Shown in pieces: positions 1-64,000 of a stretch of DNA of 64,000 nt. The notes under the pieces are model-generated. The model ran no database searches. It had not been told where the DNA came from and was given only the letters and a program-made list of their open reading frames with translations. Positions within the stretch are counted from its first letter, which is position 1, and each line of letters opens with the position of its first letter. The position numbers were made by a program, and so were the translations under genes. The stretch is taken from the IMG/VR virus record IMGVR_UViG_3300022868_000009, positions 186,001-250,000 of that record. One strand, 5' to 3'.

Positions 1-1638
1 ACCTGGTGTGCTTTCTGTACCTTCATATGTTAATATATCTTCTGAACCTTTCAACATATAAACTACATCAACTCTACCTACTGTAGAACCTGTAGTAACC
101 AATGTTAATGGCTCGAATTGAACTGTTGTTGTACCCGTGTCTAATGTTTGTTTTGTGTCTGCAACAAAATATGGATCAGCACCAAATGAAAAGGCTTGAT
201 TATTTATTGTTGCTAAAACATCTGTTGTTATAGTTATTCCAGAAACTGCAGTTCCATTAGGATCTAATAATGTGAAATTATTAATACCAGGAGCAGAAAC
301 TGAAGGATATACTACTGTATATTCTAAAGTAGAATCAACACCAGTGAATGATTTATTGAATGTTATGGTTGCACCATTTATACTTGTGATAGCACTTACT
401 ACTGTAGAAGATGCCAATGTATCACCACTTACAATACTCGTAATGTAAAGATTTTCAAATGATGTATCACCTGTGACAACATCATTAACATACCAGTTTG
501 TGAATCCACCTGTTGTTCTACCGTAACTAGCATTCCATGCAGCTGTTAAATCTGCATCATAATTAGCAAAAACGTTTGATTCTGCATCTAAGAACTTATT
601 AGCCAATGATACAGTTTCTGTAACTGATTGGTTATATGACATAAAATTAATACTATCTAATTGAGTACCAACTAATCCGTCACCAATTATATCAATTTTA
701 CCGTTTGGATAATCTGCACTCATTAATAAATCTTCATTATATGAGCAGAAAATACCTGTTTTATCTGTGTCTGCATTAATATTACTCTTAATGTAAAGAT
801 CTCTATTATTTAAATCTCTAAAGTAAGGTAATAGTGATGTATCATAATATCCTAATATTGTTATGTTAGTTTCAGATATGAAATCACTAACTGTTCCTTT
901 AATTAAACCTGTAGTATCAAAATAAGAACTCCATGTTGTATCAACTGATAATGAATTATAATCTGTCCAATCACCTTCAACTATAATAACTGTAACTAAA
1001 TAATCTGAAATCCAGTCAGTTGGATTAATATAAGTAGGAACTTTAGTTCTACCACCATACCACCATTCGGCAGTAACATCAAATCCTGTTAAACTTGATT
1101 TAAACATAAATACTGTAACAGCCTTGTTGTTAAGGTTTGTAAAATTAAGTAATCTATCATCTGACCATGTTGTTAGACTCTTAAGATAATCTTGGAATGC
1201 AATATCATCTCTTTCCCAGAAATCTTGTCTATTGAATATCTTACTATATGGTATAGTAACTTTTGTACCTTGTGAAGTTGGATAGTTTGCATATTGAGAT
1301 GCAACTGACATTGAATCATATTCAATTAGATCTCTCGTATCATTAGTTGACAGTAAATTAAGTGCCCAAATCGGACCACTCTGTAACATTTTTAAACATG
1401 TTCTGTGGAAATAAGAACCTTTGTTTTCTAATTGTCTATCTAAATCACCGAACACAGTTGCAAACGTAGTTGGATTGTCTATATAAACTGGCTTATTGAT
1501 AGGCCCTTTCTTTGAAAAACCTGGTACTAGATTTATAAGAATATCTTGTACTGGTAACTCAATAGGTGACTGATTTATTTCTTCTATGAAAATGTCAGGT
1601 CTTTTATATTTTCCTAAATCTTTTTGTTGAATTGGCAT
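1..1638 (-). CDS. Contractile tail sheath protein (T4 gp18-like), 5' part; runs off window start
   Basis: Not in ORF track; CAT at 1636-1638 reads MPIQQKDLGKYKRPDIFIEEINQS...LVPGFSKKGPINKPVYI...FATVFG, the typical sheath N-terminus; TTAATATATA late motif at 1661-1670 (minus). Confidence 0.88.
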   Translation of the reverse strand, partial: MPIQQKDLGKYKRPDIFIEEINQSPIELPVQDILINLVPGFSKKGPINKPVYIDNPTTFATVFGDLDRQLENKGSYFHRTCLKMLQSGPIWALNLLSTNDTRDLIEYDSMSVASQYANYPTSQGTKVTIPYSKIFNRQDFWERDDIAFQDYLKSLTTWSDDRLLNFTNLNNKAVTVFMFKSSLTGFDVTAEWWYGGRTKVPTYINPTDWISDYLVTVIIVEGDWTDYNSLSVDTTWSSYFDTTGLIKGTVSDFISETNITILGYYDTSLLPYFRDLNNRDLYIKSNINADTDKTGIFCSYNEDLLMSADYPNGKIDIIGDGLVGTQLDSINFMSYNQSVTETVSLANKFLDAESNVFANYDADLTAAWNASYGRTTGGFTNWYVNDVVTGDTSFENLYITSIVSGDTLASSTVVSAITSINGATITFNKSFTGVDSTLEYTVVYPSVSAPGINNFTLLDPNGTAVSGITITTDVLATINNQAFSFGADPYFVADTKQTLDTGTTTVQFEPLTLVTTGSTVGRVDVVYMLKGSEDILTYEGTESTPG

Positions 1639-1781
1639 AGTTAATACTTTATTTTTTACCTATATATTAAATATATTTTTCGAATTATCTTCAACTATTA
1701 TATATAAAGTTGAAAATGTAACAAATTTCGTAAAATAAAATAGGTAGGATTTTCATTACCATCCGTATTTTTAATTATATA

Positions 1782-2972
1782 TTAAATTAAATTTCTCAAA
1801 TGATAATTGAAAACTAACTTAACCTCTTCTGAATATTTTTTTGGATATACTACAGAATCATGAATAGTAAAGATCTTAATGTGTGGATATTTCTTTGCAA
1901 TATCGCTCACAACCTTACCATAAATAAAATCACTTTCCATTCTCTGCAATTTATGACTCAACGATTTATAAGTATCGTCTAAACTTTTTAATTCTTTTAT
2001 ATACTCTAAAACACTCGGGTATAATTCACCAAAAATGTTATTTTCTCTGTTTCCATTATTATTTCCAAATAAAACCTTAAACATCATCAACTTAGCATCA
2101 GTCCTTGTTTTAAGTTCAAGTGGAAATCTTTCAGTAAATTCATCATATATTAAACCATTTTTAACAATATCAATAAATCTTATAACTTCTTCATTTAATT
2201 CATCTATCTCTTGTTTTAAATATAAACCAAAAAAGAAAGGTTGTGAATTTTTAATATCAACTTCATCAACAGGCTCACCATCAATCTTCAAAAATCTATT
2301 TCTAATTTCTTTTTTAAGTATCGTAAAATTAGTGTGCATTCTACCATAACCATCAAATTTAAAAAATATATTGCCTGTTTGTATTCCATCGACACTATTA
2401 TGATTACGTAAATATTTACTATTCTCCATTTCACCATTTTCCCATAAATCATCAATATAATCTATCGACTTTTGATAATCTATCTGTACATAATATAAAT
2501 AATCAATTAATTTCTTTCTAATTTCAATATCTATTGGACTATTAACATAGGTTGTAAATGATCTCTCTAAATAATCCTTTTGATATTTTTTCATTAAGAT
2601 TTTATCATCAACCACACATTTAGTTATTTCTAAGTCTGTTATATTTAATTTATATGTTTTGGCTTTTTTTGAAACATAATAATTAGAGACCAAAGTCATA
2701 AATCTTTTTTCAATTAAATAATTAATATAATAATTATAATATTTTCCATATTTATTTCTTAATAATACAGACCATAAATTAAATTTAACTTCATTAGTAA
2801 AAAAATATTTTATTACTAACTCATGAATTATATTTATTAAGTAATCTGTTTTTAAATTAATACCATTATATGGTATCTTCTTTATTCCAGTTAAATATTC
2901 ATATTCTTTTGGAATAAATTGATATAAATATTGTCTATCTTTTGGTAAAATTATATTTGTTTTATGGAACAT
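1782..2972 (-). CDS. Minimal family-A (PolA/T7 RNAP-fold) polymerase-like protein
   Basis: GRMHT, motif A-like DIKNSQP, motif B-like RTDAKLMMFKVLFG, LQRMES and motif C TIHDS; no exonuclease domain. Confidence 0.7.
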   Translation of the reverse strand: MFHKTNIILPKDRQYLYQFIPKEYEYLTGIKKIPYNGINLKTDYLINIIHELVIKYFFTNEVKFNLWSVLLRNKYGKYYNYYINYLIEKRFMTLVSNYYVSKKAKTYKLNITDLEITKCVVDDKILMKKYQKDYLERSFTTYVNSPIDIEIRKKLIDYLYYVQIDYQKSIDYIDDLWENGEMENSKYLRNHNSVDGIQTGNIFFKFDGYGRMHTNFTILKKEIRNRFLKIDGEPVDEVDIKNSQPFFFGLYLKQEIDELNEEVIRFIDIVKNGLIYDEFTERFPLELKTRTDAKLMMFKVLFGNNNGNRENNIFGELYPSVLEYIKELKSLDDTYKSLSHKLQRMESDFIYGKVVSDIAKKYPHIKIFTIHDSVVYPKKYSEEVKLVFNYHLRNLI

Positions 2973-3167
2973 TAATGAAATTATTTTTTCTTTTGAATTT
3001 AAATTATTATTTTAGAAAAGTTTATGGTTAAATTCTTAAGATGCATCAAAAGCTATTTCCACATGAAACGAAGATTTGGTGCAAAATTATGATAGTATTC
3101 TAATTAATTAATTTTTTTCTTTAAGAAAATTTTCTTATTTTAGAAGAACATTAAAACGAAAAAAATT

Positions 3168-3758
3168 ATGGATGAAAATATAAAAAAATCATTAGAATCT
3201 TTAAGTAAATCTATTTGTTCAAAACTTGTAGATAAAAATATAAATTTAGATGAATTAATTTCTAATCATTTATCAACTATTAAATTGCTTTATCCTGATG
3301 TTGAAAATTTAGAAAAAATATTTACTGATATTGTTCTTAAAGAATCAAAAAAGTATTATGAATCAAAGAAATTTAAAGTAAGATGTATAAAAACACATAA
3401 TACATTTTCACATAAATATAATAGAGGTTCAATTTATACTGTAATTGATGAATTTAAACAAGTTGGTATACATAATAATGATGATGAAGAACATTATTAT
3501 AAAATTAAAGATGATAATAATAAAATTGTATTAGTTGAGCCAAATCATTTTATTAAAATTGAAGATGAAGAAAGTTTAGCAGATATGAAAATAGAATATG
3601 TAGATGATGAATTAATAATTTCTACTTATGATGGACAAGCATTAAAAATAGAAAGAAAAAATATTGATATTTTTTTAAGAGAATTACATAAATATTCTTC
3701 ATCGTATATTAAAAATGATAAATTAGAAAAAACTTTAATATTTTTTGAAAGTAAATAA
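3168..3758 (+). CDS. Hypothetical protein
   Basis: 196-aa ORF after early-type promoter at ~3135. Confidence 0.6.
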   Translation: MDENIKKSLESLSKSICSKLVDKNINLDELISNHLSTIKLLYPDVENLEKIFTDIVLKESKKYYESKKFKVRCIKTHNTFSHKYNRGSIYTVIDEFKQVGIHNNDDEEHYYKIKDDNNKIVLVEPNHFIKIEDEESLADMKIEYVDDELIISTYDGQALKIERKNIDIFLRELHKYSSSYIKNDKLEKTLIFFESK

Positions 3759-3802
3759 AGACAACAAATTAAAAATAAATAAATTAAATAAATTAAATTA
3801 CT

Positions 3803-4321
3803 ATGAGAAACAGAACAAAATACAAAAACATTTTTATTGCTTTAGGAATAATTTTAATAATTGTTGCTGCTATAGCTGCATTTCAATTTTCATCGTCAAA
3901 TTCGGTTATTACTGATAATAAAACACTAGAATCAAAAAACAAAAAATATGTAAAATTATTAACAAATAATAAAAAACTTGTTGAATCGAAAGATTCAACA
4001 ATAATTTCCCTGAAACAGAAATATAACAAATTAAATACATCATTTGTAGATTCATTAGAAAATTTAGAAACAAAATATGCATCAAGGACAATTAAAAATA
4101 ATCTTAATTTAAATTCAACTTATTGGTATGTATATTTCGAAACATCTAAAATTAGAGGATATGATATAATTAAATTAAAATCTGATTGGAATTTAAATGA
4201 AGCATTTGAAAAAATTAAAAAATCATCAGAATTAAAAGACGACGATTTTATCGGAATCCAAAGTAGATGGCAAACTTCTGAGTGGGATTATATAAAATAT
4301 TATAAAAAATTAGAAGAATAA
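3803..4321 (+). CDS. Membrane-anchored coiled-coil protein
   Basis: N-terminal hydrophobic helix IFIALGIILIIVAAIAAF followed by coiled coil. Confidence 0.65.
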   Translation: MRNRTKYKNIFIALGIILIIVAAIAAFQFSSSNSVITDNKTLESKNKKYVKLLTNNKKLVESKDSTIISLKQKYNKLNTSFVDSLENLETKYASRTIKNNLNLNSTYWYVYFETSKIRGYDIIKLKSDWNLNEAFEKIKKSSELKDDDFIGIQSRWQTSEWDYIKYYKKLEE

Positions 4322-4974
4322 TGAAATCGTACCCACATCTATATTACTGGAATAAAGGCATAATGGGAGAACCTATTTATGCCTTTAATAAATTTGATGG
4401 CTCAAATATTAGAGCCGAATGGTCAAGAAAATTAAGTAAAAAAACTAATTTCACTAATGGTTTTGGTAAATTTGGCACAAGAAAACAATTAATTAACCAC
4501 GTCAATGAACAATTTGGAGAGTCCGTTGATATCTTTATGGATAAATATTCAGAAGATTTAGATAAAATTTTCAGGGAAGATAAACAATTTAGAAATATGA
4601 GAACAATGACTGTTTTCATGGAATATTTTGGTGAAAATTCATTTGCTGGATTTCATGAACCTAGTGATGAAAAAGATGTTGTAATATTTGATGTAATGCA
4701 ATTTCAAAAAGGCTGGGTTAAACCAAAAGATTTTGTTAATACTTTTGGACATTTACATATACCAGAAATAGTTTATCAAGGTAATTTGAATATGGAGTTT
4801 GTAAACAAAGTTAAAGAAGATTATTACAAACTTGATGAAGGTGTTGTAATAAAAGGTATAAGAAAAACTAAAGGTCAAGATATTGTTTGGATTGTAAAAT
4901 GTAAAACAAATAAATGGATTCAAAAAGTTAAAGGAAAATATGGACAAACAGCCATAGACAAAGAATTTAACTGA
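4321..4974 (+). CDS. RNA ligase-like nucleotidyltransferase (adenylation domain only)
   Basis: Motif I KFDGSN, III FMEYFG, IIIa IFDV, IV EGVVIK, V VKCK. Confidence 0.78.
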   Translation: MKSYPHLYYWNKGIMGEPIYAFNKFDGSNIRAEWSRKLSKKTNFTNGFGKFGTRKQLINHVNEQFGESVDIFMDKYSEDLDKIFREDKQFRNMRTMTVFMEYFGENSFAGFHEPSDEKDVVIFDVMQFQKGWVKPKDFVNTFGHLHIPEIVYQGNLNMEFVNKVKEDYYKLDEGVVIKGIRKTKGQDIVWIVKCKTNKWIQKVKGKYGQTAIDKEFN

Positions 4975-5050
4975 GGGAGGCGAAGCCGTATTAAAAAAAG
5001 ATATTTCGAAGGTGATACAAGTCTATTATAAAATATCCATTGATAAACCG

Positions 5051-5122
5051 TTAACAATATAAGAAGTTTCTGAATTCAAATCTTTTAAGATTGATGTCTG
5101 TGAATTGTTCAAAGGTTTTCAT
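5051..5122 (-). pseudogene. Micro-ORF or frameshifted remnant with capsid-targeting-like N-terminus (MKTFEQFTDINLKRFEFRNFLYC)
   Basis: Hand translation; ATG 3 nt after the stop of 5126..5497. Confidence 0.4.
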
Positions 5123-5125
5123 ATA

Positions 5126-5497
5126 TTATCCAGCTCTACCAGGTTTGTGAAGAGTAGTGAAACGTTTCCATTGACTTATGAAATCAGGTTTACTATTAGT
5201 TTTAGCTATTTCCGATTCTTTCTTGTTCTTTTCTCTTTCTCTTCTATTTCTCTCAATGGTTGATTTAGTATCAGATTTTTCTTTTTTATCAATTTTTTCA
5301 TCTTCTTCATCAAGTAAATCTATATCATCTTCATGAAGATCAACTACACCAGCATCACTAACTGTATCTTTACTAGGAGCACCAGTTTGACCTGCACCAA
5401 ACCAATTAGAATTACCATCTAATCTATTATTTGCAGTATTAGATTGATCTAATGGAACATTATGTTGCCATTCTAAATAAAATTTTAAATGTTTCAA
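5126..5497 (-). CDS. Putative internal virion protein (MKHLKFYLE tag)
   Basis: TTG start, TATATA motif at 5516-5525, tag motif. Confidence 0.6.
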   Translation of the reverse strand: MKHLKFYLEWQHNVPLDQSNTANNRLDGNSNWFGAGQTGAPSKDTVSDAGVVDLHEDDIDLLDEEDEKIDKKEKSDTKSTIERNRREREKNKKESEIAKTNSKPDFISQWKRFTTLHKPGRAG

Positions 5498-5560
5498 AAC
5501 TATTTTAATTTTAACTTATATATAAAAAACACACAAAGGAAATTTAAAAATTATTAATTT

Positions 5561-5785
5561 ATGAGTATATTTATTGTTACTTATTTAAGTAAATCAAAAA
5601 AACCTCAAACGAAAAAATTTACAACATCAGCTAATTCTAGTGATGATGCGTCTTTTAATTTTAGAAAATCTGGAATTAAATATTTAAAAGTTTTCAACAT
5701 TAAAGAATCAACATCAAACTGTTTAGGGAATATTTTTCCTGATTTACAAAATCTTAAAGATAAATTAGAAAATGAAGAAAATTAA
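5561..5785 (+). CDS. Hypothetical protein
   Basis: ORF overlapping next gene. Confidence 0.55.
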   Translation: MSIFIVTYLSKSKKPQTKKFTTSANSSDDASFNFRKSGIKYLKVFNIKESTSNCLGNIFPDLQNLKDKLENEEN

Positions 5786-6065
5786 AATCAATTTTACATT
5801 AATAATAGCAATATTAAACACATTTGCTTTTATAATTAATCCACTATCTATTATAGGTCTAGTAAATTTATTTTTTGCAATTTACTTCATAAGAAGCGTT
5901 TATAAACATTATAGGAAAAAATATGTGGAAAAAATTACTATTAAAAAGAAAAAAGAAGAAGAATTTGTGAAAAATTTTAGAAATTCAATAAAAAAACACA
6001 AAAAATTCGAAAAAGAATATGATTATATCAAAATTGATAAATCACCCGTTGAATTTAGAAATTAA
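5772..6065 (+). CDS. Small membrane protein
   Basis: Two N-terminal hydrophobic segments, basic tail. Confidence 0.55.
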   Translation: MKKIKINFTLIIAILNTFAFIINPLSIIGLVNLFFAIYFIRSVYKHYRKKYVEKITIKKKKEEEFVKNFRNSIKKHKKFEKEYDYIKIDKSPVEFRN

Positions 6066-6968
6066 TTTAGTAACTAATTTACTTCCTGAATTTGTCAAAC
6101 TAAATAACTTATTATCATTTTGATCTATTAATCCACGGTGATATAATTCAATTATATTATTAACTAATTCTTTAAAATCTAATTTATGTAAATATAAATC
6201 ATTTTTTAAAAATGATATTTTTCTAGGTTTAATATATAGTTTATATAATATTGCAAATTCTAATTTTGTCACCTTATTTGAACTATACACAAATCTTTCA
6301 TATAGAAATTCTACATGAAATTCTTCATTATTTCTAAATATTTTCATTATTAAATTGTCGAATTTATTTTTAATCTTATTAAAAATATCAGTTCCATAAT
6401 ATTTTAAACCAACTAAAGTAGCACCAACTCCAGTTAAGGTTACAGATTTTAAAAATTCTACTAAATTTATATCATTTATATTTACATCTACTAAAACACT
6501 AATAAAAGGTACTAATAAAATAGAATAAATAAATAAATCTCTTATTCCTTTTATAACTTTACCAAAATTACTAGCTAATATAGAAAATAATTTTTTTACA
6601 TTTTTTATAACATCAATAATCATTTTTAACAATTCATCTAAGCCTTTTTCATTAATAATTAATTTTGCTTTATGAATAGAATTTTTATTTTCTTTTAATA
6701 AAATTGCTAAAGCTGTTATTGTTAATAAAATAATATCAAAAACTCTTAATTCATATCCTGTATTCTTAATAATACTCTCAATAAAAGGGTAAAAAGCAGT
6801 AACGGATGTACCAAAAGTGGCTATGAAATAATAATTTAAACCTATTTCTTTAATTACATTTTTTTGTTCTTTTTGCCAAGTTGAAATTTCTCTTTTTTCA
6901 AATAATTTATACAGAATCTCACTTTCATTATCTTCATTATAACTTTTATAAGAATTAATATGTTTCAT
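6042..6968 (-). CDS. Multi-pass membrane protein with virion-tag N-terminus (MKHINSYKSYNE)
   Basis: About 4 hydrophobic helices; TAATATATAG just upstream. Confidence 0.65.
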   Translation of the reverse strand: MKHINSYKSYNEDNESEILYKLFEKREISTWQKEQKNVIKEIGLNYYFIATFGTSVTAFYPFIESIIKNTGYELRVFDIILLTITALAILLKENKNSIHKAKLIINEKGLDELLKMIIDVIKNVKKLFSILASNFGKVIKGIRDLFIYSILLVPFISVLVDVNINDINLVEFLKSVTLTGVGATLVGLKYYGTDIFNKIKNKFDNLIMKIFRNNEEFHVEFLYERFVYSSNKVTKLEFAILYKLYIKPRKISFLKNDLYLHKLDFKELVNNIIELYHRGLIDQNDNKLFSLTNSGSKLVTKLISKFNG

Positions 6969-7076
6969 AATATCTATATATTATTTTTTTATTTATAAAA
7001 AATTTTCTATATTGAATTAGGAAAATAAAGAAAAAAGGAAAAATTCAACCTTATTTAAATTTAAAAATATAATTAG

Positions 7077-7931
7077 ATGGCAGAAAAATTCAATTTTACT
7101 AAAACATATGATAAAGATAATATTTTTAACACATTAAACAATTTAAAAATATATCAACAAGGCAACTATATTATCACCAATTATAAAGGTAGACCTATCA
7201 GTGAAACAAAGGTGACAAATAAATATCAAATTTTTGACTTTTCTTCATTTGCAAAAGAAATTGTTGGGGAAGTTGAAAATTATTTTACCCCAGAAACATA
7301 TAAACTAAGAATAAGAAAAGGTATTCAAGAACTCAGATTAATTGGCGAAGAAGTTTATATAAACGGTGAACAATATCATAAAATGTTAAATATTTTAAAC
7401 TCAACAGATAAATCAAGAGCATTACAATTAAATATTGGTCTTATTAGATTTATTTGTACAAATGGTGTAATTGCGGCAGTTGAAGACGAATATACAGGTT
7501 TTAAAAATAAACACTATAAATCATCATTGCCTGGTGCTGTTGAAGATTTTATGAAAAACCTTAACAAATTCAATATTATACTTGATAAACAATCAACTAT
7601 AATTGAAAGTTTATCAACAAATATAATTTCATTACAAGAATTAGCTGCAAAGTTAACTTTAGATGAACATGGTGTTATCAAAGAAAACAGACTTCTTAAA
7701 TTGAAATCTTTTACTAAAAAATTATTAACTTCAAAAACAGATAAATTAAATATTAAACTGTTAAACGAAGAACAAATTAAACTATTAAATTATCCTGAAA
7801 TATTTCAATCTACGAAAGTTGATATCGAAATACCAGCTTATCAAGCGTTTAATAACTATACAGAATTATTCAGAGAATATGATAGTTCAGTAATTAAAAG
7901 AGAAACAAATAGAATATTAGAATTAGTATAA
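7077..7931 (+). CDS. DUF932/DUF945-like protein
   Basis: NS.D.S and RFICTNG motifs typical of this family. Confidence 0.65.
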   Translation: MAEKFNFTKTYDKDNIFNTLNNLKIYQQGNYIITNYKGRPISETKVTNKYQIFDFSSFAKEIVGEVENYFTPETYKLRIRKGIQELRLIGEEVYINGEQYHKMLNILNSTDKSRALQLNIGLIRFICTNGVIAAVEDEYTGFKNKHYKSSLPGAVEDFMKNLNKFNIILDKQSTIIESLSTNIISLQELAAKLTLDEHGVIKENRLLKLKSFTKKLLTSKTDKLNIKLLNEEQIKLLNYPEIFQSTKVDIEIPAYQAFNNYTELFREYDSSVIKRETNRILELV

Positions 7932-8072
7932 AGAATTTTTGAAAAAATTTGTATTATTTTCAACTTTTAAATATATTTATAATATATAATAGAATGTTTT
8001 TTAACAAAAAAGAATTATAAAAAATATCATTAATTTTGTTATTGGCATTGTAACTAAAAAACAAAAAGTTTT

Positions 8073-8669
8073 ATGGGAAAAAATAAACATGAAGTCAAAT
8101 TCAAAGAAGCAACTGGACAAGAATTTTCTAAATTTTATCAAGATCAAATGCCTAGATTAACTTGGCATCTTTCAAATTATACAAAAGATTTTGAAGTAGC
8201 AGAAGATTTTGCAAATGACGCATTTGAACAAGCCTTAAAAAAAATTGAAACTTATGATAAAAATAAGTCTCAAATTCAAACTTGGTTATACACAATTGCT
8301 AGACACATTGTTATTCAATCTTGGAATAAAAAGCAAAAAATGCCATCCGTCTCAATTGATAAAGAATATGACGTAAACCTTTCATTAAGTACTTTTTTAC
8401 CTTATGAAGATGGAAAAGAAGATTTAGAAAAGTATAATACTTATGTTGAAAAGGCTAAGATTATAAAAGAAGTTATTAAAAATCTTCCTCCTAAATACAA
8501 AGAAGTCATGGAATTAAGAGAATTAGATAATATGCAATATAAGGAAATTGCGAAGTATCTTAAGAGAAACGAATCTACTGTTAAATCTCAAATTCGAAAA
8601 GGACGTGAATTAATAAGAGATAAAGTGCAGAAAAAATTCGATTACATTGATAAACATGGACTGGAATAA
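8073..8669 (+). CDS. ECF-type RNA polymerase sigma factor
   Basis: Region 2 AEDFANDAF...TWLYTIARH; region 4 LPPKYKEVMELR...YKEIAKYL...STVKSQIRKGR. Confidence 0.9.
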   Translation: MGKNKHEVKFKEATGQEFSKFYQDQMPRLTWHLSNYTKDFEVAEDFANDAFEQALKKIETYDKNKSQIQTWLYTIARHIVIQSWNKKQKMPSVSIDKEYDVNLSLSTFLPYEDGKEDLEKYNTYVEKAKIIKEVIKNLPPKYKEVMELRELDNMQYKEIAKYLKRNESTVKSQIRKGRELIRDKVQKKFDYIDKHGLE

Positions 8670-8678
8670 CCCAATATT

Positions 8679-8706
8679 AAAGAGCCTTGTTTTTACAAGG
8701 CTCTTT
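8679..8706 (+). terminator. Intrinsic terminator
   Basis: AAAGAGCCTTGT-TTTT-ACAAGGCTCTTT perfect 12-bp stem after sigma gene. Confidence 0.85.
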
Positions 8707-8738
8707 CTACTTAAACTTATTAATAAAATTAACATATA

Positions 8739-8948
8739 ATGAGTAATATTTCGAAAGAAAATAAAAAATTAGCTAAAAACTGGTTTATAAAAAACATTGA
8801 TAAATATAATCTATCAACTTGGGATGATGAAGATGATTCATACAAATTATTTGAAGATCTACATAAAGATACAAGCATTAATTATGAAGATAAATTATAT
8901 TATAGAGAAGTTTTTACATTAGCCATGAAAATAAAAGATGAAATATAG
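8739..8948 (+). CDS. Hypothetical protein
   Basis: ORF in overlapping gene run. Confidence 0.55.
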   Translation: MSNISKENKKLAKNWFIKNIDKYNLSTWDDEDDSYKLFEDLHKDTSINYEDKLYYREVFTLAMKIKDEI

Positions 8949-9273
8949 AGTTTTTAAAGAAAGTATAGGATGGAGTGAAGGTTTATTTATATTTCCATTT
9001 GAAATTAAATTTAGTGAAATTAGTAATTTTCCACAAACACATTTTATATGTAAAGATAATTATTTAGGAGAATTTACATTTGATTTAAAATTTTTAAAAA
9101 TTTTAAATCAAGGTAAAATTAATGATAAAACTTTTTGGTTTGAATATTTGTTCGAACATGATTCAGATGATTCAATTAAAAACAAAAAAGAACCTTTAAT
9201 GAGAGAAGAACCTAAAATTGTCCCTAAAATAGTTCCTAAAAAGCAATTACCTGAAAATGAAAGTCTATTTTAA
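8938..9273 (+). CDS. Hypothetical protein
   Basis: ORF, TAATG coupling to next gene. Confidence 0.6.
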   Translation: MKYRVFKESIGWSEGLFIFPFEIKFSEISNFPQTHFICKDNYLGEFTFDLKFLKILNQGKINDKTFWFEYLFEHDSDDSIKNKKEPLMREEPKIVPKIVPKKQLPENESLF

Positions 9274-9614
9274 TGTGTAAAGTTGTTCATTTTAAAAAAG
9301 ACAATTATGATATTTATATTGGTCGTTTACCTAATGATGAATATAATAAATGGTCTTATCCAAAATGTTTATCTGAACAAATGTCAGGTGTTACAAGAAT
9401 AGAGAAAATAAATGCTTATGAATATTATTTAATTAATAATGAAGAATTGATGAATAATTTACATGAACTTAAATATAAAACTTTAGGATGTTGGTGTAAA
9501 GACAAAGGAGGCGGAGGTAAAAAATGTCATGGAGACATAATTAAAAAATACGTAGATAAATTAGAACTTAAAGATAAACAAAAAAATCTTAATTATAATG
9601 ATTGGGATTTTTAA
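9273..9614 (+). CDS. DUF4326-family protein
   Basis: YDIYIGR ... LGCWC ... CHGD motifs. Confidence 0.8.
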   Translation: MCKVVHFKKDNYDIYIGRLPNDEYNKWSYPKCLSEQMSGVTRIEKINAYEYYLINNEELMNNLHELKYKTLGCWCKDKGGGGKKCHGDIIKKYVDKLELKDKQKNLNYNDWDF

Positions 9615-9692
9615 AGAAAAATGATTTGGAATTGATTTTTTTTAACAAAAAAATTTAGTATTTTAGTAATAGGTAAAAAAAAAGAATGATAT

Positions 9693-10085
9693 GTGATGAA
9701 CAAAGATAAAATAATACCTACTCACAATGGTTTAGAAAGAATAAGAACATATACAATAGAAGAAGTTTTTAAATGGATTGACGATAATCCAAGAAAAACA
9801 TACTGGGAAGACGGAGAATATAGGATTAAAATGACACGAGCAAAAATTTTTAAAAAGAAAGGATTAATTTGCTCTATATGTGGGCTCGAAGGACTCTATT
9901 TTATATTAGAAAAAGATAAAGGCGGTGGTATACACTTAGATTTATATGGTTTAGAAAATGAAGTTGAAATATTACTCACAGTTGACCACATAATTCCTAA
10001 ATCTAAAGGTGGTATAAATAATATAATAAATTATCAAACCATGTGTAAATATTGTAATGAATTAAAATCAGATGATAACTTTTAA
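9693..10085 (+). CDS. HNH endonuclease
   Basis: CSIC ... TVDHIIPKSKGG...NYQTMCKYCNELK. Confidence 0.85.
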   Translation: MMNKDKIIPTHNGLERIRTYTIEEVFKWIDDNPRKTYWEDGEYRIKMTRAKIFKKKGLICSICGLEGLYFILEKDKGGGIHLDLYGLENEVEILLTVDHIIPKSKGGINNIINYQTMCKYCNELKSDDNF

Positions 10086-10098
10086 AAATTAAAAAATA

Positions 10099-10350
10099 AT
10101 GAAAAACGAAAAAACAAACAAAGAAGAAATAAAAATTAACGGTAAAGATCTTTTAAGTAAGATTAAAAAGGTAATTAAAGAAGGTAATGTTAAAAAAATT
10201 ACAGTCAAAAATTCAAAAGATGAATCAGTATTAAGTATTCCTGTTACAGCAGGTCTATTAATGTTAGTAATTGCACCTTATCTTATAATTATAGCATCTC
10301 TTACTGCTTATGCTATTGATTATACACTTGTAATTGAAAGAAAAGAATAA
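10099..10350 (+). CDS. DUF4342-like small membrane protein
   Basis: KIKKVIKEGNVKKITVK...IPVTAG plus hydrophobic tail. Confidence 0.75.
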   Translation: MKNEKTNKEEIKINGKDLLSKIKKVIKEGNVKKITVKNSKDESVLSIPVTAGLLMLVIAPYLIIIASLTAYAIDYTLVIERKE

Positions 10351-10353
10351 AAT

Positions 10354-10743
10354 ATGTTATATTTCTTATTAGGATTATTATCAGGAATTATATTAACAAC
10401 ATTTTATCTAATTTACAAATTTAAAAATTCCTTTAAATTTATAAATTACAGAATTGATTCAATTGAACAAGAAATGTATGATGAATCAAATTCAATATAC
10501 AATATGGTTGAAAAAATTGTAGATGATGTTAATAATAATAAAAATGTTATTCAAGATATTGATAAAGATACTAACATATTGGCATCAAATCAAAAATTAA
10601 TAAGTGATTTAATATTAGATAAAAATAATACTAAAAATAACAAATCAACAAAATTAACTATTGATAATGTTTTAGATAAAATTAGTAGTGAAGGATTAGA
10701 AAATCTAACAGATGAAGAACGTGACATTTTAAATAATATGTAA
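10354..10743 (+). CDS. Membrane protein with DUF6576-like C-terminus
   Basis: N-terminal TM; IDNVLDKISSEGLENLTDEER. Confidence 0.65.
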   Translation: MLYFLLGLLSGIILTTFYLIYKFKNSFKFINYRIDSIEQEMYDESNSIYNMVEKIVDDVNNNKNVIQDIDKDTNILASNQKLISDLILDKNNTKNNKSTKLTIDNVLDKISSEGLENLTDEERDILNNM

Positions 10744-11366
10744 TGACAGACTTTGAAAAAATATATAAATTAGAAACTGGAGAATATCCTAGTCGCATAG
10801 ATATGCATTCTGAAAGATCTATATTTACTAGTGAATATGTTGAATGGTTAGAAGAACGACTTGATTCTAGTAAACAAAAACCAATGGTTAGAACAATCAA
10901 AAGAATGTTTAACCATTCTTTTAAAAAAGAATGGTATGAAACATACTGGGGTTTTGATTTGCATGGTACTATTTTAATTCCAAATCATATTAAAGGTCAT
11001 TTAGATACAGAATTTTATCCTTATGCAAAAGAATGTATGCAAATATTATCTAAAAGAAAAGATGTTAAAATGTTTACATGGTCTTCATCACATCTATATG
11101 AATTAGAATCATATATAAATTTCATGAAAGAAAATAACATTGAATTTGATTATATACAAGAAAATCCTGAAATATCATCAAGTAAAGGTTTTTTCGGTTA
11201 TTATGAACAAAAACCTTATTTTAATGTTATGTTTGAAGATAAATCTGGATTCTTTCCAGAAGAATGGAAAGACATATATAAATTACTAAAATACTATGAA
11301 AATAATAATATTTATCCAAATCCCGAATGGGATATGAAAACTGAACCAGGTGGTTCTCTAGAATAA
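10743..11366 (+). CDS. HAD-superfamily phosphatase-like protein
   Basis: FDLHGTI (motif I variant), WSSS, KPYF...FEDK. Confidence 0.65.
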   Translation: MTDFEKIYKLETGEYPSRIDMHSERSIFTSEYVEWLEERLDSSKQKPMVRTIKRMFNHSFKKEWYETYWGFDLHGTILIPNHIKGHLDTEFYPYAKECMQILSKRKDVKMFTWSSSHLYELESYINFMKENNIEFDYIQENPEISSSKGFFGYYEQKPYFNVMFEDKSGFFPEEWKDIYKLLKYYENNNIYPNPEWDMKTEPGGSLE

Positions 11367-11596
11367 TGAGTTTAAACATAAATTATAAAATAAAATGTTA
11401 TACATCTATTAAAACAGAAAGTTTCATAATGGAGTATTCTTCAAATAAATTTGCTGAAAATTTAGATAAATTAATATCTGATATTATTAAAAAAGCAGAA
11501 AATCAAGAAAATGTTGAAGTTTACGATTTTAATATCGCAATTGATGCGGATAATAATTATCATATAATTATCAAATATAAAAAATACGAAAATTAA
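11366..11596 (+). CDS. Hypothetical protein
   Basis: Coupled ORF. Confidence 0.55.
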   Translation: MSLNINYKIKCYTSIKTESFIMEYSSNKFAENLDKLISDIIKKAENQENVEVYDFNIAIDADNNYHIIIKYKKYEN

Positions 11597-11612
11597 AAAA
11601 ATAAATAAAATT

Positions 11613-11987
11613 ATGACAAAACAACTAACAACAGAGGAATTTAAAGAAAAAATATTTGACTTTACTCAATTAAATGAAAATAATCAAAAATGGCATTTTA
11701 AAGGTGGTAAACCTTGTATAATTGATTTTTATGCAGAATGGTGTGGACCTTGTAAAATGGTAGAACCAATTCTTGAAGAATTATCAGATGAATATTCTCA
11801 AATTGATTTTTATAAAGTTAATACTGAAACAGAATCAGAAATTTCACAAGTATTTGGTATTAAAAGTATACCAACAATACTTTTTATTCCACTTGAAGGT
11901 GATCCACAAATTAATATGGGTGCACTTCCTAAAGAAGATTTTATAGAAGGTATAAATAATGTTTTACTAGGAAAGGAGACTGAATAA
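11613..11987 (+). CDS. trxA: Thioredoxin (Bacteroidota-type N-terminus)
   Basis: DFYAEWCGPCK; FKEKIFDF...WHFKGGKP. Confidence 0.95.
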   Translation: MTKQLTTEEFKEKIFDFTQLNENNQKWHFKGGKPCIIDFYAEWCGPCKMVEPILEELSDEYSQIDFYKVNTETESEISQVFGIKSIPTILFIPLEGDPQINMGALPKEDFIEGINNVLLGKETE

Positions 11988-12160
11988 TGAGTTGGCCAGC
12001 CTCACACCCTATCAAAGGACGGATAGATTGGAATGAACTTTCACTAGATGAAATGGTTGAATTCCTAAGAAGCAAATATATGTTTCTATCTTCTGGTGAA
12101 GCTAAATGTGTAATGGAATTGATAGATTTCTATGAAAAACATAAAGAGGTTGACAAATAA
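11987..12160 (+). CDS. Small hypothetical protein (57 aa, MSWPASHPIKGRIDW...)
   Basis: Hand-translated; TAATG coupling to thioredoxin; terminator follows. Confidence 0.65.
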   Translation: MSWPASHPIKGRIDWNELSLDEMVEFLRSKYMFLSSGEAKCVMELIDFYEKHKEVDK

Positions 12161-12175
12161 GAAGTAAATCTTAAT

Positions 12176-12212
12176 AAAAATCCTAATATAATTTTTTATG
12201 TTAGGATTTTTT
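12176..12212 (+). terminator. Intrinsic terminator
   Basis: AAAAATCCTAATATA...TATGTTAGGATTTTT. Confidence 0.75.
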
Positions 12213-12215
12213 CGT

Positions 12216-12240
12216 TATATTTGAGTATTAATAACTAAAA
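12216..12240 (+). promoter_or_regulatory. Bacteroidota-type -7 promoter element (TAnnTTTG)
   Basis: TATATTTGAGTATTAATAACTAAAA; near-identical copy at 22217. Confidence 0.65.
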
Positions 12241-12251
12241 AATATAAAACT

Positions 12252-12548
12252 ATGGATTTTAAAAACGCATTTATTGACGACTTACTTTATAGTATGAATG
12301 AATATTTACCTAAATTAAAAACAATTGCATGGTATCCAGAACCTTTCACAATTATTCTAATTTTAGGAGAAAATGTTTATGATTTTGATTATGAAAATAA
12401 AATGAAATTATACGAAATAACTGAAGAACTTTGTGATGAATATGAATATAATTTCGAAAAAATAAAAGAAAAATTAAATGTTATTGAATCAATTATATCA
12501 GAAGGTAAACACACACTTAATTATAATCATATAGACGAAAATGAGTAA
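12252..12548 (+). CDS. Hypothetical protein
   Basis: ORF after promoter. Confidence 0.6.
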   Translation: MDFKNAFIDDLLYSMNEYLPKLKTIAWYPEPFTIILILGENVYDFDYENKMKLYEITEELCDEYEYNFEKIKEKLNVIESIISEGKHTLNYNHIDENE

Positions 12549-13443
12549 ACAGAAAAAAGTATCAGATAAGTTTGAAGAAGCTTTTGATTACACTCCTCTA
12601 ACCGAAAGGAAAGAAGATATTCAAAGACAATTCTACAAAGTATTTAATGGTGATGGAAAAGACCTTAAAAAAGGAACCGGAAACCTTATTACTTCATTGA
12701 TTGCACTTTGCGAAGAATCAGGATGGGATTATGAAGAACTTGTCGATGATACATTAAATATAATTGATGCAAGAATGGATCAATATAAATCACTTGGTAG
12801 AAAAGTTAGAATTGCAATTTATGGTGGAGCTTTTAATCCAATTACTAAAGGTCATATTGAAGTTGCACAATTTGTATTAAATACAAGTAGATTATTTGAT
12901 GAAGTTTGGTTTATGCCTGCATTTGGTCATATGTATAATAAAGAATTAGAATCTACTAAAGATAGATTAAATATGGCTAATTTAGCTTTAAATGATGGTC
13001 GAATAAAAGTATTTGATTACGAAATTGAAAATCATATGAGCGGTGAAACTTTTAGATTAGTTAAAAAACTAAAAGAAGATATTAAATTTAAAGATAAGTT
13101 TGATTTTTCATTCATTATAGGAATAGATAATGCAAACACATTCGACAAATGGGTTAATTATAAACATCTTGAAAAACTTATACCATTTGTAATAATTCCA
13201 AGGAAAGGATATAAAACAGAAGAAGGTGTTGATTGGTATAGAAAATCACATCACATCTTTTTGGCAGGTGATGTTTATTCTTCTCCAATTAGAGAAATAT
13301 CTTCAACAGATGTAAGAGAAGTCATTAAAAATTATTATGAATCAGATGATATTGAAGAACAATTTGCGTTAATTGAAGATTTAAGAGAAATGGTTGGAAA
13401 TGAAGTATCAGAATATATTATAGAAAACAAATTATATAACTAA
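12541..13443 (+). CDS. nadD: Nicotinate/nicotinamide-nucleotide adenylyltransferase with N-terminal helical (MazG-like) extension
   Basis: YGGAFNPITKGH, FIIGIDN...W, ISSTDVR. Confidence 0.85.
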   Translation: MSKQKKVSDKFEEAFDYTPLTERKEDIQRQFYKVFNGDGKDLKKGTGNLITSLIALCEESGWDYEELVDDTLNIIDARMDQYKSLGRKVRIAIYGGAFNPITKGHIEVAQFVLNTSRLFDEVWFMPAFGHMYNKELESTKDRLNMANLALNDGRIKVFDYEIENHMSGETFRLVKKLKEDIKFKDKFDFSFIIGIDNANTFDKWVNYKHLEKLIPFVIIPRKGYKTEEGVDWYRKSHHIFLAGDVYSSPIREISSTDVREVIKNYYESDDIEEQFALIEDLREMVGNEVSEYIIENKLYN

Positions 13444-13454
13444 AACAAAAAACT

Positions 13455-14195
13455 ATGTTAGGATCTAAAAGAAGAAAAATTAATAAATTAGAAAAAGAAA
13501 ACACAGAACTAAAAGAAAAACTTGAAAAAAAGAACAAGAAAAAAGAGAAAAATGGACCAGGTTTTTGGACAAGTATAGGAAATTCTTTAAAATCTAAGAA
13601 AAGAAAAGAATCTGAAGCTGAAGTTGAAAAATTAAGATTGGAAAATGAAAAATTAAAAGAAAATAAAAAAACTAAACTTGGCGAAGGTATCCAAAATATT
13701 GAAGACAAATCCAACGAAATTACTGGTGATATTTGGACTAAAATTAGTGAAATGTCAGATAAAATGAACTCATCTATTTTTAATGGTGCAAATGTTGCAA
13801 ATGATACAGGTAACAAAATAATTGAAAATCTTAAAGATAAAATTGGTGAATTATCTGATCAAGCAACTGACATGAAATTAGAAGAAATTCTTTCTAATAA
13901 TTTCAATGAAAGCCTTTTTGTGAAGGCTATATTAGAAGGTAAAATAAATTTTACTTTTAAAGGCGAAAGAAATATTTATGATTTTATGACAGTTACTGGT
14001 ACTAAATATATCTGGAAATCAGATTATGAATATTTTGAATTTACATTACTTAGAAAAGTTGATAAAACTGCTGAATTCATATTCAAAATCAATCATATTG
14101 ATGTAAAAGTTACAATGATTCATGTAAATTATAATAGATTGTATAATGCAATTATAAATAAAAAAGATGAAACTCAATTAATTTTAACAAAATAA
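13455..14195 (+). CDS. Coiled-coil hypothetical protein
   Basis: K/E-rich ORF. Confidence 0.6.
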   Translation: MLGSKRRKINKLEKENTELKEKLEKKNKKKEKNGPGFWTSIGNSLKSKKRKESEAEVEKLRLENEKLKENKKTKLGEGIQNIEDKSNEITGDIWTKISEMSDKMNSSIFNGANVANDTGNKIIENLKDKIGELSDQATDMKLEEILSNNFNESLFVKAILEGKINFTFKGERNIYDFMTVTGTKYIWKSDYEYFEFTLLRKVDKTAEFIFKINHIDVKVTMIHVNYNRLYNAIINKKDETQLILTK

Positions 14196-14197
14196 AA

Positions 14198-14323
14198 ATG
14201 TGGTATAAAATAGCAAAAAGTTTAATAGTTGCGGCATTGGCGGTAATATCAACAAAAGTTTCTTTTGATGTGATGAAAAAATCAGATGAAAAGATAGAAA
14301 AAGAAAATAATAAAAATGGATAA
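14198..14323 (+). CDS. Small membrane peptide (41 aa, MWYKIAKSLIVAALAVIST...)
   Basis: Hand-translated; fills the gap between two genes. Confidence 0.55.
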   Translation: MWYKIAKSLIVAALAVISTKVSFDVMKKSDEKIEKENNKNG

Positions 14324-14750
14324 ATCCATAGAAGAATATCAAGAAAGTCTAGAAAATAAAGAAATTATTATAGAATTACTTAAAGAAAAAGTTGATAATC
14401 TAAATATAGAATTAGAAAATTATAGTTTTGAAATGATACAAACCACCAAAAATGGGTATAAAATGTATCGTCTCGATCCATATTTTAAAGAAACTAAAAT
14501 CGAAGAATTACAAGATTTTAGAGATAATATAAAAAATCCCACCATAAAGAAAATTACACAAGAGATAATTTTTTGTATAGACAAGGAAGAAATACCTGAA
14601 ATTGTCCTTCTAAATGAAAATGAGTATCAAATTTTACAGGAATATTTCGATGAAATACTTCAAAATGATAATGATAAAAAAATTCACCTTCCCGAAATAA
14701 GTTTAACAGTATATGTTTGCAAGGATTTGAAAAAATTAATTGTAAAATAA
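14316..14750 (+). CDS. Hypothetical protein
   Basis: ORF. Confidence 0.6.
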   Translation: MDKSIEEYQESLENKEIIIELLKEKVDNLNIELENYSFEMIQTTKNGYKMYRLDPYFKETKIEELQDFRDNIKNPTIKKITQEIIFCIDKEEIPEIVLLNENEYQILQEYFDEILQNDNDKKIHLPEISLTVYVCKDLKKLIVK

Positions 14751-14805
14751 TTTAAACTTGACTATCTAATTAAAATATATAAAGTTGTAGTAGAAAATTT
14801 TGGTC

Positions 14806-14861
14806 TTGTTAGTTTTGAGTCAAATGGCTTTAGAATCGTAAAACGATGAAAAAATTAGCAA
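14806..14861 (+). ncRNA. Candidate structured cis-regulatory RNA (three-way junction)
   Basis: P1 TTGTTAGTTTT/AAAATTAGCAA, P2 GAGTC/GGCTT, P3 ATCGT/ACGAT between promoter (14754) and ATG (14889). Confidence 0.45.
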
Positions 14862-14888
14862 TTCAAAAACAAAAATAAAAAATTAACT

Positions 14889-15863
14889 ATGACACATTAC
14901 AGAATGTCGGACAGAGATCCGAGTGCCGTTATTATGGCAAAAAATCCACGCACTGGTTCCCTAGAGGAACTAAAAATCTACATAGGAAATATAGTATATC
15001 TACAAGATAGACAAGAATTCCAACTTAGATTATTTAATCCAACCCACGAAAAACTTGGTGTACAAATCAATTTAAATGGGAAAATTAATGATCAAGTCCT
15101 AATATTAAACCCAGGACAAGATTACACAATTGATCGTTTTCTTAACGAACAAAAAAAGATGTTATTTGAAACCTATTCAATAGATGGTGGAAATGCATCA
15201 GCTAAAAAAGCAATTGAACTTAACGGTTTAGTTGAAATCAATTTCTTCAAAGAACAAAATCATTCATACACAACTACTACAACTGGTGTGAATAATATTC
15301 AATTCGGATCTAACTTTACTATCACAAATTCAAATTCTAGATGTTATGATTCAGGTACTATAAATTTAGGCGATATGAATCAAATGCGGACGACTACAAA
15401 AGAAACTGATAACTCAATCTTTTTTTCATCAGATTTAGGTGATGTTCAAACAGGTGATTTAACTATAGACGGTGGTGATTTAACTACAGATAGTTTAACT
15501 ACAGATAGTTTAACAATTGAAGGTGATTTAACTGTAACAGGTGACTTAAATCTTACATCTTCACAAAAACTTTCTTCAAAAGGAAAAGGTAAAGGTAAAC
15601 GTAAAAGAATATCTAAATCTATTAAATCTGAAAAAGTTGAAACAGGTAGAGTAGAAAAAGGTAAAATATCAAACCAAAACTTTCAACATGTTGAAGTTGA
15701 ATTTGATACTAATTCACCTATATTAACTCTAAATTATCAACTTAAACCAATAAGTTCTAAGACTTATGAAGTCAAAGAAATTAGAAACTATTGTTTAGAT
15801 TGTGGTTACAGAATAAGAAAACAATCATGGATGTATTGCCCAAAATGTGGTGAAGAATTATAA
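14889..15863 (+). CDS. Beta-sandwich protein with GDLT repeats and C-terminal zinc ribbon
   Basis: CLDCG...YCPKCG; internal repeats 15437-15551. Confidence 0.7.
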   Translation: MTHYRMSDRDPSAVIMAKNPRTGSLEELKIYIGNIVYLQDRQEFQLRLFNPTHEKLGVQINLNGKINDQVLILNPGQDYTIDRFLNEQKKMLFETYSIDGGNASAKKAIELNGLVEINFFKEQNHSYTTTTTGVNNIQFGSNFTITNSNSRCYDSGTINLGDMNQMRTTTKETDNSIFFSSDLGDVQTGDLTIDGGDLTTDSLTTDSLTIEGDLTVTGDLNLTSSQKLSSKGKGKGKRKRISKSIKSEKVETGRVEKGKISNQNFQHVEVEFDTNSPILTLNYQLKPISSKTYEVKEIRNYCLDCGYRIRKQSWMYCPKCGEEL

Positions 15864-15896
15864 TCCAAAAGGATATTAAAAAATAATCTAAAAATA

Positions 15897-16544
15897 ATGA
15901 AAACAACTAAAATAAACAATGAATATACAAAAATTATTTGCATCCTTGATAGATCAACATCAATGGGTGTTATAATTGATCAAGCAATTAATGGATTTAA
16001 TGAATTTTTAATTGGACAACAAAATTGTGAAGGTAAAGCTTCAATGACAACTGTTATGTTTGATTCATCATATGAAAAACTATACGAAAATATAGATATT
16101 CATAAAGTTGAAAAATTCAACAGAAAAACATATTCTCCGAGAGGATGTACAGCGCTTTATGATGCAATAGGTGTCACAATAGATGAAGAAATTGATAATC
16201 TAGGAGAAATTACATTAAAAGATAGACCAGATAAAACATTGTGTGTTATTTTAACAGATGGTGAAGAAAATTCAAGTAAACAATATAATCAATCTAAAAT
16301 TAAAACATTGGTTGATGATATGAAAGAAAACTTTAACTGGGAATTTATTTTCTTAGCCGCTAACCAAGATGCAGCATTAGCCGCAACTTCAATCGGTATT
16401 TCAACTGGAAATTCTATGACATTTGACTATTCAGATGATGGTATTAATGCCGCTTATACTACATTAAATGTTGCTGCTTCTAATTTTAGAAGTGCTTCAA
16501 AAGGTGTAAAAACGGATTCTTTGATAGAAGACATTGAAGAATAA
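15897..16544 (+). CDS. von Willebrand factor A domain protein
   Basis: MIDAS DRSTS, TALYDAI, ILTDGEEN. Confidence 0.88.
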   Translation: MKTTKINNEYTKIICILDRSTSMGVIIDQAINGFNEFLIGQQNCEGKASMTTVMFDSSYEKLYENIDIHKVEKFNRKTYSPRGCTALYDAIGVTIDEEIDNLGEITLKDRPDKTLCVILTDGEENSSKQYNQSKIKTLVDDMKENFNWEFIFLAANQDAALAATSIGISTGNSMTFDYSDDGINAAYTTLNVAASNFRSASKGVKTDSLIEDIEE

Positions 16545-16565
16545 TTTAGAATAATTCTAAATAAG

Positions 16566-16592
16566 AAAGTCCTCAAATTTTTTGAGGACTTT
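16566..16592 (+). terminator. Intrinsic terminator
   Basis: AAAGTCCTCAA...TTGAGGACTTT followed by T run. Confidence 0.8.
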
Positions 16593-16637
16593 TTATTTTT
16601 TAACACATATATTTATAAGAAAAATAAAAGTAAAAAA

Positions 16638-16970
16638 ATGAAAAGATTTGACGAAAAAAAACATATATTAGAACAATATCAACAAATGATAAATAGCTTC
16701 GATAAATTACAAATCATTTCAATTTATCTCAAATATATCATTGATAATGTTGAAACTGATAAAGATCTTTTAGAATTAGACTTAGATTTACCAATCTTAA
16801 ATAATCAATTTTCAATTGATGGAGATAAAATATACAGATTTCAACTTGAAATAGATAAACTGTTTAATAAACTAAAAATAAACAAAAATATAAAAATAGA
16901 TGATGCAAGATTCATCGAAATTAGTAAAAGATTATTAGAATATGCAAAATCAAAAGACGAAGCCGCTTAA
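16638..16970 (+). CDS. Hypothetical protein
   Basis: ORF overlapping next gene. Confidence 0.55.
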   Translation: MKRFDEKKHILEQYQQMINSFDKLQIISIYLKYIIDNVETDKDLLELDLDLPILNNQFSIDGDKIYRFQLEIDKLFNKLKINKNIKIDDARFIEISKRLLEYAKSKDEAA

Positions 16971-18456
16971 TGTTGACTTAAGTAAAATCATTAAGAAAGA
17001 AAACGCACATCCACTACTAGAAAACGCAATTATTAGAATGATATCAACATCACACTTACCATATTACGGTGAGTTTGCTCTTTTTGTTACATTCATTGAA
17101 GCAAAAATAGGAACATGTGGTGTAAGTGTTAATAAAAACGGTAATATGATATTTTATTGGGATCCTGAATGGGTCTCAAAACAATCAATGGGTTCTACTA
17201 TATTTGTAATGGTACATGAAATTTTTCATTTATTATTTTCACATATTAAAAGGACAGTAGGTTATAATAAGAATCTATCTAATGTTGCACAAGATATGAT
17301 TATTAATTCAATTATATATTCAGATCTTATGTTAGGTGAAAAATTGGGACCTGGTTATGAAAATTTTATAGAAGTTCCACTAGATGATGATGGTAAAAAC
17401 ACAGCATTATTTGTACCTAAAGAATATGATGGACCTTGGGTATTTGAATCTTTATATAAATGGTTGAAAGAAGAATATAAAGAATGGAAAGAAGAAAATT
17501 CGGACAAATGTAATGACGGAAAATTAACCATTAATGTTGACAAAGATGGTAATATGACTATGCCTGGAAAAGAAGACGAAGGTGGTGAACAAGAAGAAGA
17601 TGGTGAAAATGGAGATCAAGAAAGTGGAAATGAAAAGGGTAAAGAAAAACTAGATTCAACTGGTAAGCCAATATATGGTCCTTATGCTGAATCAGATTAC
17701 CAAGATCAAAAAAGTGGTGAAAAAAGACACACAGACATTGATTGTTATTCTAAAGAACATATTTTTGAAGGTTTAGAAAGTAGTAAAGGTTTAACATTGG
17801 ATTGTCACTTTGATGATGAAGTACCAGAAGAAATAAGAAGAGAAGTTGTAAATAGTGTAATGCAAAACCTTAAAAATAGAGGTTTAGAAACATCAGATAT
17901 TGCCGAAACATTAAGAAAACTTCAAAAATCTGAAAAAGATTATCTTAAATATATTAAAAGAAGTTTAAGTCACCATGTATTTGGTACTAAAAAAATGAAA
18001 TCTATCACCAAACCAAATCGTAGAGGTATCTGGGGATTAAAAGGCAATAGAAAATATAAAACAAAAATCAATTGTATTTTAGATACATCTGGTTCTATGA
18101 GTGGTGAATTTGAAAAAGCTCTAGCTTATATTTTTCAAAATGATATTTCAGTTAACCTTATACAATGTGATACAGAAGTAAAAGATTTTATTGAAGTGAC
18201 CGACAAAAATCAACTTAATCAAATGGAAATTAAAGGTTTAGGTGGCACAACACTAACACCAGGTATAAAATATATTGCAAATAATAAAGATTTAAATAAA
18301 TTAAATACAGTTATTCTTACAGATGGATATGTTGATCAATTAGATTTTACAGGTGTAAAAGGAAAAGTTTTGATTATATCAAATTCTGTTGAATGTCCTA
18401 TATTAAAATCAAACAATAAAATTAAGCAGATTATTATTGATAAGTCAAATGATTAA
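16942..18456 (+). CDS. Zincin-like metallopeptidase + VWA domain protein (DUF2201-like)
   Basis: HEIFH, N.A.D.IIN, acidic linker, DTSGS, GGT, LTDG. Confidence 0.85.
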   Translation: MQNQKTKPLNVDLSKIIKKENAHPLLENAIIRMISTSHLPYYGEFALFVTFIEAKIGTCGVSVNKNGNMIFYWDPEWVSKQSMGSTIFVMVHEIFHLLFSHIKRTVGYNKNLSNVAQDMIINSIIYSDLMLGEKLGPGYENFIEVPLDDDGKNTALFVPKEYDGPWVFESLYKWLKEEYKEWKEENSDKCNDGKLTINVDKDGNMTMPGKEDEGGEQEEDGENGDQESGNEKGKEKLDSTGKPIYGPYAESDYQDQKSGEKRHTDIDCYSKEHIFEGLESSKGLTLDCHFDDEVPEEIRREVVNSVMQNLKNRGLETSDIAETLRKLQKSEKDYLKYIKRSLSHHVFGTKKMKSITKPNRRGIWGLKGNRKYKTKINCILDTSGSMSGEFEKALAYIFQNDISVNLIQCDTEVKDFIEVTDKNQLNQMEIKGLGGTTLTPGIKYIANNKDLNKLNTVILTDGYVDQLDFTGVKGKVLIISNSVECPILKSNNKIKQIIIDKSND

Positions 18457-18508
18457 TCAGATAATAAGTGATTTTTTAACAGATGGTTTTTAATATATAA
18501 AAATAAAA

Positions 18509-19339
18509 ATGATTATTTGTGAAATTTGTAAAAAAGAATTAAAAAATAGAAAATCTTTAGGATCACATTTGTGTAAATCACATAAAGAAATATCAACTAA
18601 AAAATATTATGACAAATATTTTCTCATAGAAAATGAAAATATTTGTAAAAATGAAAATTGTAATAATACAACTAATCAATTTAAAGGTTTAACTAAAGGT
18701 TATATTAAATCATACTGTTCAATTTCTTGTGCTAGAAAATCAAAAGAAGTTATAGAAAAACAGAAAAAAACATGTTTAGAAAAATATGATAATGAAAATT
18801 ATAGAAATATAAACTCATATAAAAAAACGTGTTTAGAAAAATATGGTAAAGAAAATGCTTTATGTAAAGGCACTAAATCATATAATAAAAAAATAAATAC
18901 ATGTTTAGAAAAATATGGCGTTGAAAATGTATTTAGTGATGATGATATATGTAAAAAAATAAGATTAACAAATGAAAAAAGTGGTTTTTGGCAAAAAAGA
19001 GATGTGTTAAATAATTTTCAACATTATTATGAAGAAGTTAAGAAACTAACAAACAAAAACAAAAAATTATTATTTGAAAAATGGAATGGTGACGATTATT
19101 ATGATAATGAATATATTTTTAATAATTTTGTATTAAATAATAATGATAACAATTATCCTAGTGTAGATCACAAAAAATCAATAAAATATTGTTTCATAAA
19201 TAAAATATCACCAAAAAAGTGTTCAAATATTGACAATTTGTGCATTACTAAAAGAATTATTAATATTATTAAAAATAGTGATGATGAATTAGAATTTAAA
19301 AATCAATTAAAACAAATAGTAATAGATAAAAAAGATTAA
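18509..19339 (+). mobile_element. Free-standing homing endonuclease-like gene (Zn finger, KTCLEKYG repeats, HNH-like C-terminus)
   Basis: CEIC...H...H; three KTCLEKY repeats; SVDHKKS...NLCIT...N; own TAATATATA promoter at 18491. Confidence 0.7.
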
Positions 19340-19343
19340 TTAA

Positions 19344-19736
19344 ATGAAAAATAAAATTAAAAAAGAACGCTTAATAGCGATGAAAAATAAAGAAAACATT
19401 AAAAAGAATGTTCTAGGTGTCTTATTAGGAGAATTAGATAGAGTAGATAAAGATCCTACTAAAGAACAAATTATTAAAACTATTAAAAAAATAATAGATG
19501 CAAATATTGAAGTTGGTTCAGAAATTACACTAAAAGAAAATGAAATATTACAAAAATATATGCCACAATTATTATCAAATTCTGAATTAGAAATTATTAT
19601 TAATACTCAAATATCATATAACGAATATAAAGGTATAAAAGACATGGGTAAAATAATGGGATTTCTTTCCAGTAATTATATAGGTCAATATGATGGTAAA
19701 AAAGCAAGTGAAATAATAAGAATTAAATTAAATTAA
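19344..19736 (+). CDS. GatB/YqeY domain protein
   Basis: AMKNKE ... ENEILQKYMPQLLS ... KDMGKIMG ... DGK. Confidence 0.85.
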   Translation: MKNKIKKERLIAMKNKENIKKNVLGVLLGELDRVDKDPTKEQIIKTIKKIIDANIEVGSEITLKENEILQKYMPQLLSNSELEIIINTQISYNEYKGIKDMGKIMGFLSSNYIGQYDGKKASEIIRIKLN

Positions 19737-19739
19737 AAA

Positions 19740-20246
19740 ATGGAAGTAAAAAAAGTATTAGAAAAAAGAATGTATTTCTTAACAATGTATAATATATCAC
19801 CTATTCAAAAAGGTATTCAGTGTGGTCATGCAGCGTTAAGATATGTGAAAGAATGGAAAAATGAAAAAGATGTCTGGGATTTTATTGAGGATCATGAAAC
19901 ATGGATTATTTTAAATGGTGGAACATCTAATATTGGTGGTTTTGGAAGAGATAAAAACAAATTACACATAGAAGGAACAATGGAAAAACATTTAAAAACA
20001 TTAATTGAATATAGAATTAAATGTACACCTTTTTATGAACCAGATTTAAATAATTCATTAACATCAATTTGTTTTATTGTTGATGAAAGAGTTTTTAATA
20101 AAGAAGATTATCCAGATTTAGATGATTATTTACAAAATGATACTGGTGAATGGAGAGGTAAGACATATGACAAATGGTTAAATATAATAGGTGGTGAAAA
20201 GATAGCTTTCTTAAAAGAATTTTTATCACAATTCAAATTAGCATAA
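19740..20246 (+). CDS. Peptidyl-tRNA hydrolase PTH2-like protein
   Basis: S..QKGIQCGHA, IILNGG, FYEPDLNNSLTSICF. Confidence 0.7.
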   Translation: MEVKKVLEKRMYFLTMYNISPIQKGIQCGHAALRYVKEWKNEKDVWDFIEDHETWIILNGGTSNIGGFGRDKNKLHIEGTMEKHLKTLIEYRIKCTPFYEPDLNNSLTSICFIVDERVFNKEDYPDLDDYLQNDTGEWRGKTYDKWLNIIGGEKIAFLKEFLSQFKLA

Positions 20247-20274
20247 TATTAATTAAACATTAAAAATATACAAC

Positions 20275-21558
20275 ATGGCAAAAAAACAAAATCCAAACAA
20301 TACTAAAAAAATTAGTAAAAAGAAAGTAGAAGATTTAAAGAAAAGATTGGAAAATGAACAAAAACCATTTATACATCAATACCCAATTAAAAATCTAAAT
20401 GAAAAGGAAGAAAATTATTTCAGACAAATGGCATCAAAAGAAGGTGTACTATTTATAATGTCTGAACCTGGTTTAGCTAAATCAGCTATGATGAGGAGTA
20501 TATCAAGTAAACTAAATCTACATTATATTGATCTTAGATTAAGTATGATGGATGAAACAGATGTTGGTCTTTTTCCAGACAAAGACGAAATAGAAGTTGA
20601 AATTAATGGTGTGGTTAGAACAGAAAAATTCCTATCTCACATTATACCAGAATGGGCTTGGTCTGCAAACAATCCACCAAATAATAAAATTGGAACATTA
20701 ATTCACTTTGAAGAATTAAATAGAGCACCATTATCAGTTAGAAATGCATCTTTGCAGATTCTTCTTGAAAGAACCATTGGATTTAGAGGGTTTAAATTCA
20801 ATGAAAATGTATTTATGGTATCAAGTGGTAATTTAGGTGATGAAGATGGTACAGATGTTGAAGAATTTGATGCTGCTCTTTATGGTAGATTAATTGTTCA
20901 AAGACATACATTAAGTTTACCAGATTGGAGAAAATATTATGGTGACGAACATGTACATTCAGCAATTGTAAGTTTTTTAAATGCCAATCCAGAATATTTC
21001 TATGTAAAAAGAAGTGAAAAAGATGAAAATGAAAAAGTATACGCATCACCAAGAAGTTGGACATTCTTAAGTAAAATGATTGATGCTAACTATGGTAAAG
21101 AAGCATCACCACAACTATTCTTAGATTTTGTGGCTAGAGTCGGCCATGGTTATGTAGGCGCAGCTTGCCAACCATTTTTAAGATATTGTAGAGATATTGA
21201 TAAAATTACTATTCAAGATATTTTAGATAAATATAGTCAATATCAAGATGAAGGAAAGGTATTTATTAGAGATAAGAGATCTGAATTACTTCAAAAGTTA
21301 AGAAAAGTTAAAGTTGCAAAACTTAAACCAATTCAAATTGAAAATGCTAAATTATTTTTATTAGATATTAGAGCCGATGAAGTTGCAGCATTTATTATAG
21401 ATATGTTAGATAATGACCTTATATATCATAAAGACCCAACATTAGATGATCAAGATATTCTAGATTTTTTAAGAGACCCAAGATTTGAAAAATTTAATGA
21501 TTTAATATACGAAAATGTAGATGATGATGATGAATTTTTGAATATAAACAAAGATTAA
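20275..21558 (+). CDS. MoxR-like AAA+ ATPase (partner of VWA/peptidase)
   Basis: Walker A variant SEPGLAKS, Walker B FEELNRA, sensor SSGN, SPRSW. Confidence 0.85.
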   Translation: MAKKQNPNNTKKISKKKVEDLKKRLENEQKPFIHQYPIKNLNEKEENYFRQMASKEGVLFIMSEPGLAKSAMMRSISSKLNLHYIDLRLSMMDETDVGLFPDKDEIEVEINGVVRTEKFLSHIIPEWAWSANNPPNNKIGTLIHFEELNRAPLSVRNASLQILLERTIGFRGFKFNENVFMVSSGNLGDEDGTDVEEFDAALYGRLIVQRHTLSLPDWRKYYGDEHVHSAIVSFLNANPEYFYVKRSEKDENEKVYASPRSWTFLSKMIDANYGKEASPQLFLDFVARVGHGYVGAACQPFLRYCRDIDKITIQDILDKYSQYQDEGKVFIRDKRSELLQKLRKVKVAKLKPIQIENAKLFLLDIRADEVAAFIIDMLDNDLIYHKDPTLDDQDILDFLRDPRFEKFNDLIYENVDDDDEFLNINKD

Positions 21559-21572
21559 CTTTTACATTTTTT

Positions 21573-21608
21573 AAAAAAATCCCAAAAACACTTTTTTGGG
21601 ATTTTTTT
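21573..21608 (+). terminator. Intrinsic terminator
   Basis: AAAATCCCAAAAA...TTTTTGGGATTTT. Confidence 0.75.
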
Positions 21609-21681
21609 TATAAATTTTTAAACATTTTTTATAATTGAGACAATATGAAAGTGATATATAATAAAAAATAAATGAAATGAA

Positions 21682-22149
21682 ATGAAAAACAAAGATCTTA
21701 TTACATTAAACACAGCATTACAAGAAGTTTCAAACATAAAAGGTAAAGATTTTGCTTATGCTGTTTTTAAAAATAAAAATTTAATTGAAAAAGAATTAGA
21801 AATTTTTAATAAATTACAAAGAGAACCTCACCCAGAATTTCGAAATTATGAACAAGAAAGAAATATATTGTGTATTACACATTCAGTAAAAGATGAAAAT
21901 GGAAATCCCAATATCAAAGATAATAAATATGAAATAGATGCTGTTCAACAAGTTGATTTTCAAAATGAATTTGAAGACCTAAAAGAAGAATATAAAGAAG
22001 TTATAGAAGATATGCAACAAGCAGAAAAAGATTATAATGATTTTCTTGAAAAAGATTCTTTGATAGTTTTAATTAAAGTTAAATTTAATGATTTACCAGA
22101 AGAAGTTGATGCTGTTTTTTTAGAGAGAATTAAATATATGATTGACTAA
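21682..22149 (+). CDS. Hypothetical protein
   Basis: ORF with TATATA upstream and terminator at 22168-22197. Confidence 0.65.
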   Translation: MKNKDLITLNTALQEVSNIKGKDFAYAVFKNKNLIEKELEIFNKLQREPHPEFRNYEQERNILCITHSVKDENGNPNIKDNKYEIDAVQQVDFQNEFEDLKEEYKEVIEDMQQAEKDYNDFLEKDSLIVLIKVKFNDLPEEVDAVFLERIKYMID

Positions 22150-22252
22150 ATTAATCGATAATTAAATAAAATCCTGCTTTTTTGGTGGGATTTTTTTTAT
22201 TCTTGAATCTTTTCCTTATATTTAAGTATTAATAATTGAAAAATCAAAAACT

Positions 22253-23089
22253 ATGAAACTAAAATCCTTTATGCCAACAATTTGTCCGGAATGCGAAAGT
22301 AAACTCGTTATTGAAGAAGGTAAAAAAGAGGATGTAATTAGACTTATGTGCAAAAATCCTAAATGTAAAGGAACTGCTATTAAGAAATTACAAAAAGGTA
22401 TCAAAGCTTTAGAAATAAGAAATTTAGGACCCTCCACAATAAAAAAACTTTATTTATCAGGGATTGAAAATAGTTTTGATTTATTTAATCCAGAAATATT
22501 TAACGAAGAAAATCTTTGTAATGGATACTTTAAAGAAGGAAGAGCATTAGAAAAAATAATGGATTCAGTTGATAATGTTGAATCAATTGCAATTGAAAAA
22601 GCCATTCTATCACTTCAAATAATGGTTGAAAAAGAAGAAGGTGAAGGTTTTATATCTATTGGTGAATCTTTATCAGAACAAATTGGTAGAATGATGTCAG
22701 GTGTTGATTTTGATTATGATGGTTTAAGTATTCAAGTAAGAGAAGAAGTACAAAACGAAAAGAGTCCACTTTATCTTAAAATTAAAAGTGCTCTCCAAGA
22801 ATTTGAAAATAATGATATTGAAATAGATAAATTTAAAAAAGTTGAACCATTAGATTTATCAAAACTTAAAAAAGTTAAAAAACAAGTAACACTTATTGGC
22901 GAACCAACAACTATTGATATGACAACAGAAGAATTCTTAAACAAATTAGAATGGGGTGTTGTAGATATTAAAAATAGTGATATGTTAATCGTTGAAAATA
23001 AAAATATAGAAAACGAAATTGTTGAATACGCAAAAGACGAAGGTATTAAGATAATGACATTTAAACAAATTAAATTATTATTTCTATAA
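22253..23089 (+). CDS. NAD-dependent DNA ligase C-terminal-like protein (Zn finger, HhH, BRCT-like), no adenylation domain
   Basis: CPECES...CKNPKC; IRNLGPSTIKKL; C-terminal AKDEGIKIMT. Confidence 0.7.
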   Translation: MKLKSFMPTICPECESKLVIEEGKKEDVIRLMCKNPKCKGTAIKKLQKGIKALEIRNLGPSTIKKLYLSGIENSFDLFNPEIFNEENLCNGYFKEGRALEKIMDSVDNVESIAIEKAILSLQIMVEKEEGEGFISIGESLSEQIGRMMSGVDFDYDGLSIQVREEVQNEKSPLYLKIKSALQEFENNDIEIDKFKKVEPLDLSKLKKVKKQVTLIGEPTTIDMTTEEFLNKLEWGVVDIKNSDMLIVENKNIENEIVEYAKDEGIKIMTFKQIKLLFL

Positions 23090-23376
23090 TATTAAGAAAA
23101 AATTAAAATAGTAAAAGAATTTTTTCCAGAATGGGATGGTGATTATGATAATGATGAATTTGAACCAATAAAATGTGTGACATTACACACCGGTGAAATA
23201 TTATTGGGAACATAATGACTATCAAAGATGTTAAGTGGACACCAAAAATAAATATATTAACAATTAAGTGTGATTGTTCTATAGAGTTTTTATGGCCCAC
23301 AAATGTAAGTTCATGAAGAAGCAAAAACATGGGACGAAAATATAAAAGTCGCAAAACTAAAATTAAATAAATAAAT

Positions 23377-23628
23377 ATGGCAAAAGTAATTGAAATGACA
23401 GGCAGCCCTAAATCAGCGGGTTTTAAAACAAAATCTACTTTTTTAGAAAAATTAGCAGAATTTGGATTTACACAATCTAAAATGAAAAAGAAAGATAACC
23501 CAGTAGATATATTAGTAACAAATGATCCTGGATCTACAACATCTAAAATGACACTTGCCAATGAATTAGGTGTTGAAATTATGACTTATGAAGATCTTAA
23601 AGATTCATTCAATTTAGAGGTAGATTAA
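23377..23628 (+). CDS. Stand-alone BRCT domain protein
   Basis: MTGSP...ILVTND....SKMTLANELGVEIMTY. Confidence 0.75.
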   Translation: MAKVIEMTGSPKSAGFKTKSTFLEKLAEFGFTQSKMKKKDNPVDILVTNDPGSTTSKMTLANELGVEIMTYEDLKDSFNLEVD

Positions 23629-23671
23629 AAACTTTTTAACTGTAAGACACTATAATATAAACCAAAAAATT

Positions 23672-24121
23672 TTAATTGTATTTCGTTCTTCGATTTACTT
23701 TTTGAGTTATTTCAAAAAGTAAATCAAGAATATAATTGTCACATTCTTCATTTTTCGTTTCTTCTATTGGAACTGGATTTTCGAAATTTGGATTTTTTTC
23801 CGCTCTTTTTTGATCATCTCTAAACCATTGATCTTCATTAATATAATATTCAAATCTCAAACCATTATCTAAAATAATAATTATCATATCATTTTTACTT
23901 TCACTAGAATCAGATGAATTACTAAGTCTAACATCTTTAATTTTACCACCAGGTAAAGTTTGTAAAACTTTCCCAATATATTCACTAAAATCTAGATCAG
24001 ATCTATTATTTCTTTGAAATTCTGATTTCCAGTCATCAAATTCATGTCTATCATCTTGATTTAAAGAACCATAAATATCTTTAAGTTTATTAAAATTCTC
24101 GAATTTTTTTAAGTATTTCAT
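23672..24121 (-). CDS. Putative internal virion protein (MKYLKKFENF tag)
   Basis: Tag plus late motif. Confidence 0.65.
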   Translation of the reverse strand: MKYLKKFENFNKLKDIYGSLNQDDRHEFDDWKSEFQRNNRSDLDFSEYIGKVLQTLPGGKIKDVRLSNSSDSSESKNDMIIIILDNGLRFEYYINEDQWFRDDQKRAEKNPNFENPVPIEETKNEECDNYILDLLFEITQKVNRRTKYN

Positions 24122-24468
24122 AATCGTTTTTTTTTTTTGTGGTTATTGATATTATATATATTATTAAGTTGAAATATTTTTAGAGAAATTTTTTACAAAT
24201 GGTATATAAATTTCTCTATAAGGTGACTCATTTTTAATTTGAGGGTGTTTATTAACTAGTTTTTTTAACCTATTTAATTGTTCATCTATATCATCTATTT
24301 TAGTAATATCATCTAACATTTCTTCTAAATCTTTTATTTCTAATTTATAAAGACCAAGTTGATCGCTTACTGATTTCCAATCTTTATCATTATTGAATGT
24401 ATCATTCCATTCGTTGAATTTTCTTAAGTATTTCATAATCTTTTTTTTGGGTTATTGATATTATATAT
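24101..24468 (-). repeat. Duplicated ~55-bp promoter/leader/tag cassette (24101-24159 and 24416-24468)
   Basis: TATATAATATCAATAACC..A-run..GATTATGAAATACTTA(A/G)AAAATTC on minus strand in both copies. Confidence 0.85.
24164..24436 (-). CDS. Putative internal virion protein (MKYLRKFNE tag)
   Basis: Tag plus late motif. Confidence 0.65.
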   Translation of the reverse strand: MKYLRKFNEWNDTFNNDKDWKSVSDQLGLYKLEIKDLEEMLDDITKIDDIDEQLNRLKKLVNKHPQIKNESPYREIYIPFVKNFSKNIST

Positions 24469-24503
24469 CAACAAAAAAAAATGGTTTTTAACAAGATTGA
24501 AGA

Positions 24504-24908
24504 TTAAAATAATTCTTTTTCTAATTCTTTCATACATTGAATAACACCAAATTTGGTACCTTCCAATATAAAATCATATAAAGAAAATATATTATTACTC
24601 TTTGGTGAATCATCAAACCAATTATTATCATTACAAATATCATCAACATCACTTTGATATTTCAAATAAAAATTAAAAATATCTCCATTCTCAACAAAAT
24701 CTTGTAATTTACCTGGTTCTGGGTCATTAATGTAATCTCTGATAAAATTTTGAACATTAACCAATTCAGTTGTATTATCAACTGAATTATCTAATAAATC
24801 TAATACTCCTCTCTTTAAAGAAATATATTGTTCGGTTAGTTTATCTTTAAGAGTATCTTCAAGATTCTCTTTTATCATTTTTGAATATTCTTCTGTAAAT
24901 TTTTTCAT
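24504..24908 (-). CDS. Putative virion protein (MKKFTE tag)
   Basis: TAATATATAG immediately upstream. Confidence 0.6.
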   Translation of the reverse strand: MKKFTEEYSKMIKENLEDTLKDKLTEQYISLKRGVLDLLDNSVDNTTELVNVQNFIRDYINDPEPGKLQDFVENGDIFNFYLKYQSDVDDICNDNNWFDDSPKSNNIFSLYDFILEGTKFGVIQCMKELEKELF

Positions 24909-24931
24909 AAGACTATATATTATTATATTTT

Positions 24932-25876
24932 TTAAAAATCTGATGCATTTAATAATGTGTATTGATAAATACCACCTTCCAATTTAGTTCGATATTTTTC
25001 ACATAAAGACATAAATCTTTGAAAATCAGACCAATAATGTATTACTTGACAACCTGCAGACCATGATTTAACACCACTCCCTGGTGATGATTTTTCGGTA
25101 CCTACCTTAGTAGAATGTATATTAATACCTCCACCTTCACTACTATTAATATTATAATGAAAAGTTCCGTTTTTTGTAGGATCTCTATGAACTGGTAAAT
25201 TATAAGTAGGGTTCAACGCTCTATATCTAGCAGAATTAGTTTGTTTATGATATCCAAGTTTATATGTAAATTGTCCCTCTTTTAAAATTGAACAACCTTT
25301 AGAATTTAATAATTTTTTAAGGTAATAAACTCCAGGTTTTGTAGTACATTCAAATTCTTCAACAATATCATCATATACAACTAGCATAGTATCATTCCAA
25401 TTATTCGGTTTATCAGCGTTTCTAACTCCTATTAATTGAAAAGGTTCAATCCATTTGTATTTTTTTAGTTTAAAAATTCGTTTAAGTTGACTAACCGTAA
25501 TATTTGAAGGTTTTGGTGTTGTGTTTGCTGGATTAGAACTACCATTATTTGAAGTTGATATATTTGTTTGACCACCTTGACCTATTGATGAATCTAATTG
25601 TTTAGTAGGTGTATAAGTTCCCCATTCAGGGTTATTATATATAACATCTGATTCTCCAAAAGTATCTCCATCTACATACGGATCATAACTATCATCATCG
25701 GCATTAATATTACTAGAATATTGATTCATTTCAGAATAAGTAAACTCATTTGCGTCACCATATGAACCAGAATCTTCAAAATCATCAACACCACTATAAG
25801 GATCATATTCTTCTTTTATCACAGTCTCCTGTTTTTGTGTTATTGGCTTTGTTTCATCATATTTAGGTATAGCCAT
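24932..25876 (-). CDS. Baseplate-linked putative peptidoglycan enzyme (YkuD/L,D-transpeptidase-like C-terminal domain)
   Basis: CTTKPG ... GINIH ... WSAGCQVI His/Cys signature; low-complexity N-half; coupled to gp5-like gene. Confidence 0.65.
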   Translation of the reverse strand: MAIPKYDETKPITQKQETVIKEEYDPYSGVDDFEDSGSYGDANEFTYSEMNQYSSNINADDDSYDPYVDGDTFGESDVIYNNPEWGTYTPTKQLDSSIGQGGQTNISTSNNGSSNPANTTPKPSNITVSQLKRIFKLKKYKWIEPFQLIGVRNADKPNNWNDTMLVVYDDIVEEFECTTKPGVYYLKKLLNSKGCSILKEGQFTYKLGYHKQTNSARYRALNPTYNLPVHRDPTKNGTFHYNINSSEGGGINIHSTKVGTEKSSPGSGVKSWSAGCQVIHYWSDFQRFMSLCEKYRTKLEGGIYQYTLLNASDF

Positions 25877-27039
25877 TATTTATATCTTATAAATTTTTTA
25901 GTTTTCTTATCAAAAATTGCAATTTTTCCATCTTCTGTTTCTCTATATATAATATCCTTTTTAGTACCAGAAGTTGGTATCGTTTTTATTATTTTAGGTT
26001 CTAAACCACTTGATTTTTTAACATTTAATTTCTTAAAATCTTTATATTGTGCGTATTCAGATTCATCTGTTTCAATTGTCTCACCATCAACAACTTTAAT
26101 ATATGTTATATATTCAGTTCCGTCTTCGTTTTGACTAACAAAAGGAGCGTCATCTATAATAAATTTTGATGGTTGTGATTCTACTTCTTTATCTACAGCC
26201 TTTTCTCTTTCTTCATTAACTTTTTCTTTAAAATCTTTTGAAACATATTCAGATTTTAAAAGTTTTTTAGGTTTTGGTTCATTAAATTTATCAGTTAAAT
26301 CAATTGTAAGATCATCATCATCTTTAATAACAGACGTTTCAGGTGATCTTTTCAATTTCTTAATTTTATTATCATCATTCAAGAAAACATTATCAGAAAC
26401 AAAAGTTTCTCTGATTACTTTATATTCCATTAACAACATATCTAACTCTGGTCTAATAATAGGGGCCGCTAAATTTCCTGTTAATGTTGTAGGAACCAAT
26501 AATTTATTGATAAATTTATCCATCCACGCAAAAAAATTAGTTCCTAAAACAGCTTCTTGATCTGCAGTTTTATCACCTAAATTTATTTTCTGTGAATTAT
26601 CTTTTAATTCAATATTAATAGAATTATTATCTATTCTAATTTTATTATATTTATGATCTATTATAAATTCATCACCATTTGTATATACCTGAGAAGTTTC
26701 ATCAAATAATAAAGCCACAAAATTCAAATAATCATCTTCACTTAAACTCTTTAATTTTCTTTCAAGATTTATATTGTAATTCTCACTATAAATATAATGA
26801 GGATCATATATATCATCATTTAGAAAAATAACATTCACTATTTTACCAATAGCAGGAACCTCAAAAGATTTTCCAGCTAACCCCCTATATGGGGAAGAAT
26901 ATGGCAAATCTTCCATTGGTATAGTATCAAAAACACCTTGTACCCTAACTTTAAGTCTACCTTTTCTATTAGGATCTTTATTATCTTCTACAATACCTAC
27001 AAATATTTTATCTCTAATATCAACATTAATTTGTTGCAT
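25876..27039 (-). CDS. Baseplate hub/spike protein with gp5 OB-fold
   Basis: GIVEDNKDPNRKGRLKVRV...VPAIGKIVNVIF. Confidence 0.8.
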   Translation of the reverse strand: MQQINVDIRDKIFVGIVEDNKDPNRKGRLKVRVQGVFDTIPMEDLPYSSPYRGLAGKSFEVPAIGKIVNVIFLNDDIYDPHYIYSENYNINLERKLKSLSEDDYLNFVALLFDETSQVYTNGDEFIIDHKYNKIRIDNNSINIELKDNSQKINLGDKTADQEAVLGTNFFAWMDKFINKLLVPTTLTGNLAAPIIRPELDMLLMEYKVIRETFVSDNVFLNDDNKIKKLKRSPETSVIKDDDDLTIDLTDKFNEPKPKKLLKSEYVSKDFKEKVNEEREKAVDKEVESQPSKFIIDDAPFVSQNEDGTEYITYIKVVDGETIETDESEYAQYKDFKKLNVKKSSGLEPKIIKTIPTSGTKKDIIYRETEDGKIAIFDKKTKKFIRYK

Positions 27040-27054
27040 ATAATTCTTTTAATT

Positions 27055-28695
27055 TTATAAAATTCCAGAAAGACCAAGAAGATCGATTGTTTCACCTACA
27101 GTTGGAACAACATCTAAAAATTCATCTTCTATGTCTCCACTTAAATCTCCAATTAAATCTCCAATAACATTTTGTAGTGTTAGATCATAATAATCTTCAG
27201 CATAAACATTATTAGGATAAATTTCTGGAATACCAGTAACATCTCTAACTTGATAGACAACTTCTCTTAATAAATCTCCCCTGAAACCTCTCAATTTATT
27301 CATAACATCACCTTTAAAATCTTGAACATTTTCATTCAATGTATTACTCAATGTTTCTAAAAATGTTGGTTGATTATTAACAACATCTTCCCATTCAGTA
27401 GGTGCAGCATTTATAATCCAAGATTCAGTTCTATCCTTAGTACTAAATGACTTATTAACTTTTCTTTCAACTGCTTCTTTTCTAATTTGTTCAACAGATT
27501 TCTTATATCTACTAAATTCAAAGTCAGTTGAAGCCATAGATGAATCCGTCATATTTCTTATTCTATCACCCGATCGTATACGCTTACTGTAAAGTATATC
27601 CTGTGTAATCATCAATGGATTAAATAATCTTTCAACAGATTTATAATAAATATCAAATTTTAAATTCGCAGATGTAGTATTTAAAGTTGAATCAAACCCA
27701 GCCATTGATAAATCAGAACCATGTATTTGTGATTTCTCAAAATCAAAATTACAATCACGTAATATATAATATTGTGATGAAACTTCTGGATTTATTTCAT
27801 AAGAACCAGTAGAATCATTCCATTTTTTAAAACTTCTAAGATCTGTTATTCTGATTACCATGTCAAATCTTAATAAATTTTCAGGAAACATATACTTTTG
27901 TAATCTATAATCATAATTTAAATTATTATATAATTCAGCTAAATATAAAGCAATCATTGTAACATCTTCATTTAAATCAAATGTTATTTTATCTTCTTTA
28001 TATTTTACAATCTTTGCATTTAACTTATCTAAACCATTAATATTCTTAATATAATAAGGTCTATTTCTATCTCTCTTTTTATTTAAAAATACATCTCCTT
28101 CTAAATTAAATAATTGACCAAGTGTTGCAATAAATTTATTATATAATATTTCTCTAACCTTAACATCTGGTATTTCAGAATATTGTGTAATAAAAGATTT
28201 TAACGATTTAGCATCTAATAAACTTGATTTTTGTGATATAAACAAATCAAAACCTAAAAATGTAGGATCTTCGTACTTTAAAAAATCAAAATTTTTCGAA
28301 AAATCAGATAAACCATATTTAAATGTGTCTTCATCATAATTAAACATAGACTGAGTTCTTCTTGGACCATCATCAGGTATTAAAGGATTATAAACATTAC
28401 CTATATTTATATTACCAGTATTGCTAGTATTTAATGAATCAGAATTAGTAGAATTAGGATTATTACCAGCATCAGTGTTTGAATTTGGGTTTGATGTAGA
28501 ATTTAATTCTTTTTCAGTCCACGCAGCACCCTCATTTTTTCTAACATCAATTTCCTCAGCTAATTTTTTAGCCGCATTAGATGACATATCTTTAGATTCT
28601 TTTAATAATGTAGAATCTTTTAATGATTTAACACTAGCTAAATCTTCTGCTACTTTTGTAGGATCTATTTTTGAAATTTCATCTAAATAACCCAT
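27055..28695 (-). CDS. Putative baseplate/tail structural protein
   Basis: Position in baseplate operon; EDPTFLGF motif. Confidence 0.55.
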   Translation of the reverse strand: MGYLDEISKIDPTKVAEDLASVKSLKDSTLLKESKDMSSNAAKKLAEEIDVRKNEGAAWTEKELNSTSNPNSNTDAGNNPNSTNSDSLNTSNTGNINIGNVYNPLIPDDGPRRTQSMFNYDEDTFKYGLSDFSKNFDFLKYEDPTFLGFDLFISQKSSLLDAKSLKSFITQYSEIPDVKVREILYNKFIATLGQLFNLEGDVFLNKKRDRNRPYYIKNINGLDKLNAKIVKYKEDKITFDLNEDVTMIALYLAELYNNLNYDYRLQKYMFPENLLRFDMVIRITDLRSFKKWNDSTGSYEINPEVSSQYYILRDCNFDFEKSQIHGSDLSMAGFDSTLNTTSANLKFDIYYKSVERLFNPLMITQDILYSKRIRSGDRIRNMTDSSMASTDFEFSRYKKSVEQIRKEAVERKVNKSFSTKDRTESWIINAAPTEWEDVVNNQPTFLETLSNTLNENVQDFKGDVMNKLRGFRGDLLREVVYQVRDVTGIPEIYPNNVYAEDYYDLTLQNVIGDLIGDLSGDIEDEFLDVVPTVGETIDLLGLSGIL

Positions 28696-28703
28696 ATCTT
28701 ATT

Positions 28704-30071
28704 CTATTTTTTTGAAGTGTTTGGAGTATACTCCTCATTTAAACTTCTCTTTGCTAATGTTATTTCTTGAACATTACCATCTTTCTTTGAAAATGTGTAA
28801 CTAATGCCAATTATTATCCATTCCCCTGACAATCTTTTATTAATTTTTGCATCATCAACTTTAGGATTTTTTTCAGTTGTTACAGCATCTTGATTAAAAC
28901 CAACATCATCTAATTGTCCTAATGAATATAACTCAAGTAAAACTTTTTGAAATCTATTTAAACTAAAATTAGGTCTAGTTAATGTTATTAACATATTAGT
29001 TTTTTGTAACATTAACATATTATAACTATTCTGTTGATCTGCAAATAAATAATTTTCATGCATATTATCAATATCCAATTTCCCTAAATATCTACCAGAT
29101 ACAGGTGATAATTGTGAATATTTATCTTTATCATTCTCTTTAATAACTTTTAAATGAAAAAATTTATAACTATTTTTTAATTTATCATACCATCTAATAT
29201 ACCTTGAATAACCCTCTTTTAAATGAAAAGATGTTTTCTCATCTAACAAATTAAATTTATCAATATAAGTATTAGTATCATTATAATCTGGATGATTTGT
29301 TAATTTTAATTTTGTTATATTATCTTCTTCTTTAGTAGATGATGTTGTATAAGCAGACTCATTACCAACATTTTGAACTGTTGATATATCGGCTTTTAAT
29401 TCTATTTCAACATTAACAAAACAAAAATTATAATAAAAATCAATATAACTAGATAAAAAACTCGAATCATTTTTAAAAGATTTAATTGTTATTTCTTTCA
29501 TATAATACATTGTATAATCTGCTGGATTTAACCATGTCATTTCATCTTGAGTACCATCTATATTTGTTGCAAATCCTAATTGTGATTCTTCAGATATTTT
29601 TTTTAATATAGAATAACTAGTACCTTTATCAGATCTAAATTCTGTATTATATAAAGTATCTACATTTAATTCACCTTCTAAATAATATATTAATTTTTGA
29701 TTTTCTTTTCCAACTGGTTTAGTTGGATTAAAAACTGTTATCTTAAAATCCATTCTAACTGGCATAGAAGATTCATTTTGTGCTCTTATAAAAATACTAA
29801 TTAAATCATTATCAAGTGGATAAATATCACCAAATAATTTATTACTTTTATCATTAAACTTCATTTCTAATTTAGGTAAAAAATCGTCATTTGTTAATGT
29901 TAAATATAATATGTCATCCGATTCTATACTTAATCCTTTATAATATACCAATGGATATTTACCAACATTATCACCATAATAATCTTTTTCACTATCCTTT
30001 GCATCAGTTCTATAATCATATTCAATATCAACTAATTGTAATTTACTTCTATTTATAATTTCTAATGACAT
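28704..30071 (-). CDS. Baseplate hub protein (gp27-like)
   Basis: Synteny gp53-gp27-gp5; C-terminal LSGEWIIIGISY...QEITL. Confidence 0.6.
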   Translation of the reverse strand: MSLEIINRSKLQLVDIEYDYRTDAKDSEKDYYGDNVGKYPLVYYKGLSIESDDILYLTLTNDDFLPKLEMKFNDKSNKLFGDIYPLDNDLISIFIRAQNESSMPVRMDFKITVFNPTKPVGKENQKLIYYLEGELNVDTLYNTEFRSDKGTSYSILKKISEESQLGFATNIDGTQDEMTWLNPADYTMYYMKEITIKSFKNDSSFLSSYIDFYYNFCFVNVEIELKADISTVQNVGNESAYTTSSTKEEDNITKLKLTNHPDYNDTNTYIDKFNLLDEKTSFHLKEGYSRYIRWYDKLKNSYKFFHLKVIKENDKDKYSQLSPVSGRYLGKLDIDNMHENYLFADQQNSYNMLMLQKTNMLITLTRPNFSLNRFQKVLLELYSLGQLDDVGFNQDAVTTEKNPKVDDAKINKRLSGEWIIIGISYTFSKKDGNVQEITLAKRSLNEEYTPNTSKK

Positions 30072-30072
30072 A

Positions 30073-30519
30073 TTATTCTAATTTGTTTGTTATTCTAATT
30101 CTACCCGCTTTCTTATCATTTGTAACCTGACTTAATCCTTTAGGTTTCATAGTTGGAGATAACTTAGGAGTACCGTCTGGTTTCTTTTCTTGAAATTTTG
30201 TCAATTTATCAAAAGCAGAATCATCATCTTTTCCACCATGTAATATCATAAGATTTTCAGGAGAAAAATATAAGATTTCATCACCTTCTTTAATATTCCA
30301 TGGATTATAAATATTATTAACAACCATTAATTCTTCAATAAAATCCGTGTGAGTATATAAATAATCACATATTAAATCGAGTCTCATTTCATGTTCAGGC
30401 AATACAACATAAACATAAAAATTCTGTTCTATATCATAAATAACAGTTGTTCCGAAAATATCATATAAACCATTACTTGTTCTTTTAAAACCATCTAAAT
30501 CATCTAAAGAATATAACAT
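30073..30519 (-). CDS. Baseplate wedge LysM-like protein (gp53-like)
   Basis: RLDLICDYLY...VNNIYNPWNIKEGDEI. Confidence 0.7.
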   Translation of the reverse strand: MLYSLDDLDGFKRTSNGLYDIFGTTVIYDIEQNFYVYVVLPEHEMRLDLICDYLYTHTDFIEELMVVNNIYNPWNIKEGDEILYFSPENLMILHGGKDDDSAFDKLTKFQEKKPDGTPKLSPTMKPKGLSQVTNDKKAGRIRITNKLE

Positions 30520-30548
30520 ATTAAAATTTAATTTTTAAACATCACCAT

Positions 30549-32186
30549 CTATGGTAAATACTTTTTAGTAAATTCATCAGTTTTTTGAGGATTTGTATTA
30601 AAATCCACTTGCCATGTTTCTGAACCCGATTCACCACCTGCAGCAACATTTGAAGGGTTAGTAACATCACCAACAATAGAACCAACCTTATAAATTCTCT
30701 TATATCCATTATTAAAATATGTCATTATTTCCTGTGCACCCATATTTCTACCCAATCTACAATCTATTTTAACACCAATATTAATTGGAGAATCATTAAA
30801 AGATAATTGGTTTGCAAAATCAATATTAACTTTATCAACAACTATATTGTTAATTGATAATATAGGCATATATGGATTACCAACTGTTATATGCCATGGT
30901 GTTGAAGGTAAACCTGTCATAACAGATACAGACCCTCTTAAAGGCCATTTATATTTATTTAATGTACTTGCTAATAAACTACCAAGAAGACCATTTGCAT
31001 TAATACTATCAACCCTTTTTACTGCATCCAGACCACTTTTCTTCACTTGAATTAACACATCATCAGATGTTAAACCTACTTCATCATTTTTTTCTTCTGT
31101 GATAGTACCAGTTACTGAACCAATCACCTCTTTAACTATTTTAATAATAGCTAATACAAAAGCTCTTACCAATGTTTTAATAAACCCTAACCATGCATCA
31201 ACAGAACCACTATTTGTAGCAGCTAATAATTTTTTTATAACAGAACTATTAGAATTAGATAAAACATATCTAACATCTGATGTACCCATTTTTAATAAAT
31301 TATCAATTATATCATTCATTGCAATACCTGGATCAATATTATTAATATATTTTTGTTCATAAGATGTTTCTAAAGAAATATCTAAATTAGATACTAAACC
31401 AAATGAATTTGCATCACGAGTAGCACCTTCTTGTAAAACGTTAGGATTACCAAAAGGTATTTCTTGAGAATCAAATCCACCAGATGATTTTCCACCTTCT
31501 TCTTTATTTCTTTCTGTCATACCCATAGCCTTTAAAAACCCAAACAATAAACCTTGTGACCAACCAGGTATAGGTATAGATTTACCAGCATCAAAATCAA
31601 ATTCATTTGATAATACTTCACCTAATATTTCATGTACCATTTTTGTTTCTGTTATCCATTTCTCATTAAAAGATAAATTAAATAACTTTTCATCACCATC
31701 TTTAACCCATCCAATAACAGTAGATATAGGTTTTTTGGCATTTTCGGACATTTTCGGCCAATTATTTAAATTAGTAGGAACAATAGTACCTTCTCTATAC
31801 CTTCTCAAAATTACTAATCTATTTATAGGATAAACACCTAAATCTTTTAAATATACAAAATCGGCTGCTTTTAATTTCATAGCATTATTGTCTTTGAAAT
31901 ATTCAATTAATTTTAGATACGGGTTAGCACCTGTATTAGGTTTACTGAAAGAATTAATATTTATCCTATTTGAGATAGCTTTTGTACCAGCCAATTTAGC
32001 ACTAGTGCCTTTAGTTGGTTTATATACATTAACTCTCTCACCACTATCAGATTTTTTATATAAATCACCTGAAACCCAGCCTGATCCCGGGTTATCATAT
32101 ATACTACCTTTATTATCCTTATTATTAAATTGGGATGGATCTAATGAAAATAAAAACTTTAATTCTGTTCCATGACTTCTAAACAT
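30549..32186 (-). CDS. Putative tail tube initiator/baseplate protein
   Basis: First gene of late baseplate operon; WHITVGNPY motif; TTAATATATA upstream. Confidence 0.55.
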   Translation of the reverse strand: MFRSHGTELKFLFSLDPSQFNNKDNKGSIYDNPGSGWVSGDLYKKSDSGERVNVYKPTKGTSAKLAGTKAISNRININSFSKPNTGANPYLKLIEYFKDNNAMKLKAADFVYLKDLGVYPINRLVILRRYREGTIVPTNLNNWPKMSENAKKPISTVIGWVKDGDEKLFNLSFNEKWITETKMVHEILGEVLSNEFDFDAGKSIPIPGWSQGLLFGFLKAMGMTERNKEEGGKSSGGFDSQEIPFGNPNVLQEGATRDANSFGLVSNLDISLETSYEQKYINNIDPGIAMNDIIDNLLKMGTSDVRYVLSNSNSSVIKKLLAATNSGSVDAWLGFIKTLVRAFVLAIIKIVKEVIGSVTGTITEEKNDEVGLTSDDVLIQVKKSGLDAVKRVDSINANGLLGSLLASTLNKYKWPLRGSVSVMTGLPSTPWHITVGNPYMPILSINNIVVDKVNIDFANQLSFNDSPINIGVKIDCRLGRNMGAQEIMTYFNNGYKRIYKVGSIVGDVTNPSNVAAGGESGSETWQVDFNTNPQKTDEFTKKYLP

Positions 32187-32246
32187 TATTTGATATAAAT
32201 TTTAATTATATATTAAAATAATTAAACTGAAACAAAAAGAAAAAAA

Positions 32247-32660
32247 TTAATAATCTCTTATAATCTGTGAAGTATCAAAATTATGAAGCTCACCTAAGAT
32301 TTCTTCCTGTGTTTCAGAATCATCTTGAAAATCTTCATATAAATATAAAGATCCAAACTCAACTGGGAACTCAAAAATGTTCTTTATCTTAAATAAATCT
32401 GCAATATTTAATTCGGGATTTTCAAAATTTGGAATGTAATATATATCTTTTTTCTTTCTTAAAGAATGAACAATTTTAGTGTATACCAATAAATTGAAGT
32501 AATCTCTATATTTTTTAATAGTAAAATCAGGGCCTTCTTCATCTTTTAACTGATCTATTTGTTGTTTTATATCTATAATAACTTTGTTCCTAATTCGATT
32601 TACTTTCACGTATTTATCAAATTTCTTTCTGTTCTTGCAAAATACTATATAAAATTTCAT
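32247..32660 (-). CDS. Hypothetical protein
   Basis: ORF with TATATA upstream. Confidence 0.6.
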   Translation of the reverse strand: MKFYIVFCKNRKKFDKYVKVNRIRNKVIIDIKQQIDQLKDEEGPDFTIKKYRDYFNLLVYTKIVHSLRKKKDIYYIPNFENPELNIADLFKIKNIFEFPVEFGSLYLYEDFQDDSETQEEILGELHNFDTSQIIRDY

Positions 32661-32840
32661 TTAAACATCAATCATTTTTAGTTATATATAAGACACCCCA
32701 GGTCCAAAATTAACCAAAGTTCATGACAAAAAATGTCATTAATTAAAATTAAAAATTTCACCAACTTTTTCACAACTTCAAAATACAAACTTGACAATCT
32801 GTGAAATATAATCTTTCACACAAAAATTAATTCATTATGA

Positions 32841-34085
32841 ATGGCTAAAAGTACAGGAAAATTTGACTTTTCCAAATTAACAAGCGTAGTTGAAGATATT
32901 TCAAAAAAGACCGCTATTATGATTGAAAAAGATAATAAACAAACATCTTTTATTGATACTGGTATTTATACTTTCAATGCACTACTTTCTAAAAATATTC
33001 GAACTGGCGGTATTTCAAAGAATAGAATTACCGTATTAGCTGGACCCCCACAATGTGGTAAATCTTATTTATGTTATAATATTGCTAGAAATGCTCAAAA
33101 AGAAGGATATAATATTATTTATATTGATACTGAATTTTCAATTGAAAAACATGAAATGGAAAAATTCGGTATAAATATTAGCGAAGATAGATTAATGTTA
33201 ATAAGATCAAATAAAGTAGAAGATCTTAAAATAATGTTAACGCAACTTCTAGATAATCTTAAAACACAAAAACAAGATGGTGTTGATATAGGAAAAACAA
33301 TCATATTCCTAGATTCAATTGGTCAATTAGCATCCAATAAAGAAGTAGAAGATGCTTTAGGCGGTAAAATTAAAGTTGATATGTCTAGAGCAAAAGCTAT
33401 CAAATCTCTCCTTAGAATTATTAATAGTGATCTTGGATATTTAGATATTCCATTAGTAGCTACTAACCATGTTTATATGACACAAGATTTATATCCAGTT
33501 GCTGTAATGGGCGGTGGTGAAGGAATCACATATACTGCATCTACTGTAGTTTATATGAGTATAGCTAAACTTAAAACAGGTGAAGAAAATAAAGATTATA
33601 AAATGTATGTGTCTGATATTGGGCAATCTGGTGTTATAGTAACTGCAAAATCTAGAAAGAATAGATTAGCAAAACCAATGAAAATTAAATTCGAAATTAA
33701 TCATAACGAAGGAACAAATCCTTATAGAGGACTTGAAGTATTTTGTACTCCAGAAAACTTTGATAAAGTTGGTATTGCAAAAGTTAAAAAAGTAGAATCA
33801 GGTCGAGGTAAAGCTAAGACAATAGAATATCAAGCTGGTGGTACTAAATATTACGTTAAACATTTAGATCAAAGTTTTTATGAAAAATCATTATTTAATG
33901 GTAAAATTTTCACTGATGAAGTAATTACTGCTCTTGAACCAATCGTTCAAACATACTTTGAATATTCATCATATGATGAACAACAGAAAATCATGGATAA
34001 TTTGGACTCTGAACACGCAAAATTTGAATCAGATACTGATTTTGATATTGATGGTGATAATGATGGGCAACTTTTTGATAAATAA
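32841..34085 (+). CDS. uvsX: RecA-like recombinase UvsX
   Basis: GPPQCGKS, YIDTE, FLDSIG, TNHVY, MGGG. Confidence 0.92.
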   Translation: MAKSTGKFDFSKLTSVVEDISKKTAIMIEKDNKQTSFIDTGIYTFNALLSKNIRTGGISKNRITVLAGPPQCGKSYLCYNIARNAQKEGYNIIYIDTEFSIEKHEMEKFGINISEDRLMLIRSNKVEDLKIMLTQLLDNLKTQKQDGVDIGKTIIFLDSIGQLASNKEVEDALGGKIKVDMSRAKAIKSLLRIINSDLGYLDIPLVATNHVYMTQDLYPVAVMGGGEGITYTASTVVYMSIAKLKTGEENKDYKMYVSDIGQSGVIVTAKSRKNRLAKPMKIKFEINHNEGTNPYRGLEVFCTPENFDKVGIAKVKKVESGRGKAKTIEYQAGGTKYYVKHLDQSFYEKSLFNGKIFTDEVITALEPIVQTYFEYSSYDEQQKIMDNLDSEHAKFESDTDFDIDGDNDGQLFDK

Positions 34086-34117
34086 AAAATAGATAAATTA
34101 CAAAATAAATTTTTTAA

Positions 34118-35455
34118 ATGAGTAAAGAAACCCTAAACACAGGAATGGAAAAAGTATTCTTCCATTATATATTAGAAAACCCTAACCAGTTTTCTAATGT
34201 AGAACCGTATTTTTTCAGAAATGAAAATATACAATTTATCTACACTATTCTCAGAGATAACTATCTAAATAGTAAAAAGAAAATTGTACCAACACCACAA
34301 CAAATCTTTGCAATGACAAAATTGCACGATCCCAATGGTAAGATATCCGACAATTTAATTAAAATGTTACTTAAAGGAGATAATAGTCAATATGAAAATG
34401 ATTGGTTAGACCCTAGATTTAAAGCCTGGAAAATTTCTAATCTTGTTAAAAATAATGTTATGAAATCAATTGACTTTGTCAGAGGAATTGATGATGTAAA
34501 CTATGATAATGTTGTCGAAGTTGCATCAAAAATTAATCAAATGTTTAACGAAGTTCAACTTATTGATACAGACGAAGATGATCTCGGAGATGATTTCGAT
34601 GATCCAGAATCACATAAACAAGATTTTAATAAACATAAAATATCTACAGGTTGGAATTGTTTAGACAATATGATGAATGGTGGATGGGATTATGCATCAC
34701 TTATTGTTCTATTAGGTGAAACCAATGTTGGTAAATCTATGTGGCTAAATAATATAGCAGTTAATATAGCAAACCAAGGTAAAAATGTTGTTTTTGTAAC
34801 TTTAGAAATGGCTTCACATAAATGTATGAAGAGAATGGGATCAATGAGATTAAAAATTCCAGTTGATAGTTATGATGAAAAATCAAAAGATTCAATCTTC
34901 ATGAAAAATAAAATAAATCAACTTAAATCGAGTAACGGTGGTGTTTTTAATTCAACATCAGGCAAAATATATGTTAAAAAATTCCCAACAGGTGCTTGTA
35001 CAGTTACAGATTTAGACAATTATATAACAAAATTAGAACAAGTAAAAAAAATTAAAATTGATGCAGTTTTAGTTGATTATATTAATATTATGGGAATTGA
35101 AAAAGGTCTCGACTTCGCTAATATGCTTTTCCTTAAAGGTAAACATTTAGCTGAAGGTTTAAGATATCTTGCTGACAAACATAACGTAGCATTAATTACA
35201 GCAACACAAACTAATAAATCAGTATGGGGCGCTTCGGATATTTCTCTTAGAGATATTCCAGAATCAAAAGCAGTAGCAGAAACTGCTGATGCAGTGTGGG
35301 CAATCATTAGAAACAGTGAAATGAAAAGACAAAATAAATATAGACTCAAAGTTTTAAAACTTAGAGATGGTGAATATAAAGATGAACAAATAAGATATGA
35401 TTTTAACACTACTTTTCTTTCTATGGAAAATGATGAATTTGTCGGTACTACCTAA
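34118..35455 (+). CDS. Replicative DnaB-like helicase (T4 gp41-like)
   Basis: GETNVGKS, VTLEM, LVDYI, TATQTN. Confidence 0.92.
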   Translation: MSKETLNTGMEKVFFHYILENPNQFSNVEPYFFRNENIQFIYTILRDNYLNSKKKIVPTPQQIFAMTKLHDPNGKISDNLIKMLLKGDNSQYENDWLDPRFKAWKISNLVKNNVMKSIDFVRGIDDVNYDNVVEVASKINQMFNEVQLIDTDEDDLGDDFDDPESHKQDFNKHKISTGWNCLDNMMNGGWDYASLIVLLGETNVGKSMWLNNIAVNIANQGKNVVFVTLEMASHKCMKRMGSMRLKIPVDSYDEKSKDSIFMKNKINQLKSSNGGVFNSTSGKIYVKKFPTGACTVTDLDNYITKLEQVKKIKIDAVLVDYINIMGIEKGLDFANMLFLKGKHLAEGLRYLADKHNVALITATQTNKSVWGASDISLRDIPESKAVAETADAVWAIIRNSEMKRQNKYRLKVLKLRDGEYKDEQIRYDFNTTFLSMENDEFVGTT

Positions 35456-35482
35456 AAATTTAGGTTAAAATATCACAAATAT

Positions 35483-36169
35483 ATGGCTAAAAAGAAATCT
35501 GAAATTAATAATTTAGATGATATTTTTGATGGATTTGAGAAAGAAATAATAAATACAGAATCAGATGCAGAATCAGAATCAGAACTAGATACAGAATCAG
35601 AATCAGAATCAGATATAGAACTAGATGATGAATTTGTAAAAGAGGAAGAAGATGATTTTGAAATTAGATTTAAATCCATTCAAAATAAACATAAATCTGA
35701 AGGTAAACACAGTCTTAATAGAGACACAATATTTAACGGTAAATTAGAAGAAAAAGTTGAAGATGAACAATATTTAACCGATGTGGATTACTATGATGTA
35801 AATCCAGCAAAAATTGAACAAGGTACTCAATTTGAATTTGAATCAAAATTCAATGAAGATTATATTAACCTTAAAGAACTAGAAAAAGATGTCTATGATC
35901 TACTATCAGAAAATACAAAACTAGATTTTACTGCTAATAGAAGAAAACCAAATAGACAAACCTTTAATTCGTACTACCAAATGTTACTTAACGAACTTAA
36001 ATATAAATATACTAAAAGTGAAATTTTTGTAACATTATCGTTTTACTTTACCGATAATATATTTAACATGTTTAAACTTTTAGATAAAAAACATGCAACA
36101 ATAATTATCATTGAATTAAAAAACAAAGGATACCTCGAAGATATTATAGGGGACTTTGATTTTCAATAA
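35483..36169 (+). CDS. Acidic hypothetical protein with 36-bp tandem duplication (ESES repeats)
   Basis: ACAGAATCAG...GAACTAGAT twice at ~35554-35626. Confidence 0.65.
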   Translation: MAKKKSEINNLDDIFDGFEKEIINTESDAESESELDTESESESDIELDDEFVKEEEDDFEIRFKSIQNKHKSEGKHSLNRDTIFNGKLEEKVEDEQYLTDVDYYDVNPAKIEQGTQFEFESKFNEDYINLKELEKDVYDLLSENTKLDFTANRRKPNRQTFNSYYQMLLNELKYKYTKSEIFVTLSFYFTDNIFNMFKLLDKKHATIIIIELKNKGYLEDIIGDFDFQ

Positions 36170-36185
36170 AAAATTAAACTAATAT

Positions 36186-38711
36186 ATGAATTTTTATGAC
36201 AGAAACACAGTCTATGAATCTACATTAAAATATTTTAAAGGTGATCAACTCTCAGCTAATGTATGGATTAATAAATACGCACTCAAAGACTCAAATGGAA
36301 ATATATATGAACTTACACCAGATGATATGCATAAAAGATTATCTAAAGAATTACATAGAATAGAATCCAAATATATAAACCCAATATCAGAAGAAGAAAT
36401 ATATGATCTTATCAAAGATTTTAAATATATAGTTCCACAAGGTGGTTCAATGTCAGGGATAGGAAATAATTTACAAACTGTTTCACTTAGCAATTGTTTC
36501 GTTGTTGGAAATGAAGCAGATTCATATGGTGGAATATTTATGGCGGATCAAGAACAAGCACAACTTATGAAAAGAAGAGGAGGAGTTGGTCACGATATGT
36601 CTCACATTAGACCAAAAGGTTTTCCTGTTAAAAATTCAGCATTATCATCAACAGGTATAGTTCCATTTATGGAAAGATATTCAAATACAACAAGAGAAGT
36701 TGCACAAGATGGTAGAAGAGGTGCTCTTATGTTATCATGTTCAATAAAACATCCAGATATTGAAGAATTTATAGATGCTAAAATGGAACAAGGTAAAGTT
36801 ACAGGTGCAAACGTATCTGTTAAAATTACCGACGACTTTATGAAAGCCGCTTTAGAAGATAGTGTATTTTTTCAACAATATCCAATTGTTAGTGATAATC
36901 CAGTTATCGCAAAAGAAGTAAATGCTAAAAACATTTGGGATAAAATTGTGCATAATGCTTGGAAAAGTGCTGAACCTGGTATAATGTTTTGGGATACTAT
37001 GATTAATGAATCTATTCCAGATTGCTACTCAGATTTAGGCTATAAAACAGTATCAACAAATCCATGTGGTGAGATCCCTTTATGTCCGTATGATTCTTGT
37101 AGATTACTAGCTATTAATCTTTATTCTTATGTTAAAGATCCTTTCACCAAAAATGCTAAATTTAACTATGAATTATTTGGCGAACATGTAATAATCGCAC
37201 AAAGATTTATGGATGATATTATCGATCTAGAAATAGAAAAAATTGATAGTATACTTAAAAAAATTAAAAGTGATCCAGAAAATCAATTAATCAAACAAGT
37301 AGAAATAGATCTTTGGAAAAAGATACAACATAAAGCTAAAGAAGGTAGAAGAACAGGATTAGGCGTAACAGCCGAAGGTGATATGTTAGCAGCTCTCAAT
37401 ATTAAATATGGTACTAAAAAAGGAACCGAATTTTCAGCAAAAATACACAAATTATTAGCTATCGAAGCATATACATCATCTTGTATCATGGCTGAAGAAA
37501 GAGGCGCTTTTGAGATATATGATTTTGATAGAGAAAAGAACAATCCTCTTATTAAAAGATTATTTGAAGCAAAACCAGAACTTGAAGAACTACACAAAAA
37601 ACATGGTAGAAGAAATATTGCATTATTAACTATTGCACCAACTGGAACAGTATCTCTAATGACACAAACAACATCAGGAATTGAACCGGTATTTCAGTTA
37701 TATTATAAAAGAAATAGAAAAGTAAATCCTAATGACAAAGATTCTAGAGTTGATTTTGTAGATGAAATAGGTGATGCATGGGAATCATATAATGTATTTC
37801 ATCCAAAATTCTTCAAATGGCTTAAAATTAATGATTACAATATTGAAAAAGTTAAGTTGATGTCAAATAATGATATTGCTGTAGTAATTGAAAAAACACC
37901 TTGGGCTGGTGCAACATCAGCCGATGTAGATTGGCTTGAAAAAGTTAAAATGCAAGGAGAAATTCAAAAATGGGTTGATCATTCTATTAGTGTAACAGTT
38001 AATTTACCTAAAGAAGTAACAGAAGAAATGGTTTCTAAAGTATATGAAGAAGCATGGAAATCTGGTTGTAAAGGTATAACAGTTTATAGAGAAGGTTCTA
38101 GGAGTGGTGTATTAGTTTCAACAAATGATGATGAAAAGAAAACACTTGAACAAATTATTAAAGAAAACAATGCTCCTCGAAGACCAAAAAATATGGAATG
38201 TGATATTCTTAGATTCCAAAACAAAGGCGAAAAATGGATCGGTTTTGTAGGTTTATTAGAAGGACAACCTTATGAAATATTTACTGGTATTATTGATTCT
38301 TTCAATATTCCAACATATGTAGAAAAAGGTGTGGTTAGAAAAATGAGAGATGAAAATGGTAAATCTAGATATGATTTTGTATATGAAGATAAAGATGGAT
38401 ATGAAGTTATTATGACTGGTTTAAGTAGAGCCTTCAATAGAGAATATTGGAATACAGGTAAATTCATCTCTGCTATTTTAAGACACGGTATGCCATTACC
38501 AAATGTAATTGCTTTAATGGACTCAATTAGTTTAGATGGTGATTATATAGGAACTTGGAAATCAGGTGTTAAGAGAATGCTTAAAAAATACATTAAAGAT
38601 AATACAACAATATCAGCAGTTTGTCCAGAATGTGGACAAGATACATTAGTATTTAATAGTGGTTGTGTACAATGCACAAACCCAGAATGTGTTTATTCAA
38701 AATGTGAATAA
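36186..38711 (+). CDS. nrdJ: Class II (B12-dependent) ribonucleotide reductase, Bacteroidota-type
   Basis: SLSNCF, TNPCGEIPL, APTGT, C-terminal CPECG...CVQC; no adjacent beta subunit. Confidence 0.9.
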   Translation: MNFYDRNTVYESTLKYFKGDQLSANVWINKYALKDSNGNIYELTPDDMHKRLSKELHRIESKYINPISEEEIYDLIKDFKYIVPQGGSMSGIGNNLQTVSLSNCFVVGNEADSYGGIFMADQEQAQLMKRRGGVGHDMSHIRPKGFPVKNSALSSTGIVPFMERYSNTTREVAQDGRRGALMLSCSIKHPDIEEFIDAKMEQGKVTGANVSVKITDDFMKAALEDSVFFQQYPIVSDNPVIAKEVNAKNIWDKIVHNAWKSAEPGIMFWDTMINESIPDCYSDLGYKTVSTNPCGEIPLCPYDSCRLLAINLYSYVKDPFTKNAKFNYELFGEHVIIAQRFMDDIIDLEIEKIDSILKKIKSDPENQLIKQVEIDLWKKIQHKAKEGRRTGLGVTAEGDMLAALNIKYGTKKGTEFSAKIHKLLAIEAYTSSCIMAEERGAFEIYDFDREKNNPLIKRLFEAKPELEELHKKHGRRNIALLTIAPTGTVSLMTQTTSGIEPVFQLYYKRNRKVNPNDKDSRVDFVDEIGDAWESYNVFHPKFFKWLKINDYNIEKVKLMSNNDIAVVIEKTPWAGATSADVDWLEKVKMQGEIQKWVDHSISVTVNLPKEVTEEMVSKVYEEAWKSGCKGITVYREGSRSGVLVSTNDDEKKTLEQIIKENNAPRRPKNMECDILRFQNKGEKWIGFVGLLEGQPYEIFTGIIDSFNIPTYVEKGVVRKMRDENGKSRYDFVYEDKDGYEVIMTGLSRAFNREYWNTGKFISAILRHGMPLPNVIALMDSISLDGDYIGTWKSGVKRMLKKYIKDNTTISAVCPECGQDTLVFNSGCVQCTNPECVYSKCE

Positions 38712-38712
38712 T

Positions 38713-39015
38713 ATGTGGAAACCTAGAATAAAAAAGACAAAAGATGATCTCTACACAGAAATAAATCAAATTCTAATAAAATCTGGTTTATCTGATGGAG
38801 AAAACTTCTATGGTTTAAATCACACAGAAGTTGTTACTATAGTTTACGAATATTGTAAGATATTAGAATTTAAATTATATTTCAAATCTTTTAAAACTTT
38901 AGGAGTACCTCTAAGACAATTATATACTTGTTGTGAAAAACTTAGTATGTTAGAAAAAAAAGAAATACTGGAATTTCGAAAAACAATACCTACAAAGAAA
39001 AAAGATGACAAATAA
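38713..39015 (+). CDS. Hypothetical protein (start revised to MWKPR)
   Basis: ATG 1 nt after nrdJ stop; terminator-like hairpin AAAAAAGATGAC/GTCATCTTTTTT at ~38998-39028. Confidence 0.6.
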   Translation: MWKPRIKKTKDDLYTEINQILIKSGLSDGENFYGLNHTEVVTIVYEYCKILEFKLYFKSFKTLGVPLRQLYTCCEKLSMLEKKEILEFRKTIPTKKKDDK

Positions 39016-39134
39016 AGTCATCTTTTTTGTAAAAATAAATCACATGAAAGTTAAATATAGATTTTATTAAATTATTAAATAAAAAATCCCAAGCTGAATC
39101 AGATTTTATAAAATTTTCTGATAAATTTGATTTC

Positions 39135-39395
39135 ATGGACTATAAAATGTGTGTTGAAATTACTAAAATTATAGAATCTATACATAATTATGATGATTTC
39201 GATGATGATTTCGATGGTGTGTCATGTTTTACAGATATTACAAATCTTGATATATTTTGGGATATTGGTGAATTATCAAAAATAGTAACATTGACTATTC
39301 TTATTGGTAGTTCAGAAATATTTTTATATACTATAAATAATGATGAAATATTTATGAATGAAACTTGTTTCTATGTAATTCAACAATCTTATTAA
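39135..39395 (+). CDS. Hypothetical protein, possibly frameshifted from ATG 39044
   Basis: Frame is open from ~39048; upstream ATG is out of frame by one base. Confidence 0.45.
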   Translation: MDYKMCVEITKIIESIHNYDDFDDDFDGVSCFTDITNLDIFWDIGELSKIVTLTILIGSSEIFLYTINNDEIFMNETCFYVIQQSY

Positions 39396-40101
39396 ACTCA
39401 TCTAATAGTTCTTCACTATTTTCAGAATTATCAATATATTCTTTTACCAATTCCTCTACATCAAAAGATTCATCATTGATAGTTATTGGTTCAGTTATAT
39501 CTTTAGGGTAAGTAATCTTCTTAAAATCAAACTTAGATAAAACAATATCAAGTTTAAGTTTATGTTCAATAGCATTTTCCGTTAATTCTAATTCAATCCA
39601 ATTATTCTTAACCCATTCTTTGTCAATGCCTTCTAACTCATCAACATTATCAATTTTGACTTTACCAAATCTCGGACTAGTTGTATTTTCATAGAATTTG
39701 TGAGTTCCACTATCTTCATCAATAACTACAAAGCCAATTTTTTTATAATCTCTTTTCAATTGATATAATCCATCAATTTCATAATTTGCATCTATTTTAT
39801 CATAATACTCAATATTTGGATAATATTTGAAAATATAATTTTTCTTCGAATTTTCTACTTTTACAGGTAAAATAGTTGATATATTATCTAATATTATTGC
39901 AACATAATATAATATATCTATATTAATGTTTTGTCCATTAAATATGTTGCCAGTTATATGAAGTGTGTCTTCTTTATTTGCATTTTTATGTAATAAAGGA
40001 ATGAAAATATTATTAAAATAATCTTGCATCATTTTAAAAATATCAGAATCATTATTTTTCCATCCAAACAAGGGATTAGATATAACAAAGTTTTTAGACA
40101 T
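39352..40101 (-). CDS. Degenerate Mre11/SbcD/gp47-like metallophosphoesterase
   Basis: VISNPLFG and HITGNIFN align to ISDxHFG and GDxFD; YQL..D...GF...YEN..SPRF matches the gp47 C-terminal pattern. Confidence 0.6.
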   Translation of the reverse strand: MSKNFVISNPLFGWKNNDSDIFKMMQDYFNNIFIPLLHKNANKEDTLHITGNIFNGQNINIDILYYVAIILDNISTILPVKVENSKKNYIFKYYPNIEYYDKIDANYEIDGLYQLKRDYKKIGFVVIDEDSGTHKFYENTTSPRFGKVKIDNVDELEGIDKEWVKNNWIELELTENAIEHKLKLDIVLSKFDFKKITYPKDITEPITINDESFDVEELVKEYIDNSENSEELLDEFNKIVELHRNKFHS

Positions 40102-40118
40102 GTCTTTTATATTAAAAA

Positions 40119-40586
40119 TTAACCAGAAAGTTTACTTTTACAAATATTACCTAATTGTCCTAATGCTTTATAATTAATATTTTCAAACATTTCCCAAGTG
40201 ACTACTTCTACATCTTCAAATCTTTGTGTTTGTGGTCCTTGTAAATTATGAATTTGTTGTGGTTTAGGGTATGATATAACTTCATTTAAACTATTTTCAC
40301 CAATAAACTGGTTTAATCCGTTTGGATCATTGGCAGGTTTTCTTTTTTTATTTTGTTGAATATAAGGATTGCTGTTTGTTTGTGGAACACCATTAACTTT
40401 AATCTCACAATCTATATTCCATCCATCATTAAGATTTTCATTGATTTGATATTGACTCAAATCTGGAGTCTCATTTAATGATTCCATATCATCATACTGT
40501 GGAGTTTCATTTAAAGGTTTTAATTCCTCTTCACTATTATTGTTTTCTTGTACTTGTTTAAATGCTTTTAAATATTCCTCATTCAT
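40119..40586 (-). CDS. Hypothetical low-complexity late protein
   Basis: TATATA upstream; repeated LNETP. Confidence 0.6.
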   Translation of the reverse strand: MNEEYLKAFKQVQENNNSEEELKPLNETPQYDDMESLNETPDLSQYQINENLNDGWNIDCEIKVNGVPQTNSNPYIQQNKKRKPANDPNGLNQFIGENSLNEVISYPKPQQIHNLQGPQTQRFEDVEVVTWEMFENINYKALGQLGNICKSKLSG

Positions 40587-40619
40587 GACAAAATTTGTTA
40601 TTTTTTCTATATATAAAAA

Positions 40620-40641
40620 AAACCAGTTATAAACTGGTTTA
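40620..40641. terminator. Hairpin terminator
   Basis: AAACCAGTT-ATA-AACTGGTTT. Confidence 0.65.
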
Positions 40642-41238
40642 ATTCAATGTATCTGTAAACTTAACAGTGGAAAACTTTTTATTAAGTTGATTCTTTATTT
40701 TGTTCTTAAATGTATCATCCCATTCACCATCATATTTCAAATCATTAACAACAGATTTTTTAAAATCATTAAATTGTCTTTGAATAACTTCATAAGGTAC
40801 ATTTGATCTAATTTCACCATTATCAATTTGACTTCTTATTCTATGATTAGATATTTCTACACCAGGTCTAAAAACAATAGCTGTTTTCTTAACATCAAGA
40901 AACTGTTTAATAGAGCTATTTCTTGTTGTACTATTTGTATTAATAGCATCTAAAACAGCCACACCATATTCTTTTAATAATACTTTAATTCTAGCATATG
41001 CAACTTCCCATGCTTTTTTAGATCTCCACCAATCTCCACTGTTTCCAGCATTTATGTCACCGTATAATTCTAATCTAATATCATCTGGCGCAATTCGAAT
41101 ATCATCAATTGTTAAGCCGTTCTTATCTAATATTTTTTTAACTTCTGGAAAATCATTTAAAAATACATTATTAAAATAAGTTGATTTTCCGGAACCTGAA
41201 ATTCCAATTGGAAAATATAGAATTGGTTTATTTGCCAT
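40639..41238 (-). CDS. P-loop kinase (polynucleotide kinase/AAA_33-like)
   Basis: GISGSGKST, PDDIR, LDAIN, R...R..VP.EVI.RQ. Confidence 0.82.
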   Translation of the reverse strand: MANKPILYFPIGISGSGKSTYFNNVFLNDFPEVKKILDKNGLTIDDIRIAPDDIRLELYGDINAGNSGDWWRSKKAWEVAYARIKVLLKEYGVAVLDAINTNSTTRNSSIKQFLDVKKTAIVFRPGVEISNHRIRSQIDNGEIRSNVPYEVIQRQFNDFKKSVVNDLKYDGEWDDTFKNKIKNQLNKKFSTVKFTDTLN

Positions 41239-41297
41239 ATTATTACGTTTTTTGATTTAACTTTAATTTATATATAAAACAAATATAATAAATTTAT

Positions 41298-42158
41298 ATG
41301 AAAGAACCTGATGAAATTGAAAATTTTTTTACTTTTGAAAATGAAGATGAAGATGAAGAAAATAAAAAAGAAGCAAAAGAAGTTAAAAAAAGAATTGAAG
41401 AAGATCATATTAAAGAAGTAAAATCTAATATCTCTGAACTTGAAGATAATATTCAAAATATACTTGATGAAATAGAAGAACCCGTCGAAAACCTTTTTCC
41501 TACCAATGATTTATTACCAGATCTCGATATGGAAATTGATATTCATGATTATGAAAAAGATATTCAAATGGTTAAAATTGCAGCAAGTGAAACAATTACT
41601 TGTTTAGCTAATCTTTATCTTGATGGAGAAACAATGAAAAATAAAAATATTAATAGTATTATTAAAGACGACGCTAATAAATTATCAGAACTTAATTTTA
41701 ATGTAACTCAAACTAAAAGAGCATTAATAATGTGTATGAGACAATTAGATTTAGGTATAAATGATCCTGAAATGTTTCAATCTGTTACTATGTTTCAAAA
41801 AGAAATGAGGGAAACAATCAAAATGGCGTATGGATTACAAATTCAAATGAAAGACTTCTATAAAGGACTTAAAAGTGAATTAGATGAACTTAATAAAGGT
41901 GACGATTTAGAAGATGAATTAGGTGTAAGTGAAATGAATATTATAGGTGACCCTAAAGAACTTAATAATATACTTGAAGCAATGCAAAATGATAGAACAC
42001 TTTTAACTTATAATGAAGAAAGAAAAGAAAGAGAAGAAAGAGAAAGGCTAGAAGATGAAGAGTTCGAAGAAAATAGAAAAAGAAGATTAAAAGAAAAAGA
42101 ATCTGAAGAAAAAGAAACTAAAAAAGAAAATATACCTAAAGAAGAAAATCCTGATTAA
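41298..42158 (+). CDS. Acidic coiled-coil protein (possibly packaging-related)
   Basis: Long ORF behind palindromic TTTATATATAAA; function not recognised. Confidence 0.6.
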   Translation: MKEPDEIENFFTFENEDEDEENKKEAKEVKKRIEEDHIKEVKSNISELEDNIQNILDEIEEPVENLFPTNDLLPDLDMEIDIHDYEKDIQMVKIAASETITCLANLYLDGETMKNKNINSIIKDDANKLSELNFNVTQTKRALIMCMRQLDLGINDPEMFQSVTMFQKEMRETIKMAYGLQIQMKDFYKGLKSELDELNKGDDLEDELGVSEMNIIGDPKELNNILEAMQNDRTLLTYNEERKEREERERLEDEEFEENRKRRLKEKESEEKETKKENIPKEENPD

Positions 42159-42172
42159 AATCAGGATTTTCT
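42143..42172. terminator. Bidirectional terminator between convergent genes
   Basis: AGAAAATCCTGA-TTAAAA-TCAGGATTTTCT perfect 12-bp inverted repeat. Confidence 0.75.
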
Positions 42173-43609
42173 ATTTTGTAATTCCGTTAATTTAAAATAA
42201 AAATCTCGAGCTATTTTCTTTAAGTAATATGTACCCATTCCTTGCATGCCTGTTTTCTCGTTATCTGGATCTGGTACTCTTTTACCATTTAAGTAGTTTA
42301 AACCACTAACATTTGTAATAAATTTATGACCCCCTGAATTTGATTGAATAATATCCCATGCCGTAACATACATATCATTTAATATCTTTTTATCATTTTC
42401 ACTTAATTTTATAAAAGGAACAGTCATCACAGCATCTAACACATTTTCAGATTGCTGATCTAAACCAACAATTTGATCTTTAAATAAAGAAACTAAATCT
42501 TTAAATCTAAAACCAAATTCATTTGAAATATCTTTTGGAGCTTTATTTCTTGTACCTTTAGCAGCTCTGACCATATCTTGTTCAGATATTCTCTTAATAT
42601 TTTTAACAGTTATTTTAACGTTTTGTAAATTAGTTTTGAAATTATTTAATACATCTTGTGCAATATCGCCCAAGTTAATATGTTCAAATTTTGGATCTTT
42701 CTTTTTAAAAGGATTTGTTGAAACTTGAACTAATCCCATTGGCCAAGCCATAATAAAAAAATTAGCATCTGGATATAATTTAAATGAAGCATATCTATCA
42801 TATGAACCAGTATCAAACATTCTAGGACCACCATATTGCATCATTATATCATTCTTAACAACTAATTTTTTAAAATTTTTAAGATTGTCAAAATATGTAT
42901 TTGCATGTTTTTCAATTGATTCAGCAGGATCTAAACCTAAATCTTTAGCTAATTTCTTAATTTCTAAAAACATACTAACTAAACTAGGTTTTGAATTTTC
43001 AACTAAACCTACTAAAAAACCAGGTTTATTTTTATAAGCCAATAATAGTTTATTTACAACAAATCCTAATTTCATTCTATTTGATTTAGTTGATATATCT
43101 TTATTGGTTTTATAGAAAAATTGAATTACATCAGAAGGAGTTATATCTTGACTTGCATAATCTGCACTATCAACAGTATCAATCATATTAACATCTTCTG
43201 CTGAAAATATATCATTAGGTGAAATTTCACCGGAAATAGTACCAGCATTTGATTTAGCTTTCTTAAAATGTGCAGACATAGTTTCTACGCCTATTTGCAT
43301 ATCATGGTGGTCTGTATGAATAACAAATTCTGTTTTACCGTGAGCAAAATCTACTAAAACAGCTAATGTACCGGGTTGTGGTTTATCTAAATGATATTCC
43401 ATACCACCATATTGAATAGTATGATATCTTACTGTTTTAATACCATATTGTTTCAAATATTCTCTCATAGCAATAGCTGATGTAACACCATCTAAATCTA
43501 CATGAAAATATATTTCAGCTTCATCAAAAGTTTTAGATATTTTTTTAATATCACGTATGCCAGATTCATTTAATTTCAGAAACTGATTATAACTTTCTAA
43601 TAAACGCAT
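42161..43609 (-). CDS. DHH-family phosphoesterase with virion-tag N-terminus
   Basis: HVDLDG, VDF, TDHH, SGGH; start revised to MRLLESYNQFLKLNE. Confidence 0.8.
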   Translation of the reverse strand: MRLLESYNQFLKLNESGIRDIKKISKTFDEAEIYFHVDLDGVTSAIAMREYLKQYGIKTVRYHTIQYGGMEYHLDKPQPGTLAVLVDFAHGKTEFVIHTDHHDMQIGVETMSAHFKKAKSNAGTISGEISPNDIFSAEDVNMIDTVDSADYASQDITPSDVIQFFYKTNKDISTKSNRMKLGFVVNKLLLAYKNKPGFLVGLVENSKPSLVSMFLEIKKLAKDLGLDPAESIEKHANTYFDNLKNFKKLVVKNDIMMQYGGPRMFDTGSYDRYASFKLYPDANFFIMAWPMGLVQVSTNPFKKKDPKFEHINLGDIAQDVLNNFKTNLQNVKITVKNIKRISEQDMVRAAKGTRNKAPKDISNEFGFRFKDLVSLFKDQIVGLDQQSENVLDAVMTVPFIKLSENDKKILNDMYVTAWDIIQSNSGGHKFITNVSGLNYLNGKRVPDPDNEKTGMQGMGTYYLKKIARDFYFKLTELQNRKS

Positions 43610-43613
43610 GAAA

Positions 43614-44171
43614 TTAAACATTTTTTAACAGATTCATTAAATCATCATTTAATATCTGTAACACTTTTTTACCATTTAGTTCAATTTGTGGGACATTCTT
43701 AATTATAGAAAAAACATCATTGCCCTCAACAACTATTTCACTAAATAATTTATCAAGTTGTGGATTTCTTCTATAATAAGAAACTAAATTATCAACAAAC
43801 TCTTTTAATTTTAATTCATGATTTTCATTATATTTCAAAACTAATAAAGATTTATCAGTTTGCTCTATTATCATGAAATGTAAATCATCTTTAGAATGAT
43901 TATTTGATTCTAAAAGAGAATAAGCATCAGAAGGTTTATAATTATCTAAAAATTTAGCGACTTTGCCATTAAGTTTAAACCTAGGTTTTTTCCTACTAAC
44001 ATTTGGATCTCTGTTATCTCTTCTTGGAGGTTTAGATAACTCTTGAGCCATTGCAGCCAAATTAGCCTTCTTAATCGGAATTTCCTTTGGAATTTCAGGA
44101 ACAGAACTAGTAATAGTTTTTGAACTACCACCACCTGTTGATGCAAAATCACTATATTTTTTTAAGCCCAT
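43614..44171 (-). CDS. Putative virion protein (MGLKKYSDF)
   Basis: Late operon, tag-like N-terminus. Confidence 0.6.
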   Translation of the reverse strand: MGLKKYSDFASTGGGSSKTITSSVPEIPKEIPIKKANLAAMAQELSKPPRRDNRDPNVSRKKPRFKLNGKVAKFLDNYKPSDAYSLLESNNHSKDDLHFMIIEQTDKSLLVLKYNENHELKLKEFVDNLVSYYRRNPQLDKLFSEIVVEGNDVFSIIKNVPQIELNGKKVLQILNDDLMNLLKNV

Positions 44172-44181
44172 TTTTTAATTT

Positions 44182-44703
44182 TTAAATTTCTTGACTACCT
44201 TGTTGTAACTGTTGACCTTGTTGTTGTAATTTCTGGCCTTGTTGTTGTAATTGCTGCCCTTGTGTTTGTAGATTTTGACCTTGTGCTTGTAAACCATCAT
44301 CCTGTGCAGGAATATCCTGTGCAGTTTGTTGAGCTTGAGTTTCATCTGGAACATCTTGTAATGGTTGAACTTGTTGCGTTTGAGCTTGTTGCATTTGAGG
44401 TTGAACTTGTGCACCTTTTGCATAATTAGAACCCATTGCCATTGTAACAGGCAAATTCTCAATGTTCATATATGATGAAGCGATATAGTTAACAATCATT
44501 TCAGCCATTTGTTCTGCACCATAAAGATCTTTAACATCTCTACCTGTCTCATCTTTAACTTTTTTAGTAAAAGCGTTAATTAATGATTTAGGTACATCAA
44601 CGTTTGGTAATACTCTATAAACATCATCAATAGCAAATACAGTTTCTTGAACTTTATTTCCTTTTGAATTTTTAAAATCATTTAGATTTGTTAAATGTTT
44701 CAT
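44182..44703 (-). CDS. Putative virion protein with Q-rich tail (MKHLTNLNDF)
   Basis: TTAATATATA upstream; QGQ heptad repeats. Confidence 0.7.
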   Translation of the reverse strand: MKHLTNLNDFKNSKGNKVQETVFAIDDVYRVLPNVDVPKSLINAFTKKVKDETGRDVKDLYGAEQMAEMIVNYIASSYMNIENLPVTMAMGSNYAKGAQVQPQMQQAQTQQVQPLQDVPDETQAQQTAQDIPAQDDGLQAQGQNLQTQGQQLQQQGQKLQQQGQQLQQGSQEI

Positions 44704-44756
44704 AATCGGATTTTTTATTTTTTATTATATATTAAACTTTATTTCTCATTTTTCTT

Positions 44757-45584
44757 TTAGAATATATTCTTAATATCCTGCCATGTGGTTCTTCTAGTAA
44801 TTCCTAAACCTATACCAATATAAGGACCTACTCCTTTATTCATAGGATTATACATAAAACCAACTGAAAACGTTGGACCAATTCCCCATCTATATTTAGG
44901 CATAATAGCTTTTAATACTTTAGATTTTTGTGGATCTATCAAAGCACCATCCAAATTAGCAATACTGAAACCTGGATAATCAGATTTAATAAATATTTTT
45001 AATTGACCTTTTTCTTCAATTAAACCAGTTGTTAAACCTAAACTAAATTCATCTTTTAATAATGTTGTTATAATAGGTTTTACAATTTTACCACTATCTA
45101 TCATAAATCTAGATTCACCAACTAATGTTCTACTATTATATTTATCAAACTGTTTAAAATAATCCCATTTCAACCCATTTGAACCATCAGGATAAACAGT
45201 ATCAGTAGTGTGTATTATAATAGGTTCTTTATTTTTAATCTTAGCTAAAGCAGTTGCTAGATAAATAACATCACCCCTTTGTTTTTTAACTTCATCATAT
45301 AATTCTTTATTCTTTTCTTTTAGTTCTTTCTTATCAGCAATTAATACAGCTCTCTCATATTGTAATTCATTATTCTTATTATAAACCTTTATTAAAGTAT
45401 CTTTATAATATGATTCATTTTGTTCTTTAATTATTAATTTATCTTGTAATTTTCCAACTTTATCACATTTCTGAATAAAAAGTAATATTACAATCGCACC
45501 AGCAATTAATAAAACTGTTCTTTGATTTTTAGGATCTGAAATAAAACCCCATATTTTCTTTAATATTTCCCAAAATTTACCCAT
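44757..45584 (-). CDS. Membrane-anchored coiled-coil protein, possible spanin-like lysis protein
   Basis: TM ending LLFIQKC, coiled coil, C-terminal Gly/aromatic beta hairpin. Confidence 0.5.
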   Translation of the reverse strand: MGKFWEILKKIWGFISDPKNQRTVLLIAGAIVILLFIQKCDKVGKLQDKLIIKEQNESYYKDTLIKVYNKNNELQYERAVLIADKKELKEKNKELYDEVKKQRGDVIYLATALAKIKNKEPIIIHTTDTVYPDGSNGLKWDYFKQFDKYNSRTLVGESRFMIDSGKIVKPIITTLLKDEFSLGLTTGLIEEKGQLKIFIKSDYPGFSIANLDGALIDPQKSKVLKAIMPKYRWGIGPTFSVGFMYNPMNKGVGPYIGIGLGITRRTTWQDIKNIF

Positions 45585-45586
45585 TC

Positions 45587-47539
45587 TTATAAACTATTTT
45601 TTGACGAATCTATTGGTGGTGTACCATCTCTAGAAGTTTTATTACTTGGATTAAACACCGCACTCATAGAACTATTTGGTATTGAATTATCACCAGTAAT
45701 TTTATTTTCACCTAGTACCCAATAACCTTTATTCCAAATTCCATTATACCAATTACCAAGATAAAATTTTCCATTAATAAAAGTTCCATTATACCAATCA
45801 CCAGACCAAAAATATCCATCATTAAATGTACCACCACTCCATCTACTAAAAAATATATTAGTTTTTGTTGATGAACCATTTTTCCAATCAGCATATATTA
45901 TATCGCTATTTTCTGCTATACCATTTTCCCAAATTGTATTTGTTGTTCCTGTCATGCCTAAAATCGGATCATAAATATTCTCTGTTTCAGAATTGAAAAA
46001 TTTACCATTTTTCCATGTACCATGACTCCATGTTGAATTATTAAACTCGCCTTGATACCAAGTACCAGAACTCCATGTAGAATTTATCATTTTTCCATTA
46101 TACCATGAACCATCTCTCCAACCACCATTATTAAAAGTTCCACCATACCACACACCGTCATACCACGTACCAGTTTCAAATATTCCATTATTCCAGATTC
46201 CATTATTCCATGTAGATCCACTACCTTTAAAAGCACCATTATTAAAAATTCCATCATACCATGTAACATAATTAATTATATTACCATTATTAAAAGTTCC
46301 ATCATACCAGTATATTTTATAATAATATATCAATAATTTTAAATCTCCACTCATATCACCACCATTAAATGTACCACCTGACCACATACAATCTATATTA
46401 TCTGCATTAAAATTGCCATTATTAAAAACACCATTATACCATTGTGAATCTACAAATGTTCCATCATTAAAAGTACCACCAGTCCAATTTGATCTATAAA
46501 AATACCCATCATTAAAAATACCATTTAACCAAGTTTTTGAACTATTAAAATAACCAAATATCCCATTATTCCAAATACCATCATACCAAACACTTGGTCC
46601 AAATTTTTGACTTTCTTCACTTAATAAAGAATAATCTTCACCTATATCATATTCCCATGTACCATAACTCCAAATACAATTATTTTCCACCGTACAATTT
46701 TTAAAATATCCACCAGTAATTATGTAATCACTTATCACACATTCTTCAAAATATCCACCACTTATAATATGATTAGAGCCATTAAAAACTCCATTATAAT
46801 AAATACCAGATTCTATATTAGTTATATAAATATTTGAACTAATTGAATTTTCACAACCAATATAACTATAACCATTATTATTATTATTTTTACTTATAGA
46901 TAAAGATAATATATCATCTTCAGTATTAACTAATGTAGGATACATATAATCATATTTTAATTCAAATGTTGTACCAGTAGAATTACAAACAAAAAAGATA
47001 CCTTGATTTACATTAACATCACCAATCAAATCACATTCTTTTATAATAGCTGCATCTATATAACCATCATTTATTGTGATATTTTCACATTTAACCAAAC
47101 TAATATAATGATTTGTTAAATTAACATTTGAAGGTAAATCTTCATATTTTTTATTAATAATAATTAGATTTCTATTACTATCTACATATATTACTTTATA
47201 TCCATTATCTTTAACATAAGGAAAATTTAAATCATATCTTCTTTCATAAAATGTATCAATATTACCAGTTGCATCATCAAAACTTGAAATATAAACTATA
47301 TCTCCTATTTTAATATTAGAATCTAACATTGTATAAAACCCAAGATATTCATTATATCTTTCTGGTATGTTTACAATCTTAACAGAATTTCTTGTTTCAG
47401 GATATTTTGCAAGTTCTCTTTTTCTAACAGGATCAATAGGATCTGATAAATTAACATTAATACCCAATTCTAATGATAGACCCTTTATAATTCCATTTGA
47501 ATTTAATGTGTCAACAGGTATGTTTGTTATTCTAGCCAT
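45587..47539 (-). CDS. Late protein with W-x-x-G-x-F-x-x-G beta-solenoid repeats
   Basis: Start revised to MARITNIP; many WYDG/FNNG pentads; TATATA upstream. Confidence 0.75.
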   Translation of the reverse strand: MARITNIPVDTLNSNGIIKGLSLELGINVNLSDPIDPVRKRELAKYPETRNSVKIVNIPERYNEYLGFYTMLDSNIKIGDIVYISSFDDATGNIDTFYERRYDLNFPYVKDNGYKVIYVDSNRNLIIINKKYEDLPSNVNLTNHYISLVKCENITINDGYIDAAIIKECDLIGDVNVNQGIFFVCNSTGTTFELKYDYMYPTLVNTEDDILSLSISKNNNNNGYSYIGCENSISSNIYITNIESGIYYNGVFNGSNHIISGGYFEECVISDYIITGGYFKNCTVENNCIWSYGTWEYDIGEDYSLLSEESQKFGPSVWYDGIWNNGIFGYFNSSKTWLNGIFNDGYFYRSNWTGGTFNDGTFVDSQWYNGVFNNGNFNADNIDCMWSGGTFNGGDMSGDLKLLIYYYKIYWYDGTFNNGNIINYVTWYDGIFNNGAFKGSGSTWNNGIWNNGIFETGTWYDGVWYGGTFNNGGWRDGSWYNGKMINSTWSSGTWYQGEFNNSTWSHGTWKNGKFFNSETENIYDPILGMTGTTNTIWENGIAENSDIIYADWKNGSSTKTNIFFSRWSGGTFNDGYFWSGDWYNGTFINGKFYLGNWYNGIWNKGYWVLGENKITGDNSIPNSSMSAVFNPSNKTSRDGTPPIDSSKNSL

Positions 47540-47957
47540 TAATAATCTTAATTTAGTTTTATATATAAAATATTGATTAGTGATAAAAAAATTTTTCAAA
47601 AATTTCCTTGAATTCTCTAAGATGTTGATTTTATTGTATTTGAATTTTCAACAAATCCTTTAAATATAATAGTTTTAGAAATTTTAAAAAAGTGAAAAAT
47701 TTTTTAAATATATAAATAGTGTAGTATTTAAACAGAATTTAGATTGAAAAGTATTAAAAAAATTAAAAACTTTTATTTGAATTCGTTTTATATGATTTAA
47801 GATAAATTTTAAAACGCTTTAAAGTTTTTCAGTTGAACTAAACAACATTAAAAATTAGTATTATGAAGATTCAAATAATTCAAAGGCAATTAATAGCAAT
47901 CAAAGGATTTTTTAAGAATTACAAGAATTTTCATACAAAAAAAGGCAATTATAGGCA

Positions 47958-48914
47958 ATGAAAGAATTAGAAAACGTTGATCTTTTCAACATGACAGCTG
48001 ACGACGAATCGTTAAATGTCTTCGACAAACCGACTACAAATCAAGACGGAATTTACAGACCAAAATTAGATGAGGCAAAAGATAAGAAAACTGGATATCG
48101 TTCAGTTATTAGATTTTTACCTAACCTCTTCGAAAATGGTAAAATAGGACCTAGTGCAATAGAAAAACATGTACATTACGCTGACCTAAAAAACGAACCG
48201 GGATTAGCTAATTATTACGACTGTGCAAAAAACTGGGATCCTAAATGTCCACTCTGTACAATATATTGGAAACTTAAAAATTCCAAAAATCAAGCAGATG
48301 TTGAGAAATCTCAACTCATCAATAGAACAACTAAGTATTATTCTTATGTTCAAATTATTGAAGATGACCAAAACACCGATTTAATAGGAAAAATTTTAGT
48401 ATTCCCTTATGGATATACTATTAAAGAAAAAATTAACAGTGAACGTAATGGTGATGTTACTGGGGAACCCTGTAATGTGTTTGACTTAGCAACAGGCAAA
48501 GATTTTGTTCTTATTATCAAAGAAAAAGGTGGATTTCCAAATTATGAAGGATCACAATTTAAAGATAGTTCACCTATCAAATTGTATGATGCTAATAAAG
48601 CTAAATTCCTATCAGCTCCTGTAGATGAGAATGGTAGAATAACAAATGCTAAAGTGCAAAAGAAAGTCAAAGATTTCTTACTTGAAAGAACTGTAACACT
48701 TGATGAACATGCACCAGTACAATGGAATGAAGAAGTAAAAGGTAAAATTGAAAACATTTTAGCTATACTTAATGGTGAAGAAATAGTTAAAGCAGAAAGA
48801 TCTTCTAATAAGGCAACAACTGATTCAACAAATGATAACAAAGATCTACCAACTGACTTTGGTGGTGATGAAACAGACGCTGAAGATTTCTTTAGTATAG
48901 AAGATGAAGATTAA
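47958..48914 (+). CDS. Single-stranded DNA-binding protein (T4 gp32-like)
   Basis: IRFLP, CPLC, YY..V.II.D....GKI, FD...GKDF, acidic tail. Confidence 0.88.
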   Translation: MKELENVDLFNMTADDESLNVFDKPTTNQDGIYRPKLDEAKDKKTGYRSVIRFLPNLFENGKIGPSAIEKHVHYADLKNEPGLANYYDCAKNWDPKCPLCTIYWKLKNSKNQADVEKSQLINRTTKYYSYVQIIEDDQNTDLIGKILVFPYGYTIKEKINSERNGDVTGEPCNVFDLATGKDFVLIIKEKGGFPNYEGSQFKDSSPIKLYDANKAKFLSAPVDENGRITNAKVQKKVKDFLLERTVTLDEHAPVQWNEEVKGKIENILAILNGEEIVKAERSSNKATTDSTNDNKDLPTDFGGDETDAEDFFSIEDED

Positions 48915-48936
48915 TCCTCTTTTTATATGATATTTA

Positions 48937-48965
48937 AAAGCCTCGCAATAATGTGAGGCTTTTTT
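48937..48965 (+). terminator. Intrinsic terminator
   Basis: AAAGCCTCGC...GTGAGGCTTTTT. Confidence 0.85.
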
Positions 48966-48991
48966 ATTTTAAAATATTAATATATAGGTGC

Positions 48992-49966
48992 ATGAAAATA
49001 TATAAATTTAATTCTTTTATATTTGAAAAAAGTTCTCTAACTTCAATTGGAATACCAAATGAAGTTCTTAAACAAATTCAAATAGATTACGAATTACCAC
49101 ATAATATAAAATGGGAAGAACTTACATTTTCAAACACCATCAAATCATCACTAGAAAATGATGACAAAAATCTATATATTGAAATAAATAAAGAAGGCAC
49201 TAAAGTAAACGTAATAACATCAATAAGAAAAAATAAAAAGAAAATCTACATATTAGACGAATATAAATATAATTTCGGATGGGAAAAATCAGAAAGAATT
49301 GATATAACATTCGCACCAATTGTACAAAAAATGTCATTTAAAAGTATATATTATCACTGTGAATCTAAAAACTTTAAACTCACATCCAAAAAAGAAAGAT
49401 CACTTGAAAATATAAATGTCCAATATGAAAATTTTAATACACAATTTAAAAAAGACTTTACTAACAAATTCATAAGTATAATTAAAAAAGATAAATATAA
49501 TCTACTAGACAATACTATAAAAGAAAACGGTCTAACAACATTTGATGAATATTTATATGATTTTGAATCACAATGTTCAGAAGAATTAAAAAGATATTTA
49601 ACAATTAAAGAACTTATTTCTAGATATGGTAAAGATAAAATATTTAGATCATTTATGTATTTCATTAAAACAAATAACTTAAAATTATTTGAATCAAATA
49701 CTTCATTAAAACAAACAATAAGTTTATTCGTTGACGATTATTGGTATGCAATGGACGAATTAGAAGGAGTATTACATGACTTAGGATATAAAAGAATGAG
49801 TGATAGTGGTAAAGATGTTCTTTTTGTAGAAAAAGAAGGCGAAACTAGATTATATTGGTACGGAAAAGCTTTTGAAATTAAAAATGAACCACATTATAAA
49901 ATGCCAGAAGACTGGGCAACTTTTGTTAAAGAAATAACACAAAATTTTGAAGATATAAAAATATGA
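48992..49966 (+). CDS. Putative virion protein (MKIYKFNSFIFE tag; internal LKLFES)
   Basis: Start revised; TTAATATATAG a few nt upstream. Confidence 0.65.
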   Translation: MKIYKFNSFIFEKSSLTSIGIPNEVLKQIQIDYELPHNIKWEELTFSNTIKSSLENDDKNLYIEINKEGTKVNVITSIRKNKKKIYILDEYKYNFGWEKSERIDITFAPIVQKMSFKSIYYHCESKNFKLTSKKERSLENINVQYENFNTQFKKDFTNKFISIIKKDKYNLLDNTIKENGLTTFDEYLYDFESQCSEELKRYLTIKELISRYGKDKIFRSFMYFIKTNNLKLFESNTSLKQTISLFVDDYWYAMDELEGVLHDLGYKRMSDSGKDVLFVEKEGETRLYWYGKAFEIKNEPHYKMPEDWATFVKEITQNFEDIKI

Positions 49967-50175
49967 AACATATAAAAACTTTTGAACAACATGCTGCAGA
50001 TTATTATGAAGGAGAAACTTCATCTTCACCTTCAGGACCAGTTAAAATGAACTGTCCTAATTGTGGTAATGAAATGAATGTAATGTTCCATGAAATTAGT
50101 CCAAAACCAATCACTTGTGAATTTTGTGGTGATAAAATAGAATATCCATATGGTCAAAGTTGGCGTTGGGCATAA
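49963..50175 (+). CDS. Zinc-ribbon protein with virion tag (MKHIKTFE)
   Basis: CPNC...CEFC. Confidence 0.7.
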   Translation: MKHIKTFEQHAADYYEGETSSSPSGPVKMNCPNCGNEMNVMFHEISPKPITCEFCGDKIEYPYGQSWRWA

Positions 50176-50176
50176 T

Positions 50177-50662
50177 ATGAAACATTTAAAAACATATAAT
50201 GAAAAATTTTCTTTTAGGAAAGATGATCAAAGAGAAATTAGAAAATGGCTTTTTAATTATATATGTAATGAATATTTTGGCGAAAAACAAGAATCATTAA
50301 AAAAATATGATAGAAAAATTCGTTTTTCACCAGGTTCTAATGGTAACGATATATATAAAATATATAAAATATTTAATGATAATAGATATAGATTTGACAT
50401 TATATGTGAACTAACAGACGAAGAAATTAAAGATGATATCTATCTCAGTGCAAGTATTGTAAAATTCAAAGATATGTATGATATCTCACTTAGACAGACA
50501 TACAATGAAACAGAAAAACAAATAGAAATTAAAGGTATTGCTTTTGAAGTAAGAGCAATATTAAAAAAGGGAATGGACAAATCAAAATTTAAATCTGAAT
50601 TATCTGATAAATTAAGAGAAACTGTTGAACATGAATTCAGCATTATGACTCATTATTTATGA
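50177..50662 (+). CDS. Putative virion protein (MKHLKTYNE tag)
   Basis: Start revised to ATG 50177. Confidence 0.65.
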   Translation: MKHLKTYNEKFSFRKDDQREIRKWLFNYICNEYFGEKQESLKKYDRKIRFSPGSNGNDIYKIYKIFNDNRYRFDIICELTDEEIKDDIYLSASIVKFKDMYDISLRQTYNETEKQIEIKGIAFEVRAILKKGMDKSKFKSELSDKLRETVEHEFSIMTHYL

Positions 50663-51111
50663 AATATTTCGGTCCGGGTAAGTGGAAGATACCAGAAAAT
50701 GATCGTTTTAAAAATTTTTATAACCTTAAACATTACGAACCACTTTTACTTGACCTTATGAAGGGTTGTGTAATAGATGATAATTATATACCTAAAGATT
50801 TAAAAAAAATTATTTTAGGTGATTATCCATATGGTATCACTAATGATGAAATTAGAAAATATTTATTTAAATTAATACATCCAGATGAGGTTAAAGCATA
50901 CCTTAGAGGATGGTATAAAGTAAGTAAATCTAAAAAGTTAGATTTCACAAAACAAATCTATAAAGATCTTGAATATCAAAAAAATAGTAGATTCGAATCT
51001 AAAAAAGATTTTAAACCTTTAACTGAAAAATATCCAGAATTTTGGAATGATGTCAAAAAATTATATATCGGAACAGCTAAAGATATGTTCCAAAATTTAA
51101 AATGGAATTAA
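50659..51111 (+). CDS. Hypothetical protein
   Basis: ATGA overlap with upstream gene. Confidence 0.6.
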   Translation: MKYFGPGKWKIPENDRFKNFYNLKHYEPLLLDLMKGCVIDDNYIPKDLKKIILGDYPYGITNDEIRKYLFKLIHPDEVKAYLRGWYKVSKSKKLDFTKQIYKDLEYQKNSRFESKKDFKPLTEKYPEFWNDVKKLYIGTAKDMFQNLKWN

Positions 51112-51169
51112 AAATAATTGTTTTTTCTTGAAATTTTTAGTATATTAATGTAAATTAAAACTAAAAATT

Positions 51170-51934
51170 ATGAGAATAGGATACCATACTTCAATCTCCG
51201 AAGGACTTAAAAAAACTGCAAAATATATTAAAGATACAGGAATGAGCGCAACACAAATTTTCGCAGGCTCACCTAGAACATATTATGTATCAAAAAACCA
51301 ATCAGAAAGACACTACATAAAAGAACTAAATTGTTATAAAGTAGTTCATATAAATTACCTAGTAAATCCAGCAAAATCAAGACCAGCCATACCTAAATCT
51401 ATTATTGATAATATTAGATTTTGTAGAGACATTGATGCTGATGGTATTGTAATTCATTGGGGTTCAAATGAAAATCTTAAAGAAGCATTGCACTATTCAT
51501 ATGAAAACTTTTTAGCAGTAAGAAATAAAATAGGATTAGAAACAAAAATATTAATAGAAACAACAGCCGAAGGTGGAAACAAATTAAAATTTAATACACT
51601 AATAGACTTTTATGACAAATATAAAGATGAATTAAACTTAGGATTATGTTTTGACACCGCTCACCTTTATGCAGCAGGTTATAACGTATTTAAATTAATT
51701 GAAAAACATGGAAAAAATATAGATGTAATGCATTTAAATAACCCAAGTCCAGATGTAGTTTTCGGAAAACATCTAGATAGACATAATATGTCTCTTTTTG
51801 ATGAAGCAGGAAAATTTACAAGAGAAGAAATATATGAATTAATGAGACTTGGCACAAAATATGATATACCAATGATTTTAGAAACAGGAGAACCACATAA
51901 TGATTTCATGATTTGTGAATCAATAAAACTATAG
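51170..51934 (+). CDS. nfo: AP endonuclease IV-like (TIM barrel)
   Basis: IGYHTS, QIF..SPR, H..YLVN, IETTA, CFDTAH, HLN, DRH, ILET. Confidence 0.88.
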   Translation: MRIGYHTSISEGLKKTAKYIKDTGMSATQIFAGSPRTYYVSKNQSERHYIKELNCYKVVHINYLVNPAKSRPAIPKSIIDNIRFCRDIDADGIVIHWGSNENLKEALHYSYENFLAVRNKIGLETKILIETTAEGGNKLKFNTLIDFYDKYKDELNLGLCFDTAHLYAAGYNVFKLIEKHGKNIDVMHLNNPSPDVVFGKHLDRHNMSLFDEAGKFTREEIYELMRLGTKYDIPMILETGEPHNDFMICESIKL

Positions 51935-52009
51935 ATCTTTTTAACTCATTTGAATTAAAAAAATTCACATTTAATTTTTAATTTTTGAAAAAATTCACTA
52001 TATTTATAG

Positions 52010-52100
52010 TAGATAAAAAAGAAAAAAAGGTTAACAAAAGTTCATAGTTTAGTAGTTTAGTGGTGAAAGGGCGGACAGATAGTTCGCCTTTTCTATTTTA
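52010..52100 (+). ncRNA. Candidate small RNA (own promoter and terminator, no ORF)
   Basis: TATATTTA at 51999-52006; TTCATAGTTTAGTAGTTTAG core; 12-bp hairpin 52065-52093 plus U-rich tail. Confidence 0.5.
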
Positions 52101-52145
52101 CTGTTTTTCGTAATTAAACTAATCATTTATTTTTTAGTAAATATT

Positions 52146-52571
52146 ATGTTTGAAAAATTTAACGAGAAAATGAAAATTGATTTTATAGAAGTAATTAATA
52201 GATTATTTAAAAACAAAATAGATTATAAATTACTGATAGATAAAGATAAAGAAGATAATTTCTTTATGGTTAATAGAAAAATTGCAACCAAATATATTAA
52301 AGGTGCACAATTTTTTAATTCTAGATATGTTGATAAAGCAACTGCTTTAGATATTTGGAAATATTTTTTTAGAAATGCTCAAGGGATACCTTCTTGGTAT
52401 TGGGCTCCAAAAAATAGAACAAAAACACCCAAAACAAAAACTCCTAAAAAAGATATTGAAAAAATAACATCATTTTATGATTTAAATAATGATGATTTTT
52501 TATTTTTAGAAAAATATTTCAAGGATAACGTTGATTACGAGATTAAAAAACTAAAAAGATTTGAAGAATGA
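52146..52571 (+). CDS. Possible clamp-loader small subunit (gp62-like)
   Basis: FFMVNR...AQFFN pattern resembles T4 gp62. Confidence 0.4.
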   Translation: MFEKFNEKMKIDFIEVINRLFKNKIDYKLLIDKDKEDNFFMVNRKIATKYIKGAQFFNSRYVDKATALDIWKYFFRNAQGIPSWYWAPKNRTKTPKTKTPKKDIEKITSFYDLNNDDFLFLEKYFKDNVDYEIKKLKRFEE

Positions 52572-52621
52572 AAATTTGGATATTTCAATAGAAATATATA
52601 AATAAAAATAATTCAAAAAGA

Positions 52622-52912
52622 ATGGCAAAAATAAATACAGAATATATTCATTTTATACTAGAACAGTTTGAAAAAACATTTGAAGAAAAACTTTATGATG
52701 TATATGTAGGACATAAAAAAACCAGTGATGATGACAAGGATGTCAAAATCTATACTGCAAAACCAGAAGAATGGGAACAAGTCATTGATACATTATTAGA
52801 AAAAGGTGTAAATCTAGAAGAATATGAACTATGTTCAAAAATACAAGGATTAAAACCTAAAGTATTGGAAGAAGCAAAGAAAAGACTTGAACAAAAAGAA
52901 AATATAGATTAA
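52622..52912 (+). CDS. Hypothetical protein with UVR-like motif
   Basis: LEEYELCSKIQ. Confidence 0.55.
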   Translation: MAKINTEYIHFILEQFEKTFEEKLYDVYVGHKKTSDDDKDVKIYTAKPEEWEQVIDTLLEKGVNLEEYELCSKIQGLKPKVLEEAKKRLEQKENID

Positions 52913-53566
52913 TTATCTACTTAATAAACCTATTTTAGAATAAACATTTTTCCAATCATCCTCATTGTTTATTATATATTCAGGTTCTCTGGAATCTAAA
53001 ATAGTTTCAGCATTTTCAATTGTTACATAATCAACGGCTTTTATTTTAATTCCATCATTAATTCTAACTCTATAAGTTTTAAATGTTTCACTCAAAATTT
53101 GTGCTATATATAAAGGAAAAGTACCATCATCAATATACATAACAGCAGAAAGTTTTGCATTTGGCATCTCAACGTACAACTTATTCTCTGTATCTATCAA
53201 ATGATATTTGGATAAGCTTTCTTTAATTCCGTTATGTTTAATAACATCACTATTCTTAACATAATAATAAGAATCTGTAGAAGTTTCTTTAAAAACTAAT
53301 GATGCATCAATTTTTTTACAGAATTGATTTAACATTTTTCTTTGAAAATTGCCTTTATCTAATAAATTACTATTAATTAATCCACTAAACTTATATTTAT
53401 CTTCTAATATAACAACAATTTTTCTATTTGCATTATCATAATACAAACAATCTATATCCAACATATAATTAGATCTAGATAAACTTCTATGTCCTTCAGA
53501 AAAGACATTACTTTTACCCCATTTTCTTTTATAATCTTCAAATATGTTTTTAATTCTTTGTATCAT
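52913..53566 (-). CDS. Hypothetical protein, possible PD-(D/E)XK fold
   Basis: DID...ILEDK; overlaps the 3' end of the CCA gene. Confidence 0.5.
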   Translation of the reverse strand: MIQRIKNIFEDYKRKWGKSNVFSEGHRSLSRSNYMLDIDCLYYDNANRKIVVILEDKYKFSGLINSNLLDKGNFQRKMLNQFCKKIDASLVFKETSTDSYYYVKNSDVIKHNGIKESLSKYHLIDTENKLYVEMPNAKLSAVMYIDDGTFPLYIAQILSETFKTYRVRINDGIKIKAVDYVTIENAETILDSREPEYIINNEDDWKNVYSKIGLLSR

Positions 53567-54857
53567 TACTCATATATTCATTTTTAAATCTTTCGTATTC
53601 TATTCTTCTCATTTCTTCACCTAAAGCCTTTCCATGAAATCCCTTTTGCATTAACTCTTGTGAATTTTTTAAAAAACCATCACTACAATATTTAATGAAA
53701 GCTTCAGTTATATTTGAATATAATCCCTGAGACTTAGTATATAATCTTAATATATTATCATCAATACCAAATCTAGTCTTATTTTTAGCTAACTGATAAA
53801 TATTTGTCATCCACATATCACCTGTAGATTCTTCTATTATCTTTTTCTCATAATTAAATAGAAAAATAATATAATCAATCAAATTATTTTGCAACTTACA
53901 ATCAATTAATTTGTTGGTTAAATTCGAATCATCTGAACTTGGAGTCATCAAAATAGGTAAAATTATCCTATTATCGAAAAGTGAAAAATTCACCCAAGGA
54001 ACCTCTATTTTAATTCCAGGGAAAATCTCATCAAACATATCAAATTCATCAAGTAATCTTAAATATTTAATAAACATAGACATATCATTTGCATCTCTCG
54101 CATGACCTAACATTTTATTCCATTCACCATTTTTAGTGTCAAATATTCTTTCAAATGAAACATCATCTTTCTCAGATATTCCATGTAATCTATGATCCAT
54201 AGTTAATGCATTCTTTACATTTTCACTTATTTTACCATTAGTTCTTGCACAAAATCTAAACAATCTTAATATTCTCAATCTATCTTCATTAAACCTTTCA
54301 TAAGGTTCACCAACAGTTTTAATAAGTCCTTTCTTTAAATCTTCAATACCACCAACATAATCAATGATTTTCTTACTACCAAGATCATAAAACATTGCAT
54401 TAATTGTTAAATCTCTTCTTAAAACATCATCTTGTATTGTAACATTTGAACCAATTTCTACTTTTTGATCATCACCTTTAACATCTCTACCTTTAGCAAT
54501 ATCTTTTCTATAGGTTGCTAATTCATGACCTAATGGTTCTAAATCTGTATAAATTCTTAATACTCCAAAATTTTGTCCTTGCTCTTCTTCAGAAACATAA
54601 CCACCATTCCAATCTTCTAATATCTCTTTAGATTCATCTGGCATTGCATCTGTAACTAAATCAAAATCTTTAGGTTTTTTTCCTTGTAAATAATCTCTAG
54701 GAGCGCCACCTACAACATATAATTCCTTACCATACTTTTTAAATCTTTCATATATTTCTACAATATCTTCGGGTATGAACATATCTTTAGCTTTAACAGT
54801 TTTCTTTTGCATTTTATTTTCATTTAAAAATTCAGAATATTTATACAATTTATTCAT
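53550..54857 (-). CDS. cca: tRNA nucleotidyltransferase (CCA-adding, class II) with virion-tag N-terminus
   Basis: VGGAPRD, DFDLVT, RRDLTINA, EDRLRILR; MNKLYKYSEFLNE; TTAATATATA upstream. Confidence 0.9.
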   Translation of the reverse strand: MNKLYKYSEFLNENKMQKKTVKAKDMFIPEDIVEIYERFKKYGKELYVVGGAPRDYLQGKKPKDFDLVTDAMPDESKEILEDWNGGYVSEEEQGQNFGVLRIYTDLEPLGHELATYRKDIAKGRDVKGDDQKVEIGSNVTIQDDVLRRDLTINAMFYDLGSKKIIDYVGGIEDLKKGLIKTVGEPYERFNEDRLRILRLFRFCARTNGKISENVKNALTMDHRLHGISEKDDVSFERIFDTKNGEWNKMLGHARDANDMSMFIKYLRLLDEFDMFDEIFPGIKIEVPWVNFSLFDNRIILPILMTPSSDDSNLTNKLIDCKLQNNLIDYIIFLFNYEKKIIEESTGDMWMTNIYQLAKNKTRFGIDDNILRLYTKSQGLYSNITEAFIKYCSDGFLKNSQELMQKGFHGKALGEEMRRIEYERFKNEYMSNDTKN

Positions 54858-54877
54858 GACAATATATATTAAATTAA

Positions 54878-54906
54878 AAAACCATCGTTTAAATTACGAT
54901 GGTTTT
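54878..54906 (-). terminator. Intrinsic terminator after phoH
   Basis: AAAACCATCGT...ACGATGGTTTT. Confidence 0.8.
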
Positions 54907-54924
54907 ATTATAAGACATTATTTA

Positions 54925-55671
54925 TTAATCTTTTAAATCATATCTTTGTAAAATTCCTGCAATTATAGGATTTCTAACAATATCTTCAGGTCTATCTACT
55001 ATAAATTCATAAACTCCAACACCTTTAGCACCTTTCATTAAAGTGAATGCGTCATATAAACCACTACTATTCTTTTTATTATACCTATCAGTTTGTTCTA
55101 AATCACCACTAATAATAAATTTACTATTAAAACCAATTCTAGTTAAAACAGTTTTCATTTGTTTTGGTGTACAATTCTGTGCTTCTTCAAATATTAAAAT
55201 ACTATTATCTATATTCCAACCTCTTAAATAAGCTAAAGCTAAAGGTTTAATTATTTCAGATTCAACTAATTTTTTTCTATTTTCAATGCCTATTATTTTG
55301 TCAATAAGTTTATAAGTTGAATATAAATAAGGTTCTAATTTATCTTCTAAATCACCAGGTAAATAACCTAATTTCTCTTCTGATTCAACAGCTGGTGTAA
55401 TAATATAAATATTATGATAATTGTTAGAAGAATCAGCTAATAATTGTAATGCCTTAATTATACTAATATAACTTTTTCCTACACCGGCAGGTCCTATACA
55501 AATTGATATTTGATTACTATCAATTATTTTTATAAAATCTTTTTGTTTTTCATTTTTACATCTAATCTTAACTTTTTTGCCATATAATATATCTGCAAGT
55601 TGTTTATTATTTAACAACTCTTTATCTTTACTTTTTACATTTAATTTTGTTGTTATTATTGGTTTTCTCAT
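54925..55671 (-). CDS. phoH: PhoH-family ATPase
   Basis: GPAGVGKS, LGYLPG, RG, EEAQN, LTRIG, GDLEQ. Confidence 0.93.
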   Translation of the reverse strand: MRKPIITTKLNVKSKDKELLNNKQLADILYGKKVKIRCKNEKQKDFIKIIDSNQISICIGPAGVGKSYISIIKALQLLADSSNNYHNIYIITPAVESEEKLGYLPGDLEDKLEPYLYSTYKLIDKIIGIENRKKLVESEIIKPLALAYLRGWNIDNSILIFEEAQNCTPKQMKTVLTRIGFNSKFIISGDLEQTDRYNKKNSSGLYDAFTLMKGAKGVGVYEFIVDRPEDIVRNPIIAGILQRYDLKD

Positions 55672-55874
55672 ATAAATATTTTATTTTTAACCAAAAACAA
55701 AAAAACCACTCGTTGCAATATCGCATTTTAAGTGGCTTAAAAAAATATGTTTTTAGTATTCTTAATTTTCATTCATTATTATATATTTTTAAAAATAGAT
55801 GAAATTTTCACAATATTTTTAAAATAGTTTAAACAAAAAGTTTAATATATAAATAATATAATAACAAAAAATAT

Positions 55875-56108
55875 ATGAAATATTTAAAGACATACGAAGA
55901 ATTAACCGATTCACAAAAAGAATCTGAATATAATAAAAAATTAGAAGAACTAGAAGATAAAAAAGAAAGACTTCAGAAAAAACTCCAATATTCAGAAGAT
56001 GTAAGAGATCCAGAAAAAACAGAACAAATAAGAAAAGAAAAGAAAGAAGAAATTGAAAAGAATAAAAAGAAAAAGAGTTCTGAAGATCAAAACTCTTTTG
56101 TATCCTAA
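55875..56108 (+). CDS. Putative internal virion protein (MKYLKTYEE tag)
   Basis: TTAATATATA upstream; charged coiled coil. Confidence 0.65.
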   Translation: MKYLKTYEELTDSQKESEYNKKLEELEDKKERLQKKLQYSEDVRDPEKTEQIRKEKKEEIEKNKKKKSSEDQNSFVS

Positions 56109-56749
56109 TTTTTACATAATAAATCTGCAGCACTAGTAGAAGCATATGCTTTAGGTTTACATTCAACCTTAAATCCATAACCACACAACATACCCATCAT
56201 AGCTTTATAAACTTTATTAGATTTATTTCTACCATTTCCATCATCTGAATTAAAATCAACATGTAATACAGGTAATCTATAAGGCATAGAACCATCATAT
56301 TCATTTAATTCATGATCTTTAAAATATTTACCTTTTAATTTTTCATCTAAATATAAAGCAAGTTCAAGTAAATATAAACCTTCTGTATATAATCTATTAA
56401 AAATTGCTTCATTAGAACCTGAACTAATTAATTTTGAATTATCTGGTTTATTTTCTTTATACCATTGATCAAATTTATAACCTCTAGCAGCTAAATATTT
56501 AGGTATATTAATTCTTTTAAAAATACAATGCGCACCATTATGCTTAAAATTATCATAAAATACGATAGTTATAGCATATTGTGTTTTTCGTCTCTTATTT
56601 TTAGAATCACAACCAACAGAAATTGTAACATCACTTGGTACTGAATAATTACCAGATTTATCCCCTAAATATTCCATTATGTAATCAATTTCATTATCAA
56701 CGAAATCACCACCAAACCTTTTAAAGTAAATTTTATTTTTCATTTTCAT
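56105..56749 (-). CDS. RNase H-like YkuK (DUF458) family protein
   Basis: VGCDS, RLYTE, HVDFN, KPKAYASTSAAD. Confidence 0.82.
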   Translation of the reverse strand: MKMKNKIYFKRFGGDFVDNEIDYIMEYLGDKSGNYSVPSDVTISVGCDSKNKRRKTQYAITIVFYDNFKHNGAHCIFKRINIPKYLAARGYKFDQWYKENKPDNSKLISSGSNEAIFNRLYTEGLYLLELALYLDEKLKGKYFKDHELNEYDGSMPYRLPVLHVDFNSDDGNGRNKSNKVYKAMMGMLCGYGFKVECKPKAYASTSAADLLCKN

Positions 56750-56780
56750 TATTTTACAATTTTTAAAAAATTATATATTA

Positions 56781-56808
56781 AAAAATCCCACTGAGAGTGG
56801 GATTTTTT
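56781..56808 (-). terminator. Intrinsic terminator after S1 gene
   Basis: AAAAATCCCACT-GAG-AGTGGGATTTTT. Confidence 0.85.
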
Positions 56809-56810
56809 AT

Positions 56811-57962
56811 TTAATTAGGAAAGTCTAAATAAATCTTTCTATCGTCCCGTATAACAGAAATCACTTTAACTTTCACCTCTTTTCCCACTTCCAACTTTTT
56901 ATCAGCCTTCTGTATATAAGTGTTCTGAATTAACCCTGTTGTCTCTGGATCCAATTCTACTAAAACACCAAATGACTTGATAGATTTAACCTTGCCATCT
57001 TTAATTTGTCCAACTTTAATCTTATCCCACAAAGATTCTCTCAAAAATTGAGATAAAATAATCTTATTACCTTTCAAAATATCTCTAACATAGAATGTTA
57101 CTTCCATACCAGGTTGAACTTGATCAATCTTCCATTCAGGATTAAGATTGACTTTATGTATCATACCAGTTAAACATTCATTAAACTGAACAAATACACC
57201 GTAAGCCATTGTGCCTGTTACTGTTCCTTTATAAGCAATTGTTTTCTTAAGTTTACTAATTTCTACTGGAATTAGAGTTTTAAGATATTTCTTGCGTGAA
57301 ACAACATATACACCTTTCTCTTGTTGTAAAGATTCTAATAACACATTAATTCTACTACCAACTAAATTACTAGATTGTTCATCTGTTAATTTATTAATTC
57401 CAGCCAAAATATTTGGCATAAAAGATTTAATAGTTATATTATCCAACTCAATATCCAACATGAAACCTGCTGGTATTCTTTCAATAACTTTTACAACTAA
57501 CTGACGATTTTCTTTATAATAATCTTTCAATTTGTGCGAAACCTTCGCTTTAATAAGATCTGTTATTGAACCTTTAATTTGAAACGGATTATCTATCACC
57601 TTTATTATCATAACATCAATTTCATCACCAACCTTCAAATTTTGAATAATTTTAAAATCAGATAACTTATTCTCAACATAAATACTATCTTTATAATTTA
57701 TATTAATCTTAAGTTCCCTTTTAGAAATCGTTTCAATTTGACCAGTAACAATGTCACCTATTTTCACCTCATTATATGAAGATTCATTTTCAGACATCAT
57801 ATCTAACATCTCTTTATACTTATCATTAAAAGCTGATGTATCCATATCATCAGTCCACTTGATAATTTTATTATCTTCTTTCTCTAATTCATTCCAAAAC
57901 GCATCATCATCAATAATCGATGTATAATCTAAATTTTCTGGATTTTCTGAATTTTCTTTCAT
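56811..57962 (-). CDS. rpsA: Ribosomal protein bS1 homolog (about 4 S1 domains)
   Basis: GDIVTGQI; VVSRKKYL; GTVTGTMAYGVFV...GMIH; GKVKSIKSFGVLVEL...GLI. Confidence 0.82.
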   Translation of the reverse strand: MKENSENPENLDYTSIIDDDAFWNELEKEDNKIIKWTDDMDTSAFNDKYKEMLDMMSENESSYNEVKIGDIVTGQIETISKRELKININYKDSIYVENKLSDFKIIQNLKVGDEIDVMIIKVIDNPFQIKGSITDLIKAKVSHKLKDYYKENRQLVVKVIERIPAGFMLDIELDNITIKSFMPNILAGINKLTDEQSSNLVGSRINVLLESLQQEKGVYVVSRKKYLKTLIPVEISKLKKTIAYKGTVTGTMAYGVFVQFNECLTGMIHKVNLNPEWKIDQVQPGMEVTFYVRDILKGNKIILSQFLRESLWDKIKVGQIKDGKVKSIKSFGVLVELDPETTGLIQNTYIQKADKKLEVGKEVKVKVISVIRDDRKIYLDFPN

Positions 57963-58017
57963 AAATTAATTTTTTTGGTTAAACTTCTTTTATCTTTACA
58001 TATACTTAAACAATAAA

Positions 58018-58046
58018 AAAAAGTTGTTAAAAAAATTAACAACTTT
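58018..58046. terminator. Perfect inverted repeat overlapping the S1 promoter
   Basis: AAAAGTTGTTAA-AAAAA-TTAACAACTTTT. Confidence 0.6.
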
Positions 58047-58068
58047 TCTTAATTATATTAAAAATGTT

Positions 58069-58464
58069 TCAATAACTAATTTCTAGTTTTTGTAAATAAT
58101 TATTTAATACTGATGCCCTTTCATAATCTTCAATTTCTAAATAATATTTCATTTTTTTGATAAGATCCTGTTCGCTGTCATTATATGAAAAAACGTTATT
58201 TTTTGTAATGTCTACAACATATTTCTTTCTTTTTTTGTTGTAAGTAACATCATAGTCTTTTAATTTTTGTCTGACATCTTCTATCGTATAATTATAGTCA
58301 GAATTTTCATCAAGTTTATTTAAACTCTCCGATTCTATCAACATTAACATAAACTCTTCTGAGAATGCCTTTTTCTCACATAAAAAATCACACAGAATTT
58401 CAGGATCTGTGCCAATAATCTTTAATAGTGAGTTGAAATTTTCCTTAAATCTTCTTGTAGCCAT
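58069..58464 (-). CDS. Hypothetical protein with UVR-like C-terminus
   Basis: EIEDYERASVL. Confidence 0.6.
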   Translation of the reverse strand: MATRRFKENFNSLLKIIGTDPEILCDFLCEKKAFSEEFMLMLIESESLNKLDENSDYNYTIEDVRQKLKDYDVTYNKKRKKYVVDITKNNVFSYNDSEQDLIKKMKYYLEIEDYERASVLNNYLQKLEISY

Positions 58465-58511
58465 GATAATATGGTTATTTTCTGCCCAATAAGAAACTTA
58501 TTAGGCAAATA

Positions 58512-58808
58512 TTAATCATCAAATTGTGTGTACTCATTAGGTTGATTCAATAAACCTAAACTTTTGTAAATACACACTTTATTATTATCAATATAATATT
58601 TATCATAAGACGTAAAATTACATAAACTTATAAAAGATTCAAACCAAACCTCTTTTCCTGTAATAATATCATTTAATTCAATTGTTATCATCTGATTTTC
58701 TTCAATTAAATTAATATCAATGTCAAGATCTTCAAAAAAATTATATAAATTTGATTTCAATGAAACATACTGTGTTTCATTTATAAATTGATTAAATTTT
58801 GTTTTCAT
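58512..58808 (-). CDS. Putative virion protein (MKTKFNQFINE tag)
   Basis: Tag; coupled to upstream genes. Confidence 0.6.
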   Translation of the reverse strand: MKTKFNQFINETQYVSLKSNLYNFFEDLDIDINLIEENQMITIELNDIITGKEVWFESFISLCNFTSYDKYYIDNNKVCIYKSLGLLNQPNEYTQFDD

Positions 58809-59500
58809 TATCTAAATGTTTTATAAAATTTACCTAAATTGTTCTTCTTATATATTAATTCTTTTTCTCTTCTATCTAATTCTTCTAAAAATTCTTCATC
58901 ATTAGAAACACCAAAATCTTTATAATGTTTCTCTCTAGAAGGCGCGGATGTCGTATAACTACCGTAAGTCGCAATTGAGTCTGGTTTTGTAGTTTCAGGT
59001 AAATTTCTTTTTATAATTAACCCAGCCATTCTATTATCAATTTGATTAATTATTGGATCTTTTAAATGTTTAACAATTTTCTTATTATTTTTAGTTTCTG
59101 GATAAAATGCAATAAATTCATCAAAAACGCCAATATCAAAAAGTCTACTTTTATTACTAGATTTAGTACTCGTTATTCCTTCACTATATTCATAATCTGC
59201 AATTAAAGGAAATATATCATTAATATCTTTTGATTTTGAATTCATAAAATCATATAGAGGTTGTATGGCTTTTTTATAAGCTTTTTGATTTTCTTCTTCT
59301 ATACCAACTTTATTTCTTTCATACCAATTCGTACTCAAAGATCTCCATTTATCCTTGATCTTATCATATCCTTGATAAGTACTATAATCTTTTTTAAGTT
59401 TTTGAAGACTTTTTAATACAACATCATCATCAACAATATTTTCAATTTCTTCCAATCTAATTTCAAGATCTTCAAGATCATTACTACAATATATTTTCAT
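58808..59500 (-). CDS. Hypothetical protein
   Basis: Coupled ORF. Confidence 0.6.
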   Translation of the reverse strand: MKIYCSNDLEDLEIRLEEIENIVDDDVVLKSLQKLKKDYSTYQGYDKIKDKWRSLSTNWYERNKVGIEEENQKAYKKAIQPLYDFMNSKSKDINDIFPLIADYEYSEGITSTKSSNKSRLFDIGVFDEFIAFYPETKNNKKIVKHLKDPIINQIDNRMAGLIIKRNLPETTKPDSIATYGSYTTSAPSREKHYKDFGVSNDEEFLEELDRREKELIYKKNNLGKFYKTFR

Positions 59501-59922
59501 TAAAATAAACCTAATTTATTTGATTCAGTTGAATATTTGTATTGTGGATATTTATCCAAAAACTCATCTAATTCAAAATTGTTTTTTGTTTTAGTTTTTT
59601 GTAAAATTTCATTAAGACTATCTTCAACACTAACACCTAAAACTTCGAAATCTTTGTAGATACCAGTTGATAGTTTATTCTTATATTCAGAATTAGGATT
59701 ATAAGATATATAACCTTTATTTTCAGAAGGTTTAAAATTCTTTTTATCATTAACAAAATCTAACCATTCTATATTAAATTTTTCATCACCATTATAAATA
59801 TCACAAAAAATAGTGTAAATAATTTTCAATTTATCAGGTTTAATATTATATAATGTTAAATCGTTCCCTGTATAATCAAGATTAATGTTTTCAAACATTT
59901 TATATAAAACTAAATATTTCAT
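59500..59922 (-). CDS. Putative virion protein (MKYLVLYKMFE tag)
   Basis: AAATATATA just upstream. Confidence 0.6.
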   Translation of the reverse strand: MKYLVLYKMFENINLDYTGNDLTLYNIKPDKLKIIYTIFCDIYNGDEKFNIEWLDFVNDKKNFKPSENKGYISYNPNSEYKNKLSTGIYKDFEVLGVSVEDSLNEILQKTKTKNNFELDEFLDKYPQYKYSTESNKLGLF

Positions 59923-59978
59923 AATATTATATATTTAAATTAAATTCTAACTTTTTGTTTTTTCTTTTGTAAGGTTTT

Positions 59979-60683
59979 TTAGATATTCACATCACCTTGT
60001 TCCTTAATATAACTAATTAAATCAGGTCTTCTTTCACCGCCACGAGGATATGGATCATTTCCAAATGCTTTATCTAAAGTGCCTTGTTGGAAATTTATAG
60101 GAATATCATAAATTGAAGTACTAGTCGCAACATCATCATCGTCAATTTCCCAAAATATATCAATCCAATTAAATCTAAATGTTATAGTAAATGTAATTTC
60201 TTGAACCTCTTGAATTTGATATGCTAAACTAATAGAAGATATATTTTTTAATAAAACATCCCTAAATGATACAGTATAAATCAAATCCCCATCTTTATTC
60301 AAAACATGTAATAAAAATAAGGGTAAATGAGTCTTCTTAGGGTTTAAATAACTCTCAATTAATACCTGTAATAATATAAAATAATTTAAATGAGAATCAA
60401 CAGATCTAAAAGTTATATCTAAATCATTACTAAATTTATCCTGTACATTTTGAGCCTCTCTCCATGAATATTTCTTACCATATTTTAATCTCTGCTCTGG
60501 ATTATCTAATGTAAAAGAAGGAAAAGATATTTCCTTTATCGTAGAATTAACATAATCAATAACAGAATCATATGCTACAAAATTTTTATCCATTAACTTC
60601 TTAAAATCTCTGTATAAATACTCTTCGATAAAATCAACCGGTAAGTTGAATATAAACTGATTGTTTTGTGAACTTAATCTCAT
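59979..60683 (-). CDS. Tail-tube-like (gp19-fold) structural protein
   Basis: LDITFR...LHVLNKDG...VSF....TFTITFRF pattern. Confidence 0.55.
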   Translation of the reverse strand: MRLSSQNNQFIFNLPVDFIEEYLYRDFKKLMDKNFVAYDSVIDYVNSTIKEISFPSFTLDNPEQRLKYGKKYSWREAQNVQDKFSNDLDITFRSVDSHLNYFILLQVLIESYLNPKKTHLPLFLLHVLNKDGDLIYTVSFRDVLLKNISSISLAYQIQEVQEITFTITFRFNWIDIFWEIDDDDVATSTSIYDIPINFQQGTLDKAFGNDPYPRGGERRPDLISYIKEQGDVNI

Positions 60684-60687
60684 AATT

Positions 60688-62868
60688 TTATGTTAATATT
60701 TCATATGCCTTATCAATACCACCTTCACTACTAATACCTTCAAGTTTTAGTATTTCATCTTTCATTGCATTTGTAATGTTTTCTATTATATAGGTGAAAT
60801 TATACATTGTCTTAACTTTAGAAAAATCTCCAATAATTTGTTCCAATTGTGAATTAAATGATGTTTGATTATAAGTACTTTTCACAAATAAAACAAAATA
60901 TCTAATATTAGAACTTGTACCATCACTTGCACCACCTTGTCCAGATTCTGCAGCTATACCACCTTGTTTATAACCTTCATCATAACCTGCATCATAATTT
61001 ACATTAACTTTAATATCATTATAATTTCCAACAACACCATCATTATAACCAGCTAAAAAACCATCAGCATAATCAGCAGAAGCACCACCTCCACCTCCAG
61101 TAACATCATTAATACCAGGTCCGGTATTTGGTTTTAAATTAGAATATACAGGTGATGTTACTCCAACATTTATTTGATCTTGTAAACTTGAACCAACAGC
61201 AGCTTGACTAGACGCACTATCTAAAAAAGTAACATTTTCATAAATAGCAAACTTACCAGAATAAATAAGAGTCTTAGTTCCACTAAACTGTCCGTTTAAA
61301 GTAATATAAAAATTAGTATTATTTTCACTTATAGTTTTTAATGTTTGTACATCTCTTTGACTAACCTTAAATACTATTTGACCTTTATCATATAAATTTT
61401 GATCTGTTTCATAAAATATATCCTTCTCTAAAAACTCCTCATCAGATTTAAATGATAATACTATTTTTGAATTAAACATTAATTCTGATAAATCATAAGG
61501 GGCTACACTAGCATCCGCTGATAATATACCCATAGAAAATTTAATAATATTATCAAATGGAGTAATCATTATCTCTAATAAACCATTGCCCTTATAACCG
61601 GAAACAGACTTAGAACTACCAACCATTATTTTATACTTATCTATTAATATAGGATAATTAACCTTACTAACAGATAAATCAGGTAAAAATTTACTTGTAA
61701 TATTACCTCTATTCAAACTTTCAACTGGGTTTGAATTATATAAAGTAGGCAAATAAGCATCCGCAATATCTATCCTAGTTAAATTAATACCATATTTAAA
61801 TAAATTAGTAGTTAAACCCAATGAAGCACTTCTTTCAATTTGACTTAAATCTGTTAAATCTATAACTTTCATTAATACATCTATAGCTGCAGTAGTATTA
61901 GAAAATGTAATAACAGGTCTGTAATAAACCTCCTGTGCAAAATTTTCAGTCACAGTAAATGTTTGTGTTCTCTGTCTTATATTTTCTTCATATAATGTAA
62001 CATCATATTCTAATCTTATAATTTTTCCTTTAGCTCTTAAATCAGCAACAAAATCATCCATATTTTCATTTGAACCATTATAAGTTCCCTGAATTATGAA
62101 AAAATCTCCAACATCAGACTCTGCAATCTCACAACCCAATGTTTCATATTCTGGTGATTGAGACAATGAAGCGGTATACCAATTATCAGTATAATAATAC
62201 TTAGTTCCAAATGTTGTTTCAGTATCAGTTATATATGTAAATTGAATAAATATAGGAGCAGTCTCACTTAAACCAACACCATTAGTTAAATTGTAATTAA
62301 TAGTATCTGGTAACGCAGCGTTATTTTGATTTAAAAATGTTGTTCTTTGTGGTGATAAAACTCTCACTGAAGGTACATCTAACTCAATATATTTAATCCA
62401 AACTTGTTCGTCATAGTATTGAGGCACTCCAAATTGTACTTCATTTTGTCTATTAGGATCTTCATTATCAAAGAAATAATTAGATAATTCATATACATTA
62501 TTATTATTATAATCATAAGTATAAACCTTAATTAAAAAACCTTTATAAGTTCCATCATCTATTGTGTTATTTTGAGATAATTTAATTTTTATTTTATCAT
62601 ATAAAACTGGACTAGAATTATATGTTTGTGATTTTATAAAATTGTATGTTGTACTTAATTGAGCATATTTTCTAGATATAGGATCAATATTAATTAATTG
62701 GTTATTTGGAATATTAATAGCAGTTGCTCTATTAGATGTGAACAACCTTTTACTATTATCATTTAGATTAGTGTATACTTGATATTGCTCAGATATATTG
62801 TTATCATTATCATAAGTCCATTCAAGTAGAATATTAGTATCTAATTTTAAATATTTGTTCAACGACAT
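60688..62868 (-). CDS. Large late structural protein
   Basis: TTAATATATAG upstream; beta-rich with GYxxG repeats near C-terminus. Confidence 0.6.
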   Translation of the reverse strand: MSLNKYLKLDTNILLEWTYDNDNNISEQYQVYTNLNDNSKRLFTSNRATAINIPNNQLINIDPISRKYAQLSTTYNFIKSQTYNSSPVLYDKIKIKLSQNNTIDDGTYKGFLIKVYTYDYNNNNVYELSNYFFDNEDPNRQNEVQFGVPQYYDEQVWIKYIELDVPSVRVLSPQRTTFLNQNNAALPDTINYNLTNGVGLSETAPIFIQFTYITDTETTFGTKYYYTDNWYTASLSQSPEYETLGCEIAESDVGDFFIIQGTYNGSNENMDDFVADLRAKGKIIRLEYDVTLYEENIRQRTQTFTVTENFAQEVYYRPVITFSNTTAAIDVLMKVIDLTDLSQIERSASLGLTTNLFKYGINLTRIDIADAYLPTLYNSNPVESLNRGNITSKFLPDLSVSKVNYPILIDKYKIMVGSSKSVSGYKGNGLLEIMITPFDNIIKFSMGILSADASVAPYDLSELMFNSKIVLSFKSDEEFLEKDIFYETDQNLYDKGQIVFKVSQRDVQTLKTISENNTNFYITLNGQFSGTKTLIYSGKFAIYENVTFLDSASSQAAVGSSLQDQINVGVTSPVYSNLKPNTGPGINDVTGGGGGASADYADGFLAGYNDGVVGNYNDIKVNVNYDAGYDEGYKQGGIAAESGQGGASDGTSSNIRYFVLFVKSTYNQTSFNSQLEQIIGDFSKVKTMYNFTYIIENITNAMKDEILKLEGISSEGGIDKAYEILT

Positions 62869-62941
62869 AAATTTTTACTATAATTTTAAACTATATATTA
62901 AAATGACAAATATGAAACTAGAAAATTTATAGATTATTAAA

Positions 62942-64000
62942 TTAAATTGTAATAGTTAATTCATCATATGGATATTCCTGTTTTTTATAAATATTATCCC
63001 TTCTCGATAAATAGTGATTATATAATGTATTAGTATATTGCTTTGAAAATCTATCAACTATATCAAATACAATTAATTTACTTTTTTCAGAATGTAATCT
63101 TAATCCACGTCCAATAGACTGACGTATAATTTGATCAGATTTAAAAGAATCAGCAAATACAATATTAACAATTGATTTTATATTAACACCTGTACTTAAT
63201 GTACCATAACTCGCTACAAGTATTTTTGGATTACCACTTGTAATCTCCATATATTTTTTAATTTGTATTCTAACATCCGATTTAACAGAACCATCTATAT
63301 AATAAAAATCTTTTCCCTGTATATTATTTCTAAAAAAATCATATAATTGTGTACCATAGTCAATACTATGAAACAAAACTAACGAATTTTGTTTAAATTT
63401 AGTAACCAATTTAGTTAAAAATAATTTTCTTTTTTCTGAATTATGAATATATTGTTTCTCTAATTCAAAAGCTTTCTTACCACCGCCCCTCTTCTTAATC
63501 ATAAAAACATTTTCTGCAAATTCATGATCATCATAATTTAATTGTAAAGACTTTATTTTTAAATTACTTATAACACCAATCTCCTGTAGTTTTTTAGCTC
63601 TCACAGTTAAAAGTTTAGGACCCATTAATGATTCAATAGTCATTAATTCTGAAGTTCCATTTAATGGATATGTACCAGACATACCAAATCTATATCTAGC
63701 ATAACCAAATGTTCTTTCTAGAATAGTATTAATAGTTTTAGCTTTAGCTTTATGTGCTTCATCAGTACCTATTAAATAAAATTGTTTGAAAAATTCTTTT
63801 GGATATTTCTCTAAAGATTGATATGTGCCAATATAAATATTCGGTTCAACATTATCTCTATTTTTTCTTGGTTTATCAGACATAATCTCTTGTATCTTAA
63901 TATCTAAAGGTTCTTTTTGTTCTTTATTATAACCCTCATTATAATCTAAAATATCATCATAAAATTGTGTCACCAAAGATATATTAGGAACAATTAACAA
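62942..64000 (-). CDS. uvsW: UvsW-like SF2 helicase (5' end beyond window)
   Basis: DEAH, GMSGT, STGVNIK, QSIGRGLR. Confidence 0.9.
   Translation of the reverse strand: MLIVPNISLVTQFYDDILDYNEGYNKEQKEPLDIKIQEIMSDKPRKNRDNVEPNIYIGTYQSLEKYPKEFFKQFYLIGTDEAHKAKAKTINTILERTFGYARYRFGMSGTYPLNGTSELMTIESLMGPKLLTVRAKKLQEIGVISNLKIKSLQLNYDDHEFAENVFMIKKRGGGKKAFELEKQYIHNSEKRKLFLTKLVTKFKQNSLVLFHSIDYGTQLYDFFRNNIQGKDFYYIDGSVKSDVRIQIKKYMEITSGNPKILVASYGTLSTGVNIKSIVNIVFADSFKSDQIIRQSIGRGLRLHSEKSKLIVFDIVDRFSKQYTNTLYNHYLSRRDNIYKKQEYPYDELTITI

What the first reader, a model, noticed from the sequence alone, without database searches (positions are those of the whole stretch)
5051..59922. Window-wide N-terminal 'capsid-targeting' tag on about 17 unrelated late proteins
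Seen: otherwise unrelated ORFs begin with MK(H/Y)(L/I)xx(F/Y)xE-like peptides: MKTFEQF (5122), MKHLKFYLE (5497), MKHINSYKSYNE (6968), MKYLKKFENF (24121), MKYLRKFNE (24436), MKKFTE (24908), MRLLESYNQFLKLNE (43609), MGLKKYSDF (44171), MKHLTNLNDF (44703), MKIYKFNSFIFE (48992), MKHIKTFE (49963), MKHLKTYNE (50177), MIQRIKNIFE (53566), MNKLYKYSEFLNE (54857), MKYLKTYEE (55875), MKTKFNQFINE (58808), MKYLVLYKMFE (59922). Nearly all sit directly behind, or in an operon behind, the TATATA late motif. The tag is absent from the core replication enzymes. Known: T4 internal proteins carry a 10-aa capsid-targeting sequence (MKTYQEFIAE) that gp21 protease cleaves after Glu. Inference: this phage has a modular address label that loads a large, swappable protein cargo into the head for injection.
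Basis: partly seen in the sequence, partly recalled or inferred. Interest (0 to 1): 0.85.

Follow-up and report, generated by a model that had tools for sequence, protein, structure and literature searches.

The report
Capsid-address tag on phage cargo proteins
About 13 unrelated late proteins in this huge-phage fragment begin with the same 9-13-residue peptide, which closely resembles the phage T4 tag that loads proteins into the head for injection, and related uncultured phages put it on dozens of proteins, including likely anti-defence enzymes.

Summary
All 17 peptides are in the sequence. Nine match a tight class A tag, MK[HY][LI]K.[FY][EN]E. Four match a class B tag, M..KK[YF]..F[IL].E, which is the shape of the T4 capsid targeting sequence MKTYQEFIAE. 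One is a 23-codon ORF and three are not separable from chance. The tag is far above chance, is conserved at the amino-acid rather than the codon level, and sits on late-type transcription units. It is absent from the early and replication blocks.

It is also widespread. The DNA pattern gave more than 117 viral loci against 1 for a scrambled control, and 78 of 911 proteins carry a tag in the related 635-kb genome LR745206. Relatives have a T4-type head module: gp20 portal, gp23 capsid protein and a gp21-family (S77) protease fused to a long C-terminal extension. In the CCA-adding-enzyme family the tag is a detachable add-on ending in [IL]-x-Glu, the T4 gp21 cleavage consensus.

Tagged cargo in relatives includes an RNA ligase, an Acb1-like phosphoesterase fused to an exonuclease, a GH108 lysozyme and ankyrin and LRR proteins; the window itself has a tagged DHH protein.

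The best reading is a greatly expanded T4-like capsid-targeting system. Packaging and cleavage are untested, and the window's own head genes were not seen.

The parts
5126..5497 (-). Class A tagged gene, 123 aa, TTG start, (M)KHLKFYLE; function unknown
   Evidence: PWM p=2.8e-4. ATATATA at 5517-5523, 26 nt upstream.
6042..6968 (-). Class A tagged gene, 308 aa, MKHINSYKSYNE; weak C-terminal winged-helix hit
   Evidence: p=2.2e-4. ATATATA at 6975-6981, 13 nt upstream. Only 6 homologues found.
23672..24121 (-). Class A tagged gene, 149 aa, MKYLKKFENF; directly downstream of the baseplate operon
   Evidence: Best PWM score in the window, none of 17,848 null peptides reach it. Motif 38-40 nt upstream.
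24164..24436 (-). Class A tagged gene, 90 aa, MKYLRKFNEW
   Evidence: p=2.2e-4. ATATATA at 24462-24468. Its upstream region resembles that of 24121.
44182..44703 (-). Diverged class A tagged gene, 173 aa, MKHLTNLNDF; first gene of the unit 44703 > 44171 > 43609
   Evidence: p=1e-3. The LR745206 orthologue starts MKHIRTYENY. The family shows variable tag-like N-termini. ATATATA at 44726-44732.
49963..50175 (+). Class A tagged gene, 70 aa, MKHIKTFEQ; zinc-ribbon-like; internal to an operon
   Evidence: no null peptide reaches its score. It overlaps the end of 48992-49966 and has no promoter of its own.
50177..50662 (+). Class A tagged gene, 161 aa, MKHLKTYNEK; internal to an operon
   Evidence: The identical gene is in IMG/VR locus L072.
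55875..56108 (+). Class A tagged gene, 77 aa, MKYLKTYEEL
   Evidence: ATATATA at 55845-55851, 30 nt upstream.
59500..59922 (-). Class A tagged gene, 140 aa, MKYLVLYKMFEN; next to the tail tube gene
   Evidence: p=1.1e-4. ATATATA at 59928-59934, 12 nt upstream.
42161..43609 (-). Class-B-like tagged DHH-family phosphoesterase, 482 aa from the Met at 43609, MRLLESYNQFLKLNE
   Evidence: Pfam DHH 1.1e-5, below the curated cut-off. The LR745206 orthologue (47% identity) starts MISKYNQFINE. PWM p=1.2e-3. It did not match the class B regex.
48992..49966 (+). Class B tagged gene, 324 aa, MKIYKFNSFIFE; terminator, then late motif, then ATG
   Evidence: Class B regex. ATATATA at 48980-48986. Terminator-like hairpin at 48936-48963.
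53550..54857 (-). Class B tagged CCA-adding enzyme (tRNA nucleotidyltransferase), 435 aa, MNKLYKYSEFLNE
   Evidence: Pfam PolyA_pol 1.1e-29 from residue 46. Nearly all of the 120 best homologues start with the tag, and the few without it start at the tag boundary. AF2: residues 1-20 have pLDDT 45-66, the core 96. ATATATA at 54863-54869 after a terminator-like hairpin.
58512..58808 (-). Class B tagged gene, 98 aa, MKTKFNQFINE (compare T4 MKTYQEFIAE)
   Evidence: The T4 sequences were read from NC_000866.
52622..52912 (+).
   Evidence: Matches the class B regex. ATATATA 28 nt upstream. Uncertain.
5051..5122 (-).
   Evidence: It is followed out of frame by the 45-aa ORF 4920-5057.
24504..24908 (-).
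   Evidence: Not among the top PWM scores. The LR745206 orthologue starts MIKKYLQFIKE. ATATATA 12 nt upstream.
43614..44171 (-).
52913..53566 (-).

Best explanation
The peptide is a capsid targeting sequence of the T4 kind, used on a much larger scale.

Proposed mechanism:
1. Late in infection, genes behind the TAATATATA-type promoter are transcribed.
2. Products that begin with the 9-13-residue tag bind the scaffolding core of the assembling prohead through this short amphipathic helix. The tag is either class A, MK[HY][LI]K.[FY][EN]E, or class B, M..KK[YF]..F[IL].E.
3. In relatives the likely receptor is the long C-terminal extension of the gp21-type protease.
4. The shell closes around them, and the protease cuts after the Glu that ends the tag.
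5. The mature cargo stays in the head and enters the next host cell with the DNA.

Shown here:
- The tag exists.
- It is selected at the amino-acid level.
- It is modular.
- It sits on late-type transcription units.
- It co-occurs with a T4-type head module in relatives.
- It ends in a hydrophobic-x-Glu motif at the boundary with the cargo.

Inferred only: binding to the core, cleavage, presence in virions and injection.
For: 1. Specificity. See the observation check.

2. Protein-level selection. In 72 tags that were not chosen by nucleotide pattern, synonymous codons track genome usage:
- Lys AAA 0.76 in tags, 0.74 in gene bodies
- Glu GAA 0.75 and 0.73
- Leu spread over TTA, CTA, CTT and TTG

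3. Modularity.
- Tagged proteins in other phages include ankyrin, LRR, methyltransferase and HD domains.
- In the window they include a CCA-adding enzyme and a DHH protein.
- In LR745206 they include a T4 Rnl1-type RNA ligase, a 2H (Acb1-like) phosphoesterase fused to a DEDD exonuclease, a GH108 lysozyme and an Sa_NUDIX protein.
- In the CCA-enzyme family nearly all of 120 homologues carry MK.K.Y.QF[IL].E before the conserved NKIS.EIP.P. The few untagged ones start at that junction.
- In the NFACT-R gene beside the capsid gene, class A and class B/C tags alternate before the same KK.KFP core.
- The AF2 model leaves residues 1-20 outside the confident core.

4. T4-type machinery in relatives.
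- Portal PF07230, 2.7e-57, and capsid protein PF07068, 1.8e-26.
- The protein upstream of the capsid gene aligns to T4 gp21: hhalign 88%, E=3e-6, and the best PDB hit is 5JBL. His in GEFDHP and Ser in VSSR are invariant.
- Tag-seeded loci carry these genes at 30-82% identity.

5. Likeness to T4. ipII and ipIII start MKTYQEFIAE and ipI starts MKTFKEF. The class B regex finds exactly ipII and ipIII among 68 T4 ORFs, and nothing in the pT24 or MaF61 pieces. T4-family and phiKZ-family prohead proteases all cut after Glu, and T4 internal proteins reach the core through the CTS (PMC5694885, PMC3012670).

6. Timing. See the observation check. In LR745206, 38 of 78 tagged genes have the motif against 191 of 833 untagged (p=3.6e-6). 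The RNA-ligase, phosphoesterase, GH108 and DHH genes of LR745206 have the late motif directly upstream. Late synthesis of repair and counter-defence enzymes is most easily explained if they are made for the next infection.
Against: - No virion proteome, cleavage assay or cultured member exists for this clade, so packaging is untested.
- The window's own portal, protease and capsid genes were not seen. They lie outside the window and three attempts to fetch them failed.
- The scale is far beyond T4: about 9% of LR745206 proteins (78 of 911) against a handful in T4. Whether a head can take about 80 kinds of cargo is unknown.
- Class A has Phe or Tyr, not Leu or Ile, at the P3 position, and often Phe after the Glu. 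This departs from the T4 consensus.
- No clean tag-less orthologues were found for class A families.
- In the window the tagged genes sit beside tail and baseplate genes, not head genes.
- The proposed capsid-protein cleavage site (INE|N) rests on visual similarity only. A global alignment of the first 100 residues with T4 gp23 is not significant (z=1.7).
- The protease assignment is below Pfam's cut-off for a single sequence (16.8 bits against 27).
Confidence: 0.55

Rival explanations
1. The tag is a protein-level address or handle for something other than the head interior. Candidates are loading into the tail lumen or baseplate, recognition by a phage chaperonin, timed degradation, or zymogen-like masking that the protease removes outside the capsid.
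For: In the window the tagged genes lie next to baseplate, tube and sheath genes, not head genes. Class A does not fit the T4 [LI]-x-E rule exactly. About 80 kinds of cargo per genome is a lot for one head.
Against: Class B is nearly the T4 CTS, and the class B regex retrieves T4 ipII and ipIII. Classes A and B swap at the same junction in orthologues. The clade has the T4-type core machinery. No known tail-loading or chaperonin signal looks like this (my own knowledge).
Confidence: 0.25
2. The conserved start is an RNA-level or nascent-chain element that boosts or regulates translation of late, nearly leaderless mRNAs in a host without Shine-Dalgarno pairing. The peptide itself would have no function.
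For: There is no Shine-Dalgarno sequence upstream. The late motif begins 11-12 nt before the ATG in 94 LR745206 genes, which implies leaderless or 5-nt-leader mRNAs. Codon bias within tags is mildly AT-rich: Phe TTT 0.90 against 0.68, His CAT 0.83 against 0.62.
Against: Synonymous codons otherwise follow genome usage, and Leu uses four codons. Tags occur on operon-internal genes and at both promoter spacings. The most strongly expressed late genes (capsid protein, portal, sheath) lack it. Conservation runs to residues 7-11, with Phe/Tyr and Glu. Orthologues gain or lose it at a fixed protein boundary.
Confidence: 0.1
3. The tagged genes are diverged paralogues of one ancestral gene, or share a DNA cassette (promoter plus first codons) that serves as a recombination site for gene shuffling. 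On this view the shared N-terminus is a relic, not a signal.
For: Tandem arrays of similar tagged genes exist, for example 24121 and 24436 with similar upstream DNA and seven tagged genes in locus L023. In T-even phages the conserved CTS flanks a hypervariable internal-protein locus (PMC3012670).
Against: The tag precedes unrelated known folds: CCA enzyme, RNA ligase, GH108, 2H plus DEDD, ankyrin and LRR. Mean column identity outside the tag is 7%. Nucleotide identity is not preserved. The distance from promoter to ATG varies.
Confidence: 0.07
4. The pattern is a by-product of 25% G+C composition (Lys, Asn, Ile, Phe, Tyr and Glu-rich proteins) and of the common Met-Lys start.
For: Lys is the commonest second residue overall (27 of 84). 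Loosely defined hydrophobic-x-Glu motifs are frequent by chance.
Against: 0 of 327 internal Met peptides match. PWM p values and shuffles argue against chance. The scrambled-pattern control gave 1 hit against more than 117. In LR745206, 54 matches were observed against 0.13 expected.
Confidence: 0.01

Closest known systems
Phage T4 capsid targeting sequence on internal proteins IPI, IPII, IPIII (and Alt), removed by the gp21 prohead protease
   Same: An extreme N-terminal peptide of about 10 residues on otherwise unrelated, fast-evolving accessory proteins. Class B (for example MKTKFNQFINE, MISKYNQFINE) is nearly T4's MKTYQEFIAE and ends in [IL]-x-Glu. Relatives have a gp20 portal, a gp23 capsid protein and a gp21-family protease. 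Expression is late-type. T4 internal proteins are counter-defence proteins (PMC3012670), and some cargo here looks like counter-defence.
   Different: The scale is 13 or more in 64 kb and 78 of 911 proteins in LR745206, against a handful in T4. The dominant class A consensus, MK[HY]LK.[FY][EN]E, has an aromatic P3 residue. Cargo includes large enzymes of 300-660 aa. The protease is fused to a C-terminal extension of about 470 residues. The clade is only distantly related to T4: the T4 gp23 BLASTP hit to the LR745206 capsid protein is 21% identical over 242 aa (E=7e-6), and tblastn with that capsid protein reaches T4-like cyanophages at about 27% over about 40% of its length. Packaging is unproven.
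Propeptide-processed head and ejection proteins of phiKZ-like giant phages (phiKZ gp175, SPN3US gp245 protease; motif A/S/G-x-Glu)
   Same: These are giant phages that load many proteins into the head and trim them after Glu with a gp21-related protease (PMC5694885).
   Different: There the propeptides are long and dissimilar, with no shared short address peptide. The P3 residue is small rather than hydrophobic. Far fewer proteins are processed: 8 of about 50 SPN3US head proteins (PMC5694885).
Encapsulin cargo-loading peptides
   Same: A short terminal peptide is sufficient to address diverse enzymes to the interior of an HK97-fold shell (my own knowledge).
   Different: They are usually C-terminal, are not cleaved, involve no scaffold or protease, belong to a cellular compartment rather than a virion, and have an unrelated sequence.
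Mobile promoter cassettes (PeSL) of T4-type phages
   Same: Repeated short regulatory modules at the start of many accessory genes, linked to gene shuffling (my own knowledge).
   Different: PeSLs are early promoters with stem-loops conserved as DNA and do not encode a shared peptide. Here the conservation is in amino acids.

Membership tests
T4-type capsid targeting sequence (CTS) system | A conserved peptide of about 10 residues at the extreme N-terminus of otherwise unrelated proteins | tested here: met
   Sequences outside the tag share 7% mean column identity. Cargo folds are diverse.
T4-type capsid targeting sequence (CTS) system | Sequence of the T4 kind: Met-Lys start, aromatic residue, Phe, then [LI]-x-Glu (MKTYQEFIAE) | tested here: met
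   Class B only. The regex built on this clade picks ipII and ipIII and nothing else in 50 kb of T4. Class A shares the Met-Lys start, the Phe/Tyr at position 7 and the terminal Glu, but has Phe/Tyr at P3.
T4-type capsid targeting sequence (CTS) system | The tag ends at a prohead-protease site (after Glu) at the boundary with the mature protein | tested here: inconclusive
   The sequence boundary fits. Untagged CCA-enzyme orthologues begin where the tag's Glu ends, and both tag classes abut the same core in the NFACT-R family. Actual cleavage cannot be tested here.
T4-type capsid targeting sequence (CTS) system | The genome encodes a gp21-family protease, a scaffolding core, a gp23-type capsid protein and a gp20 portal | tested here: inconclusive
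   Met in relatives: LR745206 and more than 250 IMG/VR contigs. Not seen for the window's own genome, because the module lies outside the window and three attempts to fetch it failed. 41 of 87 window proteins have LR745206 homologues.
T4-type capsid targeting sequence (CTS) system | Synthesis at the time of head assembly (late) | tested here: met
   By promoter-motif inference only. The ATATATA motif is shared with the sheath, baseplate and tube operons, and 10 of 13 tagged genes carry it against 14 of 71 untagged. No transcript data.
T4-type capsid targeting sequence (CTS) system | Tagged proteins are found processed in virions and are injected | not testable with these tools
   There is no cultured member. 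The nearest cultured phages (Tenacibaculum PTm1 and pT24, Flavobacterium MaF61) are 24-29% identical in the capsid protein, and the pT24 and MaF61 pieces read have no tags.
Sec, Tat or lipoprotein signal peptide | A hydrophobic core of 10 or more residues after a basic N-region (with a lipobox Cys for lipoproteins) | tested here: not met
   The tag is 9-13 residues with Lys2, Lys5 and Glu8/9, followed by acidic or polar residues (logo).
Double-glycine bacteriocin leader (for example enterocin A, MKHLK...GG) | A leader of 15-25 residues ending in Gly-Gly | tested here: not met
   This lead came from the only literature hits for MKHLK. No Gly is among the common residues at positions 10-14, and cargo proteins are 65-660 aa.
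DNA-level mobile promoter or recombination cassette (PeSL-like) | Conservation at the nucleotide level, including synonymous sites, and fixed geometry with the promoter | tested here: not met
   Synonymous codon usage is near genome-wide values. The promoter-to-ATG distance varies, and some tagged genes have no promoter of their own.

The most novel reading that the evidence does not exclude
A whole clade of uncultured huge phages uses one short, exchangeable N-terminal address label to pre-load dozens of different proteins into the head and inject them with the DNA. The count reaches about 80 kinds in a 635-kb genome. The cargo includes tRNA-repair enzymes (RNA ligase, CCA-adding enzyme), Acb1-like, NUDIX and DHH enzymes that may degrade signalling nucleotides, a lysozyme and ankyrin or LRR effectors. 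The phage would then arrive with a ready-made counter-defence proteome. The T4 internal-protein system would be a small remnant or sibling of this strategy.
Probability: 0.45. Interest if true: 0.9.

Novelty: new variant of a known kind. Interest (0 to 1): 0.8.

Why it matters
If the tag is a capsid address, it gives a sequence-only way to read out the injected proteome of uncultured huge phages. That is the set of proteins that act before any phage gene is expressed. The list already contains candidates for early counter-defence: tRNA repair and Acb1-like phosphoesterases.

It would also show that the T4 capsid-targeting principle is ancient and scalable, reaching to nearly a tenth of a proteome.

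It would offer a family of natural short tags for loading foreign proteins into phage heads.

It makes a long-standing question directly testable: what do giant phages carry in their heads, and why are their genomes full of small orphan genes? The test is virion or viral-fraction proteomics looking for peptides that start just after the tag's Glu.

Tried and rejected
- Megablast of 24 kb against GenBank phages found only one 72%-identical stretch in the ribonucleotide reductase (RNR) gene.
- PHROGs and Pfam on the window's tagged proteins gave almost nothing. Function had to come from relatives.
- A gapless PWM missed class B. It was found only after comparing orthologues.
- Codon analysis on loci seeded by the DNA pattern is biased. 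It was redone on the unbiased LR745206 and capsid-gene loci.
- Homologue search for 6042-6968 gave 6 hits, too few for a model.
- The 44182-44703 family gave no clean tag boundary.
- A screen for tag-less orthologues of class A proteins used too loose a definition of "untagged". It showed only that homologues keep tag-like starts.
- Three attempts to reach the window's own head genes failed: a capsid-protein query, a protease query from a second subclade, and a 10-kb walk from the terminase.
- Closest cultured relatives: the first 50 kb of Flavobacterium phage MaF61 and 50 kb of Tenacibaculum phage pT24 have no tags, so no published proteome helps.
- Literature searches for the motif strings and for capsid-targeting signals found no description of this tag.
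- A global alignment of the capsid-protein propeptide with T4 gp23 is not significant, so the predicted capsid cleavage site is kept as a guess.
- Sigma-70-type promoter sites are not above shuffles.
- No tRNA genes are in the window.

Full report
**What the window is.** The window has 25% G+C, uses the standard genetic code (TAA ends 71 of 87 called genes) and is densely coded. It encodes:
- a tail sheath, a tail tube and a baseplate hub
- a UvsX-type recombinase, a DnaB-type helicase and a class I ribonucleotide reductase
- a gp32-like single-strand-binding protein
- a CCA-adding enzyme, an S1-domain protein and a weak DHH-family protein

Its nearest database relatives are the uncultured huge phages LR745206 (634,780 bp) and LR756501-4. 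More distant are the Prevotella Lak phages and the Tenacibaculum, Flavobacterium, Chryseobacterium and Sphingomonas jumbo phages. Of 87 window proteins, 41 have homologues in LR745206 at a median of 38% identity. The identical CCA-enzyme sequence is on record on a 348,222-bp contig, and an identical tagged gene lies on IMGVR_UViG_3300022868_000009. The window is therefore a piece of a phage of about 345 kb.

- MK[HY][LI] opens 8 of 84 called proteins, 0 of 327 peptides after an internal Met, and 10 of 993 ATG-started peptides in all six frames, most of which are the real gene starts.
- A weight matrix trained only on tags from other genomes lifts nine or ten window N-termini far above a null of 17,848 internal peptides. 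They are 24121, 55875, 50177, 49963, 59922, 6968, 24436, 5497, 44703 and 43609.
- Orthologue comparison then showed a second form. The DHH protein starts ...SYNQFLKLNE here and MISKYNQFINE in LR745206. The CCA enzyme starts MNKLYKYSEFLNE here and MILKKYKMFLES there.
- The pattern [YF]..F[ILMV].E within the first eight positions occurs 4 times in the window against 0.04 expected, and 18 times in LR745206 against about 1 expected.

52622 is a possible extra. 5122 is a 23-codon ORF. 24908, 44171 and 53566 cannot be told from chance.

**How widespread is it?**
Nearly all are in contigs of 20-31% G+C, and nearly all sit at the first ATG of an ORF.
- The same codons in scrambled order hit once.
- The 596-Gb collection of cellular genomes gave 72 hits, scattered over many taxa.
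- In those viral loci, 221 of 1,378 distinct ORFs start with the tag. The consensus runs on to Glu/Asn at position 8, Glu at 9 and Phe/Ser at 10, followed by acidic residues.
- In the complete LR745206 genome, which was not chosen by the pattern, 52 proteins carry class A by the N-terminal regex, or 54 by the looser positional count, against 0.13 expected. 18 carry class B and 8 carry a related class C. Together that is 78 of 911.
- Of the tag-seeded loci, 89 of 116 share at least one protein with LR745206 or the window, so this is largely one broad clade.

**Peptide or nucleic acid?** In 72 distinct class A tags from LR745206 and from loci fetched through the capsid gene, synonymous codons follow gene-body usage:
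- Lys AAA 0.76 in tags, 0.74 in gene bodies
- Glu GAA 0.75 and 0.73
- Tyr TAT 0.74 and 0.78
- Leu spread over four codons

There is only a mild A+T lean for Phe and His. Tags also occur on operon-internal genes without a promoter of their own (49963, 50177, 43609) and at both promoter spacings. Selection therefore acts on the amino acids.

**Is it modular?** Outside the tag the proteins do not align; mean column identity is 7%.
- Known domains behind the tag in other phages include ankyrin repeats (three proteins), LRR, a methyltransferase and an HD domain.
- In the window they include the CCA-adding enzyme and the DHH protein.
- In LR745206 they include a T4 Rnl1-type RNA ligase (8e-21), a 2H phosphoesterase with a weak Acb1 match fused to a DEDD exonuclease, a GH108 lysozyme (3.6e-15) and an SMODS-associated NUDIX protein (4e-30).

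The clearest case is the CCA enzyme. Nearly all of the 120 best homologues in a 5.8-billion-protein database begin MK.K.Y.QF[IL].E and continue NKIS.EIP.P.DI. The few that lack the tag begin at that junction. In the small NFACT-R gene next to the capsid gene, orthologues carry either MKYLKYFE or MIKKYNYFFE before the same SKK.KFP core. The two classes are therefore interchangeable at one boundary, which falls right after a Glu. An AlphaFold2 model of the window's CCA enzyme (mean pLDDT 88.7) leaves residues 1-20 at pLDDT 45-66 with a short helix at residues 7-13. The enzyme core starts at about residue 21 with pLDDT 96.

**Timing.** ATATATA, usually as TAATATATA, lies within 45 nt upstream of 23 of 87 window genes. 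These include the sheath gene, the first gene of the baseplate operon and the 726-aa gene that heads the tube operon. It is almost absent from the long plus-strand block 7077-23089 and from the replication block 32841-39395 (2 of 32 genes). Ten of 13 tagged genes have their own copy, against 14 of 71 untagged genes (p=1e-4). The other three follow a tagged gene that has one. No tag occurs in the 32 early and replication genes, against 13 of 52 elsewhere (p=0.0013). In LR745206 the figures are 38 of 78 against 191 of 833 (p=3.6e-6). Terminator-like hairpins stand directly before the motif of 48992 and 54857. The motif resembles the T4 late promoter TATAAATA (my own knowledge). "Late" is an inference from its company with structural genes.

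**The head machinery.** The window has no head genes. In LR745206 the head module lies at 178-203 kb:
- a T4-type portal (PF07230, 2.7e-57)
- a gp23-family capsid protein (PF07068, 1.8e-26)
- directly upstream of the capsid gene, a 707-aa protein whose first 140 residues match Peptidase_S77 weakly

A profile of 18 such proteins aligns to T4 gp21 with 88% probability (E=3e-6). Its best hit among all PDB sequences is 5JBL, the T4 prohead protease. The His of GEFDHP and the Ser of VSSR line up with the corresponding T4 gp21 motifs (GELNHP and VSSRG) and are invariant. I take these to be the catalytic pair on my own knowledge of gp21. IMG/VR has 223 contigs with a close relative of this capsid protein and 39 stretches (36 distinct loci) with the protease of a second subclade. 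Several of these are contigs that also gave tag hits. Tag-seeded loci carry portal, protease and capsid genes at 30-82% identity. The capsid protein has a strongly conserved N-terminal 45 residues ending ...[FY]H[SQ]INE-NAY, after which the sequence becomes variable. I read INE|N as the likely maturation site, but the alignment with the T4 propeptide is not significant. This point is a guess.

**Comparison with T4.** From the T4 record itself, ipII and ipIII begin MKTYQEFIAE, followed by Ala. ipI begins MKTFKEF and has ITE followed by Ala at residue 19. The class B regex, built on this clade, picks exactly ipII and ipIII among 68 ORFs of a 50-kb T4 stretch. It picks none in 45 ORFs of pT24 or 72 ORFs of MaF61. 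The literature states three relevant points:
- T4 internal proteins join the scaffolding core through the CTS.
- Prohead proteases of the T4 and phiKZ families all cut after Glu (PMC5694885).
- The T-even internal proteins are a diverse set of defence-countering proteins sharing only the CTS (PMC3012670).

**Most likely mechanism.** The tag is a capsid targeting sequence. It docks late-made cargo on the prohead core and is clipped after its terminal Glu by the gp21-type protease. The cargo is then delivered with the DNA. The cargo list fits this reading. An RNA ligase plus a CCA-adding enzyme could mend tRNAs cut by host nucleases. Acb1-like, NUDIX and DHH enzymes could destroy signalling nucleotides. 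A lysozyme could help entry. Ankyrin and LRR proteins could bind host factors. In LR745206 the RNA-ligase, phosphoesterase, GH108 and DHH genes carry the late motif directly upstream. That makes most sense if the products are meant for the next cell. These functional readings are inference from family names.

I put this explanation at 0.55. The main alternatives are:
- the same kind of protein-level tag but with another destination or partner (0.25)
- a translation element of leaderless late mRNAs (0.1)
- a relic of paralogy or a recombination cassette (0.07)
- composition alone (0.01)

**Limits.**
- No proteome or cultured member exists.
- The window's own head module was not retrieved.
- Class A departs from the T4 cleavage consensus at P3 and P1'.
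- The number of tagged proteins is an order of magnitude above anything known.
- I found no description of this tag in the searchable literature. That library is incomplete.

**Verdict.** This is a real, statistically solid and widespread N-terminal tag. It is best filed as a greatly expanded variant of the T4 capsid-targeting system in an uncultured huge-phage clade, with function still to be shown.

Noticed in passing
window, upstream of e.g. 6968, 24908, 48992, 54857, 59922; LR745206 genome-wide: The ATATATA late-type motif sits at two sharp distances from the ATG. Its first base is at -11/-12 (94 genes in LR745206) or at about -27. The -12 class leaves only 5 nt before the start codon, so these late mRNAs would be leaderless or nearly so. 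No Shine-Dalgarno sequence is seen anywhere, which fits a Bacteroidota-type host.
   Followed up: partly
window 4920-5122 (-): A 23-codon ORF starting MKTFEQF (compare T4 ipI, MKTFKEF) begins 3 nt after the stop of gene 5126-5497. It is followed, out of frame, by a 45-aa ORF. This may be a decayed tagged gene.
   Followed up: no
LR745206 448257-449573 (-) and 470485-471747 (+): There are class B-tagged, late-promoter-driven genes for a 2H phosphoesterase (weak Acb1 match) fused to a DEDD exonuclease, and for a T4 Rnl1-type RNA ligase. Three tagged genes in a row surround the CCA enzyme (515857-518329).
   Followed up: partly
LR745206 198546-200669 (L206:8546-10666): The gp21-type protease domain is fused to a C-terminal extension of about 470 residues, presumably the scaffold. 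The protein starts MKPVLI[IV]EN...SLI[RK]E, with two hydrophobic-x-Glu motifs near its own N-terminus, as in T4 gp21 (MNEPQLLIE...).
   Followed up: partly
L288 (ENA k141_204393, same phage as the window): This piece of the window's phage encodes a translation initiation factor IF3 homologue, a family B DNA polymerase interrupted by an intein, a NUDIX protein and a gp25-like baseplate protein beside the large terminase. It also has three more class A tagged genes.
   Followed up: no
window 48936-48963 (+) and 54878-54906 (-): Terminator-like hairpins lie immediately upstream of the late motif of two tagged genes. Each of these genes is therefore a self-contained cassette of terminator, promoter and tagged ORF.
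   Followed up: no
L023, L001, L016, L117 (IMG/VR loci): Arrays of five to seven tagged genes occur in one locus. Some are paralogous, with strongly acidic stretches right after the tag (for example ...FEEIDFDENDFDWEEE).
   Followed up: no
window 56811-57962 (-) and LR745206 195382-197286: RNA-metabolism genes are present: an S1-domain protein in the window, and an RNase II/R-type enzyme (RNB domain, 4e-112) inside the head module of LR745206.
   Followed up: no

What the first reader, a model, noticed from the sequence alone, without database searches (positions are those of the whole stretch)
7961..58026. A distinct AACTT-N16-TATA promoter class matching the phage ECF sigma
Seen: exact 16-nt spacing at 7961 (CAACTT..TATATA, upstream of the sigma gene), 8713 (AAACTT..TATAAT), 14754 (..TATATA), 23629 (..TATAAT), 47767 (..TATATG, gp32 leader) and 58026 minus (..TATATG, S1). 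Weaker versions occur near 21620, 32762 and 52116. Known: ECF sigma -35 elements typically contain AAC(TT), and ECF genes are often autoregulated. Inference: middle-phase regulon of ORF 8073..8669 with positive feedback.
Basis: partly seen in the sequence, partly recalled or inferred. Interest (0 to 1): 0.6.

Follow-up and report, generated by a model that had tools for sequence, protein, structure and literature searches.

The report
Huge-phage ECF sigma and its promoters
A 345-kb fragment of an uncultured T4-like "huge" phage carries a real, evolutionarily conserved promoter class (aAAACTTTT-N13-TAnA) in front of its own ECF-type sigma-factor gene, its DNA-replication genes and its tRNA clusters; this class most likely forms the sigma's self-activating "middle" regulon, a role that T4 fills with MotA/AsiA.

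Summary
All six sites exist as described. Genome-wide (344.6-kb IMG/VR virus contig), AACTT-N16-TATA has 17 intergenic copies against a mean of 3.25 at other spacings (Poisson 7e-8). A PWM gives 23 intergenic sites among 28 hits although intergenic DNA is 11% of the genome; nearly all point at a nearby gene start or a tRNA cluster.

ORF 8073-8669 is an ECF-type sigma (TIGR02937 above cut-off; nearest structures SigW and E. coli sigmaE). The motif copies the sigmaE promoter plan (GGAACTTTT, 16-nt spacer) but lacks the upstream G's and has an A/T -10.

AAC-N18-TAnA lies upstream of the sigma gene in 53 of 69 non-redundant orthologues (38-78% identity) and upstream of gp32 in all 10 relatives tested.

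The genome has two other promoter-like classes: an early-block class with a TAnnTTTG box, and a -10-only ATATATAA class before the capsid gene. It also has a second, gp55-like sigma that fits the latter class.

Downstream genes are T4-style middle functions: gp32, UvsX, PolB, topoisomerase II, PhoH, tRNAs, the sigma itself and probably gp55.

No transcript data exist, so the sigma-promoter link and the timing remain inferred. It is a new member of the known phage sigma-cascade kind.

The parts
7962..7988 (+). Class B promoter-like site upstream of the sigma gene (tcAACTTTT-N13-TATATA). The -10 end lies 85 nt before the ATG. The -10 region also forms a class C word (TAATATATAA).
   Evidence: score 16.0. 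The same architecture is conserved upstream of orthologues.
8073..8669 (+). ECF-type (group IV) sigma factor, 198 aa, with sigma2 and sigma4 domains only.
   Evidence: Pfam Sigma70_r2 5e-12 and Sigma70_r4_2 1.5e-14. phrog_1740 9e-25. TIGR02937 80.6 bits against a cut-off of 42.9. PDB SigW 2e-14 and sigmaE 3e-9. It is the only sigma-70-family gene that Pfam finds in the contig.
8679..8706 (+). Terminator-like hairpin (12-bp stem, followed by UUUCUACUU) between the sigma stop codon and the next promoter.
   Evidence: -17.7 kcal/mol, z = -6.7, 0 of 200 shuffles fold as well. It was not called by the strict terminator scan.
8714..8740 (+). Class B site (ttAAACTTAT-N-TATAAT). Its -10 overlaps the ATG of ORF 8739-8948, so it probably serves the genes further downstream (8938 onward).
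   Evidence: score 15.7. ORF 8739-8948 is not conserved after the sigma gene in relatives.
14755..14781 (+). Class B site (ttAAACTTGA-N-TATATA), 108 nt before ORF 14889-15863 (324 aa, zinc-ribbon-like C-terminus, function unknown). It also overlaps a class C word.
   Evidence: score 13.1.
23630..23656 (+). Strong orphan class B site (aaAAACTTTTT-N13-TATAAT), directly after the stop of ORF 23377-23628. It points antisense into the convergent minus-strand block 23672-32660.
   Evidence: (score 16.9). There is no Rfam match in the window.
32763..32789 (+). Weaker class B site (cCAACTTTTT-N13-TACAAA), 52 nt before the UvsX/RecA-like gene.
   Evidence: score 12.8.
32841..34085 (+). UvsX/RecA-like recombinase, a putative regulon member.
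   Evidence: Pfam RecA 6.5e-12.
47768..47794 (+). Class B site (aaAAACTTTTA-N13-TATATG), 164 nt before gp32.
   Evidence: score 16.8. An equivalent site is present upstream of gp32 in all 10 sigma-bearing relatives tested.
47958..48914 (+). gp32-type single-stranded-DNA-binding protein, a regulon member.
   Evidence: Pfam gp32 2.3e-15 and phrog_224 8e-27.
57999..58025 (-). Class B site (acAACTTTTT-N13-TATATG), 37 nt before the S1-domain protein gene.
   Evidence: score 16.7.
56811..57962 (-). S1 RNA-binding-domain protein (383 aa), a regulon member.
   Evidence: Pfam S1 1.6e-18.
55816..55842 (-). Class B site (ttAAACTTTTT-N13-TAAAAA), 145 nt before PhoH.
   Evidence: score 14.3.
54925..55671 (-). 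PhoH-like ATPase, a putative regulon member.
   Evidence: Pfam PhoH 1.7e-57.
2996..3022 (-). Class B site (atAAACTTTTC-N13-TAAATT), 24 nt before ORF 1782-2972 (396 aa, no family match).
   Evidence: (score 14.5).
5498..5524 (+). Weaker variant (caAAACTATTT-N13-TATATA), 37 nt before ORF 5561-5785. It overlaps a class C site at 5518.
   Evidence: (score 12.2).

Best explanation
The window is part of an uncultured T4-like huge phage. It has a gp23 capsid, gp20 portal, gp32, UvsX, PolB and a gp55-like sigma. Its nearest GenBank records are the 634-735-kb 'Mahaphage' genomes, which are predicted to infect Bacteroidetes.

It is most likely read by host core RNA polymerase carrying the phage's own ECF-type sigma (ORF 8073-8669). 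In this model sigma4 reads the AAC + T-tract -35 element, and sigma2 reads a short A/T -10 core at a fixed spacer of 16 (+/-1) nt.

Proposed programme:
1. Host sigma transcribes a block of about 60 small early genes from a different promoter class (...TCCGTATaTTTGTAT).
2. Some sigma is made, possibly by read-through from the gene upstream, since no terminator separates them.
3. The sigma then activates its own monocistronic gene (promoter 7962, terminator hairpin 8679-8706). This is positive feedback.
4. It also activates about 25 units that encode DNA replication, recombination and nucleotide functions (gp32, UvsX, PolB pieces, topoisomerase II, an AAA ATPase, IMPDH/GMP reductase), PhoH, HSP20, an S1 protein, three tRNA clusters and probably the gp55-like late sigma.
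5. The gp55-like sigma then reads the abundant -10-only class ttAATATATAA in front of the capsid gene and other late-type genes.

Shown here: the motif's reality, geometry, orientation and conservation; the sigma's family; the gene content behind each class.
Inferred: that this sigma reads this motif; the temporal order; the priming step.
For: Motif statistics:
- Spacing-specific intergenic enrichment: 17 against a mean of 3.25, P = 7e-8.
- 23 of 28 PWM hits are intergenic.
- 25 of 27 sites are oriented toward a gene start or a tRNA cluster.

Sigma family:
- TIGR02937 80.6 bits against a cut-off of 42.9; nearest structures SigW and sigmaE.

Promoter plan:
- It equals the group IV plan. E. coli sigmaE has -35 GGAACTTTT and -10 TCAAA with a 16-nt spacer strongly preferred (PMC1312014).
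- Group IV -35 elements consist of a G region, an AAC motif and a T-tract (PMC1540707).
- The phage sigma aligns without gaps to sigmaE region 4. That fits the retained AAC and the lost upstream G's.
- The last -10 position is not a conserved T (A8 C1 G6 T8), unlike group-1 -10 elements. ECF -10 recognition uses a short core (PMC6648896).

Conservation:
- AAC-N18-TA[TCA]A[AT]N lies upstream of the sigma gene in 53 of 69 non-redundant orthologues at 38-78% identity. Unrelated spacings give about 6-17 and the antisense control 1-11.
- AAACTT(T)-N15-17-TATAAn lies upstream of gp32 in 10 of 10 relatives.
- With the self-promoter excluded, AACTT-N16-TATA is still enriched in the relatives' intergenic DNA: 22 and 25 sites against about 3-14.

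Assignment by elimination:
- Three classes occupy separate territories.
- Class A carries TAnnTTTG and is confined to the early-like block.
- Class C has no -35 and precedes gp23 and other large genes.
- A gp55-like minimal sigma exists: E 2e-33 to a relative's ORF that hits phrog_234, and hhalign against T4 gp55 gives E 1e-4.
- No MotA or AsiA was found.

Gene content:
- The downstream genes are T4-type middle functions.
- A class-B-like site is conserved upstream of the gp55-like gene in three genomes.
Against: - There are no transcript data. No RNA run holds the phage, so no TSS, no timing and no dependence on the sigma have been shown.
- Conservation of the promoter upstream of the sigma gene is equally expected if another factor reads it.
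- The -10 (TAnA, A/T only) is unlike the characterised ECF -10 cores (GTC or CGT).
- S172 together with A at -34 breaks the S->G, T->A rule of PMC1540707. Position 175 is R, not F or H.
- Variation in the -35 tail among orthologues (TT, AA, AT, TA) does not co-vary cleanly with region 4.2 residues.
- No anti-sigma partner was found.
- The contig is only about 48% complete by CheckV, so other transcription factors may be encoded off-contig.
- One regulon member is structural: portal gp20, with a TATAAC -10.
- Two sites are orphans.
- The 735-kb relative shows no convincing self-promoter.
- The gp55-like assignment rests on transitive and moderate evidence. The phage's own ORF has no direct PHROG hit.
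Confidence: 0.65

Rival explanations
1. Cascade without autoregulation. The AAC-N18-TAnA class is real, but it is read by something else: a host sigma (for example a host ECF sigma), or host sigma plus an undetected phage activator in the MotA/AsiA style. The phage ECF sigma gene is then just one member of that class, and the sigma itself reads a different promoter set, for example class C or promoters not recognised here.
For: - Conservation of the motif before sigma orthologues fits this model as well.
- The contig is about 48% complete, so factors may be missing.
- The A/T -10 and several region 4.2 residues deviate from the characterised ECF rules.
- There is no clean sigma-motif co-variation.
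Against: - The motif's AAC + T-tract + 16-nt spacer is the group IV signature and nearly identical to the sigmaE -35.
- A two-domain sigma with an invariant sigma4 recognition helix needs a -35 element, and class C has none.
- Profiles for MotA and AsiA find nothing.
- The last -10 base is unconserved, which argues against a group-1 sigma.
- The predicted Bacteroidetes hosts use -33/-7 promoters (own knowledge), which class A resembles and class B does not.
Confidence: 0.2
2. Class B sites are ordinary host-sigma early promoters of an AT-rich host, with no phage factor involved.
For: - The -10 often reads TATAAT.
- The phage must have some host-dependent promoters.
Against: - The -35 is AAACTT, not TTGACA, and sigma-70-type consensus matches are not enriched (30 against 28.3 in shuffles).
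- The -7 T is not conserved.
- Class B is absent from the dense early-like block, which has its own far stronger class.
- The genes served are replication-phase functions.
Confidence: 0.08
3. The motif is a composition artefact of 25% GC DNA, or it is a non-promoter element such as a protein-binding site for replication or packaging, or part of a terminator.
For: - AT-rich intergenic DNA produces many TATA words.
- The AACTT word itself is not enriched in intergenic DNA (2.27 against 2.19 per kb).
Against: - The enrichment is specific to one spacing.
- The sites have a strong orientation bias toward gene starts.
- The element is conserved in otherwise unalignable flanks upstream of two different orthologous genes across 38-78% protein identity.
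- It sits just downstream of terminator hairpins in several cases.
Confidence: 0.04

Closest known systems
E. coli sigmaE (RpoE, ECF02-type) promoters and ECF autoregulation
   Same: - The sigma has two domains (sigma2 + sigma4).
- The -35 has the AAC motif followed by a T-tract (GGAACTTTT against aAAACTTTT).
- A 16-nt spacer is preferred.
- The sigma gene is preceded by its own promoter type.
(PMC1312014, PMC1540707.)
   Different: - There is no upstream GG.
- The -10 is TA(t)A(a/t) rather than (G)TCAAA.
- Positions 175 and 176 are R and K instead of F and R.
- No anti-sigma partner was detected.
- The sigma is encoded by a virus and appears to drive replication genes and tRNAs, not an envelope-stress regulon.
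- Protein similarity to sigmaE is only family-level (E 3e-9).
Bacteriophage T4 middle transcription (MotA/AsiA sigma appropriation)
   Same: - The phage architecture is the same (gp23, gp20, gp32, UvsX, gp55-like).
- The same kinds of genes sit behind the motif: gp32, uvsX, DNA polymerase, topoisomerase, tRNAs and gene 55.
- A box near -30 is combined with an A/T -10.
- The class lies between an early class and a -10-only late class.
(The T4 facts are from my own knowledge and from PMC12276001's discussion.)
   Different: - No MotA or AsiA homologue was found.
- The box is AAACTTTT, not TGCTTtA.
- The -7 T of the host -10 is not conserved.
- The proposed mechanism is sigma replacement by a phage ECF sigma, not remodelling of the host sigma.
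[quoted passage not shown]
   Same: A phage-encoded two-domain sigma redirects host core RNAP from early to middle (and late) phage promoters (PMC12276001; PMC13401047 abstract).
   Different: [quoted passage not shown] Its promoters are defined by AATGTA at -11.5, and it needs the co-factor gp79.
- The sigma here is a canonical ECF by profile score, with a bipartite sigmaE-like promoter.
- Apparent autoregulation is conserved.
- A separate gp55-like sigma is available for late genes.
Sigma factors noted in 'group 2' jumbo phages and huge phages
   Same: T4-capsid-type jumbo phages are reported to encode a minimal gp55-like sigma and a 'more complete' sigma, and to lack their own RNAP (PMC7824862; PMC13282480). 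The Mahaphage-clade genomes are the closest GenBank hits.
   Different: Those papers list the genes. In the passages I read they give no cognate promoter motif, regulon or autoregulatory site. The motif, its conservation and the three-class map are derived here.

Membership tests
ECF (group IV) sigma-70-family sigma factor (the protein at 8073-8669) | Only the sigma2 and sigma4 domains are present, with no region 1.1 or region 3, and the length is about 170-220 aa. | tested here: met
   The protein is 198 aa. Pfam Sigma70_r2 covers residues 22-89 and Sigma70_r4_2 covers 130-179, with nothing else matched.
ECF (group IV) sigma-70-family sigma factor (the protein at 8073-8669) | The score is above the curated cut-off of the ECF superfamily model. 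| tested here: met
   TIGR02937 sigma70-ECF scores 80.6 bits against a cut-off of 42.9. No equivalog or subfamily model reaches its own cut-off.
ECF (group IV) sigma-70-family sigma factor (the protein at 8073-8669) | A co-transcribed cognate anti-sigma factor (common in the family, but not universal). | tested here: not met
   The sigma gene is followed by a terminator hairpin. The next small ORF is not homologous to the ORFs that follow the sigma in relatives (18-22% identity).
ECF (group IV) sigma-70-family sigma factor (the protein at 8073-8669) | The protein binds core RNAP and directs initiation. | not testable with these tools
   This needs biochemistry or a reporter assay.
Group IV (ECF-type) promoter | A -35 element with the AAC motif followed by a T-rich tract. 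| tested here: met
   AAC is present in 23 of 23 PWM sites and is followed by TTTT. AAC is invariant in the orthologues' self-promoters. The definition comes from PMC1540707.
Group IV (ECF-type) promoter | An upstream G region (G at -35/-34) read by R176 and S172. | tested here: not met
   Those positions are A or T. The sigma has K176, and it has S172 with A at -34.
Group IV (ECF-type) promoter | A narrow spacer distribution around 16 nt between the -35 and -10 elements. | tested here: met
   N16 is sharply preferred. N15 and N17 variants occur in relatives.
Group IV (ECF-type) promoter | A short -10 core of the GTC/CGT type. | tested here: not met
   The -10 is TA(t)A(a/t) with a free last position. 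The length fits an ECF -10, but the sequence does not.
Group IV (ECF-type) promoter | Transcription starts about 5-6 nt downstream of the -10 and depends on the sigma. | not testable with these tools
   No RNA runs hold the phage.
T4 MotA-dependent middle promoter | A MotA box (a/t)(a/t)(a/t)TGCTTtA about 12 bp upstream of a sigma-70 -10 TAnnnT, together with the motA and asiA genes. | tested here: not met
   The box is AAACTTTT and the -7 T is not conserved. PF09114 (MotA) and PF09010 (AsiA) find nothing in the contig, which may be incomplete.
Group 1 sigma-70 promoter (TTGACA-N17-TATAAT) | A TTGACA-like -35 and a -10 with conserved A-11 and T-7. | tested here: not met
   The -35 differs. The T-7 position reads A8 C1 G6 T8. 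Sigma-70-type matches are not enriched around the sigma gene.
T4 gp55-type late sigma (the gene at G000:C1:14229-14606, proposed reader of class C) | Homology to gp55 (phrog_234). | tested here: inconclusive
   The ORF is 50% identical (E 2e-33) to a relative's ORF that hits phrog_234 at 4e-7. hhalign against T4 gp55 gives E 1.2e-4 and probability 55% over 80 columns. The phage's own ORF has no direct PHROG hit.

The most novel reading that the evidence does not exclude
In a widespread clade of uncultured T4-like huge phages (Mahaphage-type, probably infecting Bacteroidota), the T4 MotA/AsiA middle mode has been replaced by a self-activating, canonical ECF sigma. Its sigmaE-like promoter (aAAACTTTT-N13-TAnA) is conserved across genomes of 190-675 kb. 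It appears to act as the master switch for replication genes, the phage's tRNA clusters and the gp55-type late sigma. It may also fire an antisense transcript into a late operon (site 23630). This would give a complete three-tier programme (classes A, B and C) that can be read from sequence alone in phages that cannot be cultured.
Probability: 0.5. Interest if true: 0.6.

Novelty: new member of a known kind. Interest (0 to 1): 0.5.

Why it matters
Huge phages are known almost only from metagenomes, and their gene-expression programmes are unknown. Published surveys record that T4-capsid-type jumbo phages carry sigma genes, but I found no cognate promoter described for them.

The work here provides:
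- a concrete, conserved promoter motif;
- a candidate regulon of about 25 units;
- a three-class promoter map: early with a TAnnTTTG box, middle of the ECF type, and late with a -10 only.

Uses:
- These allow temporal annotation of hundreds of unannotated genes across this clade.
- They give a directly testable sigma/promoter pair for in vitro transcription or for orthogonal-ECF reporter assays.
- They suggest that a T4-like lineage solved the 'middle gene' problem by sigma replacement rather than sigma appropriation. That may matter for infecting Bacteroidota, whose primary sigma and promoters are atypical.

It is not a new principle, because phage sigma cascades are classical.

Tried and rejected
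- **RNA evidence.** The look-up of sequencing runs returned 24 DNA metagenome runs (salt lake and marine), all kept as contigs, and no RNA. I did not use read laying, because contigs cannot show starts.
- **Direct searches for T4 proteins.** T4 gp55 and gp45 as single queries found nothing in the contig. The profiles phrog_234, phrog_12791 and phrog_223 also found nothing. gp55 was reached only through a relative's ORF.
- **MotA/AsiA.** The Pfam profiles found nothing.
- **Sigma-motif co-variation.** The -35 tail (TT, AA, AT, TA) follows the sigma phylogeny, but R/K at position 175 tracks it only partly. I make no claim from this.
- **Anti-sigma.** The ORF after the sigma is not conserved.
- **Megablast against cultured phages.** No match. 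Single-protein locus searches with the sigma and with gp32 found only a near-identical 348-kb contig.
- **Rfam on the window.** No match, so nothing explains the orphan site at 23630.
- **Sigma-70 consensus scan.** Not enriched.
- **TAG or TGA recoding** (prompted by the two CTA-anticodon tRNAs). A count of stop-codon read-through showed no extension of TAG- or TGA-terminated genes. I translated no protein under another code.
- **Idea rejected: class B is a subset of class C.** Only 2 of 120 intergenic ATATATAA sites have AACTT at the right distance.
- **Sigma-minus control set not run.** Such phages would be so distant that absence of the motif would not discriminate between the hypotheses.
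- **Not used.** The large representative protein search, structure prediction and complex prediction were not needed.

Full report
**What the window is.** The 64-kb window is bases 186,001-250,000 of a single 344,634-bp, 25% GC IMG/VR virus contig. The contig is classed as linear, and CheckV estimates it is about 48% complete. It encodes a T4-type set of proteins:
- gp23 major capsid protein and gp20 portal;
- gp32 SSB;
- a UvsX/RecA-like recombinase, PhoH and a fused type II topoisomerase;
- PolB pieces, one with an intein;
- the ribonucleotide reductase large subunit;
- 35 tRNAs in four clusters.

No cultured phage is similar at the DNA level. The closest GenBank hits to its sigma factor are the uncultured 634-735-kb genomes LR745206 and LR756501-04, at about 40% identity. 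Their sizes match the four largest 'Mahaphage' genomes, which are predicted to replicate in Bacteroidetes (PMC7162821). DNA runs that hold the phage are salt-lake and marine metagenomes.

**Checking the observation.** All six sites are exact.
- The window has 10 matches to AACTT-N16-TATA, against 3.9 +/- 1.8 in shuffles.
- Genome-wide, only the 16-nt spacing stands out. Of 29 matches, 17 are intergenic. The mean for other spacings is 3.25 (Poisson P = 6.7e-8). The smaller N14 peak is the TATATA register shift.
- Iterating a PWM gives the fuller consensus aAAACTTTT-N13-TA(t)A(a/t)n. The last -10 position is unconserved (A8 C1 G6 T8).
- With a core PWM, 23 of 28 hits at score >=13 are intergenic, although intergenic DNA is 10.9% of the genome.
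- Of 27 intergenic sites scoring >=12, 22 point at an ORF start within 200 nt, 3 lie upstream of three of the four tRNA clusters and 2 are orphans.

**The sigma.** ORF 8073-8669 (198 aa) has Sigma70_r2 and Sigma70_r4_2 domains only. It scores 80.6 bits on TIGR02937, the ECF superfamily model, against a cut-off of 42.9. Its nearest solved structures are B. subtilis SigW (2e-14) and E. coli sigmaE (3e-9). It is the only sigma-70-family gene that the Pfam profiles find in the contig. The gene looks monocistronic: promoter-like site at 7962, the ORF, then a 12-bp hairpin at 8679-8706 (-17.7 kcal/mol, z = -6.7), then the next site at 8714.

**Three promoter-like classes, not one.** Unbiased dyad and k-mer searches of intergenic DNA revealed two further classes.
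- **Class A** has the consensus ATTTTTattTTtnGAAnAaanTCCGTATaTTTgTAttAt. It occurs about 20 times, all on the + strand, at genome 306.8-341.2 kb (roughly 300-345 kb, just past the dense block). That region includes a block (300-330 kb) of about 60 small co-oriented genes that looks like a classical early region. It contains TAnnTTTG, which from my own knowledge is the Bacteroidota primary-sigma -7 box. Only 8% of genes have a Shine-Dalgarno-like motif. Both points agree with the predicted Bacteroidetes host of the nearest published genomes.
- **Class C**, ttAATATATAA, is the commonest signal. ATATATAA occurs 93 times in upstream regions against 9.7 expected, with 120 intergenic copies in all. 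The median position is 28 nt before the ATG, and there is no -35 element. It precedes gp23, at least five DUF7487 paralogues, several unannotated proteins of 869-1292 aa, a ClpB-like ATPase and a helicase. This resembles T4 late promoters (TATAAATA, -10 only; own knowledge).
It is dispersed, absent from the early block, and overlaps class C at only two sites (7962 and 14755).

**A second sigma resolves the assignment.** T4 gp55, gp45, MotA and AsiA were not found directly. However, two near-complete relatives (483 kb and 436 kb) that carry the ECF sigma also have a 121-aa ORF that matches phrog_234, the gp55 late sigma, at 4e-7. Using that ORF as the query finds a 50%-identical ORF in this genome at G000:C1:14229-14606 (E 2e-33). 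A profile of the three sequences aligns to the N-terminal 80 residues of T4 gp55 (E 1.2e-4, probability 55%). The phage therefore has two sigma-type factors:
- a minimal gp55-like one, which suits the -10-only class C;
- a two-domain ECF one, which needs a -35 element, and only class B offers one of the ECF type.

The gp55-like gene is itself preceded by AAACTTTT...TATAAC in this genome and in both relatives, with spacings of 14-16 nt. That suggests a cascade from the ECF sigma to gp55.

**Match to the ECF promoter paradigm.** E. coli sigmaE promoters have -35 GGAACTTTT and -10 TCAAA, with a 16-nt spacer 'strongly preferred' (PMC1312014). Group IV -35 elements consist of an upstream G region, the AAC motif and a T-tract. 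R171 (or K) reads the C of AAC, S172 reads G-34, F175 reads A-33 and R176 reads G-35 (PMC1540707).

The phage motif keeps AAC, the T-tract and the spacer, but it has A/T where sigmaE has GG. The phage sigma aligns without gaps to sigmaE region 4 with identical numbering.
- It keeps R149, Y156, T169 and S172.
- It has K171, which is compatible with the retained C.
- It has K176 in place of the G-35 reader R176, which is compatible with the lost G.
- R175 and S172 (with A at -34) do not follow the published rules.

The -10 (TAnA) differs from the sigmaE core 'GTC'. ECF -10 recognition uses a short core set by a swappable specificity loop (PMC6648896). The unconserved last base argues against a group-1 sigma.

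**Comparative evidence.**
- The word-based protein search found about 20 homologues.
- An alignment-based scan of viral contigs found 80 loci with orthologues at 38-52% identity, on contigs of up to 675 kb.
- Every orthologue first inspected, down to 39% identity, had aAACTTTT-N13-TATAAT/G just upstream of the gene.
- Across 69 non-redundant upstream regions, 53 have AAC-N18-TA[TCA]A[AT]N (48 of them as AAAC). Unrelated spacings give about 6-17, and the antisense control gives 1-11.
- The two bases after AAC vary by clade (TT, AA, AT, TA, CT), while AAC, the spacing and TAnA stay fixed.
- With the self-promoter excluded, AACTT-N16-TATA is still enriched in the relatives' intergenic DNA: 22 and 25 sites against about 3-14 at most other spacings.
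- Independently, gp32 orthologues in all 10 sigma-bearing relatives that hold one (44-49% identity, 9 distinct upstream regions) carry AAACTT(T)-N15-17-TATAAn 52-98 nt before the start codon.
- The published 634-kb genome has AACTT-N15-TATAAT 105 nt upstream of its sigma orthologue. The 735-kb genome shows no convincing site.

**Regulon content.** Genes behind class B sites:
- **Replication, recombination and nucleotide metabolism:** gp32, UvsX-like, PolB (intein-bearing piece), the PolB exonuclease piece, topoisomerase II, an AAA ATPase and IMPDH/GMP reductase.
- **Transcription:** the sigma itself and the gp55-like gene (weak site).
- **Other functions:** PhoH, HSP20, NUDIX (weak site), a CNNM/CBS protein, an S1-domain protein and a glycosyltransferase.
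- **RNA genes:** three tRNA clusters.
- **Structural:** the gp20 portal (-10 TATAAC).

Apart from the portal, these are the kinds of genes that T4 expresses from MotA-dependent middle promoters (own knowledge).

**Interpretation and limits.** The best-supported model is a three-tier programme:
1. host sigma reads class A (early);
2. the phage ECF sigma reads class B (middle, self-activating);
3. the gp55-like sigma reads class C (late).

What is shown: the motif's reality, geometry, orientation, conservation and gene context, and the families of the two sigma proteins.

For priming I suggest read-through from ORF 7077-7931, because no terminator intervenes.

The main rival is that another factor reads class B and the sigma gene is merely a member of the class. 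It cannot be excluded without transcription assays, and I give it about 0.2. No RNA data exist.

**Precedent.** Phage sigma cascades are classical. Examples are SPO1, T4 gp55 and phiEco32 gp36, which uses AATGTA promoters and needs the co-factor gp79 (PMC12276001). Surveys already note sigma genes in T4-capsid-type jumbo phages (PMC7824862, PMC13282480). I found no description of this motif, its autoregulatory placement or the regulon. The finding is therefore a new member of a known kind, and it has practical value for annotating uncultured huge phages.

Noticed in passing
G000:C1:306816-341168 (+ strand; outside the window), plus 270373: A very strong promoter-like family, ATTTTTattTTtnGAAnAaanTCCGTATaTTTgTAttAt, has about 20 copies. 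They lie 15-70 nt (some further) before small + strand genes in a dense early-like block. The motif contains a TAnnTTTG box, as in the Bacteroidota primary-sigma -7 element. These are probably host-dependent early promoters.
   Followed up: partly
window 1705-, 5518+, 18493+, 21654+, 24159-, 24468-, 32213-, 32689-, 41270+, 41275-, 44732-, 47566-, 52594+, 55845+, 56778-, 59934-: These are class C sites (ttAATATATAA). The motif has no -35 element and mostly lies 27-32 nt before the ATG. Genome-wide there are 120 intergenic copies, which precede gp23, DUF7487 paralogues and very large unannotated proteins. They are probably late promoters of the T4 TATAAATA type.
   Followed up: partly
G000:C1:14229-14606 (+), outside the window: A gp55-like minimal sigma (125 aa) lies next to the capsid/portal module. 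An AAACTTTT...TATAAC element precedes it, and that element is conserved in two relatives.
   Followed up: yes
window 23630-23656 (+): This is one of the best-scoring class B sites, but it has no + strand gene for 9 kb. It fires antisense into the 3' end of the convergent minus-strand block 23672-32660, which has class C sites and large unknown proteins. It may produce an antisense or non-coding transcript. Rfam gives no match.
   Followed up: partly
G000:C1:112614-112688 and 140629-140701: Two tRNAs have a CTA anticodon (ARAGORN labels them 'Pyl'; they would read TAG). TAG is the rarest stop (41 of 479 genes), but none of the TAG-terminated genes extends into a long open frame. Recoding is therefore not evident, and the role of these tRNAs is unexplained.
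   Followed up: partly
window 8714-8948: The -10 of the 8714 site overlaps the ATG of ORF 8739-8948 (69 aa), and that ORF is not conserved after the sigma gene in relatives. It may not be a gene. In that case 8746-8937 would be a leader for the operon that starts at 8938.
   Followed up: partly
L126-L133 upstream of gp32; window 47795-47957: In several relatives the gp32 leader ends in a conserved AAAAAGCAATT just before the ATG. This phage has ...AAAAAGGCAATTATAGGCA and a long 164-nt leader. This is reminiscent of the T4 gene 32 translational operator. I did not analyse it.
   Followed up: no
G000:C1:1788-3440, 8010-9752, 95580-97226, 100168-101979, 130817-132418; also L004 and L007: There is a paralogous family of 530-600-aa DUF7487 proteins, with at least 5 copies in this genome and more in relatives. 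Each copy lies behind a class C site. The function is unknown.
   Followed up: no
G000:C1:129767-130780 and 343815-344495: DNA polymerase B is in pieces. One fragment carries an intein splicing domain. A PolB exonuclease-domain ORF lies at the very end of the contig. Both have class B sites upstream.
   Followed up: no
L006:2432-3634 and L007:7622-8824: In two relatives an IS605 OrfB/TnpB (Cas12f-like) gene lies two genes upstream of the sigma orthologue.
   Followed up: no
window 9693-10085 (+): An HNH homing-endonuclease-like ORF lies in the operon downstream of the sigma gene (phrog_6050, 1e-16).
   Followed up: no
L054, L056, L063, L049 (contigs of 79 to 676 kb; L054 and L056 are 640-675 kb): The sigma orthologues in these relatives, including the two largest (640-675 kb), sit in much longer open frames (at least 400 aa by my crude ORF extension). 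Their self-promoters have variant -10 elements (TACAAG, TAAAAG). This may be an N-terminal extension or a fusion. I did not examine it.
   Followed up: no

What the first reader, a model, noticed from the sequence alone, without database searches (positions are those of the whole stretch)
24101..24468. Duplicated promoter + leader + tag cassette fused to two unrelated payloads
Seen: two adjacent genes share about 55 bp covering TATATA, the 5' leader and the first 7-8 codons (MKYL(K/R)KF), then diverge completely. Inference: a snapshot of how new cargo proteins arise, with a portable 'express late and package' cassette recombined onto new ORFs.
Basis: seen in the sequence. Interest (0 to 1): 0.6.

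Follow-up and report, generated by a model that had tools for sequence, protein, structure and literature searches.

The report
N-terminal address tag on phage genes
Two neighbouring genes of a huge salt-lake phage share a promoter, leader and first seven codons, and that ten-residue start (MKYLKTYNE-like) also heads about 44 otherwise unrelated small proteins in the same genome, so it looks like a portable address label, perhaps for loading proteins into the phage head.

Summary
On the minus strand, gene A (24164-24436, 90 aa) and gene B (23672-24121, 149 aa) are each preceded by the same about 55-60 nt. It consists of an ATATATAA box inside an identical 18-mer, an A-run, GATT, and ATG AAA TAC TTA ARA AAA TTC. 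Past codon 7 their similarity is at chance level.

The window lies in a 344.6 kb fragment of a huge T4-like phage (25% GC, salt lakes). In that fragment about 44 of 493 genes begin M-[KR]-[YH]-[LI]-K-T-[YF]-[EN]-[ED]. Their bodies are unrelated (an LRR protein, a DUF6934 protein, many ORFans).

Synonymous codon variation shows that selection acts on the peptide. A confident structure model leaves the tag as a free tail. 37 of the 44 genes sit in transcription units headed by the promoter box that also precedes the capsid and protease-scaffold genes; none sits behind the host-type promoter. Other phage contigs carry the tag; cellular genomes essentially do not.

My best reading (about 0.4) is a capsid-targeting tag like that of the T4 internal proteins, greatly expanded, with the focal pair a recent local copy of promoter, leader and tag. 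Packaging itself is untested.

The parts
24450..24468 (-). Copy A of the promoter-like box (ATATATAA, 24461-24468) inside the shared 18-mer TATATAATATCAATAACC (24450-24467)
   Evidence: The same box type lies upstream of the MCP, protease-scaffold and baseplate operon genes.
24437..24449 (-). Copy A of the 5' leader: A-run plus GATT, with no Shine-Dalgarno sequence and no stable fold
   Evidence: The RNA fold z-score is -0.88. A one-base deletion at 24473, just upstream of the copy A promoter box, occurs in other salt-lake runs.
24416..24436 (-). Tag codons 1-7 of gene A (MKYLRKF)
24164..24436 (-). Gene A, 90 aa. It carries the N-terminal tag on an ORFan payload predicted to be all-helical at low confidence.
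   Evidence: The only match in the word-index search of 5.8 billion proteins is the protein itself. AlphaFold2 from the single sequence gives pLDDT 57.6.
24141..24162 (-). Copy B of the promoter-like box (AATATATA, 24155-24162) plus the shared 18-mer (24141-24158)
24122..24140 (-). Copy B of the leader: a longer A-run plus CGATT
   Evidence: The fold z-score is 0.10. A one-base length polymorphism occurs at 24127.
24101..24121 (-). Tag codons 1-7 of gene B (MKYLKKF)
23672..24121 (-). Gene B, 149 aa, with the N-terminal tag. It has one homologue among 1.84 billion representative proteins (P0006, 126 aa), which is also tagged (MKNLKNFKQF).
23692..23725 (-). Strong hairpin (perfect 14-bp inverted repeat; 16-pair stem in the RNA fold) inside the last codons of gene B, at the end of the minus-strand unit. 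It may be a terminator or a stabiliser.
   Evidence: Inverted repeat I20. The fold z-score is -4.7.
6042..6968 (-). Another tagged gene in the window (308 aa, MKHINSYKSY), with the late-type box 14 nt upstream
44182..44703 (-). Tag-variant gene (173 aa, MKHLTNLNDF) with the late-type box and a ...CCGATT leader like the focal pair
49963..50175 (+). Tagged gene (70 aa, MKHIKTFEQH)
50177..50662 (+). Tagged reading frame (161 aa, MKHLKTYNEK), starting at an internal ATG of the listed 170-aa ORF
55875..56108 (+). Tagged gene (77 aa, MKYLKTYEEL) behind a late-type box
59500..59922 (-). Tagged gene (140 aa, MKYLVLYKMF) that also ends with the C-terminal motif ...SNKLGLF

Best explanation
The roughly 10-residue start M-[KR]-[YH]-[LI]-K-T-[YF]-[EN]-[ED]-x is a portable N-terminal peptide tag. 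This T4-like huge phage attaches it to many unrelated, late-expressed small proteins.

[quoted passage not shown] In that model an exposed N-terminal peptide, with key hydrophobic or aromatic residues at positions 4 and 7, docks the protein to the scaffolding core while the prohead assembles. The protein is then enclosed in the head and delivered with the DNA. The Glu at position 8 or 9 may serve as a cleavage site for the gp21-like prohead protease.

The focal pair is a recent local DNA-level copy of one late promoter, its A-rich leader and the tag, now standing in front of two unrelated bodies. This shows that the tag spreads by DNA duplication or recombination with a break right after the tag.

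Shown here: the repeat itself; the genome-wide tag; unrelated payloads; selection at the peptide level; a free N-terminal tail in one confident model; association with the promoter type that precedes the structural genes; and T4-like head genes in the same genome.

Inferred: that the promoter is late; that the tag binds the scaffold; that tagged proteins are packaged, cleaved and injected; and that recombination at the tag creates new cargo genes.
For: 1. The repeat is real and ends sharply at codon 7.

2. The tag is frequent and strictly N-terminal. 31 genes match a strict pattern and 44 of 493 score above 4 on a position matrix, while the best of 1653 internal Met sites scores 1.4.

3. The payloads are unrelated. 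With the first 12 residues removed, no pair among the 31 reaches BLASTP E <= 0.01. Payloads include an LRR protein (PF12799, 8e-17) and a DUF6934 protein (4e-7).

4. Selection acts on the peptide. Leu4 is encoded by TTA 17, CTT 7 and TTG 1, and the tag shows L/I, Y/F and Y/H exchanges.

5. Position 4 is L or I in 44 of 44 tags and position 7 is aromatic in 43 of 44. Glu occurs at position 8 or 9 in 80% of tags against 14% of other genes. In T4, targeting depends mainly on CTS residues 4 and 7 and processing on residues 8 and 10 (PMC9026906). The T4 CTS is MKTYQEFIAE (bioRxiv 10.1101/2021.01.19.427310).

6. An AlphaFold2 model of a tagged LRR protein has mean pLDDT 91.7, but residues 1-6 fall below 50, so the tag is a free tail.

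7. The box AATATATA(A/G) is 8-fold enriched upstream of genes. It precedes the MCP, the protease-scaffold and the baseplate operons. 37 of 44 tagged genes lie in units headed by it and none behind the host-type box. This was replicated in contig G004, where 23 of 24 tagged genes lie in such units (p = 4e-6).

8. The head module is T4-like: a Gp23-family MCP (PF07068, 85.5 bits), a maturation protease (phrog_207, 1e-29) and a portal (phrog_213). Three tagged genes lie directly downstream of it.

9. The tag is conserved in other phage contigs (58 matches in five contigs, none for the reversed-pattern control). It has only 2 matches in 596 Gb of cellular genomes.

10. Homologous payloads in other contigs keep the tag while the body has diverged to 30-38% identity.

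11. A second adjacent pair, G000 336852 and 337353, shares an identical 26-nt leader plus tag on unrelated bodies.
Against: - There are no virion proteome, expression or binding data.
- The tag is not similar in sequence to the T4 CTS beyond M1, K2 and an aromatic residue at position 7.
- It lacks the I-A-E site that this phage's own scaffold repeats about 12 times as YSEYIAE. The Glu sits at position 8 in some tags and 9 in others, so a fixed P3-P1 cleavage geometry is not evident.
- Tagged proteins are mostly acidic (median pI 5.8), whereas the T4 internal proteins are highly basic.
- 44 or more cargo species in half a genome would be far more than the handful of CTS-bearing proteins described for T4.
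- The promoter box also heads units that contain 57% of untagged genes, so it may be a general phage promoter rather than a strictly late one.
- Contig G002, which carries the tag, shows only a weak MCP match and no scaffold homologue.
Confidence: 0.4

Rival explanations
1. The tag is a short linear motif for some other shared partner, not for head packaging. Candidates are a phage chaperone or adaptor, a timed degradation signal, or sorting to another virion part or cell location. The focal genes lie next to the baseplate hub, so tail or baseplate loading is one such option.
For: The tag is a free N-terminal tail, is selected at the peptide level and sits on unrelated bodies. It does not resemble the T4 CTS or the phage's own YSEYIAE scaffold sites. 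It co-occurs with a second, C-terminal motif (15 of 31 tagged genes, p = 2e-7), which hints at a wider addressing system. The focal pair sits at the end of the baseplate module.
Against: No candidate partner was found. ClpP, an S41 tail-specific protease and a T4-type clamp were not detected in the fragment. The strong link with the structural-gene promoter type and the residue 4/7 pattern fit packaging at least as well.
Confidence: 0.3
2. The conserved start is an RNA element: a translation-initiation enhancer or the operator of a translational repressor acting on a set of late mRNAs, in the manner of T4 RegA. The peptide would be a by-product.
For: The tag is strictly at the start codon and all tagged genes belong to one promoter class. 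The leaders lack a Shine-Dalgarno sequence and are unstructured. Thr6 uses ACA in 18 of 20 cases against 54% genome-wide.
Against: Leu4 switches between TTA and CTT (two base changes) at roughly genome-wide codon frequencies. Conservative amino-acid swaps (L/I, Y/F) are tolerated, and the bases just upstream of the ATG are not conserved between most tagged genes. Structural late genes lack the tag.
Confidence: 0.1
3. The tagged genes are one old, fast-evolving paralogous family in which only the N-terminus stays recognisable. On this view the focal pair is an old tandem duplication.
For: Many of the genes are small, lie in arrays and have no database relatives. A few sub-families of true paralogues exist.
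Against: Bodies belong to different known families (LRR and DUF6934) and range from 57 to 513 aa. In the focal pair the non-coding 18-mer is 100% identical while the coding sequence after codon 7 is at chance similarity; this is the reverse of what old divergence would leave. The tag sits at different distances from the homologous core in gene B and in P0006.
Confidence: 0.1
4. The match is a chance or compositional effect of a 25% GC genome.
For: AT-rich codons favour K, Y, L and N.
Against: 0 of 100 shuffles reproduce the pair. The reversed-pattern control has 0 matches against 58 real ones in five contigs. Internal Met sites never score like the tag.
Confidence: 0.01

Closest known systems
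[quoted passage not shown]
   Same: Both are peptides of about 10 residues at the extreme N-terminus, starting MK, that are shared by proteins with unrelated mature parts. Positions 4 and 7 are the key positions in both. The phage has gp23-, gp21- and gp20-type head genes. The T-even internal proteins are likewise described as a highly diverse set that shares only the conserved CTS (PMC3012670; PMC9026906).
   Different: The sequence differs (MKYLKTYNE against MKTYQEFIAE) and there is no I-A-E cleavage site. About 44 genes in half a genome carry it, against a handful in T4. The payloads are mostly acidic rather than basic. Half of them also carry a C-terminal motif. Packaging and cleavage are not shown.
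PeSL mobile regulatory cassettes of T4-type phages (Arbiol et al. 2010, PMC2839356; PMC4122927)
   Same: Both are short conserved cassettes that include a promoter, are repeated next to variable ORFan genes, and are thought to drive modular shuffling by recombination.
   Different: PeSLs are intergenic, carry a sigma-70-like early promoter and include a terminator stem-loop. The focal cassette carries the structural-gene type box, has no stem-loop and extends into the first 7 codons. The full cassette has only two copies plus one partial copy.
Conserved N-terminal propeptides of giant-phage head proteins (SPN3US gp53 and gp54; phiKZ relatives)
   Same: Diverged head proteins keep an identical N-terminal stretch: 15 residues in gp53 and gp54, which are only 34% identical overall. 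That stretch is thought to target them into the prohead and to be removed by the prohead protease (PMC5694885).
   Different: Those proteins are true paralogues, their propeptides are mostly longer than 100 residues, and their cleavage motif is A/S/G-x-E. Here the bodies are unrelated and the tag is 10 residues long.

Membership tests
T4-type capsid targeting sequence (CTS) proteins | A short peptide (about 10 aa) at the extreme N-terminus, shared by proteins whose remaining sequence is unrelated | tested here: met
   44 of 493 genes carry it, and no similarity remains once the tag is removed. The focal pair aligns over residues 1-11 only.
T4-type capsid targeting sequence (CTS) proteins | The genome has a T4-like head assembly set: a gp23-like MCP, a gp21-like prohead protease, a scaffold and a gp20-like portal | tested here: met
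   PF07068 scores 85.5 bits. Matches to phrog_207 (1e-29), phrog_213 (1e-64) and phrog_138 were found. PF03420 scores only 23.5 bits, below its cut-off.
T4-type capsid targeting sequence (CTS) proteins | Targeting depends on hydrophobic or aromatic residues at positions 4 and 7 | tested here: met
   Position 4 is L or I in 44 of 44 tags and position 7 is Y, F or W in 43 of 44. The T4 rule comes from PMC9026906. This is a parallel in conservation pattern, not a functional test.
T4-type capsid targeting sequence (CTS) proteins | The tag ends in a gp21-type cleavage site (L/I-x-E) | tested here: inconclusive
   Glu occurs at position 8 or 9 in 80% of tags, but the P3 residue is hydrophobic only when Glu is at position 9. 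The phage's own scaffold sites read Y-I-A-E.
T4-type capsid targeting sequence (CTS) proteins | Sequence similarity to MKTYQEFIAE | tested here: not met
   Only M1, K2 and the aromatic residue at position 7 are shared.
T4-type capsid targeting sequence (CTS) proteins | Expression at the time of prohead assembly (late) | tested here: inconclusive
   37 of 44 tagged genes lie in units headed by the box that precedes the MCP and protease-scaffold genes, and this was replicated in G004. No RNA data exist.
T4-type capsid targeting sequence (CTS) proteins | The protein is present in the virion, the tag is removed and the protein is injected | not testable with these tools
   This needs virion mass spectrometry or fusion experiments.
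PeSL mobile regulatory cassettes | An intergenic cassette made of a sigma-70-like early promoter plus a terminator stem-loop | tested here: not met
   The box is of the structural-gene type. The leaders do not fold (z-scores -0.88 and 0.10). The repeat runs into the coding sequence.
PeSL mobile regulatory cassettes | Gene gain, loss or replacement between close relatives at the cassette borders | tested here: not met
   Near-identical contigs and salt-lake runs show the same gene order. Only the distant phage LR756501 has another payload at the matching site.
Tandem full-length paralogues | Similarity along the whole proteins | tested here: not met
RegA-type translational operator (RNA element) | Conservation of bases, including synonymous sites and bases upstream of AUG | tested here: not met
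   Synonymous and conservative changes occur within the tag, and the upstream sequence varies.

The most novel reading that the evidence does not exclude
This clade of huge phages runs a two-signal addressing system on a very large set of small effector-like proteins. A C-terminal motif, (E)(A/G/S)xK(L/M)GLL-COOH, marks about 12% of genes. The N-terminal tag is added to those versions that are made late and pre-loaded into the head, so that dozens of different proteins enter the host together with the DNA. New cargo arises when the short tag (with or without its promoter) is copied in front of another ORF.
Probability: 0.25. Interest if true: 0.85.

Novelty: new variant of a known kind. Interest (0 to 1): 0.68.

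Why it matters
If the tag is a packaging signal, a single sequence rule would name the injected protein cargo of a whole clade of uncultured 300-700 kb phages. That would be dozens of proteins per genome, most of them without relatives and probably aimed at host take-over or defence. It would also give a natural short tag for loading foreign proteins into very large capsids.

If the tag is not a packaging signal, it is still a short linear motif on about 9% of a phage's genes, with an unknown reader that would be worth finding. The focal pair, and a second pair like it, show at DNA level how such a tag moves to new genes.

Tried and rejected
- Complex prediction of the scaffold repeat region (residues 290-455 of the 811-aa protease-scaffold) with the tagged LRR protein gave no answer: score 0.00, and the controls were not run. 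It counts neither for nor against binding.
- The ESM Atlas holds gene B only as a poor model (pLDDT 0.46) with no usable look-alikes. AlphaFold2 of gene A from a single sequence was poor (pLDDT 57.6).
- Word-index protein searches for gene A, gene B and the DUF6934 payload returned only the queries themselves. Pfam and PHROGs gave nothing for the focal genes or for 10 motif-bearing proteins.
- I looked for payload variation at the locus. The search for related loci and the look-up of encoding contigs returned only near-identical contigs. Contigs from four other salt-lake or marine runs showed the same arrangement, with one-base changes in A-run length. One 'joint' had only 21-nt sides and I judged it unreliable.
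- The tag is not a genome-wide feature of the 735 kb phage LR756501: the strict pattern has 0 matches, and a loose pattern has 2 against 2 for the control.
- I considered another genetic code because two tRNAs with anticodon CTA are present. I rejected it for this fragment: TAG ends 44 of 493 ORFs and read-through adds few codons.
- The C-terminal motif is not a ribosome-binding site for the next gene. Only 24 of 59 such genes are followed closely by another gene, the same share as for other genes.
- ClpP, an S41 protease and a T4-type clamp, as possible readers of the C-terminal motif, were not found in the fragment. The clamp search also rang in no control genome, so it says little.
- No paper holds the tag strings.

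Full report
**What is there.** The window is G000:C1:186001-250000 of a 344,634-bp virus record with 25% GC. CheckV estimates it at about 48% complete. Its only DNA relative among deposited phages is the 735-kb uncultured phage LR756501/LR756503, matched over part of the baseplate hub gene. Runs that hold the sequence are salt-lake metagenomes and one marine metagenome; no RNA run holds it.

Around the finding, a minus-strand block encodes several large proteins without matches, then a gp5-like baseplate hub (25876-27039; PF04717, phrog_430). Next comes a 314-aa protein with a phrog_3000/endolysin-like C-terminal half (24932-25876) and a 134-aa protein. The block ends with gene A (24164-24436, 90 aa) and gene B (23672-24121, 149 aa). 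It converges on plus-strand genes that look like pieces of an NAD-dependent DNA ligase.

**The observation.** Read on the minus strand, both genes are preceded by TATATAATATCAATAACC, which is identical over 18 nt. An A-run follows (8 against 12 or more bases, with small differences at its start), then GATT, then ATG AAA TAC TTA A(G/A)A AAA TTC.
- The 18-mer and the 21-nt start each occur exactly twice in the window, and shuffles do not reproduce this.
- After codon 7 nothing is shared. BLASTP aligns residues 1-11 only.
- Local DNA and protein alignments of the remainder score at the mean of shuffled controls.
- A profile of gene B plus its one homologue matches gene A over 11 columns only.

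**The larger pattern.** I laid out the whole record and called ORFs crudely, giving 493 genes at 90% coding.
- 31 genes begin MK[YHF][LI]xx[YF].
- With a position matrix, 44 genes score above 4, while the best of 1653 internal Met sites scores 1.4.
- The consensus is M-[KR]-[YH]-[LI]-K-T-[YF]-[EN]-[ED]-[FN]. Position 4 is L or I in 44 of 44 and position 7 is aromatic in 43 of 44. Glu is at position 8 or 9 in 80% of tags, against 14% of other genes.
- With the first 12 residues removed, no two of the 31 proteins reach BLASTP E <= 0.01.
- The bodies include an LRR protein (PF12799, 8e-17) and a DUF6934 protein (4e-7). Lengths run from 57 to 513 aa.

Inside the tag, Leu4 is TTA 17 times, CTT 7 times and TTG once. 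Tyr and Lys use both of their codons. L/I, Y/F and Y/H exchange freely. What is kept is therefore the peptide, not the bases. The sequence upstream of the ATG differs between most tagged genes.

An AlphaFold2 model of the tagged LRR protein, built on six homologues, is confident (pLDDT 91.7) except for residues 1-6, which fall below 50. The tag is a free tail there.

**Distribution.** The coding pattern has 27 matching stretches in IMG/VR. Five further contigs carry 3 to 20 copies each of MK[YH]LKx[YF] at ORF starts, with no match to the reversed control pattern. All cellular genomes searched (596 Gb) gave 2 matches. One of them is in a contig of exactly the same length as an IMG/VR viral contig.

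Homologous payloads in other contigs keep the tag while the body diverges.
- Gene B's only relative among 1.84 billion representatives is P0006 (38% identity). It starts MKNLKNFKQF, and its tag lies 28 residues closer to the conserved core.
- G000 21254 and G004 161060 are about 30% identical and both are tagged.

LR756501 does not use the tag genome-wide. At the matching place, after its hub and peptidase-like genes, it nevertheless has tttttAATATATAGttac-ATG followed by MSFVKTYEEWKF on a 262-aa protein. That protein is unrelated to genes A and B and to the 134-aa protein.

**Promoters.** The octamers AATATATA and ATATATAA are 8-fold enriched in the 70 nt upstream of genes (91 genes each). 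The box lies 18-22 nt before the ATG of the Gp23-type capsid gene, the protease-scaffold gene, the heads of the baseplate operons, and both focal genes, and it is followed by an A-rich leader. The plus-strand block of replication-type genes in the window almost entirely lacks it.

A second class, TTTTT...CGTATATTTG, resembles, from memory, the Bacteroidota TAnnTTTG -7 box. It heads arrays of small genes at 313-342 kb.

When I assign genes to units by walking upstream, 37 of 44 tagged genes fall in units headed by the first box and none behind the second. For untagged genes that carry only the C-terminal motif the figure is 7 of 42 (p = 3e-10), and for the remaining genes it is 233 of 407. The link with the first box repeats in G004 (23 of 24, p = 4e-6) and weakly in G002 (12 of 16, p = 0.07).

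'Late' is an inference from the genes the box precedes and from its likeness to the T4 late promoter, which I recall as TATAAATA. No transcript data exist.

**Head genes.** G000 1-12 kb holds a T4-type head module.
- It contains a portal (phrog_213) and an 811-aa protein whose first 200 residues match the head maturation protease (phrog_207, 1e-29). PF03420 scores 23.5 bits for that protein, below its cut-off.
- It contains a Gp23-family capsid protein (PF07068, 85.5 bits).
- HNH homing endonucleases are interleaved among these genes.
- Three tagged genes follow directly on the same strand.

The long C-terminal part of the protease protein carries about 12 tandem 14-residue units, YSEYIAExLDKNI. 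G005 has the same arrangement. The heptad Y-S-E-Y-I-A-E is close to the T4 CTS core Y-Q-E-F-I-A-E and holds the T4 gp21 site type I-x-E.

This suggests that the protease specificity is T4-like. It also shows that the tag studied here is not a copy of that motif.

**Mechanism.** The nearest known system is the T4 CTS.
- The first 10 residues of IPIII are enough to load foreign proteins into the head.
- Residues 4 and 7 matter for targeting, and residues 8 and 10 for cleavage.
- The T-even internal proteins are a diverse set that shares only the CTS.

The tag here shares the position, the length, the MK start, the 4/7 pattern, a following Glu, the T4-like head machinery, the structural-gene promoter class and the unrelated payloads. 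It differs in sequence, in the number of genes, in payload charge (median pI 5.8) and in having no clear fixed cleavage geometry. I put about 0.4 on a CTS-like packaging tag and about 0.3 on another peptide-reading partner. The RNA-element and old-paralogy readings get about 0.1 each. The rest, including chance, is small.

**The focal pair.** Identity of a non-coding 18-mer that no other promoter in the genome shares, next to coding sequence with no similarity, is the reverse of what old divergence leaves. It points to a recent copy of about 55 nt, or to replacement of the body downstream of the tag.

A third gene, G000 264106-264471 (MKHLKKFENL), shares the A-run, CGATT and the tag, but not the 18-mer. 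A second adjacent pair, G000 336852 and 337353, shares a 26-nt leader plus the tag on an LRR body and an unrelated body.

I found no polymorphism in gene content at the locus. The recombination step is therefore inferred, not seen.

**Limits.** Gene calls are my own crude ORF calls. The record is about half a genome. Promoter classes are motif-based. All functional statements about the tag are inference.

Noticed in passing
G000 genome-wide, densest at 299-343 kb (outside the window); in the window, 59500-59922 (-): About 59 of 493 genes end with the same C-terminal motif, (E)(A/G/S)xK(L/M)G(L/I)(L/M/F/Y)-stop. Most are about 100 aa and have unrelated bodies: 51 of 75 motif-bearing proteins are singletons once trimmed. 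15 of the 31 N-tagged genes carry it too (p = 2e-7). It is not explained as a ribosome-binding site for the next gene. In the LRR model it forms two helices followed by a short tail. It loosely recalls a clamp-binding pentapeptide (from memory), but no reader was found. Contig G004 has it on 30 genes; G002 has essentially none.
   Followed up: partly
G000 5467-7902 (-), locus L007; also L076 10497-12893 (-): The head maturation protease is fused to a long C-terminal part that holds about 12 tandem 14-aa repeats, YSEYIAExLDKNI. The heptad is close to the T4 capsid targeting sequence core (YQEFIAE) and holds an I-x-E site. It is probably a scaffold with many cleavage sites, and it hints that the T4 CTS imitates a scaffold repeat.
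   Followed up: partly
L012 12614-12688 (+) and L014 629-701 (+) (G000 about 112.6 kb and 140.6 kb): Two tRNAs with anticodon CTA (amber suppressors) are among 34 tRNA genes. Yet TAG ends 44 of 493 ORFs and read-through adds little, so this fragment shows no sign of recoding.
   Followed up: yes
G000 313-342 kb (L020, L021): A second promoter-like class, TTTTT...(C/T)CGTATATTTG(T/A), often sits just after a GC-rich hairpin. It heads arrays of small plus-strand genes and resembles the Bacteroidota -7 box TAnnTTTG (from memory). This suggests a Bacteroidota host and early transcription by the host polymerase.
   Followed up: partly
G000 1788-3440 (-), 8010-9752 (+) and five more copies (93117, 95580, 100168, 130817, 181954): Seven paralogous HNH homing endonuclease genes (phrog_3339, up to 1e-128) are present. 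Two of them are wedged between the portal, protease and capsid genes.
   Followed up: no
window 22253-23089 (+) and 23377-23628 (+): Two separate ORFs (278 and 83 aa) both match the C-terminal part (Zn finger to BRCT) of NAD-dependent DNA ligase, and no adenylation domain lies next to them. They may be a split or duplicated ligase tail. A 23-nt direct repeat lies at 23463 and 23529.
   Followed up: no
window 23692-23725: A strong hairpin (perfect 14-bp inverted repeat; 16-pair stem in the RNA fold; z = -4.7) lies inside the last 20 codons of gene B, where the minus-strand unit meets the plus-strand genes. It may be a terminator or an RNA end protector.
   Followed up: partly
L021 11852-12780 (G000 336852-337780, minus strand): This is a second adjacent gene pair with an identical 26-nt leader (tgtaagtcaataaaattataaaatag) plus the tag on unrelated bodies (LRR 159 aa and a 127-aa protein). 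It shows the same phenomenon as the focal pair.
   Followed up: partly
L072 7038-7857 (LR756501.1, about 642.9-643.8 kb): In the 735-kb phage, the site after the hub and peptidase-like genes carries the same AATATATAG box and a tag-like start (MSFVKTYEEWKF) on an unrelated 262-aa protein. A clamp-loader-like AAA+ gene follows.
   Followed up: partly
window 24127 and 24473: One-base deletions occur in the A-run of the gene B leader (24127) and in the A-run just upstream of the gene A promoter box (24473), in contigs from another salt-lake run.
   Followed up: no
L052-L061 (G002, 193,754 bp, 92% complete): A smaller, distantly related phage (48 shared proteins) uses a longer form of the tag, MKH(L/I)K(L/I)YEQ(Y/F)DFED, on about a dozen small proteins in tandem arrays. 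It lacks the C-terminal motif.
   Followed up: partly
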